This document shows positions 1 through 64,000 of a DNA stretch of 64,000 bases, in pieces. The stretch lies in the sequence record MW822008.1. The stretch is one strand, 5' to 3'. How positions within the stretch are numbered: position 1 is the first letter of the stretch; the number at the start of each line of letters is the position of its first letter. Under the pieces are notes generated by a model. It ran no database searches. It saw only the letters and a program-made list of their open reading frames with translations, and was not told the DNA's origin. The position numbers were made by a program, and so were the translations under genes.

Positions 1-186
1 GCTAACAAAACTCTAGGAAACTGGACTGCACAGGTTGTTCCTATGGGATATTCTTACACATCTGATGAGGTTCAATTCCTGGCTGAACTATATCGTCAAG
101 TGCCGTTTATCATTAATGTACTAGAAGGTAATGATACATTATCACATGCAGATGTGATTAATTTTCTTGGAAACTTGCATGTGTGA
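1..186 (+). CDS. partial hypothetical protein (5' end outside window)
   Basis: Frame 1 is open from base 1 to TGA at 184-186 and overlaps the next start. Confidence 0.6.
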   Translation, partial: ANKTLGNWTAQVVPMGYSYTSDEVQFLAELYRQVPFIINVLEGNDTLSHADVINFLGNLHV

Positions 187-466
187 TGAAATAAATCTTA
201 CAGGATATTTTTTACAAGAATCAATGATTAAATTTAGTGATAAATTTTCAGTACTGGATGGTATCGAAATGTGGCATGTCAAACCACTGTTCCACACTTT
301 CAGTAAAGAGCACAAAATGTTATTGACTGAAGCCAGTAAATCAAATAACATATGTGAAATCAAAATTGGTGTAAATGTCTATAAAGGGATGGTTATCTTT
401 TTTGACAATAACAGCAACTACTTTTATATTGTTAAGGAGCATTACGTTGACAAATACAAATACTAA
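179..466 (+). CDS. hypothetical protein
   Basis: ORF track 167..466; ATG at 179 overlaps the upstream stop. Confidence 0.6.
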   Translation: MCDEINLTGYFLQESMIKFSDKFSVLDGIEMWHVKPLFHTFSKEHKMLLTEASKSNNICEIKIGVNVYKGMVIFFDNNSNYFYIVKEHYVDKYKY

Positions 467-1067
467 TACATATTTCCGTTATCTTCGATTAGGTCTTTCC
501 CTACGTCCGATCCGTGGAAAGTGCGATTCACTCGCTGACCTTGACTATGCATATGCATTACATCATGAAGGTGTACAGTATGTATTGGGTGATTATGGTG
601 AATTTGAAGAAACAAATGACAGTACTGGAATTAATGCTGGTGTAGAAAATCTTAACAACATTGCTAACAGTTCTCGCCATGACATTGTGTTACAGATTCA
701 AAACTTTATTGAGCAACACACAGGCAAACGTGTTTGGTGCTATGTCGGTACTGATGCACAAATGTCAATTTCATTCGGTAACGATGAAGGATATGTTGCA
801 CAGCTTATTATGGATTTTGAATCTGAAGAGAAGTTTTTAGAATTCAAAGAAAAGATTATTCAGTCACTTGTTGATATGGGTATCCCCGAAGATAAAATGC
901 CAGAAGTTCAAAACATTGATGAATTTGTTTTGATTCCATCTGATGAGAAATATGATGCAATGTTTACTGCTCTTAATATTCCAGGAGTTATTGTGGAGTA
1001 CTTTGATGATGGTGATGATAGTATCTATATCGATCTAGATGACGATGACGATGACGACGATGAATAA
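375..1067 (+). CDS. acidic hypothetical protein; true start uncertain, possibly TTG at 585
   Basis: Long ORF ending in poly-Asp; in-frame TTG at 585 has GAAGGTG about 11 nt upstream. Confidence 0.6.
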   Translation: MSIKGWLSFLTITATTFILLRSITLTNTNTNTYFRYLRLGLSLRPIRGKCDSLADLDYAYALHHEGVQYVLGDYGEFEETNDSTGINAGVENLNNIANSSRHDIVLQIQNFIEQHTGKRVWCYVGTDAQMSISFGNDEGYVAQLIMDFESEEKFLEFKEKIIQSLVDMGIPEDKMPEVQNIDEFVLIPSDEKYDAMFTALNIPGVIVEYFDDGDDSIYIDLDDDDDDDDE

Positions 1068-1072
1068 TGTAC

Positions 1073-1101
1073 ATAGCCCGACATAAGTTCGGGCTATTTT
1101 T
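1073..1101 (+). terminator. rho-independent terminator
   Basis: ATAGCCCGA-loop-TCGGGCTAT followed by a T-run. Confidence 0.85.
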
Positions 1102-1113
1102 GTAAGGGGATAT

Positions 1114-1389
1114 ATGAATTATAAAGTTCTACAATATACATACAGTGTTTTGTTTGATTTACATCACAATGGAAGATATCTCAATACAATACGAGAAAAC
1201 ACATTCACTCATACTATCTGGATTAATCACTTAATAATGATACGTGAATATTTTGTTAATAGTGAGATAATCATTCGTGGTAAAAAACAGAAGATAGAAC
1301 AAGTTAATAGTTTTGGTGGTAAATTAGTACTATCATTTATAGATAGTAATACTAATGAAAGATATAGTATAGATTTGGTGGACATATGA
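1114..1389 (+). CDS. small hypothetical protein, paralog family A
   Basis: N-terminal LQYTYSVLFDL motif shared with neighbours. Confidence 0.75.
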   Translation: MNYKVLQYTYSVLFDLHHNGRYLNTIRENTFTHTIWINHLIMIREYFVNSEIIIRGKKQKIEQVNSFGGKLVLSFIDSNTNERYSIDLVDI

Positions 1390-1652
1390 ATTATAAAGAT
1401 TTCCTACTAACATACAAGATTATTCGAGATTTAGCACACGACAATGATAGCCCTAGTCTAGAAGACACATGCACTGAAATGATTCATACGATTCGTGGTA
1501 AGATTAAAAAAAAATTCAGTACTGTTATTATTGGTGATGACCATGCAGAATTTTCTGATATAATCATTAGACGTGATGGTAAAGTTGAGGTTCAGTACTA
1601 CACTGATTTTGGATTTACCAGTATTCCGTTGGAGATATTCCCTTGGGATTAA
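1386..1652 (+). CDS. small hypothetical protein, paralog family A
   Basis: LLTYKIIRDL motif; ATGA start/stop overlap. Confidence 0.75.
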   Translation: MNYKDFLLTYKIIRDLAHDNDSPSLEDTCTEMIHTIRGKIKKKFSTVIIGDDHAEFSDIIIRRDGKVEVQYYTDFGFTSIPLEIFPWD

Positions 1653-1954
1653 ATTTAAATGATATACAATTCACTTATAAGATCCTATATGATTTGTATG
1701 ATGTATACCTTGTTAGTAACAACATAGGTTCACATAACCGATCCAAAGAACAACCATTTATTGATTTATATATTGAGTACTTAGATTCAGTAGGTGAATA
1801 TATAAAAAAGAATTACAGTACTTTTATCGATGGAAATGATAAATTCGATTTCTATGGTGTACAATCATATAATGGTATAATCCATGTTCAATTTCAGGAA
1901 ATAACCGATAGGGGATTTATCGAGATTAAAGTTGTGAAGTTGGTGAATTTATAA
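1643..1954 (+). CDS. small hypothetical protein, paralog family A
   Basis: NDIQFTYKILYDLY motif. Confidence 0.75.
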   Translation: MGLNLNDIQFTYKILYDLYDVYLVSNNIGSHNRSKEQPFIDLYIEYLDSVGEYIKKNYSTFIDGNDKFDFYGVQSYNGIIHVQFQEITDRGFIEIKVVKLVNL

Positions 1955-1964
1955 GAGGTTACAT

Positions 1965-2276
1965 ATGTTATTAAATGATATACAATTCACATACAAATTT
2001 TTGTATATCCAATACGCTACGGTTGATGCTGGAGAATATCTCTACAGTGAAATCTATCGTTCGGTATGGATAAAGTTTTTGGATGAATTACATGAATATT
2101 ACCATGATTTGTGCATAGTTCGTGATAATAAAATATACAAATTCCGCGATATTGTTAGTCATAGCGGTAAGCTACGATTGGAATTAAGTACTGATAGTGA
2201 TGTTGATTGGATTGGTGTAAATTTACTGGAGTTGGAGAATGAAAAACAACTTAAAGGAAATACAAGTATTTTATAA
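1965..2276 (+). CDS. small hypothetical protein, paralog family A
   Basis: NDIQFTYKFLY motif; GAGG RBS. Confidence 0.8.
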   Translation: MLLNDIQFTYKFLYIQYATVDAGEYLYSEIYRSVWIKFLDELHEYYHDLCIVRDNKIYKFRDIVSHSGKLRLELSTDSDVDWIGVNLLELENEKQLKGNTSIL

Positions 2277-2523
2277 ATTCTTATACTTGTCATATGTAAA
2301 AGATGAGTACTATGAAAGTGTGTATTATTTTTTATGGCAACATTACCGTACTATAGTAAGAGATTTATATATAGGAAAATCTATCATATCCAATGGTGAA
2401 AAATGTATATGTACGGATGTAGTTAGTTTTAATGGTTCTTTAACACTGTGTTTCAGATGCGATAATAATAGTGGGTCATTTTCATTAAACGTATATCAGT
2501 TAGAAGGAATAAATTTTGAATAA
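2239..2523 (+). CDS. small hypothetical protein, paralog family A
   Basis: EIQVFYKFLY and YIGKSI motifs; GGAG RBS. Confidence 0.75.
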   Translation: MKNNLKEIQVFYKFLYLSYVKDEYYESVYYFLWQHYRTIVRDLYIGKSIISNGEKCICTDVVSFNGSLTLCFRCDNNSGSFSLNVYQLEGINFE

Positions 2524-2716
2524 ATGTCCATATTGTAACAGTACTCAATTAGCTCGTTTCCGTTTAGATTCAGACTGGGCGACTGGTGCTGGTGATTTCT
2601 TCCCTATTAATGATGATGCGGAATACACCGAAGAACAGCACAAAGATTTTGATAAATCATGGCGACCTGACATTGAGTGCATTTATTGCCTTAATTGTGA
2701 GCGTGTTCATGACTAA
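2516..2716 (+). CDS. small zinc-ribbon protein
   Basis: CPYC ... CIYCLNC cysteine pairs. Confidence 0.65.
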   Translation: MNKCPYCNSTQLARFRLDSDWATGAGDFFPINDDAEYTEEQHKDFDKSWRPDIECIYCLNCERVHD

Positions 2717-2972
2717 AGCTGAACTAATAGTTCATACATATAAAATGATATCAAGTACTGAGTTATCATATAGTGCAGATAATCCAGTACTGGATTATTT
2801 TGTTGAATTATTGAAAGAGCATTATATTGGTAAATCACTGATTCTTAATAATATTAATTTCACGGTAAAGGATGTAGCACCTGGAAAAAACGTACTAATA
2901 GTATGTGTTACTTCATCTGATAACCCAGTATACCCAATATCAATAATTTTTGAGATATTAGGAGATTTATGA
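2709..2972 (+). CDS. small hypothetical protein, paralog family A
   Basis: VHTYKMI and HYIGKSL motifs; ATG at 2709. Confidence 0.7.
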   Translation: MTKAELIVHTYKMISSTELSYSADNPVLDYFVELLKEHYIGKSLILNNINFTVKDVAPGKNVLIVCVTSSDNPVYPISIIFEILGDL

Positions 2973-3259
2973 ATATCATTTTAATGCAGAAAACATATGC
3001 TATATTGGTGAAAGATTATTCCATTACTTTCGATTCACAAGAAAGTGCTCTACATAACCTATACAAAAACGTAACACAAGAATACAGAAATATGTTTTCT
3101 GACTTAGTAGTAGGAAGGTATTTCAGTACTAGAAAATACCCAAAACTTCAAATAGTTGATGTTTCTTTTTATTTCAATGGTCATATTACTATTCATAGTT
3201 TAGACCAAGATTCAACAACGTACTTAAACTTTTCATTTGATGAGGTAACATTTTTATGA
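2969..3259 (+). CDS. small hypothetical protein, paralog family A
   Basis: QKTYAIL motif; GGAG RBS. Confidence 0.7.
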   Translation: MNIILMQKTYAILVKDYSITFDSQESALHNLYKNVTQEYRNMFSDLVVGRYFSTRKYPKLQIVDVSFYFNGHITIHSLDQDSTTYLNFSFDEVTFL

Positions 3260-3432
3260 GAACAGTATTTTTTATCTGGAGTCTTTTTTCATTGGCAGTA
3301 CTGACAGTATGTGGGATTTGTTTCCTTTCATCAATTAATACTTGGTATATCAATTTACTATTTCCATTTGTCGGTGTTGGTTTAGGGTTTACTTTGCATA
3401 GTGTATGTAAGGATTACAATGAGAACAAATGA
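3256..3432 (+). CDS. small membrane protein (58 aa, below ORF-track cutoff)
   Basis: MRTVFFIWSLFSLAVLTVCG..., two hydrophobic segments; ATGA overlap with the previous gene. Confidence 0.6.
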   Translation: MRTVFFIWSLFSLAVLTVCGICFLSSINTWYINLLFPFVGVGLGFTLHSVCKDYNENK

Positions 3433-3697
3433 AGTACTTATTGCTGAAACAATGAAGATGATTTACAATATCACGTCAGCACAGAATATGCCCTATCCAA
3501 CTAAGTCTTTATTGAGGACTGTGTATCTGGGGATAGTACAGGAGTACTACAAATCCAAGCACCGAAGCATTATTAGTGTTTATCGTGATTATGAAAGGAT
3601 TCGTATTTTATTCTGGAACAAGAATCGAGTACGTTCTGAATGTGACCTAGTGGACTTTAAATTAGAGAATCTTTATTGCTATAAACAGGGACAATAG
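3419..3697 (+). CDS. small hypothetical protein, family A-like
   Basis: ATG at 3419; ETMKMIY motif. Confidence 0.6.
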   Translation: MRTNEVLIAETMKMIYNITSAQNMPYPTKSLLRTVYLGIVQEYYKSKHRSIISVYRDYERIRILFWNKNRVRSECDLVDFKLENLYCYKQGQ

Positions 3698-3746
3698 TTT
3701 AATTCATGATATAATAATGGGTAAGGAACAATAATTAACACAAGGA

Positions 3747-4484
3747 GTGTGTGAAATGCTTGACCGTATCCGTTTCGCTACAGAGATGGCGAATGAATTA
3801 AACATGGCAAATTTCCAAATGTTAACATCAGTAATGGCTGAACATGCATGTGCTTATTCTGTAAGTGGTGTGCAGTGTGGTCAGGAGAATATGTTAGCAG
3901 ATGTTTATAGTGAAGTGCAAAGTAAGCAATATAGTGTGAAGACATATAAGGATAAGTTTGTTAGTCTTTATATGAACGAAGATATTGCCGAAGACCGCAA
4001 ATTCACTGATTTTATTATTGAACGCCGAGTATCAGGTGTATCTAATCCTAATGCATCAAGCGAGGAAGTTTTTGCAGAAGTACTGAAAGATATATACGAA
4101 AATGAATTAAAAAGTAAGAATCATTACAATGTACGTGAAACTAACACAGTGCTCTTGGGATATGATGAAGACGAAGAATACTATTATTTTCGTATGACTG
4201 AAGTTCCTTTTGAATACAAATCTCCATATACAACTACAGTGAAAGAATTTACTGAAAAAAGTAAAAACTTCATGAAGCATGAAGGAAATCGTTGTAGTAT
4301 AAATGGTTATGACGAAAATGGCATTCACATTTATGAGTGGGTTCACCCAAATTGTCAGACATACACTCGTTGCTTGAAAAAACGTTATAATTTAGAAGAG
4401 CATGAATCATTCTATTTTAAAGTTAAGAAGCAAGGTTATACTCGCCCCGCTGATTCTGAATTGTTGGGTATGATATATTTCTAA
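3747..4484 (+). CDS. hypothetical protein
   Basis: 245-aa ORF with AAGGAG RBS, downstream of TGATATAAT at about 3706-3714. Confidence 0.8.
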   Translation: MCEMLDRIRFATEMANELNMANFQMLTSVMAEHACAYSVSGVQCGQENMLADVYSEVQSKQYSVKTYKDKFVSLYMNEDIAEDRKFTDFIIERRVSGVSNPNASSEEVFAEVLKDIYENELKSKNHYNVRETNTVLLGYDEDEEYYYFRMTEVPFEYKSPYTTTVKEFTEKSKNFMKHEGNRCSINGYDENGIHIYEWVHPNCQTYTRCLKKRYNLEEHESFYFKVKKQGYTRPADSELLGMIYF

Positions 4485-4494
4485 GGAAACGGCT

Positions 4495-4776
4495 ATGGAT
4501 TTTTATCTACACACATGGACATACGAACAATATATTACATTATATCTTGAAATTATTAACACAGAACCTAGGTGTGGTTGTTGGTTCGCAGATATCATAA
4601 AAGAGTATGCTGACGAGTTCGAGTTTGTGTATCTTGGGTCTGATATATTTGTAAAAAGTGTAGGTAAAACCGGACGAATCACTGATATAGATTACGACAC
4701 TGTTAGTGTTAATTTCTATGTTGATTTTCCTGATACTGGCGTTGATGGTGTATATTGTCTTTATGAAATAATTTAA
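4495..4776 (+). CDS. hypothetical protein
   Basis: ORF with AAGGA RBS. Confidence 0.7.
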   Translation: MDFYLHTWTYEQYITLYLEIINTEPRCGCWFADIIKEYADEFEFVYLGSDIFVKSVGKTGRITDIDYDTVSVNFYVDFPDTGVDGVYCLYEII

Positions 4777-4783
4777 ATTCTTA

Positions 4784-4807
4784 GGCCAGCGTTTGCTGGT
4801 CTTTTTT
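4784..4807 (+). terminator. rho-independent terminator
   Basis: GGCCAGC-GTTT-GCTGGTC followed by TTTTTT. Confidence 0.75.
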
Positions 4808-4820
4808 CGCAGGTACAAAG

Positions 4821-5123
4821 ATGTTCAGTATAGATTTAATTAACAGTACTATCAAAATGTTGGCTGATTTGGTGAGACAATCCAATGGAACTTTATATCC
4901 ATCAATGTATAAAATGTTTGACCGATACATCAAGGATTGTAACATATCATTATATGGACTTACTGTTGATATAGACGATTACTATGGAATTAATACTTCA
5001 TATAAAACAGGAATTTTAATTGGTATTAATATAAAGATGGGGTATTTCCCTTATTACTGTATAGGATTACCAGATAATACTTTGGTAGAATATCCAGCCA
5101 GTACTATTAAATTAAGAGGATAA
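4821..5123 (+). CDS. hypothetical protein
   Basis: ORF track. Confidence 0.65.
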   Translation: MFSIDLINSTIKMLADLVRQSNGTLYPSMYKMFDRYIKDCNISLYGLTVDIDDYYGINTSYKTGILIGINIKMGYFPYYCIGLPDNTLVEYPASTIKLRG

Positions 5124-5130
5124 AACTAAA

Positions 5131-5709
5131 ATGAATGTATTAGAATTAAGTACTAAGCTGATTAGTATGCGTAATGAGTGGTACGATTGGTTTTATAATG
5201 GTACTGATATGAATTTTTCAAAATATCCATTTATGGAATCAGGATGTGATTCAAGATACCGCTGGTTGAGCAAAAGTGATTCTGGTTTACATATTAGAAT
5301 CGATGATAGTGGTCGAGGAATTATACACGATTTACTTCAAGTTGATCAATTCGTCCATGACAATTGGTGTGATAACGATCCATACCTTGGAAATATGATT
5401 TATATAAGTGAAGATGATTGCGTATTCGTTATCCAGCGACATGGTAATTCTATGTTTTATGTAGCAGACAGCAGTACACCAGAAGGTGCAGCAGCCGATG
5501 GACTTATGCCTAAGATTGATATATTGGAATTTGGATTACCTGAGCACTTCCAGATTAGTACTTTATACGATATTCCACCACTTGAGTTCTTTGAAGAATT
5601 TAAATTGTACTTCAATGATCTTCAAAAATTGAGTACTGATAGACGCATTGAAATAACTGTTAAGTACATGGACGGAACGAAATTAACCGATACGGGGATA
5701 GAATTTTGA
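5131..5709 (+). CDS. hypothetical protein (EHFQ-motif family)
   Basis: LPEHFQISTLYD motif near the C-terminus. Confidence 0.7.
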   Translation: MNVLELSTKLISMRNEWYDWFYNGTDMNFSKYPFMESGCDSRYRWLSKSDSGLHIRIDDSGRGIIHDLLQVDQFVHDNWCDNDPYLGNMIYISEDDCVFVIQRHGNSMFYVADSSTPEGAAADGLMPKIDILEFGLPEHFQISTLYDIPPLEFFEEFKLYFNDLQKLSTDRRIEITVKYMDGTKLTDTGIEF

Positions 5710-6395
5710 TTAAAGATTTAGATAGAATTTTATATGTACTAAGGGGTGTAATTACATTACATCCACAAATCAATCGAATTGAAAGTACATTTCAGTTGGA
5801 GTCAAGAGAAACTCCATATTCACATATATCAAATGTAGTTGGTTCACTCAGTACTGAAGACTCGTCTTACGATATTTGTGTATGTGAAGTACAACCAAGT
5901 TCGGATCTTGGATTTGCTATTTTTGATAAAAATCAAAATCTCATTAGTATGTTTCAGTGCAATAATCCTTTTTGGAAAACATGCCTGTATCCAGAGTGGG
6001 CTATGCTTGATCCAACCAAGAGTACCATTAAAGTTTATGACTCTAAAAATGATGAAGTCGTTATTGATTTAGATGAGTCAATGTCAGAGGAAGAACACTT
6101 TCAGCTAATGATGATGCGTGCTATGCCTGAATACAATGCAATGATTAACACAGTGCAATACATTAAGGATACCATGCCAGCGTTGCGTACACATGAGTTT
6201 TGTCATCCGGTATTGTATGAACATCTAGATTTAGACTTCAGTACTATTAAATTTAAAGATAGTGTTAAAAAATATATTCAAGAGAATGTTAAATTTGATT
6301 TTATTAGTACTATGAACAATAATCCAAAAACTAATTTTAGGCATCAGTACAATGAATCTTTGTCTAATGGACGTGATACCAGTTGGTGGAAATAA
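5706..6395 (+). CDS. hypothetical protein (EHFQ-motif family)
   Basis: MSEEEHFQLMM motif. Confidence 0.7.
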   Translation: MIKDLDRILYVLRGVITLHPQINRIESTFQLESRETPYSHISNVVGSLSTEDSSYDICVCEVQPSSDLGFAIFDKNQNLISMFQCNNPFWKTCLYPEWAMLDPTKSTIKVYDSKNDEVVIDLDESMSEEEHFQLMMMRAMPEYNAMINTVQYIKDTMPALRTHEFCHPVLYEHLDLDFSTIKFKDSVKKYIQENVKFDFISTMNNNPKTNFRHQYNESLSNGRDTSWWK

Positions 6396-6396
6396 T

Positions 6397-6660
6397 ATGA
6401 ATATTCAAGATAGATTACAATTACTGTACACACTTGAACAGGCTGCTTATGATCTTGTTCGAAAAATCTCAGATGAACTACCTAAAGGAACTAAAGTTCG
6501 TGTACGTGAGATGAATTATTTTTCTGGAGTAATTGAAGAACAAGTACTAACAGTGAATAAAGTAACATACTATGAATCTGAGTTGTCTATTCAGTGTGAA
6601 TCTGATGATGGATTAATATCATATTATGGAACTGATGTAGATATAGAGGTAATAAAATGA
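6397..6660 (+). CDS. small hypothetical protein, paralog family B
   Basis: ATG at 6397; helix followed by LPKGTKVRV. Confidence 0.7.
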   Translation: MNIQDRLQLLYTLEQAAYDLVRKISDELPKGTKVRVREMNYFSGVIEEQVLTVNKVTYYESELSIQCESDDGLISYYGTDVDIEVIK

Positions 6661-7799
6661 CCCTTTTGCAAATATATGAAGATTTAATGCACTTATGTAA
6701 TACAAACGATGCATTCTTTTATGTGGATCATAAAAGTCCTGCTGGTGGCACGTATCGTGTATTCAGTTATCGTCTAGCATCATACACTGATTTCATGCAA
6801 CCAAATGCGTTGGAAACCCGTGGCTCTATGTGGGAAATTGATGAAGAAGGTGACATGATACGTTGTGCAGCACGTACAATGAAAAAGTTCTTCAATGCTT
6901 ACGAGAATCCTGCTACAATGTTCCCTGCTAACACCACATGCGATGACATTGCGGTAGTGATGCCTAAGTTGGATGGCTCGATCATCAGTACTTATCGTGA
7001 TAATGATGGTGAGATTCGTTGTAAATCACATACTGCATTGTATTCTGACCATGCGATTAACAGCACTCGACTTATTAACGAGAACCAGAATTTGTATCAG
7101 TACATCGACGAAGCGGAACGTTTAGGTTACACAGTTAATATGGAGTATACAAGCCCAGAGTACCGAATTGTATTACCATATCAGGTAGAACAACTGTTTG
7201 TACTGAACGTTCGTCATCGTGTGAGTGGTGAGTTGCTTTGTGGTAAAGCACTACGTGATAAGTTTCCATGTCTTGCACAGTACAGTACTAATATGACTGG
7301 AAAAGATATTCATCACACTTTTCCGGTACGAAATACCTTCCGTGAAAGCGTGGAGGAAGTTCATAAAATGCTTGATATTGAGGGTTTTGTGTGCATCCTA
7401 AATAATGGGACAATGTGTAAAATAAAGACTGACTGGTACAGTTCATTACATCTTACAAAAGATAGTATTATTATTGATTCTCATTTATATGAAGCAGTAT
7501 TAAATGGTTCAAGTGATGATTTAAAACAATTGTTCAGTACTGATGAATATGCTATGCAAAAGATATTAAGAATGGAACAATTGGTATTTTCGTGCTATAA
7601 TGCATTACAAGATGAAGTAGAAAGCTTCGTCAAGGAACACAAGCACTTGGAGCGAAAGGAATTCGCAATGAAGGTTCAGGAGTGTTTAACTAATGAACTG
7701 AATCGTCAGGGCTTGGCCTTTGCAATGTATAACAATAAGAAAGTTGATTACAAAGAGACTCTTATAAAATACATGAAAATTGTACTAAAGGATTTTTAG
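6657..7799 (+). CDS. rnlA: RNA ligase 1 (T4 Rnl1/gp63-like)
   Basis: KLDGS adenylation motif, RGxMWE, KKFFN, TVNMEY, EGFV and KIKTDWY motifs; 380 aa. Confidence 0.92.
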   Translation: MTLLQIYEDLMHLCNTNDAFFYVDHKSPAGGTYRVFSYRLASYTDFMQPNALETRGSMWEIDEEGDMIRCAARTMKKFFNAYENPATMFPANTTCDDIAVVMPKLDGSIISTYRDNDGEIRCKSHTALYSDHAINSTRLINENQNLYQYIDEAERLGYTVNMEYTSPEYRIVLPYQVEQLFVLNVRHRVSGELLCGKALRDKFPCLAQYSTNMTGKDIHHTFPVRNTFRESVEEVHKMLDIEGFVCILNNGTMCKIKTDWYSSLHLTKDSIIIDSHLYEAVLNGSSDDLKQLFSTDEYAMQKILRMEQLVFSCYNALQDEVESFVKEHKHLERKEFAMKVQECLTNELNRQGLAFAMYNNKKVDYKETLIKYMKIVLKDF

Positions 7800-7826
7800 T
7801 ACTATCTAGCCTAAGCACAAGGAGAA

Positions 7827-8084
7827 GTGATGGCTAAACCTAAGTATAAAAATGACGGTTCCCTTTCTCCGACTGAGTTCAGGAAAATACAAGAAGAAAT
7901 CGATGAATTACAGCACAAACGCTCAATGAAAGGTGTGAAGATAAGTAAGAAACGAATCGAGAATACCTTCGGATGTAGTAGTACTGAATACAAGAAGAAA
8001 AGGAAACCAAAAGGTGTTAAGCCGAGAATACATGATGTAACTCGCTATACATCGAAACGTGAAAATAAATTTGATCCACTATAA
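7827..8084 (+). CDS. small basic hypothetical protein
   Basis: Lys/Arg-rich ORF with AAGGAG RBS. Confidence 0.65.
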   Translation: MMAKPKYKNDGSLSPTEFRKIQEEIDELQHKRSMKGVKISKKRIENTFGCSSTEYKKKRKPKGVKPRIHDVTRYTSKRENKFDPL

Positions 8085-8093
8085 GGAGTTCAT

Positions 8094-8330
8094 ATGAAAG
8101 TTGAAGTTCAGCATAGTATTGTTCAGGATATGTCAGTAGTTAAATTTCTTTCTCTGAAAGATTACTTCAGATGTATCAAGTTCCTAGAAGAATCTCAATT
8201 ACAGTGGACCCCATTAAAGTACAGTTCATCCAATGATACTGCTAGTATTCGTTGTGATGAATCTGTACTTGTGAAAATCTCCAAGCGATTTGGAGTTGGG
8301 AAATATAATGATAAACAATGCACAAAGTAA
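8094..8330 (+). CDS. hypothetical protein
   Basis: AAGGAG RBS. Confidence 0.7.
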   Translation: MKVEVQHSIVQDMSVVKFLSLKDYFRCIKFLEESQLQWTPLKYSSSNDTASIRCDESVLVKISKRFGVGKYNDKQCTK

Positions 8331-8619
8331 TTTACTATATATAAAGTCAGTAGAAGCTGAAATTAAAAATTCAGTACAAACTATCGTCGATGAAATGATT
8401 GACAAATACAAGAGCAATCTTATTGGGAAGAAAGTCAGATGTTGGGATTACACATTCAAACACTGGTACGATTCCGAGATTGTGAAAGTTGATGTGAATA
8501 CTGATAGTAATGGTCTAATTAATGGTATTGCGTATATTGGTGTTTTAATACGCAAGGGAACACCACAGGAATGGCTAACTTATCATAATATAGAGCATGT
8601 TAAATTTTTAGAGGATTAA
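8308..8619 (+). CDS. small hypothetical protein, paralog family B
   Basis: SNLIGKKVRC motif. Confidence 0.7.
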   Translation: MINNAQSNLLYIKSVEAEIKNSVQTIVDEMIDKYKSNLIGKKVRCWDYTFKHWYDSEIVKVDVNTDSNGLINGIAYIGVLIRKGTPQEWLTYHNIEHVKFLED

Positions 8620-8622
8620 AGG

Positions 8623-9555
8623 ATGCCAACTATCACACTAACAGTTGGATTGCCTGGGTGTGGTAAAACTACATGGGCAGTGCAAGAGATTAAAAACGCC
8701 AAATCCAAGACTATCAACATCAACCGTGATGATATTCGTGAATCTATGGCTGGGTCACATGATGCTTACAAATTCAACGATGCTAATGAGCAGTACGTAA
8801 CTAATTTACAGTTCAGTGCAGCAAATTCAGCAGCAGAGAATGGTTGGAACATCATCATATCCGATACAAACCTTAAACAACATTTCCGTAATCTCTGGAA
8901 AGTATGGGCTAAAGATAATGGTTATGATTACAAAGAAAAGAACTTCTATGATGATTTTGTACCTAATGAAGACCGTGGTGCAGATGTTCATGAATTCTTT
9001 AAGATTAAAGAGTTCGTAAAACTTTGTAAGAAATATAACCTCCAGCGTGAGCGTTCAGTACAAGATGATATCATTGACACAATGGCAGATACGTACTATT
9101 ATAGTAAGGCATTACACATTGGTTACTATGGTAATTCACGCGAAGCTGCTATCATCGTTGATATCGATGGAACTCTTGCTCATAAATGGGGTCGTAATCC
9201 TTACGATGAAAGTACTGTTCTTCAGGATACACCTGATGAAGAAGTTATTTTGTCTATTATCGCTGAAGCAGTTTTTCATAAACGCAAGATTATCGTCATG
9301 AGTGGGCGTACTGAAGGGTGTCGTGCTGATACCGAACAGTGGCTTAAGAATTGGGGTGTTCCTTACGATGCATTGTTTATGCGAGATATCGATGATAAAC
9401 GTCCTGATGATGTTGTAAAATTCGACCTGTACATGAAAAATGTGGTTGATCATTACGATGTTAAAAAGGTATATGATGACCGCGATCAAGTTGTATTCAT
9501 GTGGCGTAAGCTACTTGGGTTGAAAGTTTTCCAAGTGGCTGAAGGAAATTTCTAA
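8623..9555 (+). CDS. pseT: polynucleotide 5'-kinase / 3'-phosphatase (T4 PseT-like)
   Basis: N-terminal P-loop GLPGCGKTT, NRDDIRE, SDTNL; C-terminal HAD motif DIDGTLA and DDRDQVV. Confidence 0.93.
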   Translation: MPTITLTVGLPGCGKTTWAVQEIKNAKSKTININRDDIRESMAGSHDAYKFNDANEQYVTNLQFSAANSAAENGWNIIISDTNLKQHFRNLWKVWAKDNGYDYKEKNFYDDFVPNEDRGADVHEFFKIKEFVKLCKKYNLQRERSVQDDIIDTMADTYYYSKALHIGYYGNSREAAIIVDIDGTLAHKWGRNPYDESTVLQDTPDEEVILSIIAEAVFHKRKIIVMSGRTEGCRADTEQWLKNWGVPYDALFMRDIDDKRPDDVVKFDLYMKNVVDHYDVKKVYDDRDQVVFMWRKLLGLKVFQVAEGNF

Positions 9556-9558
9556 TAC

Positions 9559-9590
9559 AAAAGGGATCATATATTGGTCCCTTTTTCTTT
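9559..9590 (+). terminator. rho-independent terminator
   Basis: AAAAGGGATCA-loop-TGGTCCCTTTTT. Confidence 0.8.
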
Positions 9591-9780
9591 TAAGGTACAT
9601 TATAGTGAATGTAACAACACAGATGTTATTACAAAAAGACTACTTAGAAAATATAGAACGATACTATAGATTGTCTTTGTATGAAAATAAGCATAAAAAT
9701 TATAGTTTTGATAAACTACTAAATTCCAGTACTGATGATTATCTATTTTCATCAATGTTTTATGTGAGAGGTTTATTATA

Positions 9781-10041
9781 ATGGATAAATTTCACACAGA
9801 TATAACACAGATAGGTAATCTTATCAATAGTCTAATTACTGATTTAGAAGAAAAGTACTTAGGTCGAAATGTATACGTAGAAATGTATGAAACATATGGT
9901 GTTATTGATATGATTTATTACAGTGCATTGAAGTGTGAAATACGTTTAACAGTATGTTTGTTTGAAAAAAATACATTCAACAGAAGTACTGCAATTCGCC
10001 AAGTTGGAGTTGATGATATAGAATTATACGAGGAACAATGA
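9781..10041 (+). CDS. small hypothetical protein, paralog family B
   Basis: LEEKYLGRNV motif. Confidence 0.7.
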   Translation: MDKFHTDITQIGNLINSLITDLEEKYLGRNVYVEMYETYGVIDMIYYSALKCEIRLTVCLFEKNTFNRSTAIRQVGVDDIELYEEQ

Positions 10042-10292
10042 TGTTTGAGCAGGACTTAGAGATATTCAAAAGTCATATTGATTACTTGACTATATTAGAA
10101 AATGATTTAACTACAAAGTACAAAGGCATTCGTGTTCTGTGCTGGTATGATGATTGGGATTATAAACGTGAACTCACGATTGATCGAATTTATTTCAGTG
10201 ACGGTGTACTAAATGTACATGGTGTAAATGATTTTGGTCATTCATATACATATTCTAATAATGCTAAATTTAAAAGGATCTACAATGAATGA
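10038..10292 (+). CDS. small hypothetical protein, paralog family B
   Basis: LTTKYKGIRV motif. Confidence 0.7.
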   Translation: MMFEQDLEIFKSHIDYLTILENDLTTKYKGIRVLCWYDDWDYKRELTIDRIYFSDGVLNVHGVNDFGHSYTYSNNAKFKRIYNE

Positions 10293-10587
10293 ATATTATC
10301 ATAATTTATTCGATTACATAAAACTAATAGATGATCTTTCTTTTGAATTTCTCAGTACTGAAAAAGTTCTTGAACCTCTCTATTATGATTGTATTAGTTC
10401 ACTATGTTTAGATGAAAAAGAGATATTAGCAAACAACTTACCATCCACGGTCTGTACAATCAATGGTTCCAAGGCATTAGTGTGCGAGGTTAATTTTCAT
10501 AAATCACTTAATACAATTGTTTACAAGTTCGATAACACTTGGGTAAATCATGTAACCAGTAATATTAAATCTGTGAGATTTTTATGA
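10285..10587 (+). CDS. hypothetical protein
   Basis: ATG at 10285 with AAGGA RBS. Confidence 0.65.
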   Translation: MNEYYHNLFDYIKLIDDLSFEFLSTEKVLEPLYYDCISSLCLDEKEILANNLPSTVCTINGSKALVCEVNFHKSLNTIVYKFDNTWVNHVTSNIKSVRFL

Positions 10588-10880
10588 ATATAAAAAAATT
10601 ATTTGAACAAGTAAATTTATTGTACTGGTGTTCAGACGGTTCAGATAAGGAATATAGTGAAGTTTATTTAGAACTGTTTAGAACTGAAATTCATCAAATT
10701 CGAAGATACCTAATTGATAACAAAACTAAAGTACAAGTAAGATACCATAACGGTACTTTAAAGAATGGTGTAATTATTGGATTGATAGTTACACGAATGT
10801 CTAATAATATTAAAGTTGCAGTTAGATTAATGACTGATGATGGTGTCTACACAATAGAAGCTAGTGAGATTATATATTAA
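10584..10880 (+). CDS. hypothetical protein
   Basis: ORF track; ATGA overlap. Confidence 0.65.
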   Translation: MNIKKLFEQVNLLYWCSDGSDKEYSEVYLELFRTEIHQIRRYLIDNKTKVQVRYHNGTLKNGVIIGLIVTRMSNNIKVAVRLMTDDGVYTIEASEIIY

Positions 10881-11186
10881 ATGGATATACAAACATTCAA
10901 TAAACTTAAGTACTATGATGATGGTTTTGCATTAATAATTAACGAACTTGATGGAATACCATACGAATATCATAATCAAGTAATGAAGATAATAAAATGT
11001 ATATGTGAAGAATTAAAAAGTATATTTAAAAATGAATATGTTTATGATTTAGGTAATAATAGCAAAAAACTATACATAAAGAAATTCTGGGGAACGCATT
11101 GCGGTTTGATGGTCGATTTAGGTTTAAGTTTAGACGATAATTCTGAATCATGTTCATTATATATAGATGAAATGCGAATATCATGA
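10881..11186 (+). CDS. hypothetical protein
   Basis: ORF track. Confidence 0.65.
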   Translation: MDIQTFNKLKYYDDGFALIINELDGIPYEYHNQVMKIIKCICEELKSIFKNEYVYDLGNNSKKLYIKKFWGTHCGLMVDLGLSLDDNSESCSLYIDEMRIS

Positions 11187-11243
11187 GACGTATCAGAATT
11201 CGGTGATATAATTTGATTACATCACCAATAGGGAGAAGTTGAA

Positions 11244-11570
11244 GTGAATGGTTCGTTTTTAACAATATTAGAAAAGACAACCGAGATGCTTTCTAGCTCG
11301 TTAATGCAGATTTTCAGTACTAATAATTTATACAATACCCAGGTGTTAGATTCAATTAATAATAACTATGTGGTAAGTATATCTGATGAAATATGTCCAT
11401 TTAATGCGTATTCAATTTATAGTGTAGAAGAGTTTCATATATCCGAGATTCGATGTGGTTTTGGTGCTTGGTTAGTTCTAAATGAACGTTCAGGGTTGTC
11501 TTTATACATCGAAGAAGTTAGTAAATTTATATACAAAGGAGTAGAATATGTTAACCCCAATTATTCTTAG
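11244..11570 (+). CDS. hypothetical protein
   Basis: ORF track; start uncertain. Confidence 0.55.
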   Translation: MNGSFLTILEKTTEMLSSSLMQIFSTNNLYNTQVLDSINNNYVVSISDEICPFNAYSIYSVEEFHISEIRCGFGAWLVLNERSGLSLYIEEVSKFIYKGVEYVNPNYS

Positions 11571-12201
11571 CAGTGCATATGTAATCGGTATTATTATTTC
11601 TGGTATGCTTGCATATAACTATAACCGAAGTGTTCTAGGTTATGTAGTACTTGGTACAGTACTAAGTCCAGTGATTGCCATTGGTCTTCTTGTTATGCTA
11701 GGTGAGAAAAATACAAGCTTCTTTATTACTAAAGAACTTGATAAAATCACTCCAGCACCAGAAACAGTTATTCCAGAAGTTAAAGAAGAAGTTAAAGAAG
11801 AAGTTAAAGAAGAAGTTAAAGAAGTTGAAGTTCAAATGCAAGTTAAAGTGTATAATACACTTGAAGAAACTGATCCTAAAGTTGTAGTGAATGTAGTTCC
11901 AGTCGTTGAAGATGTGAAACCAAAAGCTCCTAAAGTACAGAAAAATACTAAAACTGCAAAGAAAGCTCGTTACACTAAAGGTAAGAACAAAGGTAAATCT
12001 AAGGATGAACCACAACTAGGTGTTCATGACCATACTGCACAAATTGCAACGGCAGCGACCGCAGCAGCAATCGTAACATCACCAATCTACAACAATGATG
12101 ATTACAGTGATTATAGCCGTCACAGCAGTTCTTCCTCTGATTCTTGTTCCTATGATAGCTCTAGTTCTGATTCAAGTTCATCGTCTGGAAGTTGTGATTA
12201 A
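11548..12201 (+). CDS. membrane protein with EEVK repeats and Ser-rich tail
   Basis: Two N-terminal hydrophobic segments, EEVK repeats, C-terminal SSSSSDS...GSCD. Confidence 0.8.
   Translation: MLTPIILSSAYVIGIIISGMLAYNYNRSVLGYVVLGTVLSPVIAIGLLVMLGEKNTSFFITKELDKITPAPETVIPEVKEEVKEEVKEEVKEVEVQMQVKVYNTLEETDPKVVVNVVPVVEDVKPKAPKVQKNTKTAKKARYTKGKNKGKSKDEPQLGVHDHTAQIATAATAAAIVTSPIYNNDDYSDYSRHSSSSSDSCSYDSSSSDSSSSSGSCD
11776..11826 (+). repeat. 12-bp tandem repeat (GAAGAAGTTAAA) x ~4
   Basis: Read directly from the sequence; encodes EEVK. Confidence 0.9.
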
Positions 12202-12530
12202 TGTCAATGAAACCACTAATTCAACATAATATTTTTTATAGGTCATTATTCAAAATTCAAGATGATTTTTATCAGACGTTGAGTAATGATCTTATAGGTA
12301 AAACTGTACGATATTCGGAACAATACATCAAACGTATGACAAGTGAGTATATTGACCCTGAATACGAATACGACATTGAACACATTAATCCCAATACTAG
12401 AATGAAAATCATTGAGATATTTAAGAATGGGAGAACTATAGGTGCTGAAATTGAGTACTTGAATTGTGATTGTTACATAGATACCGAGTTAAGTTTGGAT
12501 TATCTTGTTTTAGTGGATGATGAGGAATAA
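12201..12530 (+). CDS. hypothetical protein, family B-like
   Basis: NDLIGKTVRY motif. Confidence 0.7.
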   Translation: MSMKPLIQHNIFYRSLFKIQDDFYQTLSNDLIGKTVRYSEQYIKRMTSEYIDPEYEYDIEHINPNTRMKIIEIFKNGRTIGAEIEYLNCDCYIDTELSLDYLVLVDDEE

Positions 12531-12532
12531 TT

Positions 12533-12748
12533 ATGATAACATTTTTTGCAATATATGGTTTTGTAGCATTTGTTACATTTATAACCAACTTTCTAGTACT
12601 TAATTGGGGTTGTTTTAAAGATGAAATCATGATTATCATGAATCTCCAAACAGCAGCACTGATGGCTATTATTTGGCCTGTAACATTAGTATATATTTTT
12701 ATTTCACTTACCCAAGATATTATTAACAAATATAAGAGAAAGAAATAA
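12533..12748 (+). CDS. small membrane protein
   Basis: Two hydrophobic helices, WPVTL motif. Confidence 0.7.
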   Translation: MITFFAIYGFVAFVTFITNFLVLNWGCFKDEIMIIMNLQTAALMAIIWPVTLVYIFISLTQDIINKYKRKK

Positions 12749-12999
12749 TGTTCAACACTGACTTATCACATTTGCGATATCTTATGTCTTTGGCTGATGA
12801 TTTTATAAATGATCTGAAGCCAAAATATATTGGTCAAGAAGTACGATTAATAAACTCCAGAGGGTATGGAAAGTATATTATTACTGATATGTATATTAGT
12901 GGTGGTGAATGGCGTTTTAAAATTAATACTTATCTTAAAGATGGTTCTTTTGCTGGAACACAAGTTACTAAACACACTAATATTATATGGTTGGAGTAA
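12748..12999 (+). CDS. small hypothetical protein, paralog family B
   Basis: LKPKYIGQEVRL motif. Confidence 0.7.
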   Translation: MFNTDLSHLRYLMSLADDFINDLKPKYIGQEVRLINSRGYGKYIITDMYISGGEWRFKINTYLKDGSFAGTQVTKHTNIIWLE

Positions 13000-13001
13000 T
13001 A

Positions 13002-13745
13002 ATGAAACACTTCTTAGAAGTAACTGTACCTGATGATAAAGATTTATACATTGTAGGTGATTTGCATGGTAATGGTAAACTATGGGATGCTACAGTGAAA
13101 GAATTTGGTATTACACACAATGATTATGTTTTCAGTGTAGGTGATATTATCGACCGTGGAGAACAAAATTCAAAGCTCCTTTTTGAATTTTTGTTCGGAG
13201 AAAATCGTTACATGATTGCGGGTAATCATGAGATGATGTGCGTTGATTCGGAAACACTTCGAGATTGGTATCATTGTTGGATAAGTAATGGTGGTGATAA
13301 ATTCCTTGATGAAGTTGGAGGAACAGGCATTCAATTCTTTCGTCAGTACTTAAAGGATCTCCCTATGATTATCCAAATCAATCACCGAGGATTGAAGATT
13401 GGGTTAGTTCATGCTGGAGTTCCGTTGGAATATACAACATGGGAACGATTTGTTAATGGGACAAAATCACTTAGTGCTGATATAATTGATAAGTGCTTGT
13501 GGGATAGAAAAACATTCGATTATTGTAGAACTAATAATACATATTATGCACCTAAGTTAGATGGAGTGCATTGTGTCTTTAGTGGACATACAGCAGTTAC
13601 AGACCCACTCATTTACGGTAATCGCATTTGGATTGATAGTCAGTTCTTGACGGGTGACTTAACTCTCGCTACTCCACAAAGTGGTGGGATGAGATACTTA
13701 CGTAAAGAAAAAGATGAGTACTCATTCAATCGTTTCAAAAGGTAA
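13002..13745 (+). CDS. serine/threonine protein phosphatase (PPP / lambda NinI-like metallophosphoesterase)
   Basis: GDLHG, GDIIDRG, GNHE, HAG, WDR and GHT motifs. Confidence 0.9.
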   Translation: MKHFLEVTVPDDKDLYIVGDLHGNGKLWDATVKEFGITHNDYVFSVGDIIDRGEQNSKLLFEFLFGENRYMIAGNHEMMCVDSETLRDWYHCWISNGGDKFLDEVGGTGIQFFRQYLKDLPMIIQINHRGLKIGLVHAGVPLEYTTWERFVNGTKSLSADIIDKCLWDRKTFDYCRTNNTYYAPKLDGVHCVFSGHTAVTDPLIYGNRIWIDSQFLTGDLTLATPQSGGMRYLRKEKDEYSFNRFKR

Positions 13746-13750
13746 TAATT

Positions 13751-14020
13751 ATGCATGATGTAGTTAAAAAATATTTGAATGATAGATATATTATGAAAAA
13801 ATCTATTAATTCTATCCTAAAAGACCATGCAAATCAAATACGTGAGATTCTATCAAATAAACTTATTGGTTGTTCAGTTGAGTTCAACTACAAAAAGAAT
13901 GTCGTGAAGGTTGGAGTTATTAAACGTGTAGTTGCTGTTTATGACCAAGATGTATATGTTGAAATAGAATATGATGGTAAATTATCACAATTAAGTACTG
14001 AAGATTTAACATTTTTATAA
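13751..14020 (+). CDS. small hypothetical protein, family B-like
   Basis: NKLIGCSVEF motif. Confidence 0.65.
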   Translation: MHDVVKKYLNDRYIMKKSINSILKDHANQIREILSNKLIGCSVEFNYKKNVVKVGVIKRVVAVYDQDVYVEIEYDGKLSQLSTEDLTFL

Positions 14021-14030
14021 GGAAATAGAA

Positions 14031-14258
14031 ATGAAAGTAATTCAAGTTATGGTAGAAAAATACCAAACTGAAGATGGTCGTATTTTTGATTCAGCTAAAC
14101 AAGCTGAACACCATGAACGTATTATTTCTGGTGCACGTAAAGTATGTCCTACATGTAATGGAACACAACAAGTACCGTCAGAAGATTACCGCAGCTTTTA
14201 TGCTTGTCCACACTGTGATGGGAAAGGCTACGTAGAAAAACAAGAGGTATGGAAATGA
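14031..14258 (+). CDS. DnaJ-type zinc-finger small protein
   Basis: CPTCNGT and CPHCDGKG (CxxCxGxG-like). Confidence 0.7.
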   Translation: MKVIQVMVEKYQTEDGRIFDSAKQAEHHERIISGARKVCPTCNGTQQVPSEDYRSFYACPHCDGKGYVEKQEVWK

Positions 14259-14668
14259 AATTGTATTGCTTAACTAATATGTACTGCCAAGGTGTCCAAG
14301 CTGGTATTCAAGCATTCCATGCTGGTGTTAAACTAATTAAAGAATATGAAGGTACTGCTTTCAGTACTATTATTGATGAATGGTACTATGAACACGAAAC
14401 TATTGTAGTACTAAATGCTGGTGGACATGATAAGTTAAATTCTTATTATAACAACCTTAGCAAACAGGGAAAAGTTCCGTTTGCCAAATTCAATGAAGCT
14501 GGATTGAATGATGCTATTACCTGTGTAGCAGTACTGTGTACGTCTGAAATGATTGAAGACATGGCTGTTATGCGTATGAATCTTCCTGCTGGTGATCAAC
14601 TAATGCAAGTAAAATATGGTGCATTGTTTGACACATTAAAAGCAATCAGCACAATGAGGACAATTTGA
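14255..14668 (+). CDS. peptidyl-tRNA hydrolase 2 (PTH2)-like protein
   Basis: GxQAGIQAFHA, TIVVL and EAGLNDAITCVAV resemble PTH2-fold phage proteins. Confidence 0.55.
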   Translation: MKLYCLTNMYCQGVQAGIQAFHAGVKLIKEYEGTAFSTIIDEWYYEHETIVVLNAGGHDKLNSYYNNLSKQGKVPFAKFNEAGLNDAITCVAVLCTSEMIEDMAVMRMNLPAGDQLMQVKYGALFDTLKAISTMRTI

Positions 14669-15867
14669 TGGATTTTCCAGAGAAGTTATTTGTTGCACGT
14701 TCCTATGTAAACCACAACCAAGTTGATGGTTTTATTATCGATGCAACAAAATCACATACAAAAGCGTTTGAAACAAAGAAAGAGAGAGCAGAGTACTGGG
14801 CAAAGAAGAACAATCTTCCATCGTTATATATTGACAACGTTCCAACTACGGGATTTTGTGTAGTTGATAAATTAACAACTCATGCACGAGAAACATATTT
14901 CACGATCCGTCACCCAGAAGGATTTGAATTTATGATTAGTGCAAAAAACATGAATGATTTAATTATCAATAACGATATAATCAAAGGTGTTTTTGTAGAC
15001 CCAATGTTTTTCAACAATAACTTAGAATTAATTAATGGTAAAACAAAAACGTTTGCTAAGTTAGTTGAAAAAGAAAATAAAAAAGAACAACAAAAAGAAA
15101 CTGTAGCAGGTCTTAAAGTTGGTGATGGTTTCACTTATCTTAAAGAAGATTACTATTACTGCGGTAAAGTACATGCAATTTGTATAAAGAAAACTAAAGA
15201 ATTTGCATATCCCGACAAAAGTTCAGTTTATCATTTACTTTTTAACAGTACTCGTGGAACTTATGCATTGAATCAACGTTTGGATAATTACAATCTTGAA
15301 CCTCGTGCACTCTTGAATAAGAAGACTACGGCAGATGAAGAAATTAAACTTGCTAATGAATTTTGGCAAAGCTATAGAACAAACAGACATAACCCATTAG
15401 GTGAATCTAACATTCCAGTACTGGTACACAATAAATCATTTAAAGCAAAAGACCTTAAAATTAAATACGAAGAAATAAATGTTGATGATCTTATGAATAA
15501 TGGACGTTTCAACGAGAACGTACCATTTATGACTAAAGATAATGAACAAACATATCGCGTATTTTTTGGTGTAAGTAATAATACAACGCGTAGTTATTAT
15601 GGGCGTAGTGGAGATTATAATATCCATTATAATGATAAATTTGAACGCTTTAGTGCATATCCAGTTCAAATTGATGATAATGGGATTATGGTAATGGATG
15701 TTGATATTAATGAACACTCATCATTTAGTACATGGAATGGCTATCGTTCCCCATTCTTCCCACCAAATGAACGCAAAACATCAAGCACTCGTTACTACCA
15801 AGACAAACCATGTCACGTTCAACTATCAATTAGTAATCCACTTTATATTGGAAAGTATTATCTATAA
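14668..15867 (+). CDS. hypothetical protein (400 aa)
   Basis: Long ORF with no recognised motif. Confidence 0.8.
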   Translation: MDFPEKLFVARSYVNHNQVDGFIIDATKSHTKAFETKKERAEYWAKKNNLPSLYIDNVPTTGFCVVDKLTTHARETYFTIRHPEGFEFMISAKNMNDLIINNDIIKGVFVDPMFFNNNLELINGKTKTFAKLVEKENKKEQQKETVAGLKVGDGFTYLKEDYYYCGKVHAICIKKTKEFAYPDKSSVYHLLFNSTRGTYALNQRLDNYNLEPRALLNKKTTADEEIKLANEFWQSYRTNRHNPLGESNIPVLVHNKSFKAKDLKIKYEEINVDDLMNNGRFNENVPFMTKDNEQTYRVFFGVSNNTTRSYYGRSGDYNIHYNDKFERFSAYPVQIDDNGIMVMDVDINEHSSFSTWNGYRSPFFPPNERKTSSTRYYQDKPCHVQLSISNPLYIGKYYL

Positions 15868-15878
15868 AGGAATATACA

Positions 15879-17297
15879 ATGAGCATTTTAGCAATTCTTG
15901 AAAGCATTAAAAATACTAGCAGTACTCTGGGCAAAAAGGCTATTCTTGAACAAAATAAAGATAATGTAACTTTACAAAAAGTACTGAAATATACTCTAGA
16001 CCCTTCTATCGTTAGTGGCTATAAGAAGCTCCCTGCCGCTGATGACGTATATCAACATATGACGTTAGATGAAGCAATTGATAAGCTAGAATGCATTTAC
16101 AAGCGTGATGTGACAGGAAATGCGGGGCGTGATTTCATTGCTTCAGTACTGGGTTCTGTATCTGAAGATGATCAGGAAGTTCTACGTAGAATGCTCACTA
16201 AGAACCTTGATTGTGGTATTCAGGAGAAGAACTGCAATGATGTGTTTGGTAAAGGATTCATCAAAGACGAACCATATATGCGTTGTTCTTTGATTGACAA
16301 AAAGACTGCAAAGAACATCAACTTCAAAGATTATGGTTACGCTATATCAGAAGTGAAAATGGATGGTCAGTACTTAAACCACGTTGTCATTAATGGTTCA
16401 TTAACTTCTACATCCCGTAATGGTAAACTATACGACTTCCTGGGTTGTCGTGATGGTGAGATGGCAGGTCTTGCTCACATCATCCAAAGTAAAGATGAAC
16501 GTTTTAGTAGTGGTGTAGTCTTTATGGGGGAAGGTGTAGTACTGGACAATGATGGAGAAACCATTCTCCCACGCACTACTGGCAACGGTATAATTCAGAA
16601 AGCTGGTAAAGATAGCATCAGTCAGAATGAAGCAATGCGTACTGTATTCGTTCTATGGGATGTTGTTCCATATGATGCATTTTGTGAAGGTGTATGGGAT
16701 GTAAAACGTAAAGAACGTCGCGAGATCTTAGTAGATGCAATTAACGAACTCAATAGTGATTTTGTTCGTATGGTTGGATTCCGTAAAGTTCTAAACATCA
16801 AAGAAGCATTTGAGTACAATAGTGAACTAATGAACGAAGGTGAAGAGGGTTCAGTACTGAAATGTGAAGATGGTATCTGGAAATCTCATACTTCACCTAA
16901 GCAGTTGAAAATGAAATTGAAAATGCAACTGGACTTACGTATTGTTGGTTTCAATGAAGGTGAAGGTAAACGTAAAGGAAGCCTAGGTTCTTTACAACTG
17001 GAAAGTGCTTGTGGTTCATTGAAAGTTAATGTGGGTACTGGTATCAAAGAGAAAGATGCTGAATGGACATTTAAAACCATTTGGGAAAGAATGCAAGAAC
17101 TTATTGGTAAAGTGGTTACAGTTGAGTGTAATGACATTGTATTCGACAAGCGTACTGGTGAGCCATCACTGTTCTTACCAGTGTTTATTGAATTTAGATT
17201 TGACAAAAACACTTGTGATGATTATACTCGTATCTTAGAAATTCGTGAGAGTGCTGTTGAAGTGTTCTCAAACAGTATTATTGACGCATTAGGTTAA
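15879..17297 (+). CDS. lig: ATP-dependent DNA ligase (T4 gp30-like)
   Basis: EVKMDG motif I, EGSVLK, KLK, and OB-fold NVGTG and SLFLPVF; 472 aa. Confidence 0.93.
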   Translation: MSILAILESIKNTSSTLGKKAILEQNKDNVTLQKVLKYTLDPSIVSGYKKLPAADDVYQHMTLDEAIDKLECIYKRDVTGNAGRDFIASVLGSVSEDDQEVLRRMLTKNLDCGIQEKNCNDVFGKGFIKDEPYMRCSLIDKKTAKNINFKDYGYAISEVKMDGQYLNHVVINGSLTSTSRNGKLYDFLGCRDGEMAGLAHIIQSKDERFSSGVVFMGEGVVLDNDGETILPRTTGNGIIQKAGKDSISQNEAMRTVFVLWDVVPYDAFCEGVWDVKRKERREILVDAINELNSDFVRMVGFRKVLNIKEAFEYNSELMNEGEEGSVLKCEDGIWKSHTSPKQLKMKLKMQLDLRIVGFNEGEGKRKGSLGSLQLESACGSLKVNVGTGIKEKDAEWTFKTIWERMQELIGKVVTVECNDIVFDKRTGEPSLFLPVFIEFRFDKNTCDDYTRILEIRESAVEVFSNSIIDALG

Positions 17298-17316
17298 CCA
17301 TTTATTGGAGGTGATT

Positions 17317-18108
17317 ATGAAATTTGTTGTAACATCTGATGTACACGGTGGGACTGATTACCTCCATAGTGGTGATTACAGTGATACAGTACTGATTATT
17401 GCTGGGGACTTCGATGAAGTTAAACGCAGTCGTTACCGTACTGGTATAGAATCACTATGTAAGCAGTTTAAGAATGTAGTACTGGTTCCAGGCAATCATG
17501 AATATTATGGTTCCAATATCCACAAAACGCATAAAGTACTGTCCGATATGCAAGATGAGATTCCAAATTTCATCTTTTTGCAAAACAAATTTGTATGGCT
17601 GGACGGAGTACTGCTTGTTGGTAGTACTCTGTGGACAGACTTCGATAAAGGTAATTCTTTGACGAAGTTTGATGCTCGTCTGAAGATGAACGATTACAAA
17701 CATATCCGTCATGGAACAACATCAGAGCCTTGGCGTAAGAAACTGACACCAGATGATACTGAGTTTATGCATCACAAAGATAAACAATTTATCAAAAATT
17801 CTATTGACACAGTTCGCTTTATGCATGATAATGATTTCAAGGTCATCGTGGTTACCCATCACGCACCAAGTTATCAAAGTGTTTCACCAAAATATAAAAA
17901 TGATTCACTGAATGGTTGTTACTGTTCCGATATGGATCAGTACATTGAAGATTTGGGTGCTGATGTTTGGATTCATGGTCATGTTCATAGTAGTTTTGAC
18001 TACCACATTGGTAAGACACGTATCATTTGTAATCCACGAGGCTATGAATCATACAGTGGAGCTTGTGAGAATTTTGATTACAATCCTAAATTTGTATTTG
18101 AAATTTAA
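17317..18108 (+). CDS. calcineurin-like metallophosphoesterase
   Basis: SDVHG, AGD, PGNHEYY, THHAP and HGHVH motifs. Confidence 0.9.
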   Translation: MKFVVTSDVHGGTDYLHSGDYSDTVLIIAGDFDEVKRSRYRTGIESLCKQFKNVVLVPGNHEYYGSNIHKTHKVLSDMQDEIPNFIFLQNKFVWLDGVLLVGSTLWTDFDKGNSLTKFDARLKMNDYKHIRHGTTSEPWRKKLTPDDTEFMHHKDKQFIKNSIDTVRFMHDNDFKVIVVTHHAPSYQSVSPKYKNDSLNGCYCSDMDQYIEDLGADVWIHGHVHSSFDYHIGKTRIICNPRGYESYSGACENFDYNPKFVFEI

Positions 18109-18120
18109 TGAGAGGATATT

Positions 18121-18504
18121 GTGTCATTAATTTATTTTGAACTGCCAGAATATACCAATTATCCAAGCCGAGTTATTTGCTCAGTTTATAGTAATGCATA
18201 TCATCACTTGTTAGTGAATAGTAATAAAGCTGTGCATTATTATCGAAATAAAGAACCACGTACATTAAAGAATCGTTATGGGTTTGACCCAACTAACACT
18301 GAAGTTGAACTCTGTGATCTGTTCGGGGAAGTAATGGTGGTATTGAAACGAGATATTCATCTTTTCCATACATACAAACTTAATCAGTACTTTATGGAAA
18401 CACTGTCTATACGTTCCCATGCTCCGATGATTAAAGTTGATTTGAATTATGTTGATGATAAATTGAAATATGATTTCATTAATTCACTTGTTTATTTGGA
18501 GTAA
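18121..18504 (+). CDS. hypothetical protein
   Basis: GTG start with GAGG RBS. Confidence 0.65.
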   Translation: MSLIYFELPEYTNYPSRVICSVYSNAYHHLLVNSNKAVHYYRNKEPRTLKNRYGFDPTNTEVELCDLFGEVMVVLKRDIHLFHTYKLNQYFMETLSIRSHAPMIKVDLNYVDDKLKYDFINSLVYLE

Positions 18505-18505
18505 T

Positions 18506-18910
18506 ATGAATATACGTTCAGTACGAATATTTTCATTTGTTGATATGAATAAAAAACACTCTTATGTGTTTGAAAATGTCAATAAGTTAAATCCTCATAC
18601 GGCAAAAATGATTGAAACCATGAAGAACTTGAGTTTACATATAGAAGTTTACTATCTTCATGACGATTCTGTTTATGTATATGATGATGGATGGTATGAC
18701 GGTGTGTTTTATGATGACATTAGCACTACTGCTGATTACTACTTTCTAGTGAGTAATCCACTATTCAGTACTAAAACTTTGTTTGACATTACCGATACAA
18801 GCGTGTATGATACAAGTCATGTTGAGTTACTTAAGTTTGATCCAGTATTATTCAACAAAGAGACGGCGTATTGGATGACTGATTTCTTTTCAAATATTCC
18901 AGTAAAATAG
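18506..18910 (+). CDS. hypothetical protein
   Basis: ATG at 18506 with GGAG RBS. Confidence 0.65.
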   Translation: MNIRSVRIFSFVDMNKKHSYVFENVNKLNPHTAKMIETMKNLSLHIEVYYLHDDSVYVYDDGWYDGVFYDDISTTADYYFLVSNPLFSTKTLFDITDTSVYDTSHVELLKFDPVLFNKETAYWMTDFFSNIPVK

Positions 18911-18911
18911 T

Positions 18912-18940
18912 TTGGACATTTTAAATCTTAGTGATATAAT
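18912..18940 (+). promoter_or_regulatory. sigma70-type promoter upstream of clpP
   Basis: TTGGAC-17 nt-TATAAT with extended -10 TG. Confidence 0.7.
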
Positions 18941-18974
18941 ACTCACAACAACGAAATAATAGAGGAAATTAATA

Positions 18975-19670
18975 ATGGTTGAACAATTCATGTTTGGTGG
19001 TTATGCTAATGGCGAAGTACGTAACATTTCTATTCCTTACGTAGTTGAGAAAGTTAATGGTTCAGAACGTACATATGATCTAGCATCTCGTATGATGCAA
19101 GACCGTATCATTTTCCTTGATACTGATTTCAATGATCAAATGGCACATATCATCAAACAACAATTGGTATGGTTAGACTCACAAGGTGATTCCCCTATTA
19201 CATTCTACATTAGTTCACCGGGTGGTTCAGTACACGCAGGTTTGGGTATTGCAGATGTTGCTAAGTCTTGTATTTCGCCAATTCGCACTGTAGTAATGGG
19301 CTATGCAGCATCAATGGGTTGCTATACACAATCTGTTATTGGGACTAAAGGTTTCCGTTTAGGTGGTAAACGCTCATACTTCATGTGTCACCAAGTAAGT
19401 TCTGGTACACAAGGTCTAATTACAGACCAGAAGATTTCCCTACAACATTCTGATGCACTGAATACATTGTTGACCAAAGAAATTGCAGAAGCTGTAGGTG
19501 TATCACATGAACAATTACTAAAAGATGCTGACCGCGATTTGTGGTTAAATGCAGAAGAAGCACTTGAATATGGTGAACATGGTTTCATTGATGGTATTAT
19601 TCTTGGTCCACGTAACGAAGAAGGCAAGTACTTAGTTAAGCGTCGCGGTGGTGTAGAAGAGTGGGTGTAA
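18975..19670 (+). CDS. clpP: ClpP protease proteolytic subunit
   Basis: YDLASRMMQDRIIFL, SSPGGSV, AASMG (catalytic Ser), MCHQ (His), DRD (Asp). Confidence 0.93.
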   Translation: MVEQFMFGGYANGEVRNISIPYVVEKVNGSERTYDLASRMMQDRIIFLDTDFNDQMAHIIKQQLVWLDSQGDSPITFYISSPGGSVHAGLGIADVAKSCISPIRTVVMGYAASMGCYTQSVIGTKGFRLGGKRSYFMCHQVSSGTQGLITDQKISLQHSDALNTLLTKEIAEAVGVSHEQLLKDADRDLWLNAEEALEYGEHGFIDGIILGPRNEEGKYLVKRRGGVEEWV

Positions 19671-19680
19671 GATAGATTTT

Positions 19681-19701
19681 GATGCCTCAATATGGGGCAT
19701 C
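19681..19701 (+). terminator. hairpin after clpP, possible terminator or processing site
   Basis: GATGCCTCA-ATA-TGGGGCATC; weak U-tract. Confidence 0.45.
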
Positions 19702-19718
19702 ATCTTTGTGGAGATTAT

Positions 19719-20009
19719 ATGAAAGTACTAGTACGTAATAATACGGAAGTAGCAAATGTATTAGAAGATTCCGATTTTATTAATGTTGCGTTCGATCAAA
19801 TTAGTGCAGTAGCACTTGAATTAAAAAATGTAGATGAATCTGAGCGTGTGCTGAATGGTTTTGCAATTGTACTTGAATTAATGAATGAAGTACTAATTAA
19901 AAAGAACATTAATCCAGTTGATGCGGTTCAACATGCAGAAGCTGTGCGTAAAGAACACGGTACATTCTCTGACAAAAAATACATTCAAACTGATGAGGTA
20001 AAAGAATAA
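19719..20009 (+). CDS. hypothetical protein
   Basis: ATG at 19719 with GGAG RBS. Confidence 0.75.
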   Translation: MKVLVRNNTEVANVLEDSDFINVAFDQISAVALELKNVDESERVLNGFAIVLELMNEVLIKKNINPVDAVQHAEAVRKEHGTFSDKKYIQTDEVKE

Positions 20010-20010
20010 T

Positions 20011-20457
20011 ATGTCCAATGCACAATATAAAGATGGTTATGACGCATACAAAGCAAAAGTAGTTCTAAGTGCTGAACAGCTAAAAATGCAGCATCCATTA
20101 TATCGTCAGGGCTATCGTGCAGCACAAGCAGAAGCAATGAAGAAAAATAATGTAACTTTCCCTACTACACTATATGATATTCCAAAACGTCCACACATTT
20201 TTAAAGCTGAATGGACTGATATTATGGCAGCGACAAAGCGTCCACGCTTTGCTAAATTACACACCGATGAAGGTCGCTGGTTGCTAATGGGGATTATGAA
20301 AGCAGTTGAGAATCAATCTCATAAGATTGTTCGTTATAAAGATGTTGTTGCTATGGTTGATAAAGCATTTGACCTTGTACTTCAATATGGTTATGATGAA
20401 GGTGTTCTAACTGTTTCTGATTGTGAAAAATATCAGTACACCCCATATCAAAAATAA
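20011..20457 (+). CDS. hypothetical protein
   Basis: ORF track. Confidence 0.75.
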   Translation: MSNAQYKDGYDAYKAKVVLSAEQLKMQHPLYRQGYRAAQAEAMKKNNVTFPTTLYDIPKRPHIFKAEWTDIMAATKRPRFAKLHTDEGRWLLMGIMKAVENQSHKIVRYKDVVAMVDKAFDLVLQYGYDEGVLTVSDCEKYQYTPYQK

Positions 20458-20467
20458 TATTGTGAAA

Positions 20468-20496
20468 AGGAATCCTATCATGGGATTCCTATTTTT
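20468..20496 (+). terminator. rho-independent terminator
   Basis: AGGAATCCT-loop-GGGATTCCT followed by ATTTTT. Confidence 0.8.
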
Positions 20497-20577
20497 ATTG
20501 CTGTATATCAATTTTCCATTGATCATATTTTGATCTATATGAGCTAAATACCCAAGGAATCATTGTTACTAGGGTAG

Positions 20578-21132
20578 GTGAATATGCAGCAATATAATTT
20601 AACTGAAGAACAAAGTGATATTTTTTACCATCATATGTTTTTAATTGATGAATTTGCTTTAAAAATTAATTCTGAAGCAATTGATATATTGAAGAAATGG
20701 TATAGTTGTTATAATAAAAACAAAAAGTGGTATTGGTTTAATAGAAATATAAAATCATTTCTAAAAACAATCACATACACTGATAGTATTGAGTTAATAC
20801 ATAGTTCTATTGGATATAGTTACTTAACTAAACACAACAGTACTATGATGTTATCAGGGTTTAAAGTTGAAAGAATTTCCAAGTTAACAGGTTTGTCATT
20901 AGAAACAATTCTATATGATATTGAGAAAATTTGGAAAACTATAGAATTAATGCATAAAAATATGTCATTCATATATAGAAATTATGATATATTCACTGAT
21001 GTACGACAATATCATAATAAACCGTATGTATTGGATGAAAAGTACTATAATCATATGGAAGTTTGTTCTAAACTCGTTGATGATTGGAATCTAGAGGGAC
21101 ATAATGAAATACACACACCTAAGTATAGATGA
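20578..21132 (+). CDS. hypothetical protein
   Basis: ORF track; CTAAATA at 20544-20550 upstream. Confidence 0.7.
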   Translation: MNMQQYNLTEEQSDIFYHHMFLIDEFALKINSEAIDILKKWYSCYNKNKKWYWFNRNIKSFLKTITYTDSIELIHSSIGYSYLTKHNSTMMLSGFKVERISKLTGLSLETILYDIEKIWKTIELMHKNMSFIYRNYDIFTDVRQYHNKPYVLDEKYYNHMEVCSKLVDDWNLEGHNEIHTPKYR

Positions 21133-21628
21133 TACTAATATCTGGTTAGATAACATAATCAAGACATTAGAATTAATTAAACTTACATTACAAAAAACTA
21201 CTGATATTGAAATTAATATTAAACAAGAAATATTAAACTATTATCATAGAAACAAATATAGCACGTTTATCTCTAAATTAATTTATGGATTATATGATAT
21301 TGAAGATATTTGCATCGGTTACAGTACTGGTATTTGCTTCACAGTTAATGGTTTAAAAAATGATTTAAATTTCAGACTTTCCGATGAAGAGCAAGATTTT
21401 CGTAGATTTTGTGATAATATTATGGATACAGATAAAATTACATTTGTTATTGAATTAAATCAAACGTGGTCTACATATGCAGATAAACCATTTGAAATTA
21501 ATGAAACAGATGTGTTAAACTATATTCGAGTTATGAAAATTCATGATTTGTGTAAAAACGCATTGTTAAGTATTGGAGCTTATAATGAAACATACGACTT
21601 GGTTGAAGATAGCAGAAGTAGTTGCTGA
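21104..21628 (+). CDS. hypothetical protein
   Basis: ORF track; GAGGG RBS. Confidence 0.7.
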   Translation: MKYTHLSIDDTNIWLDNIIKTLELIKLTLQKTTDIEINIKQEILNYYHRNKYSTFISKLIYGLYDIEDICIGYSTGICFTVNGLKNDLNFRLSDEEQDFRRFCDNIMDTDKITFVIELNQTWSTYADKPFEINETDVLNYIRVMKIHDLCKNALLSIGAYNETYDLVEDSRSSC

Positions 21629-22064
21629 GGAAAGTAAATGTATTTCACAAAAAGTTGGTTGTGTTATTGTTAAAAATAACCGAGTATTGAGTACTGGATA
21701 CAATGGTACTCCATCAAAACAACCAAATTGTTGTGATGTGAATCAACACTTAGTCAATGATGGACGTTTTCAAGACTGGGTTAGTGATGAAGCAAAGCAT
21801 GAACATCATGAGTGGAGTAATATTCATGAAATCCATGCTGAAATGAACGCTTTACTCTATAGTTCTCCTACTGAACGTCAAGGTGCTACTCTTTACACAA
21901 CACTACAACCATGTTATACTTGTTCTAAGTTGATCGCAGGTAGTGGAATTTCACGTGTAATTTATCTCAAAAATTATCCTCGTACACCACCAGAAGCTAT
22001 TAAAGTACTGGAAGATGCTGGAATTATTGTTAATTGCATTTATGATAAGGGTCTTGATAAATGA
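21585..22064 (+). CDS. cd: dCMP deaminase
   Basis: SKCISQKVGCVIV, STGYNG, HAEMNAL and PCYTC zinc motifs. Confidence 0.92.
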   Translation: MKHTTWLKIAEVVAEESKCISQKVGCVIVKNNRVLSTGYNGTPSKQPNCCDVNQHLVNDGRFQDWVSDEAKHEHHEWSNIHEIHAEMNALLYSSPTERQGATLYTTLQPCYTCSKLIAGSGISRVIYLKNYPRTPPEAIKVLEDAGIIVNCIYDKGLDK

Positions 22065-22318
22065 CAGTAATAATTATTATTGCTTTTCTAATAACAGTGT
22101 TTTTCATTTTTATGTTATATATAGTTGCTATGGATGAACCTAATACTTCTTTTCGAAATTATGAAGTTCGTTTTTCTGCACAAAATAATAAGTACTATAT
22201 TGTAAACTGTATACACCGTAGTGAGAAAAGGGTAACAAGTAGATTTGGATTTACCATTTATTATAAAGACCGAGTAGAAGCTGATATGATTTGTCAGAAG
22301 CTTAATACTGTAGAATAA
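22061..22318 (+). CDS. small membrane-anchored protein
   Basis: N-terminal hydrophobic helix. Confidence 0.65.
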   Translation: MTVIIIIAFLITVFFIFMLYIVAMDEPNTSFRNYEVRFSAQNNKYYIVNCIHRSEKRVTSRFGFTIYYKDRVEADMICQKLNTVE

Positions 22319-22348
22319 AAAAAAGGAGCCGTATGGCTCCTTTTTTTG
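22317..22348. terminator. bidirectional rho-independent terminator
   Basis: A-run, GGAGCC-GTAT-GGCTCC, T-run; lies between convergent genes. Confidence 0.9.
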
Positions 22349-22726
22349 TTAACCAGGGAGGTTACAATAATACAAATCCCAAGGGTGATATTTCATCGCA
22401 CCAGTACTCAATTTAATTTTATGAAACTGGAATGATTCGGCAAATGCACTATCGTCAATCTTAATACAAAAAGTGTTTTTGGCTAGAGTTGGTGCAATTT
22501 CCAATGCTGTTTTAGATGCATCTAATCTAATTTTATCTTTATCATAACTAGTGATAGTTACAAAACGATAAACATTAAAATCAGTATCAATGAGATCGTA
22601 AACACAACTAGAACGTTGATTAAAGATGTTCAAGTTATATTTCAATTCACCGTTTATATTAGCTGCGGTTACACAAAACCCGCCGATATTGAATGGTAGT
22701 TTACCTTGTGCTGCGATAGCTTTCAT
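22349..22726 (-). CDS. hypothetical protein (only credible minus-strand gene)
   Basis: Fills a gap with no + strand ORF, has AAGGA RBS on the minus strand, ends at the bidirectional terminator. Confidence 0.8.
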   Translation of the reverse strand: MKAIAAQGKLPFNIGGFCVTAANINGELKYNLNIFNQRSSCVYDLIDTDFNVYRFVTITSYDKDKIRLDASKTALEIAPTLAKNTFCIKIDDSAFAESFQFHKIKLSTGAMKYHPWDLYYCNLPG

Positions 22727-22795
22727 ATTTTATTTCCTTTTTAAATATAAGTATGAAATATATTTGTTTTTTACATCAGATGCACCATGAACTAG

Positions 22796-22824
22796 TTGAC
22801 AAAACATCAGTGGTATGATATGAT
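22796..22824 (+). promoter_or_regulatory. sigma70-type promoter
   Basis: TTGACA-17 nt-TATGAT with extended -10 TG. Confidence 0.7.
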
Positions 22825-22935
22825 CTGTTATAAACTGTACACCTTAAGTTTTATTTTTAAAAATTTGAGTTAAGTACAGAAAAAGTTTGACTTAAGTGTT
22901 TAAGTACTATATTATTTATATCTTCCTAAACAAAA

Positions 22936-23559
22936 TTGAGGACTTGTTATATGAAAAGACTATGGCTTGAAGTGATACAAGCAGCAATGTTTCTATTGTT
23001 AATAAATTTTCCAGCCAGTGCTGGTATTGAAAGTAAAAATGTGATAAAGTATAATCCTGAAACCCGAAATGTATATTTCATATCAGATATTACAGATGGG
23101 TCACTCAAGAGAATGATAGAGTTGTATGATAAAGAACACTATGATACCATCACAATTACATCTCCTGGTGGTGATTTTGATGCAGGTATTCGAATGGCAA
23201 ACTTTGTTAGAGACAATGGGATAAATTTAATTGTTTCTAGGTATTGCAATTCAGCATGTACTGTGGTATTCTTTAGTGTATCTCCCGAAAAGCGATATAT
23301 GACAAATCGCTCAGTACTGGGTCTTCATAACATTTCGATTAAAAGTAATGTTACTGATGGTGATAATTCATTTGTGTCTGTAAGACAGTTATCAACTTTT
23401 ACCGAAGAAATGGCAACAAAGGTAGGTTTCCTTTTTTCACTATATGCAGCAAATGGAATCCCACCAGAAGTTCTATTTAGAGTTAGTCGTTCTCGTGGTG
23501 AAGATGTTGTAATATTAACAAAACCAGAACTGGTTTTTTACGGTTCAGTCAAACAATAA
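22936..23559 (+). CDS. secreted ClpP/crotonase-fold peptidase-like protein
   Basis: Signal-peptide-like N-terminus (...PASA); ITSPGG, CNSACT and LGLH motifs. Confidence 0.7.
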   Translation: MRTCYMKRLWLEVIQAAMFLLLINFPASAGIESKNVIKYNPETRNVYFISDITDGSLKRMIELYDKEHYDTITITSPGGDFDAGIRMANFVRDNGINLIVSRYCNSACTVVFFSVSPEKRYMTNRSVLGLHNISIKSNVTDGDNSFVSVRQLSTFTEEMATKVGFLFSLYAANGIPPEVLFRVSRSRGEDVVILTKPELVFYGSVKQ

Positions 23560-23629
23560 AAATAATTAAAATAACAGGATGATTATGATGTACTTCCTTT
23601 GTTATTAATTATATTGAGATTATATAACT

Positions 23630-23890
23630 ATGACAAACATCCAAAACTTGACATCTATTATTTTTTATGCTACTGTAGTAATGTATGCTACAGTTATTTT
23701 TCTAACAGTTTTCATTTACAAAGATTATCGTAATGGCTTTATTGATTCAACTACAATGAAGTTCAATTCAAAATTCGAAGCAATAATTTATTATGTACTA
23801 TCAACTTCATACTTGGTGTGCCTAATGTTGTTAGGAGCACTAATTTATATCTTATACACAACATTATTTGCAATTGGAGCTATTTTATGA
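23630..23890 (+). CDS. membrane protein
   Basis: Two hydrophobic helices. Confidence 0.7.
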   Translation: MTNIQNLTSIIFYATVVMYATVIFLTVFIYKDYRNGFIDSTTMKFNSKFEAIIYYVLSTSYLVCLMLLGALIYILYTTLFAIGAIL

Positions 23891-24480
23891 CCTGTATTAT
23901 TGCACACACTAACGGAGTAAGTTCTTTTATTGCTGGGGATAAGTTAGGAAGCAATGGATTTACAAAAACTGTTCAAACTGAACCAAAGGTATTCGAGAAA
24001 GAATTTATCAAGTTACATGATGATGGACTAACTAGAACTAAAGAAGTAATGGCATTGGGTTATACTACATCATTTCGTATGGGTCAGTTGTTAAATTATA
24101 ACCTTAATTTACCTGAACAAGATGCTAGTCAAACATTTTCACAATATTTGGTTCTTAAAGTTATTCCAATTATTCGTCAAATGTTTAAAGAAGAATGGGG
24201 TGCACGAGATGCATCACAAGATGTAGGTGGTGGACAATTTATCATTCTCCACAATCATACAATCTATGAAGTTCAAGAAGACTTTTCAGTACTACAACCT
24301 AAAACAAGAATTACCGCAGTAGGTAGTGGGACATATCATGCAATTGCAGCAATGCAAGCATATATTGAAGTTGAGAACGAATCTAAAAAACCACTACACG
24401 AACGTATCAAATCAATTTTTAAAATTGTTAGTGATAATGTAACAAGCGTAAGCGAAGAGTTTGATGTTTTAAAATATTAA
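23887..24480 (+). CDS. HslV / proteasome-beta-like Ntn hydrolase
   Basis: Start MTCIIA puts Thr at the mature N-terminus; AGD, KVF and AVGSG motifs. Confidence 0.75.
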   Translation: MTCIIAHTNGVSSFIAGDKLGSNGFTKTVQTEPKVFEKEFIKLHDDGLTRTKEVMALGYTTSFRMGQLLNYNLNLPEQDASQTFSQYLVLKVIPIIRQMFKEEWGARDASQDVGGGQFIILHNHTIYEVQEDFSVLQPKTRITAVGSGTYHAIAAMQAYIEVENESKKPLHERIKSIFKIVSDNVTSVSEEFDVLKY

Positions 24481-24507
24481 AAGTACTAATATTATAAGAG
24501 AGAATAG

Positions 24508-24702
24508 ATGATGGCATACACAATTTATGAATGGGTTTTGAGTTTTTTTATAGTTTTTTCTATTGTTGTAATTTATAACAATACTAAATGCTTATATAGG
24601 GACTTGAAATCCAATGGTTATCACAAAGATAATAATTTTATGTATGCCTATCATATTGGAATCATTCTGTTATTATCAATATATTTAATTGGTTTTTTAT
24701 AA
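24508..24702 (+). CDS. small membrane protein
   Basis: Two hydrophobic segments. Confidence 0.6.
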   Translation: MMAYTIYEWVLSFFIVFSIVVIYNNTKCLYRDLKSNGYHKDNNFMYAYHIGIILLLSIYLIGFL

Positions 24703-24705
24703 GGA

Positions 24706-25464
24706 TTGAATATGATATCAGAAAAATTTATAAGCAATGAAGGTAAAAAGCGATTACTGATTATATCAGGTGCAGGACTTTCTGTTGAAAGTGGTATGGA
24801 ACCTTTTCGATTTGATGATGGTTTGTGGGATACATTTAAAATTAATGATGTATGTAACATTGCTAGTTTAACTACAAAATATCATGTTGTTCATTCTTTC
24901 TATAATACATTACGTGTAAAATTGGGACAATGCGAACCGAATGCAATGCATTATTTTATAAAATCGTTAGAAGATCAATATGGTGATTGCTTCCTTCATA
25001 TGACTTCTAACATGGACGATCTTTATACTCGTATTGGTGGTCATGAGCTTAAACTTCATGGAAACTTGTGCGAAGTTATTGAAAATTATAGTATCAATTC
25101 CGATGATTATAATGTTATTAACTGCGGATACGAACCATACATACCAAAACATGATGTTTTTGCTAAACCAAATGTAGTAATGATTGGAGAATATCATCGT
25201 TATGTTGATGGTATTCGCTTACCAATTTACGAAGAACGAAATAATGTGTTGAAATCTCTTAATGAAAATGATACAGTTATTGTAATTGGTAGTAGCGATA
25301 CAGTACTGGTATGGTCGAGATTAGCAGCAGCATTACCATGTTATAGTGTTAATGTTAACATTCGTAAAAATGATAATGATTTTTTGTTTAATGAAAAAGT
25401 TATCAAGCCAGCAACCAAAGCAATACCGCATCTAGAGACTATAATTAAGGAACGTATGAAATGA
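24706..25464 (+). CDS. Sir2/CobB-family NAD-dependent protein
   Basis: SGAGLSVESG..FR, TSNMDDL, LHGNL, KPNVV and IGSS motifs; no intact tetra-Cys zinc module. Confidence 0.88.
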   Translation: MNMISEKFISNEGKKRLLIISGAGLSVESGMEPFRFDDGLWDTFKINDVCNIASLTTKYHVVHSFYNTLRVKLGQCEPNAMHYFIKSLEDQYGDCFLHMTSNMDDLYTRIGGHELKLHGNLCEVIENYSINSDDYNVINCGYEPYIPKHDVFAKPNVVMIGEYHRYVDGIRLPIYEERNNVLKSLNENDTVIVIGSSDTVLVWSRLAAALPCYSVNVNIRKNDNDFLFNEKVIKPATKAIPHLETIIKERMK

Positions 25465-26012
25465 GTGTTAAAGAAGTTCCCTTTGGTGAATATGGCACAC
25501 GTGCAAATTTTGTATTTTGTTATTTCTTTGCAAGAAAATGCAACCCTTACAAAAACTATGAGTTGAATGATATACCAGAAGTAAATTTAGTATTACTGCA
25601 ATTACGATGGGATGGTCTTCTTGGTGGATGTGGTGGAACCGTAGAAAGTACTGATATCTCACTAGAAGATGCGTTGCGTCGTGAAGTTCAAGAAGAAATG
25701 GATTACAATATTTTTGTTTCCCATCTTCGACCACTCAAAACTTTTGAAATTTACCCAGGTGCAAACAGTCACAGTTTTAGCTATGAAGTAACCTATGACG
25801 AGTTGAAACACATTAGAGATGGATACACTAATGCTAAACATGCAAGTGCAGAAGTTGCTGGTGTAAATTTATGTCATATTTCTCGTTATTCTAAGGGACA
25901 AAATCGAGAAGCGGGATATAATAATCTTATGACACAGAACTTCATCGGTACAGCAAAACAAGAATTGGAGTATCTGGTTCAAAAAGAAAACTTACTAATT
26001 AGTTATCTATAG
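25461..26012 (+). CDS. Nudix hydrolase, NUDT16-like
   Basis: Nudix box GG-x5-SLEDALRREVQEEM; QLRWDG, EVAG and FIGTAKQEL resemble NUDT16. Confidence 0.85.
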   Translation: MSVKEVPFGEYGTRANFVFCYFFARKCNPYKNYELNDIPEVNLVLLQLRWDGLLGGCGGTVESTDISLEDALRREVQEEMDYNIFVSHLRPLKTFEIYPGANSHSFSYEVTYDELKHIRDGYTNAKHASAEVAGVNLCHISRYSKGQNREAGYNNLMTQNFIGTAKQELEYLVQKENLLISYL

Positions 26013-26021
26013 GAGTTTAAC

Positions 26022-26342
26022 ATGTCTTACTCAATGTTTTTGGATGATATTCGTGATGCAAATCTATATTATCCAAACCAAGATATGGTGGTATGTCGTG
26101 ACTTTAAAAGTGCATGTGAATATGTTATTGAAAATGGAATTCCAGCATTTGTATCATTCGACCATGACTTGGGTGATGTGAGCGAAGACGAAAAGACTGG
26201 ATATTCTTTTGCTAAGTTTCTTATTGATTATATGTTTGATAATAATATTAAAGAACCGTTTGAGTACTTTGTTCACAGTAGTAATCCTGTTGGTAAAATT
26301 AATATTGAAACATACTTAAACAATGGATTTAACGCATTATGA
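26022..26342 (+). CDS. cyclic-phosphate-processing receiver-domain protein
   Basis: FLDDIR, SFDHDLG and HSSNPVG motifs. Confidence 0.8.
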   Translation: MSYSMFLDDIRDANLYYPNQDMVVCRDFKSACEYVIENGIPAFVSFDHDLGDVSEDEKTGYSFAKFLIDYMFDNNIKEPFEYFVHSSNPVGKINIETYLNNGFNAL

Positions 26343-26641
26343 TTCAAACACACATCAAAAGTCTTATTTGTACTGTTCTGTTAGGTGCAGGAGTTCTTTG
26401 GTTCGGACAGTATCACGAGAACACTAAGCGTACCAACATTCACTACAATACCGCAGAAGTTGTTAGTTTAGGACAATGTAGCGAGTCCAAATGTTCATTT
26501 ATGTATAAAACCCAAAGTGGTGAAGTACGTAATGGACTATCAAGAGAACCAGTTTCAATTGGTCAACTTGTTTACCAGGAGTGCTGGGAAGAAAAGGTTC
26601 GAGGTTCACGTTGCTATGTTGAATACGAACCAAATATGTAA
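26339..26641 (+). CDS. membrane-anchored hypothetical protein
   Basis: N-terminal hydrophobic helix; Cys-containing soluble domain. Confidence 0.7.
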   Translation: MIQTHIKSLICTVLLGAGVLWFGQYHENTKRTNIHYNTAEVVSLGQCSESKCSFMYKTQSGEVRNGLSREPVSIGQLVYQECWEEKVRGSRCYVEYEPNM

Positions 26642-26701
26642 TAATCCGAGTCAATAACATTAGTCGAGTACAAGGATGTACTCATAACTCAAGGATGTTT
26701 T

Positions 26702-28141
26702 ATGAAAAAATATACAATTGACACAAACGTACTACTATCTGACCCGAATGCATCTATTGCTTTTGATGGTGCTGCAATCATTCTACCATTTACAGTACTG
26801 GAAGAATTGGATTCAATTAAGAGTCGTAATGTAGATGTTTCACGCGATGCTCGTGTTGCTATTCGTAACATTGAAGCAATTATTGCAGATGCATCACATG
26901 ATGAGATTAGTAGTACTGGTGTTAATATTGCTGATGTTCATACCAATATGAATCCTGATAGCAAATTGTTTGTTATTACAAACGAAGAAGCTGAAGCACT
27001 AATTCGTACTAAAGGTTCAGAAGAGAAAGTTCAAACCCTTCTCAAAAGCACAGTACCTGATGATAAAATCATTCTGGTAGCTTTAGCAACAGAATCAGTA
27101 CTGGTAACTCGTGATATCAACATGCGTATCAAAGCACTAAGTTATGGTGTCGAGGTACAAGATTATCGCCATGATATTGTTATTGGTGATAGTGATTTGA
27201 TTCACATTGGTCAACACCATTTGGAAATTAATTTTTGGGAAGTATATAGCAACTTATCCAATACTAATATTCAATCCGAACAAGTTGGTCGTCGTTTGTA
27301 TCATTACATTTCTAAAAGCTTGATTGAACATTTGCTTCCACAAAATCTATGCATCGGTGATTATCTATATGATGATGCAGACGTATTATTTGTGTACGAA
27401 GGTCAATCAGCAATTGAGGAAGATGATGGAACACTAACACCAGAAGATATTTTGGTATTCCAAGATATTGGACAATCAGTAGCTTTACGTGCTAAAGTAT
27501 GGGATATTAAAGCAAAGAATATCCAACAAGCACTCGCCATCAACAGTATTCTCGATCCTGATGTACATCTAACAGTACTGCTAGGTTCTGCTGGTACTGG
27601 TAAAACACTAATTACGATTGCTACTGCATTAGAATTAGTACTGGAAAAACGTAAATACGACCGAATCATCTTCTCTAAAACTCAAGACTCACAGTTTGAA
27701 GATATTGGTTTCTTGCCAGGTTCAGAAGCAGAAAAAGTGATTCCATTCTGTGGAGCCGCAATTGACGCGTTAGAGTTTCTTCATAAAGATGATGCTAACC
27801 CACAAGGTAGTATTGAAGAGATTATGAAACGTAATGTTATTCAATTTAAAGCACTAAACTTTGTACGTGGACGTTCATTCACCAACACTATTCTAGTAGT
27901 TGATGAATTCCAAAACATTACACCTGCACAAGCCAAAACAATCTTGACACGAGCAGGATTAAACTGTAAAGTAGTAATTATGGGTAACTTGAGTCAGATT
28001 GACAGTAAGTTTATTAGTCCTGTTAACAGTGGTTTGACATATGTAACTGAGAAGTTTAAAGATTGGGCAGGTTGTCGTGTCATCGAACTTGAAGGTGTTG
28101 TTCGCTCACCACTAGCTGAATTTGCTGAAGAAAATATGTAA
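26702..28141 (+). CDS. phoH: PhoH-family ATPase with N-terminal PIN domain
   Basis: IDTNVLL/EELD/DDKI/TRDINMR PIN motifs; GSAGTGKT, RGRSF, DEFQN and RSPLA. Confidence 0.92.
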   Translation: MKKYTIDTNVLLSDPNASIAFDGAAIILPFTVLEELDSIKSRNVDVSRDARVAIRNIEAIIADASHDEISSTGVNIADVHTNMNPDSKLFVITNEEAEALIRTKGSEEKVQTLLKSTVPDDKIILVALATESVLVTRDINMRIKALSYGVEVQDYRHDIVIGDSDLIHIGQHHLEINFWEVYSNLSNTNIQSEQVGRRLYHYISKSLIEHLLPQNLCIGDYLYDDADVLFVYEGQSAIEEDDGTLTPEDILVFQDIGQSVALRAKVWDIKAKNIQQALAINSILDPDVHLTVLLGSAGTGKTLITIATALELVLEKRKYDRIIFSKTQDSQFEDIGFLPGSEAEKVIPFCGAAIDALEFLHKDDANPQGSIEEIMKRNVIQFKALNFVRGRSFTNTILVVDEFQNITPAQAKTILTRAGLNCKVVIMGNLSQIDSKFISPVNSGLTYVTEKFKDWAGCRVIELEGVVRSPLAEFAEENM

Positions 28142-28148
28142 TATTGTA

Positions 28149-28178
28149 TGGGACATTATGTCCCATACATGATATAAT
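28149..28178 (+). promoter_or_regulatory. promoter with overlapping inverted repeat
   Basis: TATGGGACA-TTA-TGTCCCATA inverted repeat followed by TGATATAAT. Confidence 0.65.
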
Positions 28179-28209
28179 GTTGTTATCATACTACAGAAGG
28201 AGATATAAA

Positions 28210-28398
28210 ATGGCTAAACAACCTAAGAAAAAAGAACCAGTAGCAAAAGTTAAGAAAGAGAAAGTTATTCAATCTAAAGAACAACGTATGTACGAACAAC
28301 GTAAGAGTGAAACCCTATCCGGTCTACAAGCTCTACGCAAACAAGGTGTACTAACTCGTGCACAGTACCGTGAACTAGTAGCTCAGAAAGGTTTTTGA
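28210..28398 (+). CDS. small basic protein
   Basis: MAKQPKKKEP..., AAGGAG RBS. Confidence 0.75.
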   Translation: MAKQPKKKEPVAKVKKEKVIQSKEQRMYEQRKSETLSGLQALRKQGVLTRAQYRELVAQKGF

Positions 28399-28502
28399 TT
28401 CATTTGAAGACATATTGTGGAGTTCTTAATAAATACTTTTATAAGAATAATAATACTTTTTATTAAATTAAAAAGAACTCCATGTGTTATTTCAGTTTTT
28501 CG

Positions 28503-28528
28503 TCCCTGTCTTTTGGCAGGGATTTTTT
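28503..28528 (+). terminator. rho-independent terminator
   Basis: TCCCTGTC-TTTT-GGCAGGGA followed by a T-run. Confidence 0.75.
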
Positions 28529-28624
28529 ATATCTATATCTTGACAAAAGGAACAAATCATGAGAACATGTATTAAAGGAAGAATGACTTTCCATTAGGTT
28601 ATTTTAACTTAAAGGAGATTTCAT

Positions 28625-29182
28625 ATGTTTTTTGACCAAACATTTACGTTGTATCACGATTCTGGTAAAGTTGAGATTATTGATAATCTGTTAGAGTACA
28701 TTGCGGAACATGACGGTATAGACCGTTTCCACAGTAAGATGAAATTCGATTTAGCTGAATTCAACAAAAAGAATCGTGAAACATTTTGGAAGAACCGTTT
28801 CTATTACGAAATGTATCCAGAAAAGTTCGTAGGTTATTATCTTTGTACTGAAAAAGGATTACTTGTATCTCCTGATTTACTTATGGGTGAATACATGATA
28901 CTCTATAATGAGTACTGGGAACATAAACGTAAAGCTCGTGATAAGGAATGGCGACATAAGCGTTCGTATATGTACAAACATAACCACTCCCGATACAAGC
29001 GTCCTAAGACTCAGCAAGAGCGTCGTATGGCTTGTGCAGTACTGAAGGATGAGGGGGAACCTGAAATACGTGGAAGACGTAAGATGCGTTCATTACCATC
29101 GTATTGGGACGATATCAGAACAAGACACAGTACTGGCTGGAAATACAGTACTAAACGTAAACATCAATACAAAGGGAGCTAA
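28625..29182 (+). CDS. basic hypothetical phage protein
   Basis: AAGGAG RBS; Arg/Lys-rich C-terminus with LPSYWDD. Confidence 0.8.
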   Translation: MFFDQTFTLYHDSGKVEIIDNLLEYIAEHDGIDRFHSKMKFDLAEFNKKNRETFWKNRFYYEMYPEKFVGYYLCTEKGLLVSPDLLMGEYMILYNEYWEHKRKARDKEWRHKRSYMYKHNHSRYKRPKTQQERRMACAVLKDEGEPEIRGRRKMRSLPSYWDDIRTRHSTGWKYSTKRKHQYKGS

Positions 29183-29209
29183 TGCTCCCTAATTTTATAG
29201 GTGAACTTT

Positions 29210-29539
29210 ATGAACAAAATTGACGTTACTGTAGTGATTGGTTATATTGAAATTGAACCGTGTGGCATTGATACCTTTATTGACACTCTTAATAAGTATC
29301 GTGCTGAATATAACGGTCCCATTAGTCTTTCACCCGACGGTGGTTACGGCGGTTTTCATGGATACAATGTAATTTGGACCAGAGAAGAAACTGACGAAGA
29401 ATATAATACACGAATTGAAGCTGAATCTAAAAAATGTGAAGAAATTGAACGTCAAGAAATGAAACACTTAATGAACAAGAAATCATTAAGTACCGAAGAG
29501 AAATCTAAACTGCTAAAATATATCAAGGATTACATGTAA
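29210..29539 (+). CDS. hypothetical protein
   Basis: ORF track. Confidence 0.7.
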   Translation: MNKIDVTVVIGYIEIEPCGIDTFIDTLNKYRAEYNGPISLSPDGGYGGFHGYNVIWTREETDEEYNTRIEAESKKCEEIERQEMKHLMNKKSLSTEEKSKLLKYIKDYM

Positions 29540-30189
29540 TGAAAAATGTAACTCAAGAAAAGATTCTGTACCTTGCAAAGTACAATGGTGGTTTCAATAT
29601 CATTAGCCGTGAGTACAGTGGTAATTTGGCTAAGTTGATTGACAGTTTGTTAGAATTTGATTTCATTAAATGGGAAACTAATGAACTTTGGTACGAATAT
29701 GCTGGTCAGAAATGGGAAAGTGATTATGATAATGCAATACATTCATACACTATCACCAAAGCAGGTGAAGTTCGATTAGCCATTATGCGTTGTGCATATA
29801 CTTACAAAAATCATAAAGGTGAAGAAAAACATATTCGCAGAAATGAAGAGCTATTACTTCTCATGGAAGCAGCAAAAGTTACAATGCATGATTTGTTCCA
29901 CCACCCACGTTGGTATGAAAATCTAACAAAAGCAGAGTACAAAGCTTTACGTTACATTGATGAACAAAACAACACCCCAGTTGAAGTTGATGATGTTAGT
30001 GATGATGAACTAAGCCTCAAAAATGTATTTGAAAGTACCAGTACTGAAAGTATTACAGACATTTCTGTACAGATGGCCCTAAAAGCAATGGAACTTTTCA
30101 AGACACAATATGAAGGACACAGTGCTGAAGAAGTAGAGCGTGAGTTCATCACACGCGTACAGATTGCATTGTTCCAATCGAAAAAGTAG
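29539..30189 (+). CDS. hypothetical protein
   Basis: ORF track. Confidence 0.75.
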   Translation: MKNVTQEKILYLAKYNGGFNIISREYSGNLAKLIDSLLEFDFIKWETNELWYEYAGQKWESDYDNAIHSYTITKAGEVRLAIMRCAYTYKNHKGEEKHIRRNEELLLLMEAAKVTMHDLFHHPRWYENLTKAEYKALRYIDEQNNTPVEVDDVSDDELSLKNVFESTSTESITDISVQMALKAMELFKTQYEGHSAEEVEREFITRVQIALFQSKK

Positions 30190-30202
30190 GATGATATGAA
30201 AT

Positions 30203-30397
30203 ATGAACATCCGTGATGGGTTATCATATAAAGAAGCAGGTAAAGATGGTGTCAAAGGTGAAGCTGTAGATCTTTGCATTTGTGCACTTGACATGTTCGC
30301 TTTGTAATGCGATAATATGAGTTCAGAAGAGATGGAACGTGAGTTCCTTACTTACATGAATGTTAAACTAGCCAAATGGCGTAAATCAATTCAATAG
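30203..30397 (+). pseudogene. truncated MazG-like pyrophosphohydrolase remnant with internal stop
   Basis: Reads MNIRDG...GEAVDLCICALDMFAL*CDNMSSEEMEREF...KLAKWRKSIQ*; in-frame TAA at 30305-30307. Confidence 0.55.
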
Positions 30398-30406
30398 GTA
30401 TTTTAA

Positions 30407-31378
30407 ATGAAAACTAAAATTATTTCTGAACAAAAAATTGGCAATACTACAGTACTGAATCTTGAAGTTCAAGGTCTTAGTAATGTTCGTTCTCTTACGG
30501 TTTGTACTCAGAGAGATGATTTGACTGATTTCTATAGCTCAGAATACATGTCAGAAGAACCTTGGGATATGGGATGGTTGGACGGTAGTAGTTATATCAG
30601 TTCACGTTATAGTTTTGGTTCTCATGAAAATATTGAACAATTAAAAAATGAGTATATTAAACTCAGTGATACTATTGAAATGAAAGAAGAAGATTGTGTA
30701 GAACTTTTCATTTTTGAATTCGATGCCGGAAATGGTAATTCATTACTAGTAAGTAATATTGAAGAACATTTAATGTATCATGAAATTGAAGATGTAGATT
30801 TTGAAAGTATTAAAAATGTTGTTCATATGGTTGGTGGTAGTATTACTGATGATTCAGATATCGGTCATAATATTTCACTGTGCTTAATTTCTCATCCAAA
30901 AACTCGTGGTTTTAAAGTTCCACAAGATGAAACTTACGTGTCTGAAACTGCTGATGAAGGAATTTATCCTTGGAATGATTATGTAGAATACTATGGTCAT
31001 TTCTGTTCTGATACAAAAGAACTGAAAAAAGGCGAACAATATTTTGATATGTTCCGTGCTGCACAGCGTTTAGTACTGAATAATACTGAACTATTTCCTG
31101 ATCGCGGCGAAGAAAATATGATTGATATTATCTTCAAGAACTATGATTATGTACAGAACATTCCTGATAATGTACATTTGGAATATGTTCACAGTTCTTC
31201 AAACAAATTCTATAATATTGAATTGAATGCTCCAGTGTGTGAAGTAATTATTGAGTACGGTGCTATTGGTAAAACCAGTACTACTGATGGTGAAGAATTC
31301 GAAACTATTGAAGAAGCACGTAAGTTCTTCGAGAAGAAAGTAATTTCCAAAATTAAAAGTGGTTATAGCCCAAAATGA
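30407..31378 (+). CDS. acidic protein with C-terminal WGR domain
   Basis: SNKFYNIEL...YGAIGK...F..IEEA.K.FEKKV.SKIKSGY matches the WGR pattern. Confidence 0.75.
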   Translation: MKTKIISEQKIGNTTVLNLEVQGLSNVRSLTVCTQRDDLTDFYSSEYMSEEPWDMGWLDGSSYISSRYSFGSHENIEQLKNEYIKLSDTIEMKEEDCVELFIFEFDAGNGNSLLVSNIEEHLMYHEIEDVDFESIKNVVHMVGGSITDDSDIGHNISLCLISHPKTRGFKVPQDETYVSETADEGIYPWNDYVEYYGHFCSDTKELKKGEQYFDMFRAAQRLVLNNTELFPDRGEENMIDIIFKNYDYVQNIPDNVHLEYVHSSSNKFYNIELNAPVCEVIIEYGAIGKTSTTDGEEFETIEEARKFFEKKVISKIKSGYSPK

Positions 31379-31755
31379 AAATCACACGCTTTGGTAAAAC
31401 CTTTGAACTAAACATTGTTTCTGTTTATAAAAAAGGAAAATCAGGAAAGTTAAGCACTGATAATATTAGATTTGTTATTAGTGATTATTATGATATGTTT
31501 AATCAGGCATTTGAAGAAAATAAATTTGGTTTGATTTTATGTAAACCACAAAAACCGGAATTAGGTATTTTGGATTTAAGAACTGATAAGTCTGATTTTA
31601 TTGGTAATCTTGATATTATTGAATTTAAAGTTGATATATCAAAAGAACATTTTAGAGTTAAAAACTATAATTATTACAAAGTTGATATTAATTCTATCGA
31701 AGTACAAAACGTACTTGATGAACTTATCAGTAATAATTCGTGTTTTACTAAATGA
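31375..31755 (+). CDS. hypothetical protein
   Basis: ORF track. Confidence 0.65.
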   Translation: MKITRFGKTFELNIVSVYKKGKSGKLSTDNIRFVISDYYDMFNQAFEENKFGLILCKPQKPELGILDLRTDKSDFIGNLDIIEFKVDISKEHFRVKNYNYYKVDINSIEVQNVLDELISNNSCFTK

Positions 31756-31767
31756 GAAAAAAATATC

Positions 31768-32001
31768 ATGAAAAATATATTCATTACATTAACAATATTT
31801 GTATCCATTATTCTCTGTGGTTGTGCTCCTAAAGTTGATGAGATGGATGCTGAAATCATCCGTCAAGGTTTAACAAAACTAAATCACCAAGGAACACTAT
31901 ACGCATGTCATACTATGCGTCATGGGCAAGATCTTAATCTCATGTGCAGGAAGATTGTGAATCGCAAACGTCTTAATACTGTTCCGAAGGATGCACAATG
32001 A
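31768..32001 (+). CDS. putative lipoprotein
   Basis: Signal peptide with lipobox LCGC. Confidence 0.65.
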   Translation: MKNIFITLTIFVSIILCGCAPKVDEMDAEIIRQGLTKLNHQGTLYACHTMRHGQDLNLMCRKIVNRKRLNTVPKDAQ

Positions 32002-32168
32002 AAGAAGTAATTGACTACAAATGTAAAAATTGTGGCAAAGATAAGGGTAAGCATTCAGTACAAGGGATGGCTTGCCCGAATCCAGGTCGTGGTAATTTCA
32101 GCGGGTTCAGTACTGAAAAGTCTTACGAACCGGATCATACCAAACCTGTAATGGGTTATAAATTATGA
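31998..32168 (+). CDS. small Cys/His protein (56 aa)
   Basis: CKNC..H...C; ATGA overlaps at both ends. Confidence 0.6.
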   Translation: MKEVIDYKCKNCGKDKGKHSVQGMACPNPGRGNFSGFSTEKSYEPDHTKPVMGYKL

Positions 32169-32524
32169 GTGATTATGTAGCATTTCTTCATCGCTTTGGA
32201 GAAGCTAAAGAAAAACATATTATCCGTATGCCATTATATGGTGAAAAAGACTGGTACAAAAGTACTATAAGTGTAGGTGCATTTCGTGACCGTGAAGCTG
32301 GATTCTTTCTGGGTAAGCAACATGAACGAGAGGTACTTTGCTCACTGTGGCGTTTGGATGAATGGGATAGTGAGAACGTAAGAACTGCTGAATCAATGCT
32401 GGCTATTGTTGGTATTGCGAACTATCAGCACCCATATGACCTATTACCTACATTTGAACATGCTTCTTTGTTTGATTTTTACAAAGCAGTAGGGTATGAT
32501 TATAAAAAGAAACGTTACATTTAA
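32165..32524 (+). CDS. hypothetical protein
   Basis: ORF track. Confidence 0.7.
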   Translation: MSDYVAFLHRFGEAKEKHIIRMPLYGEKDWYKSTISVGAFRDREAGFFLGKQHEREVLCSLWRLDEWDSENVRTAESMLAIVGIANYQHPYDLLPTFEHASLFDFYKAVGYDYKKKRYI

Positions 32525-32570
32525 TATCAGTACTACCACAGTGGGCAGTACTTTTTAATTGGAGATTACT

Positions 32571-33185
32571 ATGACTACATCTGAAAAGTACTGGTGGATT
32601 TTGGCTCATCCTAAATTCATAAACAAAGATATGGTTCCAGCTAGGATTGATATAGAACCTCATGATGTGTGTCCAATGACAAATCGAATTGAAGATTTCA
32701 AAGCATTGAATACAAAGACTCAATTTTGGGTAGAATTTCTTTCACCAATGTATATTGAGCAAGACGACGAATGGGTACAAGCACATGATTATCAATTGGA
32801 TTGTGGTGGTGATACGTATGAAGAGGCGATTGATAAATTATACAAAAATGTGCTAAACACATATGGTGATTACACCCAACAAGAAGCAGATAACACATTT
32901 AATAAGATCCATGCATTCAAATCTACTCCATCAATTTTTAATCCTACTAAAACTGTTTGGGAGGAACGACACAGTTGGAGTTCATGTGTAATCGATGAAG
33001 AAACCAAAGAAAAAATCATCGATGATATAAAAAATTTAAAAAATACGATAGAAGCCTTGCGTGAATTCATAATGTCTTGTACAATAGAACAACAGAAAGA
33101 GGCAAAGATACATTTGGAGAGTGAAGAATGTAAACTTTGGGTTCTAGAGAAATCTATTGAAAAGGGTATAGACTTAGACTTATGA
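32571..33185 (+). CDS. hypothetical protein
   Basis: GGAG RBS. Confidence 0.75.
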   Translation: MTTSEKYWWILAHPKFINKDMVPARIDIEPHDVCPMTNRIEDFKALNTKTQFWVEFLSPMYIEQDDEWVQAHDYQLDCGGDTYEEAIDKLYKNVLNTYGDYTQQEADNTFNKIHAFKSTPSIFNPTKTVWEERHSWSSCVIDEETKEKIIDDIKNLKNTIEALREFIMSCTIEQQKEAKIHLESEECKLWVLEKSIEKGIDLDL

Positions 33186-33550
33186 ATAGTAAATTGGAGA
33201 AACTAATCGAAGAATTACGCCAGATGCCACCTATTGAACAAGTAGGAAATTACAAACGGTATCGTGTTATTGCTCGTGCACTTGATAAAAAAGGTAGAGT
33301 ACTGGCAACTCGCACAAATTCTTATACACAGACTCACCCAGTACAGAAGGGTTTCGCCATTCGTGCTGGGCGACCGCAAGGTGAGTTTCTTCATGCTGAA
33401 ATTTCATGTTTACTGGCTGCTCGTGCTGATGTTCATACTTTACTGATTGCACGGATAAGTAAAGATGGAATTCCTGTTCCGGCTAAACCATGTGAAATTT
33501 GCTCATTAGCAATAAAAGAATATGGGGTGAAAGAGATTATCCACACATGA
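33182..33550 (+). CDS. second cytidine-deaminase-superfamily protein
   Basis: LHAEISCL and AKPCEIC zinc motifs. Confidence 0.8.
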   Translation: MNSKLEKLIEELRQMPPIEQVGNYKRYRVIARALDKKGRVLATRTNSYTQTHPVQKGFAIRAGRPQGEFLHAEISCLLAARADVHTLLIARISKDGIPVPAKPCEICSLAIKEYGVKEIIHT

Positions 33551-33768
33551 AAATTGAAAGATATGCTAAGCATACTGTTGGGTGTGTAAATGATATATTC
33601 TATTATTATATTTTTGCACCTGAACTACGTTTTCAAATCACAACATACAATGATGGCAGATTTAAAGATACAAACTTCCTCATAACCGACTTAGCAAAGT
33701 ATGCGAATACAGAACATTTTAATCATTTAGTATTTGTGTACTGTATACCAAACCCAAATAAAAAGTAG
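33547..33768 (+). CDS. hypothetical protein
   Basis: ATG at 33547 overlapping the previous stop. Confidence 0.6.
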   Translation: MKIERYAKHTVGCVNDIFYYYIFAPELRFQITTYNDGRFKDTNFLITDLAKYANTEHFNHLVFVYCIPNPNKK

Positions 33769-33778
33769 GAGATTAAAA

Positions 33779-34138
33779 ATGGCTAAAACAATTTCTTTAA
33801 AAAATGAAAATGTAGGACAACGCAAAGATGGTTTCTTTGGTTTTTCTTGGACAACATTATTCTTTGGACCGTTCCCTGCATTGTTTCGTGGTGACTTTAT
33901 TACGTTCATCGGTGCATTCGTAATTTACTTCATCCTCAACGCAGTGTCATTTTGGATTGTGGGTACAATTGCAATGGTTGTATGGGCATTTCTTTATAAT
34001 AAGTACTACACCGTGAATCTCATCAAGAATGGGTATAAATTCAATGGCACACATGAAGAAAATGCTGAAGCTGCAATGGCTTTGCAAATTGATTTGAATA
34101 AAAACAACACAGTTGATAAAAATAAAGATCCTGAATAA
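33779..34138 (+). CDS. HrgC/DUF2628-like membrane protein
   Basis: GFFGFSWTTLFFGPFPALFRGD and YNKYY...LIKNGY motifs. Confidence 0.65.
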   Translation: MAKTISLKNENVGQRKDGFFGFSWTTLFFGPFPALFRGDFITFIGAFVIYFILNAVSFWIVGTIAMVVWAFLYNKYYTVNLIKNGYKFNGTHEENAEAAMALQIDLNKNNTVDKNKDPE

Positions 34139-34357
34139 ATGGAAAAATACGATATAATTTACGATTATTATGGTAAGGCTTATATGAAGTGTGGGCGTTA
34201 TGTTGAACTCTCTAATAGAGAATCAATAGACCCCCACACTCTTATAACAATTCATAATTCGTACTATAAAAAAGTTACAATAGCTAATTTTGCAACATAC
34301 GTAAATAATCCTTTATTTCCTTACATTATTCAGTACTACTGTAGAGTTATCAAATAA
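34139..34357 (+). CDS. hypothetical protein
   Basis: ORF track. Confidence 0.55.
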   Translation: MEKYDIIYDYYGKAYMKCGRYVELSNRESIDPHTLITIHNSYYKKVTIANFATYVNNPLFPYIIQYYCRVIK

Positions 34358-34368
34358 GGTAAAAAGAA

Positions 34369-34779
34369 ATGTTAGCTGATGAATTTATGTCACTAAGTAT
34401 CAAGATATTTGATATACTAGGTGATGAAACAGATTTCAATCTAAGCGACAAAGATATTCCATTGGAAGATGGTGGATACTTTTTTGCGATTGGAACTACG
34501 TATAATCTGGATCTTTCAAAGCCTATCAGTGATGATAGTGATTATAATGCAACAACATATTTTGATTTCCAGCTTGATGGACATAAAGAGCGTTTACTAA
34601 CGTACAGACGTAAAGGTAGTTTCAATAGAACCGAGATTACAATAATGGATTTTGAAAAACGCATTGAACTAGCTAAGAAACATCCATTCATCAGTACTCA
34701 TACATTTAATAGACTAATCGATCTATTAGATAATTATCCATATACAATCCGAGGGTCGTTACGTTTAAATGCAGAATGA
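34369..34779 (+). CDS. hypothetical protein
   Basis: ORF track. Confidence 0.65.
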   Translation: MLADEFMSLSIKIFDILGDETDFNLSDKDIPLEDGGYFFAIGTTYNLDLSKPISDDSDYNATTYFDFQLDGHKERLLTYRRKGSFNRTEITIMDFEKRIELAKKHPFISTHTFNRLIDLLDNYPYTIRGSLRLNAE

Positions 34780-34954
34780 AATCTTCAAAAAAGAATACGA
34801 TGGTGAAAGTCTCTATGATATTCAAAGAGACGTACATGAAGCATTCGATTCAAGATTTAACCCATTAGCTGAACAAATCCCACAAGATGAGTTTGGTTTT
34901 CAGGAAGGCACTTTCACAGTGACTATTACATGGAGTCCAGATGAGACTAGCTAA
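34769..34954 (+). CDS. small acidic hypothetical protein
   Basis: ORF track. Confidence 0.65.
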   Translation: MQNEIFKKEYDGESLYDIQRDVHEAFDSRFNPLAEQIPQDEFGFQEGTFTVTITWSPDETS

Positions 34955-35055
34955 ACTTGTCATAGGTTGTAGTGCACTTGCTGCATATATGCTTTTTTCC
35001 GCACCAACCAATGTATTACTGTTAATTTGGGCAGTTGTTATATTAGCAGTACTTT

Positions 35056-35078
35056 AAAGCACCCTAGTGGTGCTTTTT
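35056..35078 (+). terminator. rho-independent terminator
   Basis: AAAGCACC-CTAGT-GGTGCTTTTT. Confidence 0.8.
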
Positions 35079-35112
35079 CTATTTGTGCAAATAAAAACCA
35101 ATGTGACTTTTC

Positions 35113-35155
35113 CTTGATATAGGTCAAGAGAAATAACCTGTTCTGACGCTATAAT
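35113..35155 (+). promoter_or_regulatory. FNR-type box plus -10 element (class II architecture) upstream of nrdD
   Basis: TTGAT-ATAG-GTCAA at 35114-35127 and TATAAT at 35150-35155; box centre at -41.5. Confidence 0.7.
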
Positions 35156-35216
35156 GTTGTCTGGTGATATTAAATATCTTCACCCCCAGATGATTTCAAA
35201 ATACAAGGAATGTACA

Positions 35217-37022
35217 ATGCAATTAGATAAATTATATACTGACGTAACGAATTTCCTCAATCAGAGCAATACTGATCTTACCAACGAAAATGCGAACAAA
35301 GATGCGAAATGCGTCAATACACACAGGGATTTACTTGCAGGTATCCTATCTAAGCATTATTCACAAGATGTTATTCCAAATGAGCTAATGCAGTGGCATA
35401 ATGATGGTTATGGTCATATTCATGATTTAGACTACTATATCAGCCCATTAACCAACTGTTGCTTAGTTAACTACCCAGATATGCTAAAAAATGGATTTAC
35501 CATTGGTTGTGCCAAAATTGAAGAACCAAAGAGTTTTAGTGTAGCATGTACAGTACTGACACAGATTGTACAAGCTGTAGCTAGTTCCCAATACGGCGGT
35601 CAATCGTTGGCTCACATTGATGTCGGTTTAGAACCTTACGTTCAAAAGTCATGGGATAAGCTGTTAGAAAAACAAAAGAAATATAATCTAAGTGATGAGT
35701 TCATTGAAGAAGAATTACGAAAAGAAGTATACGATGGATGTCAAACATTACTTTACCAGACTAATTCAATGATTAGCACTAATGGACAAGCTGCATTCAT
35801 TTCTCTTAGTTTAGGGCTTAATACTTCTAAATTTGGTAAATTAATCACTGAACAGTACTTAAAAGTTCATGAGAATGGTTTAGGTAAAGATAAGATTACT
35901 CCAGTGTTTCCTAAAGTAATTTTCTTTTTACAAGATGGTATAAACATGAATACCAATGATAGTAATTATGACCTTAAACAGTTAGCTATGCGTTGTGCAT
36001 CAAAACGAATCTACCCAGACTTTGTTTCAGTTCCATTAAATCACAAAGTGACGGGAAGTAGTAGTACTGCTGTAACACCGATGGGATGTCGTTCATTCTT
36101 AGGAAAATGGGAAGATTCAAATGGAAATGAACAATACAACGGTCGTTTCAATTTAGGTGTGGTTTCTATCAATTTACCTCTAATTGCTCTTGAGAGTGAT
36201 TCTGATGGAGAGTTTTTTGATAAGATAGACGAGCATATGAATATTGCATATCGTGCTCAGATGAACCGTGTGGAGCGTTTAAAAGGCACTAAAGCGAAGC
36301 AGAATCCAATTTTGTTCATGGAAGGTGCATTAGCACGTTTAGGTGCAGAAGAAACCATTGACAAGCTATTTTACAATGGTTATGCTAGTATTAGTATTGG
36401 TTATGTTGGTCTTGTTGAATGTTCAGAAATCCTCACTGGTTCTATCAGTAAGGAGTTTTGTATGTCAGTACTGAATTATATGAAAGTAAAATGTGATGAG
36501 TTCAAAAAAGAAAGTAATATTGCTTTTAGTCTATATGGAACTCCAGCAGAGTCGCTTTGTTATAAATTTGCACGTTGCATTGAAGCAAAATATCCTTCAG
36601 TACTAAAACGTGATTACATCACAAATTCCTTCCATCAACCAGTATGGGTAGAAAGTTCTCCATTTGATAAATGGAGTTATGAAGAAGGGTTTGCTTACCT
36701 AAGTAACGGTGGAAACATCAGTTATGTTGAATCTCCAAACTTAGCAAACAACATTCAAGCACTTGAAACATTAGTTAACTATGCGTACACTAAGATACCA
36801 TATTTTGGTATTAACCAACCAGTTGACCATTGTTATGAATGTGGCTTCCAGGGTGAGTTCAGTGTAGATAAACATGGTTTCCACTGTCCTGTATGTGATA
36901 ATCGTAATGAGAAGACAATCTCAGTGATTCGTCGTGTTTCTGGGTACTTGGGTAATCCTTCTTCGCGTGGCTTCAATAAAGGCAAGCAACAAGAGTGTTG
37001 TGAGCGTATTCAGCACAAATAA
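35217..37022 (+). CDS. nrdD: anaerobic ribonucleoside-triphosphate reductase (class III)
   Basis: ENANKD, HIHDLDY, TNCCL, SSQYGGQ, MGCRSFL, RFNLGVVSINL, CYECG/CPVC and RRVSGYL; no ATP cone. Confidence 0.96.
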   Translation: MQLDKLYTDVTNFLNQSNTDLTNENANKDAKCVNTHRDLLAGILSKHYSQDVIPNELMQWHNDGYGHIHDLDYYISPLTNCCLVNYPDMLKNGFTIGCAKIEEPKSFSVACTVLTQIVQAVASSQYGGQSLAHIDVGLEPYVQKSWDKLLEKQKKYNLSDEFIEEELRKEVYDGCQTLLYQTNSMISTNGQAAFISLSLGLNTSKFGKLITEQYLKVHENGLGKDKITPVFPKVIFFLQDGINMNTNDSNYDLKQLAMRCASKRIYPDFVSVPLNHKVTGSSSTAVTPMGCRSFLGKWEDSNGNEQYNGRFNLGVVSINLPLIALESDSDGEFFDKIDEHMNIAYRAQMNRVERLKGTKAKQNPILFMEGALARLGAEETIDKLFYNGYASISIGYVGLVECSEILTGSISKEFCMSVLNYMKVKCDEFKKESNIAFSLYGTPAESLCYKFARCIEAKYPSVLKRDYITNSFHQPVWVESSPFDKWSYEEGFAYLSNGGNISYVESPNLANNIQALETLVNYAYTKIPYFGINQPVDHCYECGFQGEFSVDKHGFHCPVCDNRNEKTISVIRRVSGYLGNPSSRGFNKGKQQECCERIQHK

Positions 37023-37030
37023 GGTAAATT

Positions 37031-37363
37031 ATGGATTTAAAGCCAATTGTGGTTAACAAATACAAAGAACCGTATGATGTGTATATTGGACGTGGGTCTA
37101 AATGGGGAAACCCATTTACCCATATTAAAGATAAACAAACCAAAGCCGAGTTCATTGTTAGTACAAGAGAAGAATCAATTGAAAAATTCAGAGAATACAT
37201 TATTGAACGTATTTCTTGTGGAGAAGTTAAGATTGATGAATTACTTGAACTCGCAGGGAAACGCCTTGGTTGTTTCTGTAAACCAAAATCATGTCACGGC
37301 GATGTTCTTGTCGAAATAGTGAGTGCAATATTAGATGAATTACCAGACGATAATCAAGGATGA
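37031..37363 (+). CDS. DUF4326-family protein
   Basis: YDVYIGRGSKWGNPF and LGCFCKPKSCHGDVL motifs. Confidence 0.85.
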   Translation: MDLKPIVVNKYKEPYDVYIGRGSKWGNPFTHIKDKQTKAEFIVSTREESIEKFREYIIERISCGEVKIDELLELAGKRLGCFCKPKSCHGDVLVEIVSAILDELPDDNQG

Positions 37364-37805
37364 TTTAGTAAATGGAGAGGGCGTTCGCTGCTCTTTATTT
37401 GTTAGTGGGTGTTCGCACGGATGTGATGGTTGCTTCAATGAAGAAGCATGGGATTACAGAAGTGGTCAATTGTTCAGTACTGAAACAGTTGAGATTATAC
37501 TACAGGAACTAAAAAAACCATATGTTAGTGGTTTGTCACTTCTAGGCGGCGATCCATTAATGAAAAAGAATATAGATGAAGTTTTAAATCTATGCAAAGT
37601 AGTTAAAGAAACTTATCCTAGTAAAACTATTTGGTGCTGGAGTGGGTATACTTTAGATGAGATTATGAAAAATCATGCTAAAGATATACTTCAGTACTTA
37701 GATGTATTAGTTGATGGTAAGTTTATTGAGTCCGAAAAGAATTTAAAATTACCTTTCCGTGGTTCAAATAATCAAAGAATACTATATAAAAATAAAGATT
37801 TTTAG
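37335..37805 (+). CDS. nrdG: anaerobic RNR activating radical-SAM protein
   Basis: NGEGVRCSLFVSGCSHGCDGCFN, LLGGDP and FRGSNNQ motifs. Confidence 0.95.
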   Translation: MNYQTIIKDDLVNGEGVRCSLFVSGCSHGCDGCFNEEAWDYRSGQLFSTETVEIILQELKKPYVSGLSLLGGDPLMKKNIDEVLNLCKVVKETYPSKTIWCWSGYTLDEIMKNHAKDILQYLDVLVDGKFIESEKNLKLPFRGSNNQRILYKNKDF

Positions 37806-37808
37806 CAT

Positions 37809-37831
37809 AAGCACCCGTTGGGTGCTTTTTT
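37809..37831 (+). terminator. rho-independent terminator
   Basis: AAGCACCC-GTT-GGGTGCTT followed by a T-run. Confidence 0.88.
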
Positions 37832-37839
37832 ATTATGTA

Positions 37840-37847
37840 TATAAATA
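37840..37847 (+). promoter_or_regulatory. T4-type late promoter
   Basis: TATAAATA just after the terminator and upstream of the tail-protein genes. Confidence 0.7.
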
Positions 37848-37881
37848 CATTAACTAATATCTAATTTATAAGGGATATATA

Positions 37882-40578
37882 ATGTCAAAGAAAATATATG
37901 GTGGCTTAGATGTCACACATAATGTGACAGTTAATGGTAAAAGAACAATTCAAGGAATAAATGAACAAGTTTTTGATTCCAACGGTAACTTGGAATTAGA
38001 TACTTATTCCAGAGATGAAGTACTAGATATAGTAAGTATGATGCCAATCTCCCATTATGGTTCACAAAACTATCTACCTGCGGGTGTTTCTGGGGATTTC
38101 AATGGTGCATCAGAAAACCAGTCACAACGTAGAAATAAAATTTTATTAGAAAACGATGGTACACTAGTACTTTTACGTAGTGGGACAAACGGTAGTGTTG
38201 AGGGATTATTTTATTCATATTTGGCTAACGCATTATCAGTTGATGACATGAGCCGTACAATTAACACTAGTCGTCAATACAAGCCTGGGTTTTTTGGTTC
38301 AAATAGAGTTGCGATTGGTTTATACAATACTGATCCAAATATTTTACTCGGTAGATATATTGATACTTCTAACAGTACTAATGGTTTGTTCATATCAATT
38401 ACCAATGGTACATTAGATGATAAATTGCATACTGGTTTTTTCGTTAACCAAGCAGATATATCACCTGAAGGTGGTATTGAATATGCTATGATGGCAGAAG
38501 ATGGTTCTATATATGTTTTTAACGTACTTAATGAAAATAACCAACTACAATTAGTTGTTGTAAAAGTTGTTTATAATATAAGCAATGGTACTTATACTGC
38601 AACTCGAATTACTGGATGGACTACTAAAACATTTTATAACACGACATATTCTGCACAAAATAATATGGTTATTACTAATCAGGTAACATCAACAAATATT
38701 GCTGATAAACCTTATGTGTATGTTCCACAAAATCTACGTGGTATTGGGATTTACATGACATCAATTGATTTATATGTTGCACAGCAGCCAGGAACGCAGA
38801 ATTTCCGCTTTAGAATGAACGGGGACGCTTGGTTTACAATGGCAACATATAATACACGTCCACAGCATAGTTACAGTTTTGTGTTCAATATGAGTACTAA
38901 ACAATGTACATTAGATGCGGGTAACGATATTGGTTCATATCAAGCACCATTAGTTATAACTAATACTGGTTCGGCATTAGTTCCTACTGGTAACGTTTTA
39001 AATAACGATCCATTGTATAACCATGCAAATGCAAGAAACATTTATAGTTCATATTTTTATTTGAATTCTGGTGAAGCTTTTTGTACTACATGTCCAAACT
39101 TAGCAGAACCATTACTTATGCAAAAAGCTAAGTTTCCTATTCAAATAGTTTATAGTATGCTGAATGTCCGTGCTGTACTTTCTACTGACTTCAAAGGTGG
39201 TATAGTTCGCCCGTCTTTTGGTTCAGCGGTTGGTTCATTTATTAATGGTGTAGAATTACTACCAGATAACAGTACTAAACAATATTCACGTGCATCAGGT
39301 AGTGGTGGATTTAGACCATCATATGCAGTTCATAAAAGTACTCCTAATTTTACATTTAAATCATTATCTTTAGGAACAATACAAGGTTATGAACCTACAG
39401 TTGAACGTGCTAATGTTGATGATAATGCAAATAATAGAATTTTTATTAGTAGTATTTCTGGGTCAACTGTCACAACCAATGGTGGTATTTTTATGGTTGG
39501 GCAACGTTATTCACAATCATTATCCTATGATAAAAACTTAAATGGCACAGGAATTATAAGCGTTACACAATCAGTACTGGACAATTTTAGAAATACTGAA
39601 TATGCCAAAGTTCTAAGTGATTGGAATTTATCAGCACAAGCATACCGTGATATGACACTATTTGTTCCACAACAAACAGACATTCCAGCTTTTGTTATGT
39701 TGAGTACAATTACTAATGATTATAGAAACTATATTAGAATTGCTGAAGTTAATGTCAATACTAGAGTTGGTAATATTACATCTATTACATTTAAGCGTTT
39801 AGTACTTGAGAATACGTATGGTGATAACTTTACACCAACTGGGAATGGTTCGATTGCATCTTCTTCTGTTGGTTTGACCATATATGATGGTGGTTCATTC
39901 TACTTCATTGGTGGTTCTGACCCATTATCACATCCAACAATAGGTAATACTGCAACTCATCAATTTAGAGCATATGTAACTAAATCAACTGCACAATTTA
40001 CAAGTTTTATAATTACTGGATCTCATGCCAGTTATGAACAAGGAAGTCAACCAGCAGCATTACCTGGTATTGGTTTTGGAATTTTTGAACCAATGGATTA
40101 CTCAAATAAAATGACATTCAAAAAATATGGAACAACGATTGCAGACTATAATAACTGGACTGCACAAGGTAGCCCAATTAACGTAGTATCCCAGGACGTT
40201 GCTCAAGGGTTTATTGTATATTTTACAGAGGAAACACCAGTTATTCTTTCAGGTAAGTCATTTTCACTACCAGTTTCAAATATTGATTTGAGAACTATTA
40301 AGTCTAATCCAGCAAATACAACATTTTATGTATATGTTAAATTGGAACAAGGATTGGCAAACTATTACATAACTACTGATGTTATTTCTGAAACAGGGAC
40401 AACTGCATATAATATTTTTTGGATAGGTACAATTCAAACTAATGCAATTCAAATCGAAACAATTAATATACAAAAACGTTCCCGTTTAGATATATTTGGT
40501 GCTTCACTTGAATCAGCAGGTTCATCGTTCCCAGTTAGCTACGGTCTACCATCACAAACAGGAACCATAAACTGGTAA
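37882..40578 (+). CDS. putative tail fibre / baseplate-associated structural protein A
   Basis: 898 aa, rich in Thr/Ser/Asn/Gly; paralog of 41194..43923; late promoter upstream. Confidence 0.65.
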   Translation: MSKKIYGGLDVTHNVTVNGKRTIQGINEQVFDSNGNLELDTYSRDEVLDIVSMMPISHYGSQNYLPAGVSGDFNGASENQSQRRNKILLENDGTLVLLRSGTNGSVEGLFYSYLANALSVDDMSRTINTSRQYKPGFFGSNRVAIGLYNTDPNILLGRYIDTSNSTNGLFISITNGTLDDKLHTGFFVNQADISPEGGIEYAMMAEDGSIYVFNVLNENNQLQLVVVKVVYNISNGTYTATRITGWTTKTFYNTTYSAQNNMVITNQVTSTNIADKPYVYVPQNLRGIGIYMTSIDLYVAQQPGTQNFRFRMNGDAWFTMATYNTRPQHSYSFVFNMSTKQCTLDAGNDIGSYQAPLVITNTGSALVPTGNVLNNDPLYNHANARNIYSSYFYLNSGEAFCTTCPNLAEPLLMQKAKFPIQIVYSMLNVRAVLSTDFKGGIVRPSFGSAVGSFINGVELLPDNSTKQYSRASGSGGFRPSYAVHKSTPNFTFKSLSLGTIQGYEPTVERANVDDNANNRIFISSISGSTVTTNGGIFMVGQRYSQSLSYDKNLNGTGIISVTQSVLDNFRNTEYAKVLSDWNLSAQAYRDMTLFVPQQTDIPAFVMLSTITNDYRNYIRIAEVNVNTRVGNITSITFKRLVLENTYGDNFTPTGNGSIASSSVGLTIYDGGSFYFIGGSDPLSHPTIGNTATHQFRAYVTKSTAQFTSFIITGSHASYEQGSQPAALPGIGFGIFEPMDYSNKMTFKKYGTTIADYNNWTAQGSPINVVSQDVAQGFIVYFTEETPVILSGKSFSLPVSNIDLRTIKSNPANTTFYVYVKLEQGLANYYITTDVISETGTTAYNIFWIGTIQTNAIQIETINIQKRSRLDIFGASLESAGSSFPVSYGLPSQTGTINW

Positions 40579-40589
40579 AGGATTACATA

Positions 40590-41177
40590 ATGGCATATAA
40601 AATAAGAGCAGACCTTAAGGCAATGCAACAAGTTACAGTTCAGGGTAAAAGTACTGGTCTTGGTGTATTAGGTAATAATATGACTTATTACCCAACAAAT
40701 TCAAATGGGGAATGTACATTCCCCTCTATTACCAAAGATGAAGTTAACTTTATTGTCAATGGATTACCACTTACACAATACGGAGAATTGTATGATGACG
40801 CTAGTCTAAATATTACTTCATCAGGCTATAGTCTTACATTTAATAGACAGATACCATCATTTATTGGTGGTTATCTTTATAAATTTCCAGCAGTTTCTAT
40901 TTTTGCTTCAACTGTTTCATCTGGAACACAAACACAATACGTATATGCAACGTTAGTTCTCGGTGAACCAATTTATAAAATATCACCAACACAAATACAA
41001 GAATCTGAAATTATAATGTTTATTGGAACACTGACCGTTGGTACAAGTGGTATTACAAATATAAACATTAATAAAGTATCCAGATTTAGTACATATAGAC
41101 CTAGTGTTACACAAAAAGGTTCTTCATTCCCAGTCAGTACTGGAAAACCATCAGAAACTGGTACAATTGGTTGGTAA
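40590..41177 (+). CDS. short tail-associated structural protein
   Basis: Shares its C-terminal domain (Y.Y..L...YxIS...IGT...KVSR...SSFPVSTG.P) with both neighbours. Confidence 0.65.
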   Translation: MAYKIRADLKAMQQVTVQGKSTGLGVLGNNMTYYPTNSNGECTFPSITKDEVNFIVNGLPLTQYGELYDDASLNITSSGYSLTFNRQIPSFIGGYLYKFPAVSIFASTVSSGTQTQYVYATLVLGEPIYKISPTQIQESEIIMFIGTLTVGTSGITNININKVSRFSTYRPSVTQKGSSFPVSTGKPSETGTIGW

Positions 41178-41193
41178 ATTAAGGAAAAGAAAG

Positions 41194-43923
41194 ATGTCAT
41201 CAAAACGAATTATAGGAAGTGCCGAGATCCTTGGGAACTTGGCAATTGGACAAAGGTACGCTATGCGTACTTTTAATGGAACCTCACCGAATGCCAATAC
41301 TGGAATTGTTCAATATCCAATATATAAGCGTTCAGAAGTTCAAAGTATTTTAGATATGTTGCCTATATCACGTGTAGGAGAAATGGATTACTTACCATTA
41401 AACGTAAGTGGGTCGTATGAAGGTGCTACACCTATGTCAAGTGACCAAGTAGTTCAGCCAACAATTATTGAAGATGATGGAACCGCCGTTGTTCTGCGTA
41501 GCGGAACCAATGGTAGTACTAAAGGTTTTTATTATTCATTTATACGAGAACTCCGAAATATAACTATGATTTCACAAGAAAGTGTTATTTCAACCAATTC
41601 AATGTATAAACCTTCAATTATGAGTAGTACTGAAAATATTAAGTATTTTATTGGCTCTAATGGTTATGAGATGCTTGGATGTTTAAGTACTGAAGATAAT
41701 TATATTTTTACTATAACCAATGGCACATTTAACGAAATATCACATATTCATGCTAAAGTGCCAAGTACTTCTTTTGGTAATGATATGCCAATATATACAC
41801 ATATTGTTGGGACAAAGGTTTATATTTGGTGTAAAGATAAAAGTGTTTCTAATTTAGGATTAGCACTTTCAATTTATACAGTAGAGCTAAGTGATGTGAA
41901 AGCAAGCTCAATGGCATCATTAACAAAAGTTACTGGGTTATCAGGTCAAACTGTTCGAAACACAAGTTATTCTGCATCTAATAACATAAGAGTGTTCGAT
42001 AAATTATATAGTGTTGGTACTAGCTCGGATTCATTATTCGAAGTTACATCACCAGTATCACGTGTAGAATTTTCAGACTATACAGACTTTAACATTCAAG
42101 CCAACGTTAGTCCTGATTTATCAAAAATACGTGTAACTTTATATCCAACACATCGAATGGTTACACCTTTGTATATTTCAACAGTTTATGGTACTGGAAT
42201 AAGTTTTGTTTATAATATAAACTCAAAATCTATGTCACTAGATGGTAGTGCTCGTGCACCTGCAACTGTTTCATATAATAATGGATTTCAAGTTTCTAAC
42301 CCATTTGAAATTAATATGGTCAACTTCACAGGGACAACTGCTGCTGGTGTATTAGGAAACGCAGGTGGTTTATGTCAAACTAAAGATGGTTTGGTATTTG
42401 CATCTAAATTTAGATGGAGTTCAACTGAATTTTATGGTCTACAACGATATAAGGTTAGTGGTACACCGTTTGATTCATGGGTTGCCAGTACTAGAACCGC
42501 AAGTAACGTTATAAATGCAAACGTTTTACCAGTTTTTGGTAGTGCTGTTGGTGCAAACCTTTTAGGTGTACGTTTCATCGATAATAGAAAAATATTATTA
42601 GCATGTTCTGGTACGTATGATGATGTAACATATAATTATAATAATACTGTTTTTTCTGAAATAGGTTCACAACCAACATATCAATATAACTCAGTTCAAA
42701 ATAATACTACATTAAATGGTTTTGCACCACAATCTAATCGTAAACAAATAGGCGATGATTTTACATACACTGCTATGATTTCTCTTGTTGATACCGATGG
42801 TAGTGTTAGATGCTATGGAACATCATTCATTGAAGGTGTATATAAAACAAGTGGTGGATTATTAAACCCAGATACTTTAGAATTTGATGAAACATATACA
42901 ATAGAACCAACGGTATTAGAATCATTAAAACAAGATATTTTTGCTAATATAGGAAACTCTGGCATTGTTGGCACACTATCTGGACAAATTGTATTATATT
43001 ATGTACCTGATAATACTTTTTCTAAATCCATCGCAGTAGTTTCAGCATATAATCTTAACAATAACCAAGGTTATGCAATCTATGCCGAAGTTGATGTTGT
43101 ATTATCTGGAACTAACATAACTTCAGCTACATTGGTGAGTACTAGATATGAGACACTTAGTTCTGTTACAGGAATTATTACTGAAGCATATATGAAACGT
43201 TGTACTGGTCTAACAGTTGCAAAATATTCAGGATTTGGTTACATTGGTGTTGATGCTGTTCATCAATTTTCACAACCAGGTAATGCACAATTTAAGATGA
43301 TGATAGCTAAAACAGTAGATGGTGTCATAACATCAAATCGTTTTTTATCATCTAGTTACATCCAACTTGGTGCAGCATATCAACATGGTGTTATTCCTGG
43401 TGTTGGTTTTGGATATTACAATTTTCAAGATTCTGACTATCAAACCAAATCTGTATTCAGCGTTTTTGGTACAACATCTGCTGAAATGGATGGTTTAATT
43501 AGTGGAAATGGTAGCGTTAAAGAAAAGATTGTGGTAGTATCACAAGACGTTGCACAAGGATTCTCAGTGTACTTTACACGTGAAGTTCCGGTGTTTTTAG
43601 GTGGAATTTTCGACAGACTACCTATACAAAGTGTTGATTTAAGTACTGTAAAAAGTAACCCAGCTAATACTACGTTCTATTTGTATATACAAATGAACAG
43701 GAATACTAAGAAAGCGTCATATGTTATTAGTACTGAAACAATTGATGAATCTTTAACTAGCACTTACATTGGTAAGATAGTTACTGGAACTTCAGGAATA
43801 ACTTCAATTGATACAGAAAAAGTAACTCGTTTTTTGACATATCGTCCAAGTACAACGAAACGTGGTTCAGCGATACCTGCCAGTACTGGTGTACCATCAG
43901 GTCCAGGTACACGTTGGAAATAA
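41194..43923 (+). CDS. putative tail fibre / baseplate-associated structural protein B
   Basis: ATG at 41194; shares YLP..VSG, RSGTNGS and VSQDVAQGF with 37882..40578. Confidence 0.65.
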   Translation: MSSKRIIGSAEILGNLAIGQRYAMRTFNGTSPNANTGIVQYPIYKRSEVQSILDMLPISRVGEMDYLPLNVSGSYEGATPMSSDQVVQPTIIEDDGTAVVLRSGTNGSTKGFYYSFIRELRNITMISQESVISTNSMYKPSIMSSTENIKYFIGSNGYEMLGCLSTEDNYIFTITNGTFNEISHIHAKVPSTSFGNDMPIYTHIVGTKVYIWCKDKSVSNLGLALSIYTVELSDVKASSMASLTKVTGLSGQTVRNTSYSASNNIRVFDKLYSVGTSSDSLFEVTSPVSRVEFSDYTDFNIQANVSPDLSKIRVTLYPTHRMVTPLYISTVYGTGISFVYNINSKSMSLDGSARAPATVSYNNGFQVSNPFEINMVNFTGTTAAGVLGNAGGLCQTKDGLVFASKFRWSSTEFYGLQRYKVSGTPFDSWVASTRTASNVINANVLPVFGSAVGANLLGVRFIDNRKILLACSGTYDDVTYNYNNTVFSEIGSQPTYQYNSVQNNTTLNGFAPQSNRKQIGDDFTYTAMISLVDTDGSVRCYGTSFIEGVYKTSGGLLNPDTLEFDETYTIEPTVLESLKQDIFANIGNSGIVGTLSGQIVLYYVPDNTFSKSIAVVSAYNLNNNQGYAIYAEVDVVLSGTNITSATLVSTRYETLSSVTGIITEAYMKRCTGLTVAKYSGFGYIGVDAVHQFSQPGNAQFKMMIAKTVDGVITSNRFLSSSYIQLGAAYQHGVIPGVGFGYYNFQDSDYQTKSVFSVFGTTSAEMDGLISGNGSVKEKIVVVSQDVAQGFSVYFTREVPVFLGGIFDRLPIQSVDLSTVKSNPANTTFYLYIQMNRNTKKASYVISTETIDESLTSTYIGKIVTGTSGITSIDTEKVTRFLTYRPSTTKRGSAIPASTGVPSGPGTRWK

Positions 43924-43927
43924 ATTT

Positions 43928-43968
43928 AAAGCTCGTCTATTGACGGGCTTTTCTTTTATGTGTATAAT
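43928..43968 (+). promoter_or_regulatory. terminator hairpin overlapping a sigma70 promoter
   Basis: AAAGCTCGTC-TATT-GACGGGCTTTT; TTGACG (43940-43945)-17 nt-TATAAT (43963-43968). Confidence 0.8.
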
Positions 43969-43990
43969 TGAATAAAAATAGGAGGAAATT

Positions 43991-44557
43991 ATGGTCAAAT
44001 CTTTATTACCGCCACCAAAACGTCACAAAATCAAAGAAATGAAAGAACAACGTACATTAAAGATGTACATCAATTTAGTTAAGTTACTGTGTAAAAGTCC
44101 ATCGCTCAAAGCAGAGTTTAAAACTGATGATGACCGCAAAGCACTAATTGAGATGAAGTATATGCTCAGTAAAATGTCCTTTTACAAATTTGTAAAAGAA
44201 TACGCATCTGACCCATTTAGTCCTCGTTGGAGAGCCAAACCAAGAGAGTATTTTTACGGTGGTTCATATACGGATCTCATTCAAGACACAGTGATGGGAG
44301 TTGAATTTGAAATCGATTATGAGCCGAATGGTGTGGAAAGCTGGCCGATTGAGAAACGTTTACCAAGTGAAGAAGAAATTTATGTTTATGCAAGAAAACT
44401 TTCAAATTTCAGTTCAAGAATTACTCTAGGCAATTTAGATTCATTTATTATTTTCTATACACGTGTTGGTGTAGATAAAATGGTAACTAAACTCAATGAA
44501 CTTTCATTACAACAAAAACAGATTAATGCATACAAAGACATTACTGATTTATACTAA
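43991..44557 (+). CDS. hypothetical protein, paralog family C
   Basis: KSPSLK...DDDRKALIEMKYMLSK motif. Confidence 0.8.
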   Translation: MVKSLLPPPKRHKIKEMKEQRTLKMYINLVKLLCKSPSLKAEFKTDDDRKALIEMKYMLSKMSFYKFVKEYASDPFSPRWRAKPREYFYGGSYTDLIQDTVMGVEFEIDYEPNGVESWPIEKRLPSEEEIYVYARKLSNFSSRITLGNLDSFIIFYTRVGVDKMVTKLNELSLQQKQINAYKDITDLY

Positions 44558-44563
44558 TGAGGA

Positions 44564-45085
44564 ATGGATATGTTTTTTGGATCAGTTGGAAAACAAAACA
44601 GTACTTTAATTTGGCATGAAATTATCTTTAAAATTATATCTAAAAGCTACTCACTAAAGGATATTATCACCACAGATAATGATAGACGTATCCTGTTAGA
44701 TGCAAAATATAAATTGAGCAAACACCCTTTACTTTCTTTAATCATTGATTACGTTAATGATTATGAATCTAGTCGTTGGAAGTGGGAAGACGGCGGTTTA
44801 TTTCGTGGAAAAACATTCTACGGTGCGGAACGATATGTTTTCAGTGATACATCAAATGGCGTTAAGTTTGCTATTAGAAACTTTAACTCCAAAGAAAATG
44901 ATTATCTTGAAAGTGGAGTGAAAGTATATATCGATAATAATAGCAATGTACTAACATATGACGAATCACTAATTATGTTACAAATAATGCGTGGAGTTGA
45001 AGGTGTAAGAAACAACCTTACTAAATTGAAAATCCAGCAAAATGATATACATAATAGACAGAAAATTAAGGGTTTATATAAATGA
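44564..45085 (+). CDS. hypothetical protein, paralog family C
   Basis: KSYSLK...DNDRRILLDAKYKLSK motif. Confidence 0.75.
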   Translation: MDMFFGSVGKQNSTLIWHEIIFKIISKSYSLKDIITTDNDRRILLDAKYKLSKHPLLSLIIDYVNDYESSRWKWEDGGLFRGKTFYGAERYVFSDTSNGVKFAIRNFNSKENDYLESGVKVYIDNNSNVLTYDESLIMLQIMRGVEGVRNNLTKLKIQQNDIHNRQKIKGLYK

Positions 45086-45591
45086 TTTCATTTTTCAAAA
45101 AGAAACAAAAAGTTGATGAAACCGGATTAGAATCGTTTCTGTGGACTCTTATCATCAAAAAAAGCCCATTGATGAAAGAATATGCTATCAATGATGCTAA
45201 TAGAAAAACTATCATTGAATACAAATATGAATTATCTAAATGTGATCCAATTGTTTATCACTTTGCGAAGTACTGTTCAAAAAATTTATCGGATATCACA
45301 ATCGACCACGAGTCAGTCCCGATGAGTTTTCCTTATGGTGATTGGGTAGATACTTTTGATATTTTTGATGGGTCAAATGGTTTCAGTTTCTTTTACTCGT
45401 CAAATAAAGCAAATGTTCGTATTAAAACAGACATAGGTTGGACACAGCATAGCTCAAATAAAGAAGATTATAATTTATTAGCTGACGTATACCGAAGTGT
45501 GAAGAATTCAAAGGATATTGATGAAAGAATTAAAAAGCAAAATCGTATATCTTTATCACTTGAAACATACAAGTCAAAGTATGGTGGTTAA
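45082..45591 (+). CDS. hypothetical protein, paralog family C
   Basis: KSPLMK...DANRKTIIEYKYELSK motif. Confidence 0.75.
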   Translation: MISFFKKKQKVDETGLESFLWTLIIKKSPLMKEYAINDANRKTIIEYKYELSKCDPIVYHFAKYCSKNLSDITIDHESVPMSFPYGDWVDTFDIFDGSNGFSFFYSSNKANVRIKTDIGWTQHSSNKEDYNLLADVYRSVKNSKDIDERIKKQNRISLSLETYKSKYGG

Positions 45592-45593
45592 CT

Positions 45594-45995
45594 ATGACTA
45601 CAGTTGATGATATCTATAGCACTATACGCAATATGAGTACAGATAGAAAAGTATTTGGCGATAAAGAAAAATCTAAGTGTTATGGTATTGATTCTTTTGA
45701 TATAATTTCTTATGAGTACAATACAAGTGGAAATAGTTCACTGAATATCGTCTGTCCTCGTGACCCAGAAAATAATTTTATGTATGTTGAAATTAATAAT
45801 GATGGAATGTTTTTTACAAAAGTTTTCAAAGGTGGAATTAATTACGAACCTATTGAATGTATGAATGAAGAAACTTTCTTTCAAGAAGATACAATTATCA
45901 ATTTAGGTTTTAGTTTTGATGATTATAAAACATTAGAACATGACTTTAATCGTTATTATAATGGTTTCTTAAAGGAGTTAACAATTTATCTATGA
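45594..45995 (+). CDS. hypothetical protein (EHFQ-motif family)
   Basis: MNEETFFQED motif. Confidence 0.7.
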   Translation: MTTVDDIYSTIRNMSTDRKVFGDKEKSKCYGIDSFDIISYEYNTSGNSSLNIVCPRDPENNFMYVEINNDGMFFTKVFKGGINYEPIECMNEETFFQEDTIINLGFSFDDYKTLEHDFNRYYNGFLKELTIYL

Positions 45996-47224
45996 ATAAC
46001 CAATATATTGAACAAACAATAGTGAAACACTTGGCTGGGTCACAAGCCTACGGAACCAGTACACCGGAAAGTGATACTGATTATCGTGGTATTTTTCTTG
46101 CTAATAAAGAATTTATTCTTACACCCTTCTATAAGGTCAAAGAGGTAGCTGACAAAAGCGAAGAAGATACTAAATTCTATGAGTTGAATCAGTATTTAAA
46201 ATTATACACTGAAGCTAACCCTAATATTCTTGAATCACTTTGGGTTGAACCTGAACACATTGTGGAAAGTACTGAAATTTATGACTATCTTCGTTCATTT
46301 AACCAAAAACTTCTTAGTTCCAAGATTGCATTTTCATACACTGGATATGCATATAATCAGATTAAGCGTATGACAAATCATCACGGTTGGATGGATAAAG
46401 AGCGTATTGCTGAAAAACGATTAAATGAGATTTTAGAAGAACACCCTGTCGATGAGGTTCTTGCGTGGATGTATGATTCATTCCCACAGTATCTTGTTGA
46501 ACGTTTAGATACATCCAACTTACATCCATTTAATGCTAAAAAGATTGATTTTGAAAAATATATGCGTGATACATCATTGCAGTTAGTTTCGAAAAATCCA
46601 TTAAAGCAATATCATTTCGTAAGATTAGTGCATAACTACACTACTGAAAAAATTCTTGATCGTGATTTCAATTTATTGAATTTTAATAATGGTTATGAAC
46701 TAATTCATTACGGAGAAAACATTTTTGCGATTGTTAAGAATCCTAATGAAAGCACTATTAACCATGATGGTTCATTGCGTTATTTTTCAAAAGAACGTAG
46801 TACTGAAGAGTTGAAAACCAAACCAGAACTAATTGTCAAATTTAACGAAAAAGAATATCAGGAAAATAGTGAGAATAGGAAAAGTTATCATAAATGGAAA
46901 GAAAATCGTAATGCCAAACGTGCTATTTTAGAATCACAACACGGATACGATTGTAAACATGCTATGCACACAATCCGACTTTTGAATAGTGCAGAAGAAG
47001 CGTTACAAAGTGGAATTATTCAAGTTAAACGACCAGATGCACAAATGTTGATGGATATTCGTAATGGTAAATGGAAGTATGAAGAAGTATTAGAATATTT
47101 CGATGATAAAGTACAATACATTCGTGATGTTCTATATAAGAAATCAGTACTTCCTAAAAAACCAAACATCAAGTTAGCATCAAAAATTATCATTGATATT
47201 AGAGAAATGCAATGGTATAAGTAA
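45992..47224 (+). CDS. Pol-beta-superfamily nucleotidyltransferase (RlaP / RNA-repair type)
   Basis: GSQAYGTSTPESDTDYRG, ANPNILE, GYAYNQ, GYDCKHAMH.IRL and LMDIRNGKW motifs. Confidence 0.85.
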   Translation: MNNQYIEQTIVKHLAGSQAYGTSTPESDTDYRGIFLANKEFILTPFYKVKEVADKSEEDTKFYELNQYLKLYTEANPNILESLWVEPEHIVESTEIYDYLRSFNQKLLSSKIAFSYTGYAYNQIKRMTNHHGWMDKERIAEKRLNEILEEHPVDEVLAWMYDSFPQYLVERLDTSNLHPFNAKKIDFEKYMRDTSLQLVSKNPLKQYHFVRLVHNYTTEKILDRDFNLLNFNNGYELIHYGENIFAIVKNPNESTINHDGSLRYFSKERSTEELKTKPELIVKFNEKEYQENSENRKSYHKWKENRNAKRAILESQHGYDCKHAMHTIRLLNSAEEALQSGIIQVKRPDAQMLMDIRNGKWKYEEVLEYFDDKVQYIRDVLYKKSVLPKKPNIKLASKIIIDIREMQWYK

Positions 47225-47232
47225 CATATACA

Positions 47233-47272
47233 AGTGTAATGGTACTAAAAATGCCATTACACTCAATAAATA
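47233..47272 (+). promoter_or_regulatory. hairpin followed by late-promoter-like AATAAATA
   Basis: AGTGTAATGG...CCATTACACT stem (47233-47263); AATAAATA at 47265-47272. Confidence 0.55.
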
Positions 47273-47301
47273 CTCAATATAAATTAACACAAGGATTAAG
47301 T

Positions 47302-47929
47302 ATGGCACAACAAATTTTCACAGATATCCACACTACCGGAGTTATTAAATTTCAAAATAATTTTTCTGGTGCTACTGGTGTAGACATTAAAAATGATGGT
47401 TTTAACATTGTCAGTACTCGGATCTATTGATGGTGAAGATAGTTCTCTTAGTGATTCTGTGATTGCATCATTCGGAACTAATAAAAACAGTTCTTTTATT
47501 ATATCTGGATGGACTGGAATGACTGATTCTGAAAATAATGTTAAGATAAAAGCTAAAGCTACTAACGAGAATCATGAAACAGAATGGGTAACATTATATG
47601 ATAGTGCAAGTAATAAGTTATATAATGTATTAAGTTCTAATAATATTTTAATTAATCCACTGTCGGGCAATTCTGTTTTTAATATTAATTTATCTGATAG
47701 AAATACTACTATTTCGATTGGTGCGGCTCCTACTGAAGTTTATTCAATTACCATCCTATTAACACAACAAACAGGTTCAAACCTAGTTAATTGGGGTTCT
47801 AATGTTAAATGGTCATATAACAGACCAGTTGTTCTTTCTTATGAAATTGGTGAAAAAGATATTATTTCATTAGAAACATATGATAAAGGAGTTACATGGT
47901 ACGGTGCATTAATTAGAGCAGGAGTATGA
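47302..47929 (+). pseudogene. tail-associated protein split by a one-base frameshift near 47419
   Basis: RBS-preceded ORF MAQQIFTD... stops at 47430. Removing one base joins it to the frame ending ILLTQ.TG..VNWGSNVKW...DIISL.TYDKG.TWYG, a typical tail-protein C-terminal domain. Confidence 0.65.
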
Positions 47930-47930
47930 T

Positions 47931-50720
47931 ATGTTAAACAATAATATTGATAATATTGTACAACTTCTTTATGGGCATCACAAATTTATTGAAAGAAATA
48001 CTGGTGATACAATAGACCCAACAGTACAACATTATGTGGTGAATAATCAGGGTGTTTTGGCGAACAACCGTCATTTTATTAACTATTCTGCAATGGAAGG
48101 TCAACCAAACGGTGACGGGACAACAGAAGGTCAAAGTCTATTAATTTTAGGATACATTTATGCGTATCTGGCAACAAATGATCCAATGTTTTTAGATAAG
48201 GCAAAGTGGTACTGGGACGCATATCATCAGTACTTTTATGCTGGACGTGAATTACCAGATCCACCTACACCACTACAATGTAACTGGATAGTTAATGCCA
48301 AAGAACCTATATTGGCTAACTGGCCTTTAGCTGATGATGGCTGGCCCACACATGGTGGTTTCAAGGGAGTAGAATTTACATTTACTAATGGTCAATGTAA
48401 AATACCACATGGTGCACCATATTATGGTCAGTTCTTGGATAAAGTGACATTTGCATTCAAAGGTGCGTTAGCATGGAACCAAATAAATGCTTCAGTAAAA
48501 GCATTATTACCAGATGGTAGTGTTGATTGGGATACACCAGGTGAACAATATGATGTTGACTGGATTATCGATTTCATGGGTAGAAAAATCGACTGGGATG
48601 GTAATATTTTAGAAGAAGGTTTTGACGAATCTGAAAAAGGAACTGTTCAATTAAAGAATACAACAATTAATGGTGTATATAAATTAAATTTTGCAAATCG
48701 TCAACCAGTAGAATATGGTGGTGTGATAATTCAACGAAATGAAATGCAACACAACCGCCCTCTTCATGTTCCAATTGATTTGGAATTTGCTGATAACGCA
48801 TCAGATGCAGAATTATGGTTTAGTGATGCTTCTTATTTGTTATATAAAATAACAAAAGAAAGAAAACATTATTTGGGTTGGAAATGTTCACTACTAACGT
48901 GTTATGCTTATGGTGATATTGACTCCAGAGATAAATTTTTCAGACAAAGTACAATTGTAACCACACCATTCACTGATGGTATTTCCTATGAATATTTTTA
49001 TCCTAGTGATGCTATTGCTAAGTTTGGTAGAAATTCTCTAGGATATATTACTATCAGGCAAGACCAAAGTGCACAAAGTACTATGGAACAACAAGCTATT
49101 TGGTTCAGGGTCAATGCTGATTCTAAATTACTTGTAGACTATGGTGGTGTATGTGATGATGGTAAGCCGTTATCATTTAAACCAGTACTGGAATTGTCAA
49201 AAACAAAAAATGACCATGATGTTGTTCGTTATCGTTGTGGCTTACCGGAAAGTAAAGACCAAAATATCACACATTCATTAACACCTTTAAGTGCATTTGT
49301 TAGAGAAAAGAAAGCAGATGGTTCCCCTTATATAATTGCTGATAGTAGAATTGTTGTTCCTTATGGTGCAGCTACGTCCGAAATGATATATAGTACTGAT
49401 ATATTAGTTACACGCCGCGATACCATTAATCAGTTAGTTTGTGGTGAAGATGATGGTGCTGTTATTGGATTTTGGCTATTAGCAACAAATAAGTCTGAAG
49501 TTAAATCTTTTACCTATCGTTCATATGAAGATGATTACAATATAAGAATTGTAGATGATAATGGTTGGAGATGGTGGTGGATGATTCCTGCAACACACGG
49601 GGAATGGACTACAATCACACTAAGTTCCGATACATTACGTTTATCTGGGTATCAGCCAAATCATCCAAGTTCTGACCCAAGACCAGATGCACCAGTTTAT
49701 AGTGAACTAGAAGATATTACTATTTTACCTGATACAACCCCAGTAGATGGTGTTGCTGCAATAATTGATTGGTATTGTATTAATGACATTCCAGAATTAT
49801 ACACGGATGCTGACGGTGATGACTATACTATGACATTTTCAATAACAATTGCAGGTGAATCACCATATACTGCACAGTTAGGGGATTGTGTAATCAAGGA
49901 TTATTTGTTAAACTCATTGCATTACACACCAGGAACAATACCATTTTCTAACATCACTGACCCGTATGCGAACCAGTATTCAGGATGGCGTGGTTTACCG
50001 TATCCAGGTTATCAATATCCTGTGATATATTGTTTTAAAGACCAGCCAGTAGATAACACACGCTTAGGAAACATGTTAAGCTTTATGAAAGATTCCCAAA
50101 CATGGTTTACTCAACAATTCGGTACTGTTGGTCCGTGTGCACAAGCATATGTTTGGAACCGCTGGGATAACTTAAAATATGGTGAACCAGATACATTTAC
50201 TATGCTACATTGGGGTGATCAAGCATGGAGTGGGTATGAACCACGTGCGTTCTTTGGGGCTGCCAGAGCATGGCAAGAACTCGCAGAGAGAGGAATTGAA
50301 CCACCAGCAGATCTTGTTGAATTTTGTGAGAATTGGATTCACTTTTTAATTCAATTTCAAAAAGATAATGATGGTCGTTCACCAACAATCTTCAATAAAG
50401 ATGGCACAGTTGAAGGTCCAGATTGGGACTTTACAGGTCATATGTGTGGGTTGTGGTTAGCTGGGGCTTGTGCTGCTGGATTGGCTGGATGTAAAATAGA
50501 AGGTCTAACAACACTCGCTGATAACTTAGTTCTCGAACTTCAAAAGAATTATGTTATTGTAAATCCAGGTTCACCAATGAATGGTTCATGGAGTCCAGCA
50601 GTTAGAGAAGGTACTGATAATGGTATGTTTTTTGGTTTCTGGGCAGGTGAGATTATGCGTGGATTGGGATTATACTCAATGTACCGCTTAAACACACCAA
50701 ATCGTTTCCGTGATTTATAA
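47931..50720 (+). CDS. large glycoside hydrolase family 8-like protein, probably virion-associated
   Basis: GTTEGQSL and DNASDAELWF match the GH8 catalytic Glu and Asp regions; 929 aa, rich in Trp/Asp. Confidence 0.65.
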   Translation: MLNNNIDNIVQLLYGHHKFIERNTGDTIDPTVQHYVVNNQGVLANNRHFINYSAMEGQPNGDGTTEGQSLLILGYIYAYLATNDPMFLDKAKWYWDAYHQYFYAGRELPDPPTPLQCNWIVNAKEPILANWPLADDGWPTHGGFKGVEFTFTNGQCKIPHGAPYYGQFLDKVTFAFKGALAWNQINASVKALLPDGSVDWDTPGEQYDVDWIIDFMGRKIDWDGNILEEGFDESEKGTVQLKNTTINGVYKLNFANRQPVEYGGVIIQRNEMQHNRPLHVPIDLEFADNASDAELWFSDASYLLYKITKERKHYLGWKCSLLTCYAYGDIDSRDKFFRQSTIVTTPFTDGISYEYFYPSDAIAKFGRNSLGYITIRQDQSAQSTMEQQAIWFRVNADSKLLVDYGGVCDDGKPLSFKPVLELSKTKNDHDVVRYRCGLPESKDQNITHSLTPLSAFVREKKADGSPYIIADSRIVVPYGAATSEMIYSTDILVTRRDTINQLVCGEDDGAVIGFWLLATNKSEVKSFTYRSYEDDYNIRIVDDNGWRWWWMIPATHGEWTTITLSSDTLRLSGYQPNHPSSDPRPDAPVYSELEDITILPDTTPVDGVAAIIDWYCINDIPELYTDADGDDYTMTFSITIAGESPYTAQLGDCVIKDYLLNSLHYTPGTIPFSNITDPYANQYSGWRGLPYPGYQYPVIYCFKDQPVDNTRLGNMLSFMKDSQTWFTQQFGTVGPCAQAYVWNRWDNLKYGEPDTFTMLHWGDQAWSGYEPRAFFGAARAWQELAERGIEPPADLVEFCENWIHFLIQFQKDNDGRSPTIFNKDGTVEGPDWDFTGHMCGLWLAGACAAGLAGCKIEGLTTLADNLVLELQKNYVIVNPGSPMNGSWSPAVREGTDNGMFFGFWAGEIMRGLGLYSMYRLNTPNRFRDL

Positions 50721-50721
50721 C

Positions 50722-50750
50722 TTGACATAGAAAAAGTAATTATGTATAAT
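50722..50750 (+). promoter_or_regulatory. consensus sigma70 promoter
   Basis: TTGACA-17 nt-TATAAT. Confidence 0.88.
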
Positions 50751-50751
50751 C

Positions 50752-50782
50752 AGAGAACTTCATATGGAGTTCTCTTTTTTTT
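50752..50782 (+). terminator. rho-independent terminator of the GH8 gene
   Basis: AGAGAACTT-CATAT-GGAGTTCTCT followed by a T-run. Confidence 0.8.
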
Positions 50783-50795
50783 ATAAGGTGATAAA

Positions 50796-51215
50796 ATGTT
50801 AAATGAACGTATTAAAAATGCACTACATGTATTGAACCAAGAAGTCAATTCTATTCATAAAAGTACTGACCGTTATAAAGTAATGCATGAAATCAAACAA
50901 GAATTGGAATCTATTAATAAGGGAGAGTGGTGGTATCTTCAGCCCGAATATCAAACTCGTGAATTAAACGATGTTGAAAAAGAAATTGTCAAATTCATCA
51001 CTACTCGTTATTGTGATACATCAGAGAATGATGTATCAGCGAACTTCAATCTTACTAAATTGGAAGTCGAAGAAAAATTCCATTTTGATTGGCTTGATTG
51101 GATTGAAATGGTAATGGAACTAGAAGAAAAATTCAATGTTGAAGTTGATGAAAAGTTCGAGAATAATGAAACTAAGCTGTATGAACTAGTAGAACATATT
51201 CAAAAAATGTTGTAA
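50796..51215 (+). CDS. acyl-carrier-protein-like protein lacking the phosphopantetheine serine
   Basis: FDWLDWIEMVMELEEKFNVEV aligns with ACP [21 protein letters not shown]. Confidence 0.65.
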   Translation: MLNERIKNALHVLNQEVNSIHKSTDRYKVMHEIKQELESINKGEWWYLQPEYQTRELNDVEKEIVKFITTRYCDTSENDVSANFNLTKLEVEEKFHFDWLDWIEMVMELEEKFNVEVDEKFENNETKLYELVEHIQKML

Positions 51216-51268
51216 AACTATACAATTGTATACTCTAAATAATATCATCAACTATAGGAGATATTATT

Positions 51269-51643
51269 ATGAGTATGTTAGAAATAATTGTTTCAAAAAT
51301 TCTTATTCCATTTTGGAAACCAATTTCTTTTGTATTATTAATTGGCGGTTCAGCTTATGCTGGTTGGGAAGCTAATACTTATTACAGTGGATATCAACAA
51401 AGCATAGAGCAACAAATAGCTAAAAAAGTTGATACCGCCTTGGATAAAATGCAACAAGAAAATGCAAAAAATTACCTTGAAACTAAAAAAATCATGGAAG
51501 ATAATGCTAAAGTTATTGAAACAAAGGTTCCTTTTATTGTAGAACGTGAAGTTTATAAGAATGTATGTTTAGATGAAGATGGTGTAAAAGTACTGAATGA
51601 ACTAAAACAAAATTCTCAAGCAGCGAGGAATAAATTCAAATGA
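51269..51643 (+). CDS. putative inner-membrane spanin (Rz-like)
   Basis: N-terminal TM segment, coiled coil and YKNVCLDEDG motif, adjacent to a lipoprotein gene. Confidence 0.75.
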   Translation: MSMLEIIVSKILIPFWKPISFVLLIGGSAYAGWEANTYYSGYQQSIEQQIAKKVDTALDKMQQENAKNYLETKKIMEDNAKVIETKVPFIVEREVYKNVCLDEDGVKVLNELKQNSQAARNKFK

Positions 51644-51948
51644 AAAAATTATTAGTTCCAATGATTTCTTTTTTAATTATAAGTGGGTGTGCCGAGCAAG
51701 TAAAACTACAATCCCCCGCACCAATTAAACAAGAAATTCTGTTAGAAAGATGTGATGATGATACACCTCTACCACAAAAAATTATGATTGACAAAAATGG
51801 TTTTAAAGGTTATGATGGTGCAGAAATTCTTAAAGTACTTACTCGTTGGGATGCAGTCTACAATGAATGTGCTTTAAAACACGACGCATTGATTAAAACT
51901 ATTCGTGATTTACAAGGTAAAGATATTAAAATCAATATCAAGGAATAA
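51640..51948 (+). CDS. putative outer-membrane spanin (Rz1-like lipoprotein)
   Basis: Lipobox ISGC, Pro-rich segment, YNECALKHDAL. Confidence 0.75.
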   Translation: MKKLLVPMISFLIISGCAEQVKLQSPAPIKQEILLERCDDDTPLPQKIMIDKNGFKGYDGAEILKVLTRWDAVYNECALKHDALIKTIRDLQGKDIKINIKE

Positions 51949-51949
51949 A

Positions 51950-52561
51950 ATGAACAAATATCATGTTTACTATACGACAAAATTATCACTTCTTGAAGAA
52001 TTAAATCAACGAAGTACTAAGATGAAACGCTACACTTTAAATGGTATTACTTTTCGATATTTCCCACAAAAAGTTCTTACTTTTGTTAAGAATCCAAAAT
52101 GCGTGGCATGTGGGATTGAAGCTACTGAAGTACGCATTGAACGTTCATTATGTTCTGATCCAGTATATGGTAAACCACATTTAAATGTATATGCTGTATG
52201 TGGTCTTTATGAAGTTTTAATGACAGTTGACCATAATCATCTGGCATCTAAGGGTGGACCTGATTTAGAGTCAAACTTTAATACTATGTGCTCCAGATGT
52301 AATCAACTACGTTCGAATAAAACTGAAACAGTTGATGAGTTTCTTGAGAAAGTTAAAGGTCGTAATCTTCTCCAAGAACATATGAATAATTTCTTTAATG
52401 TACAAAAAAAGAAAAATAACATTGACAAGTCGAAACTACTAGAAGAACGTAGGTTACGTCAAGAATTATGGGAAACCGATCATCTATGGCATGTTCGAGA
52501 GTTTGGTCGTCATATGAAAGCTTTGAAAAAAGAACAGAAGAAATTGAATAAACATGATTGA
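51950..52561 (+). CDS. HNH endonuclease
   Basis: CVAC ... TVDHNH.ASKGG....N...MCSRCN. Confidence 0.8.
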   Translation: MNKYHVYYTTKLSLLEELNQRSTKMKRYTLNGITFRYFPQKVLTFVKNPKCVACGIEATEVRIERSLCSDPVYGKPHLNVYAVCGLYEVLMTVDHNHLASKGGPDLESNFNTMCSRCNQLRSNKTETVDEFLEKVKGRNLLQEHMNNFFNVQKKKNNIDKSKLLEERRLRQELWETDHLWHVREFGRHMKALKKEQKKLNKHD

Positions 52562-52572
52562 TATGATATTAT

Positions 52573-52602
52573 AGGGACTTGAGTATTCAAGTCCTTTTTT
52601 TT
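52573..52602 (+). terminator. rho-independent terminator
   Basis: AGGGACTTGA-GTAT-TCAAGTCCTT followed by a T-run. Confidence 0.85.
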
Positions 52603-52613
52603 GGAGAAAATAA

Positions 52614-52970
52614 ATGAAATCTAAAATCTTTTTACCACAATTAATGTGGCATCTAGCAGAGTTAGATGAAAATGATGAATATACTGACTATGGTGCATGG
52701 GATGACAGTACTGAAACTTTTAAACCAGATGTAAAATATAAAATCATCTGCAATGAAAGCAAAGGGCACAGAAGGTGGACTGAAGAATTTGATCTCGTAT
52801 TTCTTGACATGAGCACAAATAAGTTTTATCATTGTACTTATGAACGAGGTTTAACAGAAGATAGACCAGTACAACCATTCAGTACTGAAACTGATGGTGT
52901 TAAGTGCAATGAAGTTTCTGTTACCAGAGAAGAAATTATCACTTATCGAACTTTGTGGAAATATTTGTAA
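52614..52970 (+). CDS. hypothetical protein
   Basis: GGAG RBS. Confidence 0.75.
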   Translation: MKSKIFLPQLMWHLAELDENDEYTDYGAWDDSTETFKPDVKYKIICNESKGHRRWTEEFDLVFLDMSTNKFYHCTYERGLTEDRPVQPFSTETDGVKCNEVSVTREEIITYRTLWKYL

Positions 52971-52971
52971 A

Positions 52972-53370
52972 ATGCTTAAAGAATTAGATTTTTCAAACTT
53001 AGAAATTATCAGTGCTGTAAAAAACATTTCCGATATGGGAGATGAGAAAGCAGTTCTTGTTACTATTACTTTTGTAAAAGAAAAAGATAGCTATAGCCAT
53101 TTAACTGGCATTGAAGAACTAATTCATAAAACCAATCTTGAGAATGATGGTAAACTCATCAAGCTTCAGGCTTCCTATACGCAAAAAACGTCAAATTTTA
53201 TAGACCTAAATAATGTAGTCAAGGTGGTATACAATCATCCTGAACACACATATAGGAACACGACAAGAAATGAAAATGTTGCTAACGATTCGAATATTAT
53301 CGAAGATGTTGAATTCATAAACACAATTTTTGATCGTTGTTCTAAGGATTTAAAAAAAGTATACATGTAA
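52972..53370 (+). CDS. hypothetical protein
   Basis: ATG at 52972. Confidence 0.7.
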   Translation: MLKELDFSNLEIISAVKNISDMGDEKAVLVTITFVKEKDSYSHLTGIEELIHKTNLENDGKLIKLQASYTQKTSNFIDLNNVVKVVYNHPEHTYRNTTRNENVANDSNIIEDVEFINTIFDRCSKDLKKVYM

Positions 53371-53399
53371 TGGGACATTATATGTTCCAATGATATAAT
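53371..53399 (+). promoter_or_regulatory. promoter of the candidate ncRNA
   Basis: TGGGAC-17 nt-TATAAT with extended -10 TG. Confidence 0.7.
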
Positions 53400-53676
53400 G
53401 TATATAGAAAATGACAACGGACATTGAAAAATGGACACTGAGAACCTACTTCTCTTGAAAATGTAAAGGATAGATGAGCTTTACCGTTGTAGCGAACAGC
53501 AGAAGAAACCTGTTAGAGTACTGGCATTCAAACAAACACGATGTAAGACCACGAATCACGGCGACACGGCTGTATAAAGAACTCCGATAAGCATACAGAG
53601 AGTTCCTAGATAGATGTATAAGGTTCGCACCTTACCAGATTTGCTAAGGGAGTTCAAGAATAGCGGACGCAATTTT

Positions 53677-53858
53677 TACAAGAAAGTTGCGTCCAAAATT
53701 TGAGAACAAGTACTACTTTGATCGAATAGAGTTAGTACTGAGTGCTGTTGATGAAAAGACCAGCGACCGTTGCATATGACTGCGATAGAGAGAAACCGAG
53801 CAACCCGCTTTCGCTCTCTAAATTTTGGTACAAGAAAGATCCGTCCAAAATTTGAGAA
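53677..53858 (+). repeat. 30-nt direct repeat pair (53677-53706 and 53829-53858, 2 mismatches)
   Basis: TACAAGAAAGTTGCGTCCAAAATTTGAGAA vs TACAAGAAAGATCCGTCCAAAATTTGAGAA. Confidence 0.9.
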
Positions 53859-53894
53859 ATTCGCAATTCGATAATATCCGATGCCATCATCGTC

Positions 53895-53920
53895 AAGAGA
53901 GACTTAATTGTCTCTTTTTT
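53895..53920 (+). terminator. rho-independent terminator
   Basis: AGAGAC-TTAATT-GTCTCT followed by a T-run. Confidence 0.75.
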
Positions 53921-54060
53921 ATTACCTTCATTCCCCTGCGGGGGGATGTAATAGTCCTCAACAAATCCCGTCAAGTTTTTAAAGTACATTATCATTTTCA
54001 GAAGGAACTAGTTTACGAAGTAAACGCAGTGACTTCTTGAGTTACGAGAGAACGAAGTGA

Positions 54061-54489
54061 ATGAGTAACACAACGAAAATATCCGATAAATCCGAATTAA
54101 CACAAATGTTATTCAAAGAATATTTTGAGTTTCAGATAAAAGACGAACATCAATTACCACAGCAATATTTGAAAAGAATTAAAGATCCGTCAGTAATTAC
54201 TAAAGAAACTAATTTTTATAATAGTATTTTGGATTTCGTTAAATCAGTTCATACAACAAGACCTATTGTAGTTTTGTTTTTTGATAAATCTATTCCTTTA
54301 GTAGTTCCTGAAAATGTATTTTTTATTTCAGAAACTGATTTAAATAATCAAAGTACTGTAAGTAGATTAAGAAATTGCTTACTTGTAGTATGTGATTCTT
54401 CTTTGTATAATAACAGAATACTATGGGATAGAAGTAAACGCAATGCAGTTTCGGAAATGAATCCTGAAATTACCTTTATTATTAACTAA
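54061..54489 (+). CDS. hypothetical protein
   Basis: ORF track. Confidence 0.65.
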   Translation: MSNTTKISDKSELTQMLFKEYFEFQIKDEHQLPQQYLKRIKDPSVITKETNFYNSILDFVKSVHTTRPIVVLFFDKSIPLVVPENVFFISETDLNNQSTVSRLRNCLLVVCDSSLYNNRILWDRSKRNAVSEMNPEITFIIN

Positions 54490-54521
54490 ATAATAAGAGA
54501 ATAACTCTAAGGAGAGATATT

Positions 54522-54962
54522 ATGGAAGATATTAATGATTTACGACACGTAATGGACTTTATCGGAAGTACTGAAGAAGATAATTCATATGATGAAGTAC
54601 TATTAACTTTTATTGAAAATAGTTTGTTTTTAAGTTCTGCTGCACATAACTGGCACTTACAATGTCATTTTTATACAAAGCATTTACAATTAGATGAACT
54701 ATATAAAGAATTACCAGAATATGTAGACGCATTTGTTGAAGGTATCATGAATAATCGTGGTGCTTTGCAAGTTGGGACTGGTAATAGTTATCGTTTTACA
54801 CCAATTGAAGATTGTGTACCAATTCTTGAAGAATATGTTGAGCAATGCAGAGCAATTCATGATATGCTTGAAGAATCGGGTGATTACGGCAGTGTAAACA
54901 CATTAGAAGATATTATGAGTTTTGTTGAAGGAACACTTTACAAACTTAAAGTTTTACAATAA
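54522..54962 (+). CDS. ferritin/Dps-like four-helix protein (DUF5856-like)
   Basis: AHNWHLQ...KHLQLDELY..LPEYVDAFVE; CTAAATA upstream; AAGGAG RBS. Confidence 0.75.
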   Translation: MEDINDLRHVMDFIGSTEEDNSYDEVLLTFIENSLFLSSAAHNWHLQCHFYTKHLQLDELYKELPEYVDAFVEGIMNNRGALQVGTGNSYRFTPIEDCVPILEEYVEQCRAIHDMLEESGDYGSVNTLEDIMSFVEGTLYKLKVLQ

Positions 54963-55010
54963 ACTATATGGTGAGTCGCTATGACTCTCCTTTTCTTTTG
55001 GAGAAATAAT

Positions 55011-55628
55011 ATGAAATCGCATGAGTTAGCAAAATTACTACTATCTCAACCAAATCTAGAAATTTATCATTATGATGCAGAGAGTGACTTGCATTATCAG
55101 AATTTTGATAATAGATTAATGGTTACACCATCTGGTATTTTCACAACGGTAAAACCTACATCAGTTTCTGAAAATGTACTTACACCATACGAAACCCCCC
55201 TCTTGGGTCATGTGCAAATTTTCTTTAAGGATGGTACTATTACTCCAAAATTGGAGGGTTCACATATTCAAACTGTTCTTAGCTTAGAATATGGGTTGGT
55301 ATTTAACATTCCTTATGAAAAGCCAATTGTTTTATTAGGTAAAAATAAATCAACACAATTCTCTAATCAACATGCTGTTTGTTATACATCTGATGATATT
55401 GATTTCATTTCAGTACTGACAGAATATGATCCTAATACTTGGCATGAAACATGGGAAAATATGTCATATGATGAAGCAATTGAATGTGGTAAAAATTTAG
55501 CCAAAATGTTATTTCCACCGAAAAAAGAACTTTCACAAGAACAAAATGAATCATTTTCTAAAGATTTTCCTGATTCTGAATTCAATGTTAAAGTATCACC
55601 TTCTATGATTGATAAAATTGAAAAATAA
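55011..55628 (+). CDS. hypothetical protein, paralog pair D
   Basis: MKSHELAKLLLSQPNLEIYH. Confidence 0.75.
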   Translation: MKSHELAKLLLSQPNLEIYHYDAESDLHYQNFDNRLMVTPSGIFTTVKPTSVSENVLTPYETPLLGHVQIFFKDGTITPKLEGSHIQTVLSLEYGLVFNIPYEKPIVLLGKNKSTQFSNQHAVCYTSDDIDFISVLTEYDPNTWHETWENMSYDEAIECGKNLAKMLFPPKKELSQEQNESFSKDFPDSEFNVKVSPSMIDKIEK

Positions 55629-55640
55629 AAGAGGTTGAAC

Positions 55641-55994
55641 ATGAGTGATTACCGCGTAACATCTGGACTAATGGCACGTCTTATTGAAGCAGTTCCTGAA
55701 GATGATTATGAAGCTATTTCAGATCGTCTTTTTGACGCAGATTCTAAACTCCATATTACATATGATGGTGCATTGATTTACAGTACTGATATTGATATGT
55801 CTAGTTATGAATTTGAGATTTCTTTTGGTAACAAACTAACTACTGAAGAATTCGCTCGAAAATGTGAGCGTGAAGGATTCTGTATTGATATTAGTTCAGT
55901 TCAGCCATATACATCACTGTGGTATGATGGTGCTGATAGTCCAATGTCTACTACATCTTTACAGGATTTTCTAAATGCAAATCAAAAAGATTAA
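55641..55994 (+). CDS. hypothetical protein
   Basis: GAGG RBS. Confidence 0.7.
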   Translation: MSDYRVTSGLMARLIEAVPEDDYEAISDRLFDADSKLHITYDGALIYSTDIDMSSYEFEISFGNKLTTEEFARKCEREGFCIDISSVQPYTSLWYDGADSPMSTTSLQDFLNANQKD

Positions 55995-56367
55995 ATTCCA
56001 CCAGCATTGTTCTATACATGAATGTGATGATTGTGGTATACAAATGAGTGACATTTATACAGTTTCCTGTAAAGGTTTCAAATTCACTCACGGTGAACCT
56101 GCTTATTGTTATGGTACAGAAGAAGGTGATATCGAAGTAGTACTGAAAGAATTGTTCCAGTACTTGCAAAGTGTAGGTCATGATGTTACAATACCCACAT
56201 ATTATGAAGATGATTATGATGCACATGTAGAAGAAAATACATATTATAATCAATTCGTTTATGGTAATGGTTTTATCACATACCTACATGAGAATGGTAT
56301 TGAGGTAAAAACTAAGTACACCAGTGATGATTATGATGATGATAATTCTATGGAGATTGTAGATTGA
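55975..56367 (+). CDS. acidic Cys/His hypothetical protein
   Basis: HxCxxC motifs. Confidence 0.65.
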   Translation: MQIKKIKFHQHCSIHECDDCGIQMSDIYTVSCKGFKFTHGEPAYCYGTEEGDIEVVLKELFQYLQSVGHDVTIPTYYEDDYDAHVEENTYYNQFVYGNGFITYLHENGIEVKTKYTSDDYDDDNSMEIVD

Positions 56368-56951
56368 AAGCAAAAGACTTAGCAGCACTGTTGTTGCAGA
56401 ATCCTGAAATGGAAGTGTATCATGAGCACATGCACATTGATGACATGTGTGACGCTTACTATTCACCAGAAAATGTGTCTGGTATTGAAATTACCCCTAG
56501 TGGAGTATTCATCAGTACTGAACATATTGATTTCGATTCCCAGCAAGAAATCAAAACTCCACATAATAAGCCTCGCATTGGTGCTATTGACCTAGTATTT
56601 CATCAGGACCGTTTGGTGGAATATGATGAAGACGATGGTACTACCCGAACTGATGTTGAGAACATTGTTTTTCCTTTTTATAATGCATACGGAGACTCAA
56701 CAACAGGTGAAGATTTCTTCAGTGAACTATTAAATGATGGGGAAGTTTATGGTCAGAATGGAACAGTTTTTGTACTAGATCCTAATTATGAGCCAGACCA
56801 TAATACATGGCAATTCTACACACCTGAAGATGTAATGGAAGTTAAAGTACTTACAGATCTTGACGATAATTGGAACCCAGTATATACTTCAATGACATTT
56901 GAAGAAGCAAAAAACCATTTCGTTTCTAAACTAAACATTACAAAAGAATAA
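56364..56951 (+). CDS. hypothetical protein, paralog pair D
   Basis: MKAKDLAALLLQNPEMEVYH. Confidence 0.75.
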   Translation: MKAKDLAALLLQNPEMEVYHEHMHIDDMCDAYYSPENVSGIEITPSGVFISTEHIDFDSQQEIKTPHNKPRIGAIDLVFHQDRLVEYDEDDGTTRTDVENIVFPFYNAYGDSTTGEDFFSELLNDGEVYGQNGTVFVLDPNYEPDHNTWQFYTPEDVMEVKVLTDLDDNWNPVYTSMTFEEAKNHFVSKLNITKE

Positions 56952-56955
56952 GGAT

Positions 56956-57246
56956 TTGAAATTTATGAAAATTGTCGCAAGTGCATGGATGAAACTACAA
57001 GATGGTACTACTGCTTTTGAAGAGTATGGTTTTGTTGAAAGTGTAGAAGAATTAAATCGTTTTAAACGTGAAAATGATGATGATGTATTTGACATTGTAT
57101 TCACCTATCACCATATTCCAAATGATACAGATTATGAACATTATTATTACAATCCAGATCTGCTGGAAACTCTAGTTTGCGACAATCAACATGAAATTGA
57201 TGAAAACACTGCTCTACTAATGCTGAGTACCGTATCTCCGGTATAA
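56956..57246 (+). CDS. hypothetical protein
   Basis: ORF track. Confidence 0.65.
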   Translation: MKFMKIVASAWMKLQDGTTAFEEYGFVESVEELNRFKRENDDDVFDIVFTYHHIPNDTDYEHYYYNPDLLETLVCDNQHEIDENTALLMLSTVSPV

Positions 57247-57254
57247 GGAGTTAT

Positions 57255-57734
57255 ATGTATAACCTTACAATTATCCGCGAACCAAATGATTATGAAGGTA
57301 ATACAATCTATGGTGAAGTTTTGGTATTTCAAAGTACTGAACAAAGTGGTATTGAACATAAATTAAAAGATTATTTACGTGATCATTTATATCTGCACCG
57401 TACTGATGCAAATTGTAATTATGGTGATATAATGTTTATTGTAACGCACAATGGTGCGGTAATTGAACATGTGAACATGACAAATGTAATGGATTTTTAT
57501 AATTACACTGACACTTCTTTTCCATTGGATAACTATTTCAGTACTGTTTTTGATGCGTTACGTAAGAACGTTGCTAAAAATGATAGATTCTGTACTAATT
57601 TTAGATTATTAGAAACAAATACAAGAAAGAATCTTTCTAAGAAGTATGATGAAGAACATAAGAAAAATCAGGAAATTCAACGTTTACATGAGTTAATGAA
57701 GAAATATCCCAACGAGGTCAAATATGGCTCTTAG
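57255..57734 (+). CDS. hypothetical protein
   Basis: AAGGAG RBS. Confidence 0.75.
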   Translation: MYNLTIIREPNDYEGNTIYGEVLVFQSTEQSGIEHKLKDYLRDHLYLHRTDANCNYGDIMFIVTHNGAVIEHVNMTNVMDFYNYTDTSFPLDNYFSTVFDALRKNVAKNDRFCTNFRLLETNTRKNLSKKYDEEHKKNQEIQRLHELMKKYPNEVKYGS

Positions 57735-58062
57735 AGGACAAACTCAATATAAGTGTATTGAAGAAATCAGAAAGAAAGATGGAACACTTTTTGACAGGAA
57801 ATTAAAACAAGAATATAAAGACCTAAGAGATGTTATCCGAAATGAAAGTTTCGGTGGGAAGCGTAGGCAGAAGATTTATGAATTTCTGAAGAATGGTGTA
57901 GAAATTCAAGTCAATGGTCTTCATTGTGTACAAACCAAAAACGATCCAGATATTTTACGTCTTTTAAAAGAGGGTAAAATAGAAATGTTCAATATCCCAA
58001 TTTCATCCTATGGTAATAGATTAAAATGTAAGCACACGTACTTAAGGATTAAAAATGGGTAA
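57724..58062 (+). CDS. basic hypothetical protein
   Basis: GAGG RBS. Confidence 0.7.
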   Translation: MALRGQTQYKCIEEIRKKDGTLFDRKLKQEYKDLRDVIRNESFGGKRRQKIYEFLKNGVEIQVNGLHCVQTKNDPDILRLLKEGKIEMFNIPISSYGNRLKCKHTYLRIKNG

Positions 58063-58639
58063 ATTAGTATATTACTATGGTAGTATGTCTAGTGGTAAAA
58101 GTACTCATCTTTTACAAAAAGCATATAACCATAAGAAAAATGGAATGAAGGTAATTTACTTAACCAGTGCACTTGATGATCGTTATGGAACAGGAAAGAT
58201 TACTTCAAGAATTGGCATCGAAGCTGTGGCTGAAGTAATTCCAAAAAATGACATTAGTGTTCTTCTTAAAGTTAAAGAAACACTCAAAAATGACGTTGAC
58301 ATTAACAGTATCTATGTTGATGAATGTCAATTTTTAAACAGAGAACAGATTGACCATTTAGCTGATATAGCAGATAATTATGGTGTTGATGTTTCCTGTT
58401 ATGGAATACGAACAGATTTTGAATCCAATCTATTTGAAGGTTCACAAAGACTGTTCGAAATAGCTGATGACATACATGAACTTAAGAACGTGTGTGAGAA
58501 TCAGAAGTGTGGCAAAGAAGCCACGATGAATGCCCGTATAGTTGAAAGTACTGATAAAGTCTTTATTGGTGGTGATGAATCATACAAGAGTCTATGCAGA
58601 ACTTGCTATATGGATTATATGAGGAATAAAAATGGTTGA
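58055..58639 (+). CDS. tk: thymidine kinase
   Basis: YGSMSSGKST, ITSRIG, DECQFL, YGIRTDF, FEGS and YKSLCRTC motifs. Confidence 0.95.
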   Translation: MGKLVYYYGSMSSGKSTHLLQKAYNHKKNGMKVIYLTSALDDRYGTGKITSRIGIEAVAEVIPKNDISVLLKVKETLKNDVDINSIYVDECQFLNREQIDHLADIADNYGVDVSCYGIRTDFESNLFEGSQRLFEIADDIHELKNVCENQKCGKEATMNARIVESTDKVFIGGDESYKSLCRTCYMDYMRNKNG

Positions 58640-58856
58640 TTCATTTATGAAACGCGTTTTGAATGATGTACTATCTGGATTTAAAAAAGCGACTAGTCTT
58701 ATTTTTAGTTCAGTAGTGATGGTTATTACCGTAATGGCATTTGCACTTGTACTGCATTTTGTACCATTCTGGTTAGTATTCATTGTACTCATTGTTCTTC
58801 TAGGTACGCATGTTTATTATGTTTACCGTGAAGCTTTGGATGATGATAACGTTTAA
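58632..58856 (+). CDS. small membrane protein
   Basis: Two hydrophobic helices. Confidence 0.7.
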   Translation: MVDSFMKRVLNDVLSGFKKATSLIFSSVVMVITVMAFALVLHFVPFWLVFIVLIVLLGTHVYYVYREALDDDNV

Positions 58857-58864
58857 AAGTGTTT

Positions 58865-58888
58865 GACCTCACTATGTGGGGTCTTTTT
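58865..58888 (+). terminator. rho-independent terminator
   Basis: GACCTCAC-TAT-GTGGGGTC followed by TTTTT. Confidence 0.8.
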
Positions 58889-58899
58889 AAGGTATCTAT

Positions 58900-59343
58900 A
58901 TGCATAACGAAACTGAAGTCTTCAAACGTTTCATTGATATTTGTTTACACACGAATTTGGTATATTTGGGTCCAGGAGCAAACTTCAGAACTTTATCTTC
59001 AATTTTAGGATACACTGAACCATCATGCTTATATTGCGATGGGAACATGATCCATCTCACTGATGGTGATTTTAATGTTCAGTACATTTCACAATGTGAT
59101 ATGTATGTGTTTAATACGCCAGAATATAATATTATTATTGAAGAACGTACTAAAGATAATTACCCAACCCAATATGTAAGTTGGGATAGAACAGATTGCG
59201 TATATGCCACTGGTCCAGTACAGAAACCTATGAACTATCCTACTATTCATTTGAATGTTATCCATGATGAATTGAAAGATTACTGTAACAGTATTTCAGA
59301 TTCGGAAACAAAATACTTTCCTATTATATTTTTTAAGGTTTGA
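58900..59343 (+). CDS. hypothetical protein
   Basis: ORF track. Confidence 0.7.
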   Translation: MHNETEVFKRFIDICLHTNLVYLGPGANFRTLSSILGYTEPSCLYCDGNMIHLTDGDFNVQYISQCDMYVFNTPEYNIIIEERTKDNYPTQYVSWDRTDCVYATGPVQKPMNYPTIHLNVIHDELKDYCNSISDSETKYFPIIFFKV

Positions 59344-59735
59344 TTATGAGATGGCGTAAACGACATGTAACAAGATTTAATAAAATAATCAAAAAGTATT
59401 TCTCGCATAAGTTAGATCCAATCATACTTCAACTAAGAAGTAGTATGTTTGATAGACGTTTCCCACAGTGTTTAGAATCGTACAGTCGTAGACGTTCCAA
59501 GAATGAATACCTGGTATATCGTTATGATTTATCAGAATTCTTTTTGAATACTCGTGTATCTGTACCCATAAAACTGTACTCAAGGGTAAAACGAAGTAGG
59601 ATTCAAGATATCACGTATGGTTATCTTATGCTTGAAATCAGCGAACTAAATGAAAAAACAGGTAGAAATTTCAGTACTTTATGTCTGGAAAACAATGATA
59701 CCATAAAAAGAATTATAGAAGATTTGGGCAAGTAG
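59340..59735 (+). CDS. hypothetical protein
   Basis: ORF track. Confidence 0.6.
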   Translation: MIMRWRKRHVTRFNKIIKKYFSHKLDPIILQLRSSMFDRRFPQCLESYSRRRSKNEYLVYRYDLSEFFLNTRVSVPIKLYSRVKRSRIQDITYGYLMLEISELNEKTGRNFSTLCLENNDTIKRIIEDLGK

Positions 59736-59752
59736 GATTTTTTATGCTATAA

Positions 59753-60109
59753 TTGGAGATGAGTATGAAATACATCGACAAAGGTACAGTTGAAACGCAG
59801 TACTGGAATATTCATATTGCTGGTGATATCCAAACAGCAAGAGAGTACACAAGAAAGTTCACATTCAATCTTGGTTTTTGTGTACAATTGATTCCGTGTG
59901 AATACATCTACACGGGTGGTCTTGAAAGTGGAATGTGTGCTCGTATTATTCAGTACCCACGCTTTCCAAAAGAAGAAGTATATCTCAACCGAGATGTATT
60001 AAACTATGCTAAGGGTTTAGCTGAAGAGTTGTGTCAAAAGAGTTTTACTATTGAGCGAAACAATGATACAATCTATTATGAAAGTGCCAACCCTTTACAC
60101 AAGAAATGA
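59753..60109 (+). CDS. hypothetical phage protein
   Basis: YIYTGGLESG and IIQYPRFP motifs; TGCTATAAT upstream. Confidence 0.75.
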   Translation: MEMSMKYIDKGTVETQYWNIHIAGDIQTAREYTRKFTFNLGFCVQLIPCEYIYTGGLESGMCARIIQYPRFPKEEVYLNRDVLNYAKGLAEELCQKSFTIERNNDTIYYESANPLHKK

Positions 60110-60120
60110 AAGGAAAATAT

Positions 60121-60252
60121 ATGAATGGACTAAAAAAGTTTGGTAAAGATTTTCTAAAGTGCATCCGTTATACATACGATGCCAACCCTGAAATGACTGC
60201 CATCGTGGGTGTGTTTATTACACTCGTTGTATTAAGCTTTATTGTGGTGTAA
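60121..60252 (+). CDS. small membrane peptide (43 aa)
   Basis: AAGGA RBS; C-terminal hydrophobic helix. Confidence 0.55.
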   Translation: MNGLKKFGKDFLKCIRYTYDANPEMTAIVGVFITLVVLSFIVV

Positions 60253-60255
60253 AAT

Positions 60256-60459
60256 ATGATTGAAATTAATGCTGATGTATATTGTAGTGCATCACCCAAC
60301 TACTTCATTTATGCACTAAGTACATTTGGGGAAACTGAAGGTGAAACTTTTGTTTTAGTAGATAATACTACATGGTACAAAACAAGTAATAAAATTCCGA
60401 AAGATGTTTTGGAAACTTATGTTCGTATTGAAAATAAAAACATATATGTAAATTTATAG
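60256..60459 (+). CDS. hypothetical protein
   Basis: ORF track. Confidence 0.65.
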   Translation: MIEINADVYCSASPNYFIYALSTFGETEGETFVLVDNTTWYKTSNKIPKDVLETYVRIENKNIYVNL

Positions 60460-60466
60460 GTAAAAT

Positions 60467-60877
60467 ATGATTGAAATGGAAGGAACTCTGGTGTATGATC
60501 CAGATCGTGGCACTATGAAAAAGAAGAAGGACTTCTGGTTAGTACTACAACTTCCATTGCAGTTGGTTCGATACTACCAGTACTTCATCAGAACTAACTT
60601 ACATATTGATATTAAAGACCCACAATGGGGAGCACATGTCAGTATCGTTCGTGGTGAAGTGCCACCAAATCCAGAGTACTGGAAAAAGTACGATGGAATG
60701 AAAGTTAAGATTAAGTTCGATCCTTTCATCGAAGAAGTAAAAGACAATAAGAAACCTGGGTCATTCTTTATCATAGAGTTTGAAGATGATTTCATTGCAC
60801 AAATTCGTGATGAACTTGGTTTAGCATCTAAATATTTCAAATATCACATCACCATTGGTAGAACATACTACGATTAG
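60467..60877 (+). CDS. 2H phosphoesterase
   Basis: Two Hx(S/T) motifs: AHVSIV and YHITIG. Confidence 0.75.
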   Translation: MIEMEGTLVYDPDRGTMKKKKDFWLVLQLPLQLVRYYQYFIRTNLHIDIKDPQWGAHVSIVRGEVPPNPEYWKKYDGMKVKIKFDPFIEEVKDNKKPGSFFIIEFEDDFIAQIRDELGLASKYFKYHITIGRTYYD

Positions 60878-60900
60878 TGTGGATATTTGGTAAATAGGTC

Positions 60901-60928
60901 TTGATATAACTAAAAAGTATGCTATACT
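60901..60928 (+). promoter_or_regulatory. sigma70-type promoter upstream of the lysozyme gene
   Basis: TTGATA-16 nt-TATACT with extended -10 TG. Confidence 0.55.
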
Positions 60929-61044
60929 ACTTAAATGTTCCAAAGAACAACTGAGTACTGTAGAAAGTCCAATGAGGCTTTTGCAAATGGCCTCTTTGCC
61001 CTCTTTGTGATTGCTCATTGTTAACAACCAACAAAGGAGGCGTT

Positions 61045-61971
61045 TTGAAAAAAGCGAAAAAAGCACTGAAAACTAAAATTGCCATAGGCGTGTTAGTTTC
61101 ATCAGCCCTATTCGCTGCGATTGGATTTTATGGTTTTTCTCAAAGTGATCGTGCATCATCATTAGACGAAAGTCAGGTGCATAATTTAAAACCACAAGTT
61201 ACGCAAATTCAAAAGCAGGAACTACCACAGGTATCAGTACCAAAAGCAGTTCCAAGCAGCGAGAAACATTATACGGTTCAACCTGGAGATAGTTATTATT
61301 CTATTGCACAGAAATTTAAACCTAAAAATGTACAGATTGAAGATTATGTCATTTTGTTGAAGAACATCAACTTAAATGCAACTCTTCATACTTCTCAGGG
61401 TATCTTTATCCCAACAAAAGAGGATTTGAAGAACGTATTGTTACCAGATGTGACTGTACTGTTTGATTATAAAGATCCAGAAATTGTCAATCACATCAAA
61501 GAAGCTGAAGGTTCTATTGAATTTCAGTCCAAGAACAAACGACGTTTACTTGGTGGGAAAGTTGGAGTTCCTTTCCACAATTCTAAATTTCATCCCTATA
61601 AGGACATGAAAGGTAATTATACAATTGGTTATGGGCATTATTTGGGTAAGAAAGATTCTGATGCAATGAAGTACAGAAACGGGATTACCAAAGCACAGGC
61701 CAACAAACTTTTAATGCAAGATATGAAAAGGACTTACGAGGACTTTACACTATTGATGCAGAAGAAAGATGCAGTTAATCTGACAAAAGAACAGCAGCGT
61801 ATCCTGTTTGAAATGTCATACACAATGGGCGTTGATAAGTTGGCAACATTTAACAAACTATGGAAAAGTGTTAAAATGGATAACCCTAAGAAATTCAAGA
61901 AAGAAATCATGAATTCCTTGTGGTATCGCCAAGTTACAAACAGAGCGGATTTGTTGTTAAGCTCACTCTAA
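61045..61971 (+). CDS. membrane-anchored LysM + phage lysozyme (GH24-like) muramidase
   Basis: TTG start after AGGAGG; N-terminal TM segment; HYTVQPGDSYYSIAQKF (LysM); KEAEG...YKDMKGNYTIGYGH; MSYTMG; WYRQVTNRA. Confidence 0.85.
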   Translation: MKKAKKALKTKIAIGVLVSSALFAAIGFYGFSQSDRASSLDESQVHNLKPQVTQIQKQELPQVSVPKAVPSSEKHYTVQPGDSYYSIAQKFKPKNVQIEDYVILLKNINLNATLHTSQGIFIPTKEDLKNVLLPDVTVLFDYKDPEIVNHIKEAEGSIEFQSKNKRRLLGGKVGVPFHNSKFHPYKDMKGNYTIGYGHYLGKKDSDAMKYRNGITKAQANKLLMQDMKRTYEDFTLLMQKKDAVNLTKEQQRILFEMSYTMGVDKLATFNKLWKSVKMDNPKKFKKEIMNSLWYRQVTNRADLLLSSL

Positions 61972-61986
61972 AAAGGTAGGTAAATT

Positions 61987-62319
61987 ATGCTAAATCTAGT
62001 TATCCAAGGTAATGTTGATATTACTCCAGCAATCAATGACGCAATTCATGCTGAAGCAAATGCACTAACGAAGTTTAGTGATTCTTCAGTACTGCATATT
62101 GGTGTTCATGTGAAGAAAGAGCATAAGAATCAATATTTCGTAACTTTAACATCAGGCGGTAAGAGTGTTACAGCCGATGATGCAGATTTATACAAAGCAA
62201 TTGGTGATTCATTTGAAAAAATGGAAACTGTCTTAGGTAAAGACAAAAGCATCAAATTGTATCGCCGTAACCACCCCGAACATCCAGTTCAAGAAGACTT
62301 GACTGAAGACGAAGAGTAA
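61987..62319 (+). CDS. hpf: ribosome hibernation promoting factor (HPF/YfiA-like)
   Basis: IQGNVDITPAI...DLYKAIGDSFEKMETVL.K.K aligns with the HPF pattern. Confidence 0.75.
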   Translation: MLNLVIQGNVDITPAINDAIHAEANALTKFSDSSVLHIGVHVKKEHKNQYFVTLTSGGKSVTADDADLYKAIGDSFEKMETVLGKDKSIKLYRRNHPEHPVQEDLTEDEE

Positions 62320-62327
62320 GATATAAT

Positions 62328-62356
62328 AAAGGGACAGAGATTATTCTGTCCCTTTT
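62328..62356 (+). terminator. rho-independent terminator
   Basis: AAAGGGACAGA-loop-TCTGTCCCTTTT. Confidence 0.88.
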
Positions 62357-62373
62357 CTTATGGAGTTTTAATT

Positions 62374-62790
62374 ATGAATTATGTTTGGGCAGATGTAGTA
62401 AAATCTCTCGTATCAACACATGATGTTGATTTACCAGATAGTCTGGTATTTAACAGATGGTACTATCCAAACCCAGAGGACTGTAACGTTGGAATTGGAT
62501 TTTTTATTAATGATAAATCTAATTTGTTTGGATTAATTGAAGATGAGACAAAATCCAACCTTATATTCTCGATTGAGTTGAATGCTGATCACATAAAATA
62601 CTACACCAATAAAATGGACGAAGACGATGGAGATGTTATAATCCCAGCAGAAATAGACGAAGCTTCATTTTTTCAGTTATCATTGATTTATGATCTATCT
62701 AACATTACTTATGATAATGTGAAAGACCTTTTTATATTGTACAATAAAATGTATAATTACTTTTTAAGACCTTTTTATATTGTACAATAA
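62374..62790 (+). CDS. hypothetical protein (EHFQ-motif family)
   Basis: IDEASFFQLSLIYD; C-terminus altered by a tandem duplication. Confidence 0.7.
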   Translation: MNYVWADVVKSLVSTHDVDLPDSLVFNRWYYPNPEDCNVGIGFFINDKSNLFGLIEDETKSNLIFSIELNADHIKYYTNKMDEDDGDVIIPAEIDEASFFQLSLIYDLSNITYDNVKDLFILYNKMYNYFLRPFYIVQ

Positions 62791-62808
62791 AATGTATAAT
62801 TACTTTTT
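62723..62808 (+). repeat. perfect 43-bp tandem duplication
   Basis: AAGACCTTTTTATATTGTACAATAAAATGTATAATTACTTTTT x2. Confidence 0.92.
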
Positions 62809-62825
62809 ATAACAGAGGAATTGTA

Positions 62826-63011
62826 ATGGAATATACCATATGTGTAATTGTATGTATCATAGCCTTACTCGCAGGAGTTGGTGTGATGATTTACTGTGAT
62901 GCGGAACCAAGTACTGAAGTAGGTACAACCATCACACTTAAACCTGGTGTTAAAATTAATGATACCTATTGCTACAATCCAAACACAAACCGCTATGAGA
63001 TTTGTTTATGA
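62826..63011 (+). CDS. small membrane-anchored protein
   Basis: N-terminal TM segment; GAGG RBS. Confidence 0.65.
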   Translation: MEYTICVIVCIIALLAGVGVMIYCDAEPSTEVGTTITLKPGVKINDTYCYNPNTNRYEICL

Positions 63012-63415
63012 GAACATTCAACATTGATTATATAATTGATTCGATTGCAGAACATATGAAAAACATAAGTAAAAACGAGCCTGGTTTTTACTTCAACTTA
63101 GATAAACTCCATCGCAATACCAATGTATCTAGTTTTAATCGTGCTAAGAAACTTTACATCCGTATACATAACCTTTGGTACAGTGACGATACGTTGATGA
63201 TAGATATTACTGTTGATGAAGACATAACATTAAGATACATTGACGATTTTAAATCAGATGATATTCGTGCTGGATCATTACCAATTGATGCTTCATATGA
63301 AGAATATCTGCAATACCAGTTCATTGATGACACATTTGGATTTGACTTTGATCTATATAATAGTATAATGAACGTATACCATATATACGAAAGGAATTTG
63401 AATGGACATTCGTAA
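63008..63415 (+). CDS. hypothetical protein (EHFQ-motif family)
   Basis: GSLPID...EEYLQYQFIDDTF. Confidence 0.7.
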   Translation: MRTFNIDYIIDSIAEHMKNISKNEPGFYFNLDKLHRNTNVSSFNRAKKLYIRIHNLWYSDDTLMIDITVDEDITLRYIDDFKSDDIRAGSLPIDASYEEYLQYQFIDDTFGFDFDLYNSIMNVYHIYERNLNGHS

Positions 63416-63824
63416 AATACCAAATTTCCACAGTACATTAAGGTTCTTTTCTGAACAAGAAATCAGTACTGAAAGACGTGGCTTGATTTCATACAATCAT
63501 CATCGTGTTATGTACACTAATCATTTCCAGGGTACAGTTCGTATTAAATTTCGTAATGCACTCGACGACAATGATGAATTGTTAATTTTACTACGAAAAA
63601 GTAAGATAGAATTGACATACGCAACTCACCATATTGAAAGTGAGTTGATGTGGCACACACTATCAAAAAAAGAAGGGTCATTACCAGTTGATGATAATGG
63701 ACCAGAAACACTTGATCAGTACATGTTCATTGATGATACATTTAGTATTGACTATCCATCATTTCAGTGTATACTAGCTATACATAAAAAATATTACGAC
63801 CGTCTACGTGACAGATTAATTTAA
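63402..63824 (+). CDS. hypothetical protein (EHFQ-motif family)
   Basis: GSLPVD...ETLDQYMFIDDTF. Confidence 0.7.
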   Translation: MDIRKIPNFHSTLRFFSEQEISTERRGLISYNHHRVMYTNHFQGTVRIKFRNALDDNDELLILLRKSKIELTYATHHIESELMWHTLSKKEGSLPVDDNGPETLDQYMFIDDTFSIDYPSFQCILAIHKKYYDRLRDRLI

Positions 63825-63835
63825 TTGGAGGCATT

Positions 63836-63958
63836 ATGATTGCTATGTTAGAAGAAGATTGGGGTGTTTCCGAGCAAGGCACTGATGAATATGAATACCC
63901 AGAATATAAGCCTAAAGGCTTTTGGGAACGTTTGCGTGATTGGTTGATGGGGGAATAA
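63836..63958 (+). CDS. small hypothetical protein (40 aa)
   Basis: GGAGG RBS. Confidence 0.55.
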   Translation: MIAMLEEDWGVSEQGTDEYEYPEYKPKGFWERLRDWLMGE

Positions 63959-63959
63959 C

Positions 63960-64000
63960 ATGAAAAAGTATTTGGTTGGCGGTTATACGAGAGATCGTTT
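63960..64000 (+). CDS. partial tRNA nucleotidyltransferase (CCA-adding enzyme)-like protein, truncated by window end
   Basis: MKKYLVGGYTRDR resembles the class II NTase N-terminus YLVGGAVRD; only 13 codons visible. Confidence 0.5.
   Translation, partial: MKKYLVGGYTRDR

Follow-up and report, generated by a model that had tools for sequence, protein, structure and literature searches.

The question addressed here was why the six-base palindrome AGTACT, which is also the recognition sequence of ScaI, recurs so densely in the genome of a giant E. coli phage, and whether it acts as a DNA signal. The window analysed was a stretch of 64,000 nucleotides corresponding to bases 62001-126000 of Escherichia phage BF17, a RaK2-like jumbo phage. 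Unless stated otherwise, coordinates are those of the window. The original prediction, made from the sequence alone, stated that AGTACT is iterated throughout the window independently of reading frame, and this observation was confirmed and proved stronger than stated. The window contained exactly 172 AGTACT sites (mean spacing 370 bp), slightly fewer than the 200 or so that had been estimated. The three partial counts of the original prediction were reproduced: 32 sites in bases 1-8000 (for example at 250, 621, 997 and 1326), a stretch with about 20 small + strand ORFs; 19 sites at 37882-43923 (+ strand), a block of two ~900-aa ORFs (tail / minor tail protein in the annotation of relatives) with a small ORF between them; and 3 sites (53517, 53709 and 53734) at 53371-54060 (+ strand), a 690-bp gap with no annotated CDS that is probably a non-coding RNA gene. 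The longest AGTACT-free interval (49398-50861, between sites at 49392 and 50862, 1470 bp apart) was located inside the third large tail-like ORF.

Expected counts were obtained with several null models. In 100 dinucleotide shuffles, 17.1 +/- 4.2 sites (maximum 27) were obtained, and Markov models of orders 0-3 gave 21.5, 16.9, 30.1 and 56.2. The order-4 value of 143 only shows that the pentamers AGTAC and GTACT are themselves inflated. Codon-aware nulls gave 52.0 +/- 4.9 sites for a synonymous shuffle within genes, 80.7 +/- 6.4 for a third-base shuffle that preserved amino acids, codon usage and junction dinucleotides, and 35.3 +/- 4.8 for a codon-order shuffle; the observed count was 14-28 standard deviations above these. 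AGTACT was the top hexamer of all 4096 and the only enriched 6-bp palindrome (observed/expected ratio of 10.2, compared with 1.41 for the next), and 28 other 6-bp palindromes were absent. The two outcomes named beforehand as refuting the observation, a ratio near 1 under such nulls or equal enrichment of many unrelated palindromes, were therefore not obtained.

Sites were found in all three frames (79 AGT-ACT, 29 xAG-TAC-Txx and 52 xxA-GTA-CTx), with 12 sites outside called genes, and the non-coding density (2.5/kb) was about the same as the coding density (2.7/kb). The sites filled 43-62% of the positions that synonymous codons allow: 76 of 122 Ser-Thr dipeptides were encoded by AGT-ACT (17 expected), 30 of 69 [KQE]-Y-[FLSYCW] contexts carried the site (4.3 expected), as did 54 of 120 x-V-L contexts (9.9 expected). 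Ser-Thr (122 against 84) and Val-Leu (162 against 110) dipeptides were themselves in excess. An artefact of codon usage, dipeptide content, base composition or dispersed repeats is thus refuted, although AGT, ACT, GTA and TAC are common codons in this AT-rich genome. The extended preference was H-AGTACT-D, with C at -1, G at +1, T-rich positions -2/-3 and A-rich positions +2/+3; CAGTACTG occurred 41 times (0.74 expected) and the best form, TCAGTACTGA, 11 times (0.08 expected). Information content was about zero beyond +/-3, so the sites are not parts of longer repeats. The flanks were symmetric: C/A at -1 mirrored G/T at +1, T-rich -2/-3 mirrored A-rich +2/+3, and G at -1 and C at +1 were rare in every AGTACT-rich lineage.

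The whole BF17 genome contained 1069 sites in 375 kb and every 10-kb bin was enriched, but the density was about three times higher in the 20.5-kb terminal repeats (57-71 sites per 10 kb). The repeat carried 109 promoter-like sites (67 +/- 8 in shuffles), including ten perfect 12/12 matches on the + strand. Of 53 strong promoter-like sites, 29 carried AGTACT at offsets -5 and +15 from the start of the -35 element, while some terminal-repeat promoters lacked the site altogether. The same placement was found in the window at 22887-22915 (+ strand), where a sigma70-like promoter (TTGACT, 17-nt spacer, TATTAT) carries AGTACT at 22903-22908 in the spacer, just 5' of the -10 element, upstream of the CDS at 22951-23559. 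However, about 93% of the window sites were intragenic without promoter hexamers. Terminal-repeat genes are early genes in the related phage PA5oct, according to RNA-seq (PMC7318152). Among close pairs of sites genome-wide, spacings of 20-23 bp formed the main peak, exemplified by an intragenic pair at 56139-56164 (20 bp apart, two helical turns). Sites were also conserved in position: in comparison with phage JNE01 (76% nucleotide identity), 51 of 84 aligned sites (60.7%) were intact, against 27.4 +/- 4.4% for same-phase hexamers within 60 nt, with 33 BF17-only and 49 JNE01-only sites.

Relatives were compared over partial sequences of about 40 kb each. Four RaK2-like genera showed 8-13x enrichment, whereas PA5oct had no site (14.3 expected), Atu_ph07 was neutral, and so was a T4-like coliphage (0.6x). 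An unrelated ~32-kb prophage family of Yersinia, Leclercia, Pantoea and Edwardsiella showed 6-16x enrichment, but its E. coli relative (prophage L140) had 0 sites against 3.5 expected and its Enterobacter relative 1 against 4.0. In the parts compared, the two rich lineages shared almost no genes (only a lysozyme and HNH-type endonucleases), no methyltransferase and no plausible reader gene. The sharing of the trait by the RaK2-like clade, its convergence in unrelated prophages, its reversal to near-total avoidance in sister lineages and its concentration in the terminal repeats had not been foreseen in the original prediction, and no prior description of the phenomenon was found.

We tentatively propose that AGTACT is a positively selected, cis-acting site in duplex DNA, read as a dyad-symmetric site by a lineage-specific, phage-encoded protein that binds as a dimer. 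With one site per ~0.4 kb, and one per ~0.15 kb in the terminal repeats that carry the early genes, the phage chromosome would be a high-avidity lattice for that protein. In the near-consensus sigma70 promoters of the repeats, one site abuts the -35 element (about -40 to -35) and the other lies just 5' of the -10 element (about -20 to -15); they are 20 bp apart, on one face of the helix, so that occupancy would switch early promoters. Elsewhere, the lattice would mark, coat or organise the phage's own DNA, although a benefit of coating coding DNA is conjecture. What the analysis demonstrates is the enrichment and its independence of coding, selection at the synonymous and amino-acid levels, positional conservation with turnover, the promoter placement, the clade distribution, the convergence in an unrelated prophage family and the lack of a detectable shared methyltransferase or reader gene; that the reader is a protein, that it is phage-encoded and dimeric, that it binds AGTACT and that it represses or coats are inferences. 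The symmetric flanks fit recognition of double-stranded DNA by a two-fold symmetric protein, and a phage-encoded reader is favoured because the trait follows phage lineage rather than host, E. coli phages falling in both classes (BF17 at 10x, L140 at 0 sites). No reader was identified in BF17 or in any RaK2-like phage. In the prophage family, the only candidate was a 48-64 aa ribbon-helix-helix (RHH)-like protein, the only non-structural ORF family found in AGTACT-rich loci (four of the five) and in neither poor locus. The RHH class binds short palindromes as dimers, but the assignment is weak (Pfam E=0.002, below the curated cut-off), no AGTACT operator was seen in front of its own gene, and an HMM of the family found nothing among RaK2-like ORFs. 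A symmetric dimer also does not predict an 8.3-kb island elsewhere in BF17 (BF17 28375-36672), which carries only the non-palindromic variant AGTACA, 51 times on one strand and never on the other.

The original interpretation, a HIP1-like marking system that could be a binding lattice for a phage protein or the footprint of a methylase-coupled repair drive, was partly supported. Frame independence, the failure of codon bias to explain the motif, the resemblance to HIP1 as a highly iterated palindrome under selection, and the binding lattice as the best reading, to which fixed placement in early promoters and positional conservation now add support, were supported; the repair drive was not, and a neutral footprint of biased repair or gene conversion is very unlikely. 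Conservation of sites could also arise from biased correction, but none of the 18 one-mismatch neighbours of AGTACT was depleted (observed/expected 0.7-2.8; 1.06 and 1.32 for the deamination products AGTATT and AATACT), lost sites showed no dominant single change, amino-acid dipeptides were shifted, the rich prophage family showed no methyltransferase-type ORF in about 32 kb, and sister lineages avoid the site instead of drifting towards it. That the sites are protected from restriction, as the original prediction implied, is likewise an inference: published digests of a close relative (PMC13070987) did not include ScaI or RsaI. An epigenetic mark, in which AGTACT would be the target of a small phage N6-adenine methyltransferase and the dense methyl marks would serve as a self label or as a replication- or time-dependent switch of early promoters, is a somewhat better but still unlikely alternative. 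By motif scan, BF17 encodes only two methyltransferase-type ORFs. One, a small putative N6-adenine methyltransferase (PF05869 / TIGR01712; BF17 60839-61360, just upstream of the window), has orthologues in all four AGTACT-rich genera (Asteriusvirus at 90% identity or more, Klebsiella RaK2-like at 63-67%, Eneladusvirus at 42% and GAP32 at 41%), and the paper on PA5oct never mentions a methyltransferase. Placing methylatable sites in the -35 and -10 regions is a known way to couple promoters to methylation state, established for GATC in E. coli. However, no ORF with methyltransferase motif IV or PCQ was found in about 32 kb of the rich prophage family, so methylation by a phage enzyme cannot be the general cause; characterised members of the PF05869 family are known to act on GATC, and methylation alone gives no reason for a tenfold excess of sites. 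The three other methyltransferases of the Yersinia phage have no BF17 homologue, and the C5 enzyme was not seen among the Mimasvirus or Eneladusvirus rows.

Recruitment or titration by low-GC phages of an Enterobacterales protein that recognises AGTACT is also unlikely. Both rich lineages infect Enterobacterales, they share almost no genes, and the related Pseudomonas and Agrobacterium phages lack the trait, but the trait is bimodal within E. coli itself, and the host protein SlmA, whose site GTGAGTACTCAC has AGTACT as its core and requires G1, T2, A4 and G5 (PMC3020112), does not fit. The window had no match to the 12-bp palindrome GTRAGYRCTYAC even with one mismatch allowed, and G was found in only 18 of 172 sites at -1 (the rarest flank) and in 24 of 172 at -3. 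It is less likely still that the unit is 5'-(C)AGTAC-3' read on one strand, as RNA or as single-stranded DNA by a translocating enzyme in the manner of Chi, the palindrome simply supplying the signal on both strands. The AGTACA island has no TGTACT and no AGTACT, carries its AGTACA sites in all frames and in non-coding DNA, with the same flanks, and is shared by 121Q and EC.P1, and site density is highest near the DNA ends. Against this, the flank preferences are dyad-symmetric, the genes of the island run in the same direction as their palindrome-rich neighbours, so that direction of transcription does not separate them, and AGTACA sites are only weakly conserved in position (56% against 43%). 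A Chi surrogate is not needed, because the phage carries genuine Chi (GCTGGTGG) in large excess (24 + 15 sites against about 3.3 expected, 10 of them in the terminal repeat).

Among described systems, HIP1, the palindrome GCGATCGC of cyanobacteria, is similar in that it occurs about once per 0.3-1 kb in all frames and in non-coding DNA, far above compositional expectation, is maintained over evolutionary time and has no settled function. AGTACT differs in sequence and length (a hexamer core), in its carriers (phages and prophages of Enterobacterales instead of cellular chromosomes), in the absence of a demonstrable link to a cognate methyltransferase such as has been proposed in the literature for HIP1, in its reversal to avoidance in sister lineages, and in its concentration in terminal repeats and presence in promoters. 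Chi, KOPS and uptake sequences are likewise genome-wide over-represented words acting as self labels for a DNA-processing machine, but they are asymmetric and strand-oriented, and no translocase or uptake system is implicated here. SlmA sites and similar nucleoid-occlusion or sequestration lattices such as Noc and SeqA-GATC are dispersed palindromic sites through which a dimeric protein turns a whole chromosome into a platform, but cellular lattices have tens of sites per Mb, compared with about 2700 per Mb here. Operators of RHH repressors (Arc, MetJ, CopG class) and prophage-encoded silencers that coat their own element involve short dyad-symmetric sites read by small dimers, as is proposed here for AGTACT, with repression from sites overlapping the -35 and -10 elements, and an RHH-like ~50-aa protein, a putative reader, marks the AGTACT-rich prophages; classical operators, however, number a few per genome, not hundreds inside coding sequence. 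Finally, the near-total avoidance in PA5oct and in the E. coli and Enterobacter prophages looks like ordinary avoidance of a ScaI-type restriction-modification site, whereas enrichment is the opposite of what restriction pressure produces; no ScaI-like nuclease or cognate methyltransferase was identified, in a BF17 proteome that was not scanned as a whole against Pfam.

AGTACT thus looks like an undescribed DNA signal. In a broader reading, which the evidence allows but which we regard as doubtful, phages of Enterobacterales would carry a previously unrecognised kind of self-marking system, in which a short palindrome is driven to near-saturation across the whole genome and is read by small, fast-evolving phage-encoded proteins. 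Such a system would have arisen or spread independently in a jumbo virulent lineage and in a small temperate lineage, and the purging of the same word by sister lineages would imply an AGTACT-directed activity circulating among these phages and their hosts.

The window corresponded to positions 62001-126000 (+ strand, 100% identity) of Escherichia phage BF17 (MW822008.1, Asteriusvirus), a RaK2-like jumbo myovirus with a 383,493-bp record. Nearly all genes are on the + strand and most are hypothetical. The rest of BF17 was read in separate pieces (L003-L009) that were not joined.

The window contained 172 AGTACT sites, and the iteration of this palindrome described in the original prediction was confirmed and extended. 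The site counts of that prediction were exact: 32 sites in bases 1-8000, 19 in the block 37882-43923 and 3 in the gap 53371-54060. Dinucleotide shuffles gave 17.1 +/- 4.2 sites (maximum 27) and Markov models of orders 0-3 gave 17-56. Three codon-aware nulls were also used: a synonymous shuffle within genes, a third-base shuffle that keeps amino acids, codon usage and junction dinucleotides, and a codon-order shuffle. These gave 35-81 sites, 14-28 sd below the observed count, and an artefact of codon usage, dipeptide content or composition was rejected with the four shuffle nulls. Sites were found in all three frames (79, 29 and 52), with 12 outside called genes, and the non-coding density was about the same as the coding density.

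AGTACT was the top hexamer of all 4096 and the only enriched palindrome, with an observed/expected ratio (O/E) of 10.2 against 1.41 for the next. Palindrome avoidance was otherwise extreme: 28 of the 64 six-bp palindromes, all of them GC-containing, were absent from the window, GCGC occurred 0 times against 27 expected, GGCC 9 against 39 and GATC 93 against 194. Between 23 and 30 six-bp palindromes were absent from the ~40-kb pieces of RaK2-like relatives. The DNA therefore bears the usual marks of restriction avoidance, with one striking exception. The flanks extend the dyad: C is favoured at -1 and G at +1, G at -1 and C at +1 are disfavoured, -2/-3 is T-rich and +2/+3 is A-rich. Beyond these positions the flanks carried no information, and a dispersed repeat was rejected for this reason.

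The strength of selection was assessed from the coding sequences and from a comparison with a relative. Of the Ser-Thr dipeptides, 62% are written AGT-ACT, against 14% expected from codon usage, and the other two frames reach 43% and 45%, against 6% and 8% expected. Ser-Thr and Val-Leu dipeptides were themselves about 1.5x over-represented, relative to amino-acid frequencies and to the reversed dipeptides. Against phage JNE01 (76% nucleotide identity over 32 kb), 60.7% of the aligned sites were intact, compared with 27.4 +/- 4.4% of same-phase hexamers within 60 nt, and many lineage-specific sites showed turnover at constant density. The BF17 tRNA set (L007:19991-24077, BF17 295991-300077) consists of Ser(GCU), Ser(UGA), Met, Asn and two Thr(UGU). 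Ser(GCU) reads AGT and Thr(UGU) may read ACT, the two codons of the commonest in-frame form of the motif, and GAP32 and XbC2 also carry Ser(GCU) and Thr(UGU).

BF17 carried 1069 sites in 375 kb, and every 10-kb bin was enriched. The ~20.5-kb direct terminal repeats carried 57-71 sites per 10 kb, three times the genome average. The repeat is an array of small genes, most of which (L003:1-20000) share a module: a near-consensus sigma70 promoter, a conserved G-rich/C-rich 5'-UTR hairpin (GGGGA...TCCCC type), a Shine-Dalgarno sequence and ATG. Ten perfect 12/12 promoter matches were found, all on the + strand. AGTACT occupied two preferred positions, 20 bp apart: one overlaps the first T of the -35 element (AGTACTTGCAA) and the other lies just 5' of the -10 element (AGTACTGTATAAT). 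Some otherwise similar promoters had a one-mismatch variant or no site, and in the window only a few sites were promoter-associated (for example 22887-22915). Just inside the right terminal repeat (L008:32000-36000, BF17 about 358-362 kb), a local cluster of 30 AGTACT and 12 TGTACT in 4 kb was found in a region of sparse small ORFs and long non-coding stretches. Spacing was not regular genome-wide: the coefficient of variation was 0.78 in the window, and 1.12 over the non-repeat genome against 1.00 +/- 0.03 for random placement, the latter driven by one 8.3-kb gap.

This gap is an island at BF17 28375-36672 (L003), about 25 kb upstream of the window, with sharp borders. It contained no AGTACT, but it contained 51 copies of the non-palindromic variant AGTACA on the + strand (about 6/kb; frames 16/15/14, 6 non-coding) and none of the complement TGTACT. 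The island is shared by relatives at 93% and 80% identity, in 121Q (L018, about 4000-11000) and EC.P1 (L019, about 2000-10500), with only weak positional conservation. Ten of its ORFs had no Pfam match. Within the window, the 690-bp gap at 53371-54060 has no CDS, starts with a TATAAT-like box, ends with a hairpin plus T-run and has two ~30-nt internal direct repeats. Positions 53707-53973 were the only part of window 32001-57000 that megablast aligned (77-78%) to GAP32, XbC2 and Erwinia phage Kaldavass. The gap is a candidate conserved non-coding RNA, with no Rfam match at E<=0.1.

The distribution of the motif among other phages was examined in pieces of about 40 kb. Observed/expected counts were 136/14.7 in JNE01, 97/9.8 in GAP32 (Mimasvirus), 109/11.6 in XbC2, 113/8.5 in fHe-Yen9-04 (Eneladusvirus) and 80/10.0 in RaK2 (Alcyoneusvirus). 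In contrast, the count was 0/14.3 in PA5oct (capsid 66% identical), where AGTACT is by far the most strongly avoided palindrome while GTAC is normal, 3/5.2 in Atu_ph07 and 5/7.9 in the T4-like RB32. A scan of IMG/VR for three clustered sites recovered RaK2-like contigs and a second, unrelated lineage: contigs of about 32 kb encoding a lambda-GpA-type terminase, portal, HK97-type capsid-protease, tape measure and J-type tail fibre. Most other IMG/VR hits with clustered sites were tandem repeats in coding sequence or intergenic heptamer arrays, and not genome-wide enrichment. One unrelated viral contig (L087, IMG/VR 3300008266_000492, GC 0.50) carried intergenic tandem arrays of the heptamer AGTACTT (5 or more copies) and related AGTACT clusters at 3171-3290 and 6378-6443, which look like iterons or operators built on the same hexamer.

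Relatives of the second lineage are prophages with a large serine recombinase in Enterobacterales. Counts against shuffle means were 76/6.6 in Leclercia, 71/4.4 in Yersinia enterocolitica, 58/4.1 in Edwardsiella tarda, 52/6.4 in a metagenomic relative and 44/7.6 in Pantoea agglomerans, but 0/3.5 in an E. coli member of the same family (L140) and 1/4.0 in an Enterobacter hormaechei member (L144). The rich prophages also have low GC content (0.35-0.39) and lack 17-27 palindromes. The trait is therefore bimodal, follows phage lineage rather than host species, and is convergent. In the AGTACT-poor sister lineages (PA5oct 65850-107025, L140 and L144), the top hexamer was CTGCTG/TGCTGC. In L140, CTGCTG occurred 29 times on the + strand and 2 on the - strand, against 5.9 expected in total, including inside minus-strand genes. 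This oriented, enriched word, the complement of which is the EcoP15I site, may be an alternative to AGTACT. The prophage family also carries variable cargo in its early region that looks like defence genes: a reverse transcriptase (RVT_1) in locus L141 (7180-8457), a TIR-domain protein in L140 (2129-3025), and an AAA_21/AAA_15 ATPase next to an HNH protein in L144 (4620-5795).

Candidate readers of the motif were sought among methyltransferases and among genes that distinguish rich from poor loci. Only two methyltransferase-type ORFs were found in BF17 with regular expressions for methyltransferase motifs. One is a PF05869/TIGR01712 phage N6-adenine enzyme just upstream of the window, with orthologues in all four rich genera. 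The other is a compact, 286-aa predicted C5 cytosine enzyme (L007:9394-10254, BF17 285394-286254), annotated as HaeIII-like in relatives. Its best solved-structure relatives over the full length are the DNMT3A/3B catalytic domains (E=1e-23), which rank ahead of M.HhaI and M.HaeIII. The C5 enzyme was seen only in Asteriusvirus and Klebsiella RaK2-like rows and was rejected as the clade marker, and the methyltransferases of the Yersinia phage were rejected as shared readers because they have no BF17 homologues. Pfam searches of 30 ORFs (next to the methyltransferase, at the window start, in the AGTACA island and in the prophage early region) gave a weak ribbon-helix-helix (RHH) match as the only hit of note. 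When rich and poor prophage loci were compared, one non-structural family was found only in rich ones: a 48-64 aa protein with an RHH pattern, present in four of the five rich loci (Pfam RHH_1, E=0.002, below the cut-off), with 24 homologues, all in enterobacterial prophage-type contigs. Its HMM found nothing in RaK2-like ORFs, and this protein is a lead rather than a finding. A promoter of the type TGAAAC-N(14-20)-TATAAT lies in front of the RHH-like gene in loci L139 (2468-2496), L141 (2851-2879) and L143 (742-770), with one more copy in L145 (710-738). The same unusual -35 element was reported for the RaK2-like phages CBB and GAP32 (PMC5259590). It occurred 4, 3 and 2 times in the GAP32, XbC2 and Yen9-04 pieces (L010, L011, L014), against about 0.15 expected by a rough estimate, and was not found in the BF17 pieces with this exact pattern.

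The interpretation given in the original prediction was partly supported: its binding-lattice idea survives as the best explanation, and its methylase-coupled repair drive does not, because none of the 18 one-mismatch neighbours of AGTACT was depleted. We favour, tentatively, a phage-encoded, dimeric, sequence-specific DNA-binding reader that would use the sites as early-promoter operators and as a genome-wide self lattice. What the analysis demonstrates is selection on the DNA word, whereas the identity of the reader, its binding and its action are inferred. No description of the motif was found in the papers on RaK2-like phages that were read or in full-text searches, and no paper combined AGTACT with jumbo phages.

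The alternatives were less well supported. A methylation mark is compatible with the presence of the N6-adenine enzyme in all four rich genera. Virion DNA of fEgEco12, a close relative of BF17, is cut as predicted by ten enzymes, which did not include ScaI or RsaI, so there is no global base modification (PMC13070987). However, the rich prophage lineage, essentially complete in L139 plus L074, has no methyltransferase-type ORF (motif IV or PCQ) in about 32 kb, and by blastp and phmmer it shares only a lysozyme domain and HNH-type endonucleases with RaK2-like phages. A common phage methyltransferase therefore cannot be the general cause. Among host factors, SlmA is the only protein known to us with an AGTACT core in its site (PMC3020112), but it requires outer bases that the phage sites lack, and the window had 0 matches with one mismatch or fewer. 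Searches intended to give the host AGTACT frequency returned no blastn match for nrdD in E. coli genomes and no relative of NrdA among the genome contigs searched. A Chi-like role is unlikely, because genuine Chi (GCTGGTGG) is itself over-represented in BF17 (L003-L008) and concentrated in the terminal repeats, with 24 copies on the + strand and 15 on the - strand in 375 kb, against about 1.8 and 1.5 expected (order 1). Ten of these lie in the 20.5-kb terminal repeat, including a convergent pair about 0.6 kb from the left end, and the window contains copies at 6741-6748(+), 14417-14424(+), 50301-50308(-) and 55998-56005(-). The oriented AGTACA island is not predicted by a symmetric dimer, and it keeps a strand-read mechanism alive as a rival.

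Phage genomes typically lose palindromes under restriction pressure. Here, one palindrome is instead pushed to about half of all positions that synonymous codons allow, at a measurable cost in amino-acid choice, while 28 others are purged from the same DNA. It is conserved across four genera of jumbo phages, recurs in an unrelated prophage family and is purged in the sister lineage of each. None of the hundreds of unannotated genes of these phages has been tied to the motif, which gives a direct handle for finding its reader because a 10-mer probe sequence (TCAGTACTGA, with TCAGTACAGA for comparison) and a natural negative-control variant (AGTACA) are now defined. ScaI and RsaI should cut these genomes into hundreds of fragments unless the sites are modified, which is a simple diagnostic. 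The system also offers a tractable phage-sized model for the long-open question of what highly iterated palindromes are for. A signal under that much selection must be read by something important for infection, such as a switch for early promoters, a self/non-self label or a chromosome organiser.

Follow-up and report, generated by a model that had tools for sequence, protein, structure and literature searches.

Phages that replicate in the gut may meet both presence and lack of oxygen, and a short palindrome upstream of the anaerobic ribonucleotide reductase (RNR) genes of a jumbo coliphage raises the question of whether a phage can place these genes under FNR, the oxygen sensor of its host. 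The palindrome lies in the window, a stretch of 64,000 nucleotides from sequence record MW822008.1. The original prediction held that host FNR had been hijacked to switch on the nrdD operon, from a box located at exactly -41.5 of its promoter.

The nrdD operon and its source genome

The window belongs to an Asteriusvirus jumbo coliphage. The 1,001 bases compared are identical to those of phage BF17, and genome-wide counts were made on the 383-kb BF17 record, its identity to the window referring to these 1,001 bases. The operon and its boundaries are as follows.

35056-35081, plus strand: intrinsic terminator (8-bp stem, 5-nt loop, T-run; hairpin scan)
35205-35209, plus strand: Shine-Dalgarno sequence AAGGA of nrdD, unchanged across the Asteriusvirus alignment
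35217-37022, plus strand: nrdD, class III (anaerobic) RNR, 601 aa (PF13597 NRDD, E 1.4e-166, glycyl radical domain; BF17 annotation)
37031-37363, plus strand: DUF4326 protein, 110 aa, overlapping the start of nrdG (PF14216, E 6e-24; phrog_464)
37335-37805, plus strand: nrdG, radical-SAM activase of NrdD, 156 aa (Fer4_12, E 3e-53; Radical_SAM)
37809-37835, plus strand: intrinsic terminator (hairpin with T-run) ending the nrdD-DUF4326-nrdG unit

The true start of nrdD is the ATG at 35217, downstream of AAGGA and in agreement with the BF17 annotation; an open reading frame start at 35154 was rejected as a mechanical artefact, being placed within a TATAAT hexamer. The terminator beginning at 35056 ends the operon before it and, as had been proposed, insulates nrdD-DUF4326-nrdG; a second one lies 3' of nrdG. 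The hairpin scan places the two hairpins with T-runs at 35056-35076 and 37809-37827. The upstream hairpin is also kept in Asteriusvirus, in phiKp_21 and in three IMG/VR jumbo lineages. The phage encodes an aerobic class I RNR as well, which has no FNR box.

An FNR-type box upstream of nrdD

35114-35127, no strand assigned: FNR-type box TTGAT-N4-GTCAA, centre 35120.5, 9/10 to consensus

The core TTGAT-ATAG-GTCAA is framed by an outer C and G in the extended palindrome CTTGATATAGGTCAAG, which spans 35113-35128. The box agrees with the FNR consensus TTGATnnnnATCAA at nine of ten positions, and the motif, centre and single mismatch first reported were thus confirmed in the sequence. The core motifs of CRP and FNR sites are GTGA and TTGA, respectively; a CRP site was ruled out, since the core of the box has a T where that of CRP needs a G. 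A search of the phage genome for a Crp/FNR-type helix-turn-helix (PF13545) gave no matches, while all positive controls of the search matched.

Boxes with at most one mismatch are numerous in this DNA: 17 were seen in the window, against 10.2 expected, and 67 in the 383-kb genome, against 44 for a reversed control pattern. Five one-mismatch boxes cluster in the nrdA-nrdB coding region and show no sign of function; because all of them lie inside coding sequence, they were treated as chance occurrences. About 0.03 such boxes are expected in the 160-nt gap upstream of nrdD. Among the FNR-type boxes of the 383-kb BF17 genome, only the nrdD box has a good -10 element at 21-23 nt.

Conservation of the box across phages

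Within the genus, the region has diverged to about 80% DNA identity. Six Asteriusvirus genomes agree in nine of the ten half-site bases and differ in the N4 bases and in the -35 zone; the box of UE-S1 is a perfect consensus. More widely, a box with 9 or 10 matching positions is present in all 16 distinct jumbo-phage lineages, including Klebsiella phiKp_21, Cronobacter GAP32, Pectobacterium CBB, Serratia BF and Yersinia fHe-Yen9-04; for one of the 16, the only match is a distant (79%) Erwinia phage. Over these lineages, conservation reaches 100% in the first half-site and 94% in the second, compared with 54-69% in the flanks; the four central bases and the flanks on either side drift, and the half-sites do not. 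The sole tolerated half-site change is A to G at position 10, which spares the core TTGA/TCAA. Boxes matching at 10/10 are found in UE-S1, phiKp_21, GAP32, CBB, Serratia BF, the Yersinia phage and others. A second conserved palindrome lies nearby.

35082-35091, no strand assigned: palindrome TTTGTGCAAA, 34 bp upstream of the FNR-box centre; 16 lineages retain TTG..CAAA

Column conservation at its TTG and CA is 0.8-0.9.

Beyond the jumbo phages, the box followed by 21-22 nt and TAAAAT is found before the same nrdD clade in phi92-like phages, in two phages of Aeromonas and in one additional contig. A NrdD that is 60-80% identical is present in 189 phage records. The box is found upstream of this clade in four unrelated phage backbones, and the clade is the element that these backbones share. 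The arrangement of box and -10 is absent from some 50 phage nrdD loci with ≤35% identity, as well as from T2, T5, a Felix-O1-like phage and rV5-like phages; four of all these have a stray 9/10 match without a -10. An IMG/VR scan for the box, 21-23 nt and TATAAT returned nrdD in none of at least 118 stretches among the matches listed, which is uninformative either way. The box-bearing phages infect Escherichia, Salmonella, Klebsiella, Cronobacter, Pectobacterium, Serratia, Yersinia, probably Erwinia, and Aeromonas, and their named hosts (Enterobacterales and Aeromonas) presumably all have FNR. Because the box is conserved across phages of at least nine host genera, it is an old, selected feature rather than a curiosity of one genome.

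Two putative promoter cores downstream of the box

35150-35155, plus strand: TATAAT, -10 hexamer of a putative sigma-70 promoter (P1), 22 nt past the box, without a -35
35171-35176, plus strand: TAAATA, core of a putative late-type promoter (P2) resembling TATAAATA of T4, 57 nt from the box start

The TATAAT hexamer is located where it had been predicted, and the view that no good -35 accompanies it also holds: the hexamer AGAGAA at 35127-35132, 17 nt upstream of the -10, matches TTGACA at 1/6 positions, and a promoter scan calls no sigma-70 site. The placement of the box at exactly -41.5 has to be corrected. Its distance to TATAAT is 22 nt, but the start at 35162 was assumed: from the box centre to the first TATAAT base there are 29.5 bp, which amounts to -41.5 only if transcription starts 7 nt past the hexamer, near 35162. 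Comparison with related phages, proposed at the outset as a check, showed that the box is kept in 16/16 lineages but that its spacing to TATAAT shifts by one base (30.5 bp from box centre to the first -10 base in other lineages), the hexamer standing at 22 or 23 nt and missing altogether in two lineages.

Some data support selection on P1. The segment GCTATAAT is invariant in 6/6 diverged Asteriusvirus genomes, in which the -35 zone of P1 is not conserved, and four other lineages, whose flanks have diverged, retain TGnTATAAT at 22-23 nt from the box. In seven lineages, the hexamer is degenerate or absent. The GAP32/CBB group has a degenerate form that overlaps the T-run of a hairpin, and L150 and L169 (Yersinia phage), both with perfect boxes, have none. 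Since the -10 of P1 is degenerate or missing in lineages that keep the box, P1 cannot account for everything.

The distance from the box start to TAAATA is exactly 57 nt in 16/16 lineages. Outside the genus, the 43-nt spacer between box and TAAATA shares only 23-49% identity from lineage to lineage, and the distance from TAAATA to the start codon varies from 33 to 47 nt across the 16 lineages. P2 reads ATTAAATA in the window, and its TAAATA core is invariant in the 16 lineages. Genome-wide, TAAATA is enriched 20-59 nt before start codons, where 56 of 77 upstream copies are found (about 1.6 expected per 10-nt bin). A late motif ATAAATA has been described for the relatives CBB and GAP32, and the annotators of Yersinia phage fHe-Yen9-03 likewise set the -10 of nrdD on the TAAATA motif. 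A gp55-like sigma has been reported for the relative CBB only; in BF17, BLAST with T2 gp55 gave no matches and phmmer one weak candidate (E 0.009), which belongs to a PHROGs family of unknown function. TAAATA is considered here as the putative late-type promoter core of this phage group. Counted as in T4 late promoters, transcription from P2 would start at A 35182, in a conserved TTCACC, which places the box at -61.5. The two geometries differ by 20 bp, so that the same box would stand at -41.5 of P1 and at -61.5 of P2, given the two predicted starts.

Proposed mechanism and alternative explanations

It is likely that the palindrome at 35114-35127 is a working host-FNR site that makes nrdD-DUF4326-nrdG anaerobically inducible. 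When oxygen is absent, FNR would carry its iron-sulfur cluster, dimerise and bind the box. The position of the box, 22 nt before a TATAAT lacking a -35, corresponds to the layout of a class II FNR promoter with its site near -41.5, and at P1 FNR would stand in for the missing -35 contact and recruit host RNA polymerase with sigma-70. In this way, phages with the box probably keep their anaerobic RNR genes off until the host has no oxygen left. The hijack of host FNR as first proposed is well supported by comparison, through the conserved half-sites, the many perfect boxes, their recurrence in four backbones and the lack of a Crp/FNR-type regulator of the phage's own by the search above. It has to be amended in two respects: the start behind -41.5 was assumed, and the strictly conserved partner of the box is TAAATA at 57 nt, which the original prediction had not noticed.

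With respect to P2, the box lies two helical turns further upstream, from where FNR could aid polymerase through its alpha subunit in a class I geometry. A single box could serve an early promoter read with the host sigma and a late one read with a phage sigma. It is tentatively suggested that one FNR site acts on two tandem promoters, 20 bp apart and with different sigmas, as class II at P1 early and from -61.5 on a gp55-like P2 later; this is possible, with the odds leaning against it. T4 ADP-ribosylates the alpha subunit of polymerase, and such a modification would weaken class I contacts.

Another use of the same box, rather unlikely in our view, is that FNR, once bound to it, works through the TAAATA promoter alone, at a class I-like -61.5, TATAAT being incidental or lineage-specific and -41.5 a by-product of the 20-bp offset. 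The box-TAAATA distance is the only invariant one, TATAAT-like hexamers shift by a base or are missing next to the perfect boxes of L150 and L169, TAAATA behaves as a promoter core throughout the genome, and the fHe-Yen9-03 annotation points to the same core. Against it stand the unchanged GCTATAAT of the six Asteriusvirus genomes and the TGnTATAAT of four more lineages, which argue for selection on P1, and the non-jumbo phages, which show the class II layout only, with TAAAAT. We know of no host activator that works with a gp55-type holoenzyme. E. coli has few class I FNR promoters (1/23): 19 of 23 directly FNR-activated promoters have their site at -41.5 ± 4 and one at -60.5, in the work that also gives the FNR consensus (PMC3688515).

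The palindrome could also be read by a dimeric protein other than FNR, and the box may be the operator of such a DNA-binding protein, of phage or host, its likeness to an FNR site being coincidental. Jumbo phages have hundreds of proteins without an assigned function, the palindrome at 35082-35091 has no assigned binder, and conservation shows that a protein reads the box, not which one. This explanation is nevertheless improbable, given the exact 10/10 FNR consensus in many lineages, the single tolerated change that spares TTGA/TCAA, the presence of the site before only the oxygen-sensitive RNR in four unrelated backbones, and a distance to the -10 that fits FNR activation geometry. No Crp/FNR-type helix-turn-helix was found in the phage at the sensitivity of the PF13545 search, which covers this fold only. 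Finally, a functionless chance match in AT-rich DNA, which the abundance of one-mismatch boxes (67 in 383 kb, 44 for the control) and the five seemingly functionless ones of nrdA-nrdB might suggest, is hardly credible in view of the roughly 0.03 boxes expected in the gap, half-sites conserved in 16 lineages between randomised flanks, a fixed spacing and the recurrence of the site in unrelated phage backbones.

Significance

Phages of this kind live in gut and sewage, where oxygen fluctuates, and carry both aerobic and anaerobic RNR. If the FNR site is real, the phage picks the fitting enzyme by reading the oxygen sensor of the captured cell, and oxygen joins the short list of host regulons tapped by lytic phages (phosphate, nitrogen, iron, SOS). 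If the tandem arrangement is also real, the host oxygen sensor directly gates a phage-sigma promoter, and the 57-nt spacing, held in 16/16 jumbo lineages with named hosts in seven enterobacterial genera, is the signature of this coupling. The fixed distance between box and TAAATA poses the question of whether a phage late sigma can cooperate with a host activator. A clean test is within reach in a culturable E. coli phage. The finding also matters for phage therapy: in anaerobic niches, the synthesis of phage DNA would hinge on the FNR of the host.

Comparison with known systems

The closest likeness is to the class II FNR promoters of E. coli (narG, dmsA, nirB, pflB P6, ydfZ), which share with the phage a TTGAT-N4-ATCAA box about 41.5 bp upstream of the start (a predicted one in the phage), a good -10, a -35 that is poor or absent, and a product that works anaerobically (PMC3688515). 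The phage site differs from them in lying in the genome of a lytic jumbo phage and in being phased also, at a predicted -61.5, to a phage-type core.

The nrdDG promoter of E. coli and Salmonella precedes the same enzyme pair, has a similarly A/T-rich -10 and is activated by FNR (PMC2892513). It contains two FNR-like sites 31 bp apart, TTGAGctacATCAA and the weak TTGATgcaaAGCAC, in contrast to the one strong site of the phage. As read from the sequence, these sites would lie at about -64.5 and -33.5, the positions reportedly given by Roca et al. in 2008. The host promoter also carries two NrdR boxes (E. coli control, 3 mismatches each), whereas none was found in the phage nrdD promoter, the best match having 7/16 mismatches. 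With a single strong box and no NrdR sites, against two FNR sites plus NrdR in the host, the phage promoter is not a copy of that of the host; the phage would keep the oxygen input of the host without its NrdR operators.

P2 resembles the T4-type late promoters (TATAAATA, read by gp55) in its TAAATA core, placed some 33-47 nt ahead of the start codon, the lack of a -35 and the enrichment before genes. It matches the T4 consensus at only 6/8 positions and precedes a nucleotide-metabolism gene; its constant spacing to a putative host activator site has no known counterpart among T4 late promoters.

Sites of host regulons have precedents in phages, such as the Pho boxes before cyanophage pstS and phoA, the NtcA sites of cyanophages, the Fur-controlled stx1 promoter and the LexA boxes of temperate phages. 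No report of a host-FNR site on a phage anaerobic RNR was found in a full-text literature search. As in the Pho, NtcA, Fur and LexA cases, an auxiliary metabolic gene would be put under a host environmental sensor through the DNA site of that sensor; here, the sensor would be FNR, which reads oxygen, and the gene is the anaerobic RNR.

Organization of the nrdD unit

The anaerobic ribonucleotide reductase (RNR) genes of this phage, an Asteriusvirus jumbo coliphage, nrdD for the class III enzyme and nrdG for its activase, are best read as an operon under the control of the host oxygen sensor FNR. Over positions 34700-35700 (1,001 bases compared), the sequence matches phages BF17 and E9.1 at 100% identity; 36 related records were found. 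The unit comprises:

35056-35076, hairpin and T-run, upstream flank
35113-35128, 16-bp palindrome CTTGATATAGGTCAAG, enclosing the FNR-type core
35114-35127, box core TTGAT-ATAG-GTCAA, 9/10 to the FNR consensus TTGATnnnnATCAA
35150-35155, TATAAT, -10 of putative sigma-70 promoter P1, 22 nt downstream of the box
35217-37022, nrdD, true start at the ATG after AAGGA, per BF17 annotation
37031-37363, DUF4326 gene, between nrdD and nrdG
37335-37805, nrdG, third gene
37809-37827, hairpin and T-run, downstream flank

At 16-18 nt upstream of the TATAAT, no sequence resembles a -35, and a consensus scan called no sigma-70 promoter there. Textbook sigma-70 promoters (TTGACA, 17 nt, TATAAT/TATGAT) occur in other intergenic gaps (22791-22950, 50721-50795, 60878-60930); full host-type promoters are therefore used elsewhere by the phage, and nrdD is conspicuous for lacking a -35. 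The box, the TATAAT and the terminator of the original prediction were all located where it had placed them, and a -35 was absent as it had stated, but a TAAATA element at an invariant distance of 57 nt had been overlooked.

Annotations of the unit differ among records. The longest-ORF start of nrdD (35154) falls within the TATAAT hexamer, and the UE-S1 record (position 1946) annotates nrdD from this upstream codon, while BF17 and G17 start it at the ATG at 35217, with a proper Shine-Dalgarno sequence. The DUF4326 gene is named 'pyruvate formate-lyase' in GenBank (UE-S1, A4, ph0011), which looks like a mis-annotation because Pfam returns DUF4326 only. Klebsiella phage phiKp_21 has a different gene at this position (309 aa, 930 nt), and locus L008 has none.

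Conservation of the box and its spacing

One-mismatch FNR boxes are not rare in this AT-rich phage DNA: the window holds 17 against 10.2 expected, and the 383-kb BF17 genome, our whole-genome stand-in, 67 against 44 for a reversed control pattern. In the 160-nt gap preceding nrdD, the expectation is about 0.03. A looser pattern, TTGA-N6-TCAA with TAnnnT 21-23 nt later, matches six places in the whole BF17 genome, and the nrdD site alone among them has both a good box and a good -10. The phage therefore does not use the motif as a general promoter element, and the arrangement is unique, in BF17, to the oxygen-sensitive reductase.

Six Asteriusvirus genomes, including A4, JNE01 and ph0011 (80-88% identity over the region), were aligned. 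Nine of the ten half-site bases are invariant; the tenth is G or A, with the perfect FNR consensus in UE-S1. The middle four bases vary (ATAG, ATAT, TTAG, TCAG), as does the would-be -35 stretch, and GCTATAAT is invariant without indels. A binding site for a dimeric protein, coupled to a -10, would be expected to leave such a footprint.

Beyond the genus, an IMG/VR search with a NrdD alignment gave 77 loci. Every jumbo relative with a NrdD 72-75% identical carries, 90-95 nt ahead of the nrdD start, a box that matches at 9-10/10 positions, in most cases a perfect TTGATCTAGATCAA. Several of these contigs were matched to Cronobacter GAP32, Pectobacterium CBB, Serratia BF and Yersinia fHe-Yen9-04, and one further box-bearing lineage has Erwinia phage Hallingskeid as its sole, distant (79%) match. 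In phiKp_21 (Alcyoneusvirus), a perfect box is followed after 22 nt by TGaTATAAT. The box is also found in three non-jumbo groups with same-clade NrdD (59-62% identical): phi92-like phages (TTGACtaagATCAA, 22 nt, TAAAAT), two diverged Aeromonas phages (TTGATTTG(G/A)GTCAA, 21 nt, TGaTAAAAT) and one further contig. About 50 loci with NrdD at most 35% identical, together with T2, T5 and a Felix-O1-like phage, have no such arrangement, and none of the four stray 9/10 matches in this set has a -10 at 21-23 nt. It is also absent from rV5-like phages, where nrdD adjoins the previous gene without an intergenic gap.

Other leader elements were seen. Between the FNR-type promoter and the start codon of nrdD, phi92-like and Aeromonas phages carry a hairpin that resembles a terminator and has a T-run (phi92 L007 1451-1478; Aeromonas phiA019 L131, about 360-390; also L149); it may act as a leader attenuator or stabilise the RNA. 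In the window, the palindrome TTTGTGCAAA (35082-35091), 34 bp upstream of the box centre, keeps its TTG..CAAA in 16/16 jumbo lineages and could be a second operator or UP-like element.

A fixed distance to a putative late-type promoter core

From the first box base to TAAATA (35171-35176), the core of a putative late-type promoter, P2, the distance is exactly 57 nt in 16/16 distinct jumbo lineages. The 43-nt spacer is only 23-49% identical between lineages outside the genus, and in the GAP32/CBB/Serratia/Yersinia group it holds a CCCC-N7-GGGG hairpin instead. TAAATA lies a variable 33-47 nt from the start codon. Column conservation is 100% in half-site 1, 94% in half-site 2, 100% in TAAATA and only 57% in the TATAAT-like hexamer zone. 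Together, these three comparisons show that the 57 nt do not reflect shared ancestry alone. The TATAAT-like hexamer lies 22 nt from the box in Asteriusvirus and phiKp_21 and 23 nt elsewhere; it reads TATTTT or TATTAT in five lineages and is unrecognisable in two.

The spacer hairpin is followed by a T-run (L138, L139, L140, L143, L150, L169 and L170, about 620-650 per locus; these include GAP32, CBB, Serratia BF and a Yersinia phage). It resembles a terminator for the gene upstream, so that a terminator would sit within the promoter spacer, yet the 57-nt distance is kept. In Yersinia fHe-Yen9-03 (L235 338-365), the deposited record marks a promoter before nrdD, with TTGAAT as its -35 and GTAAATAAT as its -10. 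This promoter was placed on the TAAATA element, and the perfect FNR box, 24 nt upstream of the annotated -35, was left unmarked.

TAAATA is rare in BF17 (199 copies, both strands). It occurs 77 times within 120 nt upstream of predicted genes, and 56 of these copies lie at a distance of 20-59 nt from the start codon, where the expectation is about 1.6 per 10-nt bin. A full T4-type TATAAATA at 37840-37847, directly after the nrdG terminator and 35 nt before an 898-aa gene (37882-40578), is probably the late promoter of that gene. An ATAAATA motif before CBB structural genes, also present in GAP32, has been likened to the T4 late promoter, and a gp55-like sigma was reported for CBB (PMC5259590); no gp55 homologue was clearly found in BF17. 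T4 late promoters have no -35 and consist of an 8-bp box that begins at -13 (PMC2988020); this numbering puts the predicted P2 start at A 35182, inside a conserved TTCACC, and the FNR box centre at -61.5. Many BF17 TAAATA sites have a TATAAT-like sequence 3-4 nt later (TAAATAtagTATAAT), a combination that recurs upstream of the members of a paralogous gene family of roughly 380 aa (for example at 338-357 kb on the minus strand); such sites may be a late-promoter sub-class or an A/T-rich initiation region.

Candidate reader of the box

Apart from FNR, no E. coli regulator is known to have the consensus TTGAT-N4-ATCAA. A CRP site requires G where the nrdD box carries T, and CRP was rejected as the reader. 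No Crp/FNR-type HTH was found encoded by the phage, so the reader is most plausibly host FNR. Among directly FNR-activated E. coli promoters, the site lies at -41.5 +/- 4 in 19/23 and at -60.5 in one (PMC3688515). With the box 22 nt from a perfect -10 and no -35, the Asteriusvirus geometry fits that of a class II promoter, and host FNR at the box would act on P1 in that position; two helical turns further away, P2 would see the same box in a class I position. P1 is the likely FNR target in Asteriusvirus and P2 a probable second one, and the invariant 57 nt argues that the coupling to P2 is older and stricter than that to P1. With both start sites predicted, FNR may act on P1 only, on P2 only or on both. 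From these sequence features, we infer FNR binding and oxygen dependence of the operon.

Comparison with known promoters

As originally claimed for enterobacteria, the host nrdDG operon is activated by FNR (PMC2892513). The E. coli nrdD leader carries two NrdR boxes and two FNR-like sites, TTGAGctacATCAA and, at a distance of 31 bp, the weak TTGATgcaaAGCAC, whereas the phage leader has one strong FNR-type box and no NrdR box (best match, 7/16 mismatches). The phage has therefore not captured the host promoter; its own would keep the oxygen input and drop the dNTP-feedback repressor. No FNR box lies upstream of the class I (aerobic) RNR of BF17 (245652-247970), and a box before the anaerobic but not the aerobic enzyme would fit an oxygen-dependent choice between them. 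In the full-text literature, with most subscription journals outside coverage, no phage nrdD promoter was found reported to carry an FNR site, nor was any promoter analysis of Asteriusvirus found. Altogether, the phage nrdD promoter would belong both to the class II FNR promoters and to the host-regulon sites carried by phages, each of them a known kind; what is possibly new is the phasing of a host activator to a late-type promoter of a phage.

Follow-up and report, generated by a model that had tools for sequence, protein, structure and literature searches.

Acyl carrier protein (ACP) ranks among the most connected proteins of the bacterial cell, and the ACP of the host is nearly invariant. 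In mitochondria, ACP also fills structural roles, which depend on acyl-phosphopantetheine. The determinants that AcpS recognizes on ACP are D35, E41 and E47/E48 (bioRxiv 10.1101/2025.01.28.635281). According to the passage of PMC4736557 that cites Keating et al. (1995), obligate apo-ACP, even a heterologous one (S. elongatus S39A), inhibits the growth of E. coli via glycerol-3-phosphate acyltransferase. Among phages, an ACP gene has been noted next to the spanin genes in the genus Eneladusvirus, and its product was found by mass spectrometry (MS) of virions of Erwinia phages (PMC7760394). A search of the accessible literature for phage ACPs without the serine that carries phosphopantetheine returned nothing; neither the missing serine nor the function of the family described here appeared in any paper found, and the papers on phAPEC6, RaK2, Sharanji and fEgEco12 do not discuss the orthologous gene.

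The window analysed here is a stretch of 64,000 nucleotides, in which positions 50700-51260 were 100% identical to Escherichia phage 121Q (KM507819, 348.5 kb), phAPEC6 and BF17, all RaK2-like jumbo myoviruses of the genus Asteriusvirus. The gene under study encodes gp510 of 121Q (Table 1) and is preceded by a ribosome-binding site (AAGGTGA, 50785-50791). A previous reading of the letters alone (the sequence-only reading) was right that a gene is present, but the start it gave, 50722, is that of the −35 hexamer, while the ORF begins at 50796. By tblastn for paralogues, each 121Q-type genome carried a single locus. The protein is cytoplasmic and acidic, without a membrane or signal feature, and 121Q gp510 matched none of the PADLOC defence models. 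In GenBank the orthologues are named 'hypothetical protein', 'acyl carrier protein' (phAPEC6 gp313c), 'acpP' (Sharanji gp448), 'carrier domain-containing protein' (ph0011) and 'D-alanyl carrier protein 1' (fEgEco12). Public RNA runs contained the locus as contigs only, one of them probably DNA, and in wastewater metatranscriptomes as sparse fragments from which transcript ends and levels were unreadable.

Table 1. Features at and around the ACP-like gene (positions within the 64,000-nt window; aa, residues of gp510)
Feature	Position	Strand	Basis or remark
929-aa tail-fibre/tail protein gene (121Q gene 509)	47931..50720	+	phrog_2871 tail protein; variable inserted module
Sigma-70-type promoter, TTGACA (50722-27)-17 nt-TATAAT (50745-50)	50722..50750	+	Perfect consensus match
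Intrinsic-terminator hairpin (10-bp stem, 50752-50775) and T-run	50752..50782	+	Adjoins the −10 hexamer; annotated terminator in UE-S1
ACP-like gene	50796..51215	+	139 aa, pI 4.75; 121Q gp510 = phAPEC6 gp313c = Sharanji gp448
N-terminal long helix, aa 4-41	50805..50918	+	AF2 helix, pLDDT ~58-70
Linker, aa 42-58	50919..50969	+	Low model confidence, poorly conserved; recombination breakpoint near its start
ACP four-helix domain, aa 59-139, net charge −12	50970..51212	+	phmmer, profile, AF2, Foldseek
Helix II (ACP recognition helix), aa 98-113	51087..51134	+	Most conserved family segment, mean column conservation 0.75
Trp99 codon TGG, at the position of E. coli ACP Ser36	51090..51092	+	Alignment to ACP
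Conserved intergenic leader ahead of the i-spanin gene	51216..51268	+	May hold a separate promoter (candidate)
Rz-like i-spanin, N-terminal transmembrane segment	51269..51643	+	phrog_1152, E 7e-29; Muenster orthologue annotated i-spanin
o-spanin lipoprotein, signal peptide ending in lipobox ISGC	51640..51948	+	Translation; Muenster orthologue annotated o-spanin

When gp510 was compared with all PDB chains by phmmer, the matches were almost exclusively ACPs (best E 9e-4), with DWL opposite DSL; in the alignment to Plasmodium ACP, DWLDWIEMVMELEEKFNV stood opposite DSLDLVELIMALEEKFNV. A profile made from ten members of the gp510 family matched 103 ACP sequences in the PDB at E<=1e-3 (best E 3e-10), the top match being the structural ACP of complex I (6gcs_Q), and E. 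coli AcpP matched the same profile at E 3.4e-10, spanning ACP residues 3-76. The profile reproduced both of the aligned blocks on which the C-terminal part had originally been called ACP-like. The fold itself was borne out by structure prediction: the AlphaFold2 (AF2) model, built on 15 sequences, contained a four-helix ACP domain (aa 59-138, pLDDT ~90), and the top 50 Foldseek matches in the PDB were all ACPs, with TM scores by target of 0.7-0.78 and an rmsd of 2.3-3 Å. Fold searches in the AFDB clusters and the ESM Atlas likewise returned only ACPs for aa ~57-139, while a feature search of the ESM Atlas returned only clusters without names.

Curated models behaved differently. PF00550 did not match gp510, PF14573 gave 19.1 against a cut-off of 32, and TIGR00517 remained below threshold at 24 against 70.45; it resembles an ACP in shape, and perhaps in docking, but as both the curated thresholds and the attachment serine failed, gp510 was not filed as an ACP. 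Its identity to host ACP was ~22-27%. Among the phage families, phrog_18343 is its own (E 1e-61 over residues 2-139), and PHROGs of phage ACPs matched it at 1e-7 and 5e-6. It is thus clearly a member of a jumbo-phage family, phrog_18343 and relatives, that joins an N-terminal helix to an ACP domain. Homologues were present in all RaK2-like jumbo phages, which comprise Asteriusvirus (infecting E. coli and Salmonella), Alcyoneusvirus (Klebsiella phages RaK2, K64-1 and Muenster) and Eneladusvirus (Yersinia phages fHe-Yen9-03/04), and also in metagenomes.

The ungapped offset to 1acp_A, in which gp510 residues 92-133 correspond to ACP residues 29-70, places W99 at Ser36, D98 at D35, D101 at D38, E104 at E41 and E110/E111 at E47/E48. 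It had been claimed that a tryptophan replaces the invariant serine of the DSL motif and that the protein is not acylatable; both hold, the second for the canonical site, since the codon opposite Ser36 is TGG and Trp99 precludes phosphopantetheine at the canonical site. To place this residue in the family, we compared the five residues at the attachment site in 43 distinct sequences. DTWDW was found in 18 (Alcyoneusvirus), DWLDW in 12 (the 121Q and Ecwhy_1 groups), DSLDW in seven (A4, ph0011, UE-S1 and metagenomic relatives) and DSLDE in two (Eneladusvirus), while DSWDW, DNCDW, DRCDW and DELDW occurred once each, in JNE01 (DNCDW) and metagenomic sequences. The codons at the site were TCA (S), ACA (T), AAC (N) and TGG (W). 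In the maximum-likelihood tree the W sequences formed one clade (support 84/88) inside the Ser-bearing Asteriusvirus sequences, the T clade was sister to a Ser-bearing metagenomic sequence, and the N/R pair and the E sequence each branched apart; the Eneladusvirus outgroup and P0015 keep Ser. It follows from these placements that Ser is the ancestral residue and that at least four independent losses occurred.

Conservation of the tryptophan among homologues was therefore partial: it is fixed in one clade of 12 sequences, while S, T, N, R or E stands elsewhere. The sequence-only reading had named retention of Ser by homologues as a finding against it, and here too the outcome was divided, as Ser is kept in 10 of the 43 distinct sequences and the Trp clade is nevertheless without it. 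A sequencing error or a private mutation was ruled out by the 12 distinct Trp sequences in one clade and by purifying selection. The idea that the bulky Trp imitates a loaded ACP gained no support from the comparison: at this position, orthologues that share architecture and gene order have S, T, N, R or E, a variety at odds with any particular requirement for bulk in imitation of an acyl group. Judged from the aligned residues, the attachment position appears unconstrained rather than selected for bulk, and the variety of replacements (W, T, N, R and E) is compatible with relaxed constraint or with selection to escape AcpS. Since the most ACP-like members retain Ser, the ancestral role may have used the cofactor. 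What makes the family interesting is thus less a Trp in the role of an acyl-ACP mimic than the repeated loss of the cofactor site within a phage ACP lineage, and the GenBank labels 'acyl carrier protein', 'acpP' and 'D-alanyl carrier protein' are misleading for most of its members.

Selection was estimated from pairwise dN/dS by the Nei-Gojobori method. For the W-type pair 121Q and Ecwhy_1 the ratio was 0.20 (dS 0.82), for the S-type pair A4 and ph0011 it was 0.30 (dS 0.87), and for the ACP domain alone the two pairs gave 0.29 and 0.34, respectively. As the values were similar with and without Ser, its loss did not relax selection. The reading frame was intact in the 43 distinct sequences with the exception of one Salmonella phage record, in which a C-terminal read-through was found. 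The gene of 121Q is a mosaic: its first 140 nt were 90.5% identical to the S-type ph0011 and 76% to the W-type Ecwhy_1, and beyond them Ecwhy_1 was the closest relative.

Two segments stood out for their conservation. In helix II, D98, D101 and F113 were invariant, the only invariant residues of the ACP domain, and W102 and E110 were near-invariant; besides the attachment site, no Ser of the domain was conserved. All the acidic client residues of helix II (D35, D38, E41 and E47/E48 of ACP) have their predicted equivalents in gp510, although in Alcyoneusvirus some client-contact positions were altered (E41 to D, E47 to S). The N-terminal helix had a mean column conservation of 0.67, next to that of helix II, with M1, A9, L10, E16, S23 and Y27 conserved throughout the family. 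The extension to which it belongs had been put at ~65 aa; it is present, but its length is ~58 aa, made up of the helix and the linker. Searches of Pfam, PHROG and NCBIfam returned nothing above noise for the helix, whose hydrophobic residues recurred with a period of 3.5 residues, a value reached by 0.3% of shuffles and one expected of either a coiled coil or a packed amphipathic helix. An LYR-like reading of its R-Y-K motif was rejected, as only Y27 is conserved and the segment consists of one helix instead of a three-helix bundle.

The repeated, fixed loss of Ser under purifying selection shows that the conserved function is independent of the cofactor, and the concentration of conservation on the recognition helix and the N-terminal helix argues for a binding module with an ACP fold that is not a carrier. 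We consider such a binding-based, non-carrier mode of action to be likely. In the mechanism that we propose, gp510 would be a 'pseudo-ACP' consisting of a coiled-coil-like N-terminal helix, a flexible linker and a folded ACP domain without the cofactor serine. It would act stoichiometrically, binding proteins through the conserved acidic helix II, with the N-terminal helix supplying oligomerization or a second contact. Made from a promoter of the host RNA polymerase, and permanently apo, it would occupy at least one host ACP client, AcpS and the glycerol-3-phosphate acyltransferase PlsB being candidates, and host lipid metabolism would be damped as a result.

Such a permanently apo ACP, bound to a host ACP client, is the account that we tentatively adopt as the best explanation overall. 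Host ACP clients were favoured as targets because the residues recognized by AcpS are retained and because obligate apo-ACP is toxic, and the sigma-70-like promoters that drive the gene, at 50722 in 121Q and TTGACG-17-TATAAT in Ecwhy_1, were also counted in favour of this account, as were the single locus per genome and the absence of gp313c from the phAPEC6 virion proteome. The target is nonetheless the doubtful part of the proposal. With so low an identity to host ACP, binding to host clients is not assured; the conservation of helix II could be purely structural; and the changes at client contacts in Alcyoneusvirus, set against a nearly invariant host ACP, count against a host client. By analogy with apo-ACP, the serine might have been lost repeatedly because escape from AcpS modification improves the competitive blocking of ACP clients (AcpS and PlsB, possibly also LpxA/D, SpoT and MukB), a step that we regard as unlikely; SpoT, MukB and the lipid A enzymes, brought up as targets by the sequence-only reading, are guesses.

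An alternative is that gp510 works entirely inside the phage, as an adaptor or scaffold: a phage partner would dock on the small, acidic ACP fold, tethering or oligomerization would fall to the coiled-coil helix, and no host client would be involved. Like the assignment of host clients this is possible but doubtful, and we hold the adaptor and the apo-ACP that binds a host client to be about as likely as each other. In favour of the adaptor, the N-terminal helix, with its coiled-coil period, equals the ACP domain in conservation, and the family has diverged quickly between genera, to ~30% identity, as co-evolving phage complexes do. The best PDB profile match, 6gcs_Q, is itself a structural ACP, although the acyl-phosphopantetheine that mitochondrial ACP uses is impossible for gp510. 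The virion data point both ways: the Eneladusvirus ACP was detected by MS (PMC7760394), but in the phAPEC6 virion proteome the products of both upstream neighbours, gp314c and gp315c, are present and the ACP-like gp313c is unlisted (PMC7247149); the product of the tail-fibre gene 509 is among the proteins detected there by MS (PMC7247149). The adaptor is further weakened by having no partner that can be named, and by the coming and going of genes in the interval that separates the ACP-like gene from the nucleotidyltransferase gene.

The timing of the proposed apo-ACP was judged from the region upstream. The promoter at 50722 was the only 12/12 match in the window. Sites with one mismatch or none numbered 17, compared with 2.4 expected (seven-fold), and 16 of them lay on the coding strand; this enrichment of near-consensus sites, together with the strand bias, marks host-type promoters as a genuine feature of the 121Q genome. 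The full hairpin that adjoins the −10 hexamer folded at −13 kcal/mol (z −4.5), while RNA from the predicted start (~50757), which does not include the 5' arm of the hairpin, gave −3.9, no better than shuffles. Transcripts reading through from the tail-fibre gene should end at the hairpin, and RNA started at the promoter would continue.

The promoter-hairpin unit was kept in A4 and JNE01, with compensatory changes in the stem, and in ph0011, and was absent in Ecwhy_1 and RaK2. It occurred only together with the upstream tail-fibre module (121Q, A4 and JNE01) or a remnant of it (ph0011, where only the final ~30 nt of the tail-fibre gene survive). This module separates the nucleotidyltransferase gene from the ACP-like gene, and gene 509 was missing from Ecwhy_1, fEgEco12, ph0011 and the P0016 contig. 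The ACP-like gene of Ecwhy_1, of fEgEco12 and of a divergent metagenomic phage starts 2-10 nt past the RlaP-type nucleotidyltransferase gene and has no promoter there, the nearest strong one in Ecwhy_1 being a conserved TTGACG-17-TATAAT five genes upstream; in RaK2 and Muenster it overlaps the preceding ORF within a long, tightly packed operon. The sequence-only reading had deduced an early gene from a perfect promoter of its own. The promoter is real, but it is absent where the module is absent and so does not belong to the gene; being tied to an inserted late module, it reads as a patch that restores transcription downstream. In all lineages the ACP-like gene is part of a sigma-70-driven operon, an arrangement compatible with expression early or in the middle of infection, and we infer an early timing for gp510.

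Downstream, the i-spanin gene, the o-spanin gene and an HNH endonuclease gene followed in this order in every genome, and the position between an RlaP-type nucleotidyltransferase block and the spanin pair is a family feature that is present in 121Q. The gene could accordingly encode a lysis-associated factor that works with the spanins, for instance on the lipid state of the envelope or on spanin function late in infection, which we judge improbable. It would explain why Asteriusvirus, Alcyoneusvirus, Eneladusvirus and a divergent metagenomic phage share the order ACP-like gene/i-spanin/o-spanin, an adjacency also noted in PMC7760394. The adjacency may, however, simply be inherited, since the whole nucleotidyltransferase-HNH-DUF7325 block is collinear across related phages, and the spanin genes have their own conserved leader; the candidate late-promoter motifs CTCTAAATA and CTAAATAATAT of this leader showed no enrichment in the window. 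No holin or endolysin gene was found near gp510, and the protein has no membrane features. The donors in lipoprotein acylation are phospholipids, not acyl-ACP. The pairing of ACP and spanin genes did not recur in an unrelated phage, CcrRogue, in which the ACP gene (gp203) is followed by two genes that are not spanins, and the context in HRDY3 was uninformative.

It is very improbable that the gene is a decaying relic of a formerly functional phage ACP that has become functionless in the Trp clade. Similarity to the Pfam PP-binding model does fall as Ser is lost, from 39.7 bits for fHe-Yen9-03 g156, which passes, through ~20 bits, at the threshold, for S-type Asteriusvirus sequences, to no match for the W and T types (121Q and RaK2). 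The dN/dS of ~0.2, the almost uniformly intact reading frame, the confidently modelled ACP domain (pLDDT ~90) and the retention of the gene in three genera all argue against decay. That gp510 is still a carrier, with cofactor or cargo on another residue or attached by a phage enzyme of other specificity, is least probable of all, as nothing speaks for it directly beyond the hydroxyl that S-type and T-type relatives keep at the site, while none of W, N, R and E can take up a phosphopantetheine, no alternative Ser of the ACP domain is conserved and no carrier-dependent enzyme was seen near the gene.

If gp510 does act as a decoy for clients of host ACP, it would represent a new class of phage host-takeover effectors, natural and fixed 'apo-ACP' decoys, and would let jumbo phages switch host lipid synthesis by means of a single protein, pointing to a route of takeover via lipid metabolism that is undescribed for phages. 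A protein that has kept the ACP recognition surface and discarded the cofactor site would also be a ready-made probe or inhibitor of the interactions between ACP and its clients.

Set beside known systems, gp510 shares with bacterial type II ACPs (E. coli AcpP; PF00550, TIGR00517) the four-helix fold and a strongly acidic character, and with E. coli AcpP the helix II pattern D-x-L-D-x-x-E-x-x-M-x-L-E-E-x-F, but differs from the latter in being phage-encoded and in having Trp in place of Ser36, five extra residues in loop I, and an N-terminal helix and linker of 58 aa. Obligate apo-ACPs (E. coli ACP without its cofactor, S. elongatus ACP S39A) are likewise ACP folds that cannot be modified, although they are laboratory mutants or overproduced forms of true ACPs, while gp510 is natural, fixed, more diverged and equipped with an extra domain; the likeness is the functional analogy behind the decoy reading. 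Mitochondrial ACP (complex I ACPM/NDUFAB1, ISD11-NFS1) resembles it as a docking subunit outside fatty-acid synthesis that has an N-terminal extension, but its roles need an acylated cofactor inserted into an LYR partner, whereas gp510 has no attachment site. The 'acyl carrier protein' of Eneladusvirus (fHe-Yen9-03 g156, Serratia phage BF and the Erwinia pEa_SNUABM phages) is an orthologue of the same length, with the same N-terminal helix and ACP domain at the same locus; at 21% identity, it differs in having the canonical LDSLDE motif, in passing the Pfam PP-binding model and in being reported in virions.

We compared the ACP-like gene (50796–51215, plus strand) with three related loci (L005, L006 and L007), and its two parts were found to have different closest relatives. 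Over the first ~140 nt, the 121Q gene showed 90.5 % identity to that of ph0011, which carries Ser at the cofactor-attachment position, as compared with 76 % to that of Ecwhy_1, which carries Trp as 121Q does; over the same 5′ stretch, Ecwhy_1 and A4 were 90.5 % identical. Beyond this stretch, 121Q grouped with Ecwhy_1. By these alignments the ACP-like gene is a mosaic and, because its 5′ ~140 nt and the remainder group differently, the comparison indicates recombination close to where the N-terminal helix gives way to the linker.

Anomalies at the 3′ end of the ACP-like ORF were observed in Salmonella phage SD-15_S21 (protein P0004) and in records H45 and H46. The ORF passes its stop to give a 192-aa product in some Salmonella phage records, while in others it was matched only in part (83–95 % coverage), which suggests that these records contain indels or assembly errors at the 3′ end of the ORF. 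Separately, in the metagenomic protein P0019 (172 aa) a HigA/XRE-like helix-turn-helix region is fused to an ACP domain that is canonical and carries the Ser (PP-binding, 51 bits), an architecture that is unusual and has no relation to the phage ACP-like family.

The tail-fibre module (121Q genes 507–509, 47239–50720), compared with loci L005, L007, L008 and L017, is an indel between the nucleotidyltransferase and ACP-like genes. It was found in 121Q, A4 and JNE01 and was missing from Ecwhy_1, fEgEco12 and one metagenomic relative, while in ph0011 the final ~30 nt of gene 509 are all that is left of it. Compared with A4_503, which is intact at 209 aa, the small upstream tail-fibre gene (47302–47929) appears to be split by a 1-nt frameshift near an A5 run (47389–47393). 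The annotation of Sharanji contains the same split (gp451/gp450); a sequencing error was therefore rejected as its cause, and the split is, judging from this shared annotation, real or programmed.

Downstream of the ACP-like gene, the i-spanin start is preceded by a leader of ~40 nt (within 51216–51268) that includes CTCTAAATAATATCATCAACTATAGGAG. It is nearly invariant among Asteriusvirus (L003–L007) while the flanking genes diverge, and could serve as a promoter or as a translational element; the rest of the window showed no enrichment of its motif.

Sigma-70-like promoters and terminator hairpins overlap repeatedly in the window, in what looks like a recurrent compact cassette that would stop late read-through and restart transcription.

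Promoter/hairpin overlaps and copies of the late-promoter word in the window
Feature	Position	Strand	Arrangement
Overlap 1	43925–43968		Hairpin within −35 hexamer and spacer
Overlap 2	50722–50782		−10 hexamer immediately adjoins hairpin
Overlap 3	52544–52602		−10 hexamer immediately adjoins hairpin
TATAAATA copy	22913–22920	−	
TATAAATA copy	37840–37847	+	

Over the whole window, the T4-type late-promoter word TATAAATA occurs far less often than expected (2 copies against 13.2), and one of the two lies 35 nt upstream of an 898-aa ORF at 37882.

Follow-up and report, generated by a model that had tools for sequence, protein, structure and literature searches.

A large structured RNA, probably of a new family, in Rak2-like jumbo phages and in chromosomal islands of their hosts

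The window analyzed here is a single stretch of 64,000 nt (64 kb) from sequence record MW822008.1. The region studied within it is 100% identical to the minus strand of Escherichia phage PBECO4 (bp 38,017-38,576) and 97% identical to phage 121Q, both of which belong to Asteriusvirus, a group of Rak2-like jumbo myoviruses with genomes of approximately 350 kb. The upstream gene has its stop codon at 53370, and the next start codon is at 54061. The 690 nt that separate them (53371-54060) are free of ORFs of at least 90 aa in both strands and form the longest such gap in the window, as a sequence-only reading of the same DNA had stated, with the runner-up at 9556-10227. The gap is richer in G+C (40.4%) than its flanks (31.7% and 29.1%) and the window as a whole (33.4%), again in agreement with that reading, and the internal repeat that it had reported is real, with a length of 38 nt and 89% identity between copies (53671-706 and 53821-858). 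Folded as a single sequence, the RNA of this locus is more stable than shuffled sequences (MFE z-score -4.1).

The gap opens with a predicted early-type promoter on the plus strand (53371-53399), made up of TGGGACA at 53371-77 and the extended -10 element TGATATAAT at 53391-99. A promoter scan described this site as GGGACA-16-TATAAT with an extended -10 TG and 10 of 12 matches; in its hexamers, its spacing (within 16-18 nt) and its TG it has the features expected of a sigma70-type promoter, and it places the predicted +1 at approximately 53406. The layout TGRRACA...TGnTATAAT is found upstream of all aligned copies of the RNA. Sites of the same promoter class also occur at 13457 and 28149 in the window; a second non-coding RNA behind the 28149 site was considered and rejected, as a small basic ORF is located there. 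Toward the other end of the gap (plus strand, 53897-53921), a G+C-containing hairpin (53898-903/53910-15) directly 5' of a U run has the form of an intrinsic terminator and is predicted to act as one. AGAGAC pairs with GTCTCT, the stem is extended to 9 bp in the MFE fold, and U6 follows. The hairpin was not listed by a simple scan of the locus, though it is visible in both the sequence and the MFE fold. It is present in 26 of 46 aligned copies and covaries among those 26 (helix 17).

Distant blastn searches identified this stretch in 72 phage records, in most of which it is unannotated. Nucleotide identity is approximately 70% in Cronobacter phage GAP32, Pectobacterium phage CBB, Xanthomonas phage XbC2, Yersinia phage fHe-Yen9-04 and Serratia phage BF, as well as in phages of Erwinia, Salmonella and Klebsiella. 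The genes that flank the RNA vary by genus, and each genome keeps a gene-free gap of 0.7-0.9 kb. Conservation at the locus exceeds that of the neighboring genes, which is the general pattern of a structured non-coding RNA, and the aligned relatives share long invariant blocks.

For covariation analysis, 46 distinct full units were aligned with MAFFT, and helices from a covariation scan were fixed in window coordinates. A total of 82 pairs in 18 helices entered the formal count; P6 and P8 were excluded from it because of shifts in the alignment, which blur P6, P8 and P13 (P8 and P13 were judged by eye or in part). Standard pairs occupy 95.7% of helix cells, compared with 77.0 ± 0.4% in shuffled controls and 37-44% in controls with slid partners. 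Two-sided changes affect 56 of the 82 pairs (643 cells, compared with 178 in shuffles), the covariation score is 0.476 (0.161 when shuffled), and none of 500 shuffles matched the observed values. Covariation among homologues, which the sequence-only reading had suggested as a check, is thus observed. Helix cells contain 192 G.U pairs and 26 A.C pairs, indicating that the plus strand is the RNA. On this comparative evidence, the unit is under RNA-level selection on the plus strand over its whole length, and its RNA folds into three domains, which invariant strands join and a minimum of five pseudoknot-type pairings hold together; the five that were identified (PK1-PK5) cross other helices.

The 5' domain (plus strand, 53406-53495; covariation helices 1-3) contains P1 (53414-20/53484-90), P2 (53451-56/53466-70), which closes a conserved GAAAAUGUA loop, and PK1 (53478-80/53491-93), a small hairpin whose loop contains the 3' strand of P1, thus forming a pseudoknot. 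P1 is the ACAACGG/CCGTTGT stem found by eye in the sequence-only reading, and six of its seven pairs change on both sides. The GTAAAG/CTTTAC stem of that reading is contradicted, as P2 and the P1/PK1 knot take up the bases that would form it. The central domain (plus strand, 53496-53660; helices 4-9) is built from P3 (53496-500/53569-73), P4 (53510-13/53558-61), which encloses a variable hairpin, P5 (53579-84/53600-05) and P6 (53619-23/53630-34). Two pseudoknot-type pairings belong to it: PK2 (53564-66/53615-17) and PK3, between the P5 loop (53590-93) and 53642-45, which shows further covariation in the island copies described below. It also includes an invariant UAAGGGAG at 53645-52. Both GAACTC/GAGTTC (P5), in which all six pairs change on both sides, and the TAAGGT-TCGC-ACCTTA stem (P6), in which TAAGG/CCTTA is backed by covariation outside the formal count, had been recognized earlier.

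Between the central and 3' domains lies a variable peripheral hairpin module (plus strand, 53664-53706), which is copy 1 of what had been called a 30-nt repeat and is missing in several paralogue types; the peripheral repeat module as such is absent in some types and present once or twice in others. Two further stems of the sequence-only reading, a 12-bp stem at 53665-94 and AAATTTTGG/CCAAAATTT, are lineage-specific inserts that belong to the peripheral repeat module. The 3' domain (plus strand, 53707-53896; helices 10-16) comprises P8 (53709-13/53735-39), P8b (53715-19/53728-32), P9 (53744-47/53761-64), P10 (53781-85/53861-65), P11 (53788-92/53808-12), P12 (53815-18/53854-57), which encloses repeat module 2 (53820-58), and P13 (53879-83/53888-92), which is followed by CGUCAAG. 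PK4 pairs the P8b loop AUCGAAU (53721-27) with AUUCGAU (53866-72), 140 nt downstream, and all 7 bp covary. PK5 pairs GUUGC (53769-73) with GCAAC (53800-04) and takes the form GUUGN with N'CAAC across copies. A TAGAGAG/CTCTCTA stem proposed in this domain is contradicted by covarying helices, in which the partner of GAGAG is CTTTC and that of TCTC is GAGA at 53854-57.

Could the locus contain no RNA gene, and instead be a protein gene that has decayed or is very short, or an element that acts purely as DNA, such as a cluster of protein-binding sites or a packaging signal? Several GenBank records do annotate small hypothetical CDSs across it. On the minus strand of the window there are ORFs of 87 aa (53732-53995) and 67 aa (53235-53438), and 76% of copies have a minus-strand ORF of at least 40 aa over some column of the alignment. 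These ORFs open in three different frames among relatives, however, which marks them as non-coding, and the indels in the alignment are not multiples of three. The compensatory double changes in 56 pairs, together with the excess of G.U over A.C, are a signature of RNA and neither of DNA nor of protein. We regard this explanation as very improbable; the possibility of a translated or degraded gene, which the sequence-only reading had named as a finding that would count against an RNA, was not upheld.

Known RNA families were searched with Rfam 15, which includes GOLLD, ROOL, OLE, HEARO, RNase P, 6S, tmRNA, group I/II introns and hammerhead. At the gathering score there was no match in the whole window; at E ≤ 10, positions 53200-54200 gave only chance matches of the snoRNA/miRNA type, far below threshold, and none to the GOLLD or ROOL models. 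ARAGORN identified no tRNA or tmRNA genes in the window. The earlier reading had been unable to match the sequence to tmRNA, RNase P, 6S or tRNA and had recommended the Rfam comparison, which yields no relevant family. A hammerhead ribozyme, which has an invariant CUGANGA and GAAA core and three helices, was considered at 53472-53496 (GAUGAG...CGAA) and rejected because the C3/U4 positions vary among copies (UA, CA, UG, GA, AC) and Rfam gives no match. A kink-turn at the same positions was also rejected; for both readings, the core is variable and a canonical flanking stem is missing. Three RNA-seq-defined transcripts of the distant relative PA5oct (ncRNA001, ncRNA002 and ncRNA004) were also rejected as homologues, as they have no nhmmer similarity to the RNA and lack its invariant motifs. 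Full-text literature searches found no description of this RNA and no transcriptome of Rak2-like enterobacterial phages. Based on conservation without a reading frame, strong covariation and the G.U bias of the plus strand, we consider it highly probable (approximately 0.9) that the locus encodes a functional structured RNA of a new, previously undescribed family, as the sequence-only reading had supposed.

The boundaries originally given to this RNA (approximately 515 nt) are too narrow, as conserved, RNA-constrained sequence continues to approximately 54055. In the alignment of relatives, conserved sequence extends beyond the terminator, through CATTCCCCTGCGGGGGGATG...CAACAAATCYCGTCA, as far as the next gene. 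No part of the unit varies less than a 3' element (plus strand, 53926-53975; helix 18) that consists of P14 (CCCC 53933-36/GGGG 53941-44) and the tail AUGUAAUAGUCCUCAACAAAUCCCGUCAAG. This C4/G6 hairpin and its tail are present downstream of the terminator site in all copies, and one-sided C-to-U changes in P14 retain G.U pairs, an RNA-level signature. The element occurs once in the 64-kb window, at the RNA locus, and was for this reason rejected as a general promoter class. T4-late-like TATAAAT boxes are found 3' of it in many copies and are absent in the window and in the islands. The element is followed, up to the start codon at 54061, by a downstream module (plus strand, 53976-54055) with an AT-rich linker and then hairpins. 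In other copies the linker precedes two hairpins, a long one that is nearly perfect and a small one that has a GAA-type loop and a stem that covaries by eye. The module in the window is homologous to these two hairpins and contains a GTTTAC-GAA-GTAAAC hairpin (approximately 54011-25) and an ACTTC/GAAGT hairpin (approximately 54032-58). Covariation of the downstream hairpins, judged solely by eye, includes CATTC/GAATG, CAATC/GATTG, CTTGC/GCAAG and TGCTC/GAGCA. The order of hairpin/U run, C4/G6 hairpin and AT-rich linker is conserved. Because modules past the terminator are conserved and constrained as RNA, the functional unit here would extend over approximately 650 nt (53406 to approximately 54055). 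The RNA is predicted to be about 515 nt long if it ends at the terminator, and about 650 nt long if the conserved 3' modules are included. Conservation past the terminator may reflect read-through in some transcripts or a second start, or the long hairpin may be a processing site.

The RNA family is multi-copy. When IMG/VR was scanned for the invariant motif GACCGTTG-N-CAACCCGCTT, several matches were obtained per jumbo phage genome, and a second scan with the 3' element, together with nhmmer, identified further copies that lack the first motif. The window has one copy, as self-BLAST, the motif search and nhmmer found no others in its 64 kb. In Mimasvirus and Eneladusvirus there are five copies per genome, on one strand and evenly spaced: at approximately 35.1, 98.8, 177.5, 261.5 and 340.7 kb of 358.7 kb in GAP32, at 32.3, 94.3, 174.4, 258.1 and 336.3 kb of 378.4 kb in CBB, and at closely similar positions in fHe-Yen9-04 and BF. 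The probability that five random points on a circle have a smallest gap of at least 0.148 is approximately 0.005, from (1-5a)^4, and since the GAP32/CBB-type genomes are syntenic, this even spacing counts as one observation. Asteriusvirus genomes have three unevenly spaced copies (in 121Q, at approximately 192.8, 247.5 and 326.6 kb of 348.5 kb), and the 121Q copy at approximately 247.5 kb is the orthologue of that in the window. Paralogues are 60-75% identical and retain the core. Each paralogue type holds its own synteny across genera; the duplications are therefore old, and all copies have been retained. For example, one type adjoins a DNA methyltransferase cluster, while another is located between endonuclease VII and baseplate hub genes with its neighbors on the opposite strand. 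B- and C-type copies have no terminator, run directly into a gene and end at a Shine-Dalgarno sequence. The D-type copies (endonuclease VII locus) and the island copies have no co-oriented gene immediately downstream.

A motif scan of bacterial genomes gave mostly chance matches, with two true loci among at least 120. In an Enterobacteriaceae MAG, the RNA lies in DNA of 27-41% G+C that abuts thiM/thiD (57-67% G+C), where it is convergent with the gene for a CI-like S24 repressor. A look-up of this repressor identified six versions of a thiM-type island of approximately 9 kb, all six of which carry the RNA. The gene order of this island is integrase, variable cargo, resolvase, LprI, hypothetical protein, Ner/SfsB-like regulator, CI-like repressor, RNA and thiM, and its cargo is either TIR and a STAND NTPase, nSTAND3, or HamA and a helicase. 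A Buttiauxella MAG and approximately nine metagenome contigs contain a related island with the same backbone. A third, different island is located beside ffs in 2 of 5,426 complete E. coli genomes (LR-29-1 and EEC_W5); its copy of the RNA is full (414 bits), has its own promoter, is left unannotated by PGAP and shares 81% identity with the D-type copy in Serratia phage BF. The islands encode an integrase and CI-like and Ner-like regulators, and no replication or packaging genes were recognized in them. In all three types, the RNA points into the island. The island copies, found in at least three kinds of island in Enterobacterales chromosomes, are single and full-length and keep every helix via compensatory changes. 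They are 74-93% identical to each other and approximately 80% identical to the nearest phage copies, and in a tree they are intermingled with paralogues from a single jumbo phage lineage. This implies that the RNA was captured repeatedly and then came under purifying selection in the islands. With considerable doubt, we put forward the possibility that the RNA unit physically links the parties to a three-way conflict. Islands with anti-phage cargo would have captured different paralogues at least three times (thiM-, Buttiauxella- and ffs-type) and would use them in one of two ways: to be copied or packaged by the infecting phage, with the RNA as part of a structured, RNA-dependent replication origin, or as a decoy that starves the phage of a factor binding this RNA. 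In either case, no earlier RNA-based handle would be known that connects jumbo phages with satellite-like or defense islands. The sequence-only reading did not include the multi-copy family, the extension of the unit past the terminator or the island copies.

Of the functions that could be assigned to this RNA, we tentatively favor that of a particle acting in trans, to which we would give somewhat less than an even chance; an origin transcript ranks second and a cis-acting leader third. A host-type (sigma70, extended -10) promoter of the early type would drive the RNA early in infection, and it would be released as a discrete, stable and compact particle, by the terminator or, in copies without one, by cleavage at the long perfect hairpin after the 3' element. 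It would then act in trans as a protein-binding scaffold, or as a cofactor of some factor produced or required by Rak2-like phages, with the island copies as mimics that compete with or exploit this interaction. The roles suggested by the sequence-only reading (scaffold, decoy or switch) are likewise conjectural. GOLLD and ROOL, which are large, ornate, phage-borne RNAs, act as folded particles (PMC12286853). The trans-acting particle would fit the RNA-level constraint on the whole unit, its structural complexity and the GOLLD/ROOL precedent, and constraint that continues through the 3' element and the downstream hairpins suits a processed RNA better than a DNA site. Three observations stand against it: the even, co-oriented spacing of five copies in Mimasvirus and Eneladusvirus is not explained, the terminator-less B- and C-type copies are formally 5' leaders, and the most conserved element is located 3' of the terminator.

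The second explanation, which we consider unlikely, is an origin transcript made by host RNA polymerase from the early promoter, whose hybridized 3' end is processed to a leading-strand primer as in ColE1 RNA II or T4 oriF/oriG. The hybrid would be formed by the G6 run on the non-template strand and then the AT-rich linker, and islands with a captured unit would be amplified, and perhaps packaged, upon phage infection. Same-strand copies at regular intervals (GAP32, CBB, fHe-Yen9-04 and BF) would suit such a role, as would a promoter that requires only host polymerase, the conserved order of hairpin/U run, C4/G6 hairpin and AT-rich linker, and islands that lack recognizable replication genes and into which the RNA is directed in each type. 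T4 provides a precedent, with at least five origins primed by promoter transcripts and origin plasmids that replicate in infected cells (PMC3016281). For these R-loop origins, however, a promoter and an unwinding element suffice and no RNA structure is required (PMC3016281), while the RNA described here is under RNA-level selection that extends downstream of the presumed priming site. Where a terminator is present, it would free the RNA ahead of the G run, and Asteriusvirus has just three copies at uneven intervals. No RNA I-like antisense promoter was found, the minus-strand promoter-like sites facing away from the RNA, and the cumulative GC skew, which is monotonic across the window with no change at the locus, is uninformative as an origin signal. 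The third explanation, which we find less probable again, is a cis-acting leader of an early operon: the nascent RNA would act on the polymerase transcribing it, by antitermination (as in HK022 put) or by attenuation controlled by a ligand or factor, and its fold would decide whether transcription passes through the terminator into the downstream genes. The series of promoter, RNA, terminator and co-oriented small genes found here and at the A-type copies of other genera fits a leader, the B and C types are true 5' UTRs, and the island copies, convergent with the CI-like repressor, are in sense with the Ner-like operon beyond it. On this model, read-through in the islands and at the endonuclease VII/baseplate locus would be antisense to the convergent genes. 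The D-type and island copies, however, lack a directly downstream co-oriented gene. The invariant 3' element is also positioned past the terminator, the terminator arms vary and have no covarying anti-terminator partner that could be found by eye, and the RNA is, to our knowledge, five- to ten-fold above the size of any known antitermination or riboswitch leader.

The RNA is probably important in function. Very few classes of large RNA with a complex fold are known in bacteria and phages, and all of these have proved to be ribozymes, ribonucleoprotein cores, guide RNAs or self-assembling particles. Comparative support in this case is unusually clean, as it draws on over 100 distinct copies and on five contacts of the pseudoknot type. 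The RNA is present in cultivable coliphages (PBECO4, 121Q and phAPEC6, as well as Sharanji, which grows on E. coli K-12 MG1655), making genetics and cryo-EM directly feasible. The multiple copies, their spacing and the repeated acquisition by islands suggest that it is central to how jumbo phages replicate or take over the host, and that islands may have a new means to sense, exploit or block such phages. As a practical matter, many GenBank records contain spurious small genes annotated across the RNA.

The islands, as distinct from the RNA, resemble the minimal satellites of virulent phages called PICMI (PMC10803314) and P4-like defense hotspots in being small and integrase-bearing, with swappable anti-phage cargo and no capsid genes, and in occurring in hosts of large virulent myoviruses. 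They differ in their backbone (CI-like S24 repressor, Ner/SfsB-like regulator, LprI and resolvase, with no primase or AlpA found) and in that their sole link to the phage is the shared RNA gene. The RNA itself shares with ColE1 RNA II and T4 oriF/oriG (PMC3016281) a host-polymerase promoter, a transcript (here predicted) of approximately 0.5 kb, a 3' G run with an AT-rich stretch, the occurrence of several units per phage genome and carriage by elements without replication genes. It differs in that no antisense regulator of the RNA I type was found at the locus, that T4 origins do not depend on an RNA fold, and that its own RNA-level constraint extends past the presumed priming site. A put-like antitermination leader is approximately 70 nt long and consists of two hairpins between a promoter and terminators, upstream of co-oriented genes. 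Similar to HK022 put RNA and other cis-acting leaders of this kind, the RNA at this locus heads a gene cluster, is preceded by an early promoter and followed by a terminator, and would need host polymerase only. It departs from a put-like leader in size, being approximately ten times larger (515-650 nt), in having a module after the terminator, and in gene context, as some copies (D-type and island) have no downstream co-oriented genes. With GOLLD and ROOL (PMC12286853), it has in common that it is a strongly covarying, pseudoknot-rich non-coding RNA of several hundred nt, carried by phages and mobile elements and equipped with its own promoter. Unlike them, it matches neither covariance model (E ≤ 10) and has a different architecture, it occurs as three to five diverged paralogues per genome at conserved positions, it is confined to Rak2-like jumbo phages of Enterobacterales and the chromosomal islands of their hosts, and it does not have a tRNA neighborhood. 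The RNA resembles the large ornate phage RNAs in kind and differs from them in its architecture, its multiple copies at conserved positions and its sharing with defense islands.

In several GenBank records, including those of SHEFM2K, BAU.Micro_ELP-22, the Salmonella phages SD-x and 121Q (gene 516), four to five tiny "hypothetical protein" CDSs span the RNA; these annotations are almost certainly spurious. Every copy of the RNA contains two occurrences of the heptamer YCGUCAR, the first located just before the position of the terminator hairpin (window 53890-53896) and the second at the end of the conserved 3' element (window 53969-53975). The two heptamers might together form a paired site for protein binding, or might mark a site of processing. 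A separate feature was observed in the B-type copies, the phage paralogues that run into a gene without a terminator at the 3' end: after the -10 box and ahead of the RNA body, these carry a terminator-like hairpin followed by six U residues (GGACAG...CTGTCCTTTTTT), as at bp 6730-6775 of locus L020 and bp 2380-2420 of locus L005 (coordinates counted within each locus).

Promoters of the same class as that of the RNA (TGGGACA-N14-TGATATAAT) are also found at window 13457-13486 and 28149-28178, and this sequence is probably the phage early promoter consensus. A second ncRNA behind the latter promoter (window 28185-28630) was considered and rejected: at the start of the gap, a Shine-Dalgarno sequence precedes a short ORF encoding a very basic product (MAKQPKKKEPVAKVKKEKV...), and strong hairpins follow, one of them terminator-like (GUCCCUGUC...GGCAGGGAUUUUUU). 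The second-largest gap in the window without an ORF of at least 90 aa is the 672 nt at 9556-10227. Two genes upstream of the RNA is an HNH homing endonuclease ORF (window 51905-52561), a designation it also has in the 121Q and A4 annotations. The related coliphage Turkey5, which has the same gene order, carries an unnamed ORF at this position. The operon downstream of the RNA includes a Dps-like gene (window 54522-54962), named "starvation-inducible DNA-binding protein" in 121Q and "DpsA" in Turkey5.

In Enterobacteriaceae chromosomes, an integrative island of approximately 9 kb adjoins thiM. Its backbone encodes an integrase, a resolvase, LprI, a Ner-like regulator and a CI-like repressor, accompanied by exchangeable defence cargo (TIR with a STAND NTPase, nSTAND3, or a Hachiman-like HamA with a helicase). 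Each thiM-type island seen (loci L165 and L207-L212) carries one full copy of the RNA, convergent with the CI-like repressor gene; examples are L165 6395-7030 and, on the minus strand, L209 10805-11406. The same backbone recurs in a second arrangement in Buttiauxella (RNA at L116 2856-3395) and several metagenome contigs (L220, L224, L231, L235, L240, L269, L278 and L279), in the order integrase, RNA, CI-like repressor, Ner-like regulator, 286-aa protein, LprI and resolvase.

A different RNA-bearing island adjoins ffs (the 4.5S RNA gene) in E. coli LR-29-1 and EEC_W5; it contains an IS3 element, an integrase fragment, DUF4326, DUF488 and dual-OB genes and a recombinase gene. Within a 1.4-kb gap of this island lies an unannotated full-length RNA copy that has a promoter of its own, TGGGAT...TGTGATATAAT (in LR-29-1, L347 6999-7581, corresponding to NZ_AP027515.1 ~3,478,975-3,479,557). 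Among 5,426 complete E. coli genomes, these two strains are the only ones with the ffs-type island RNA.
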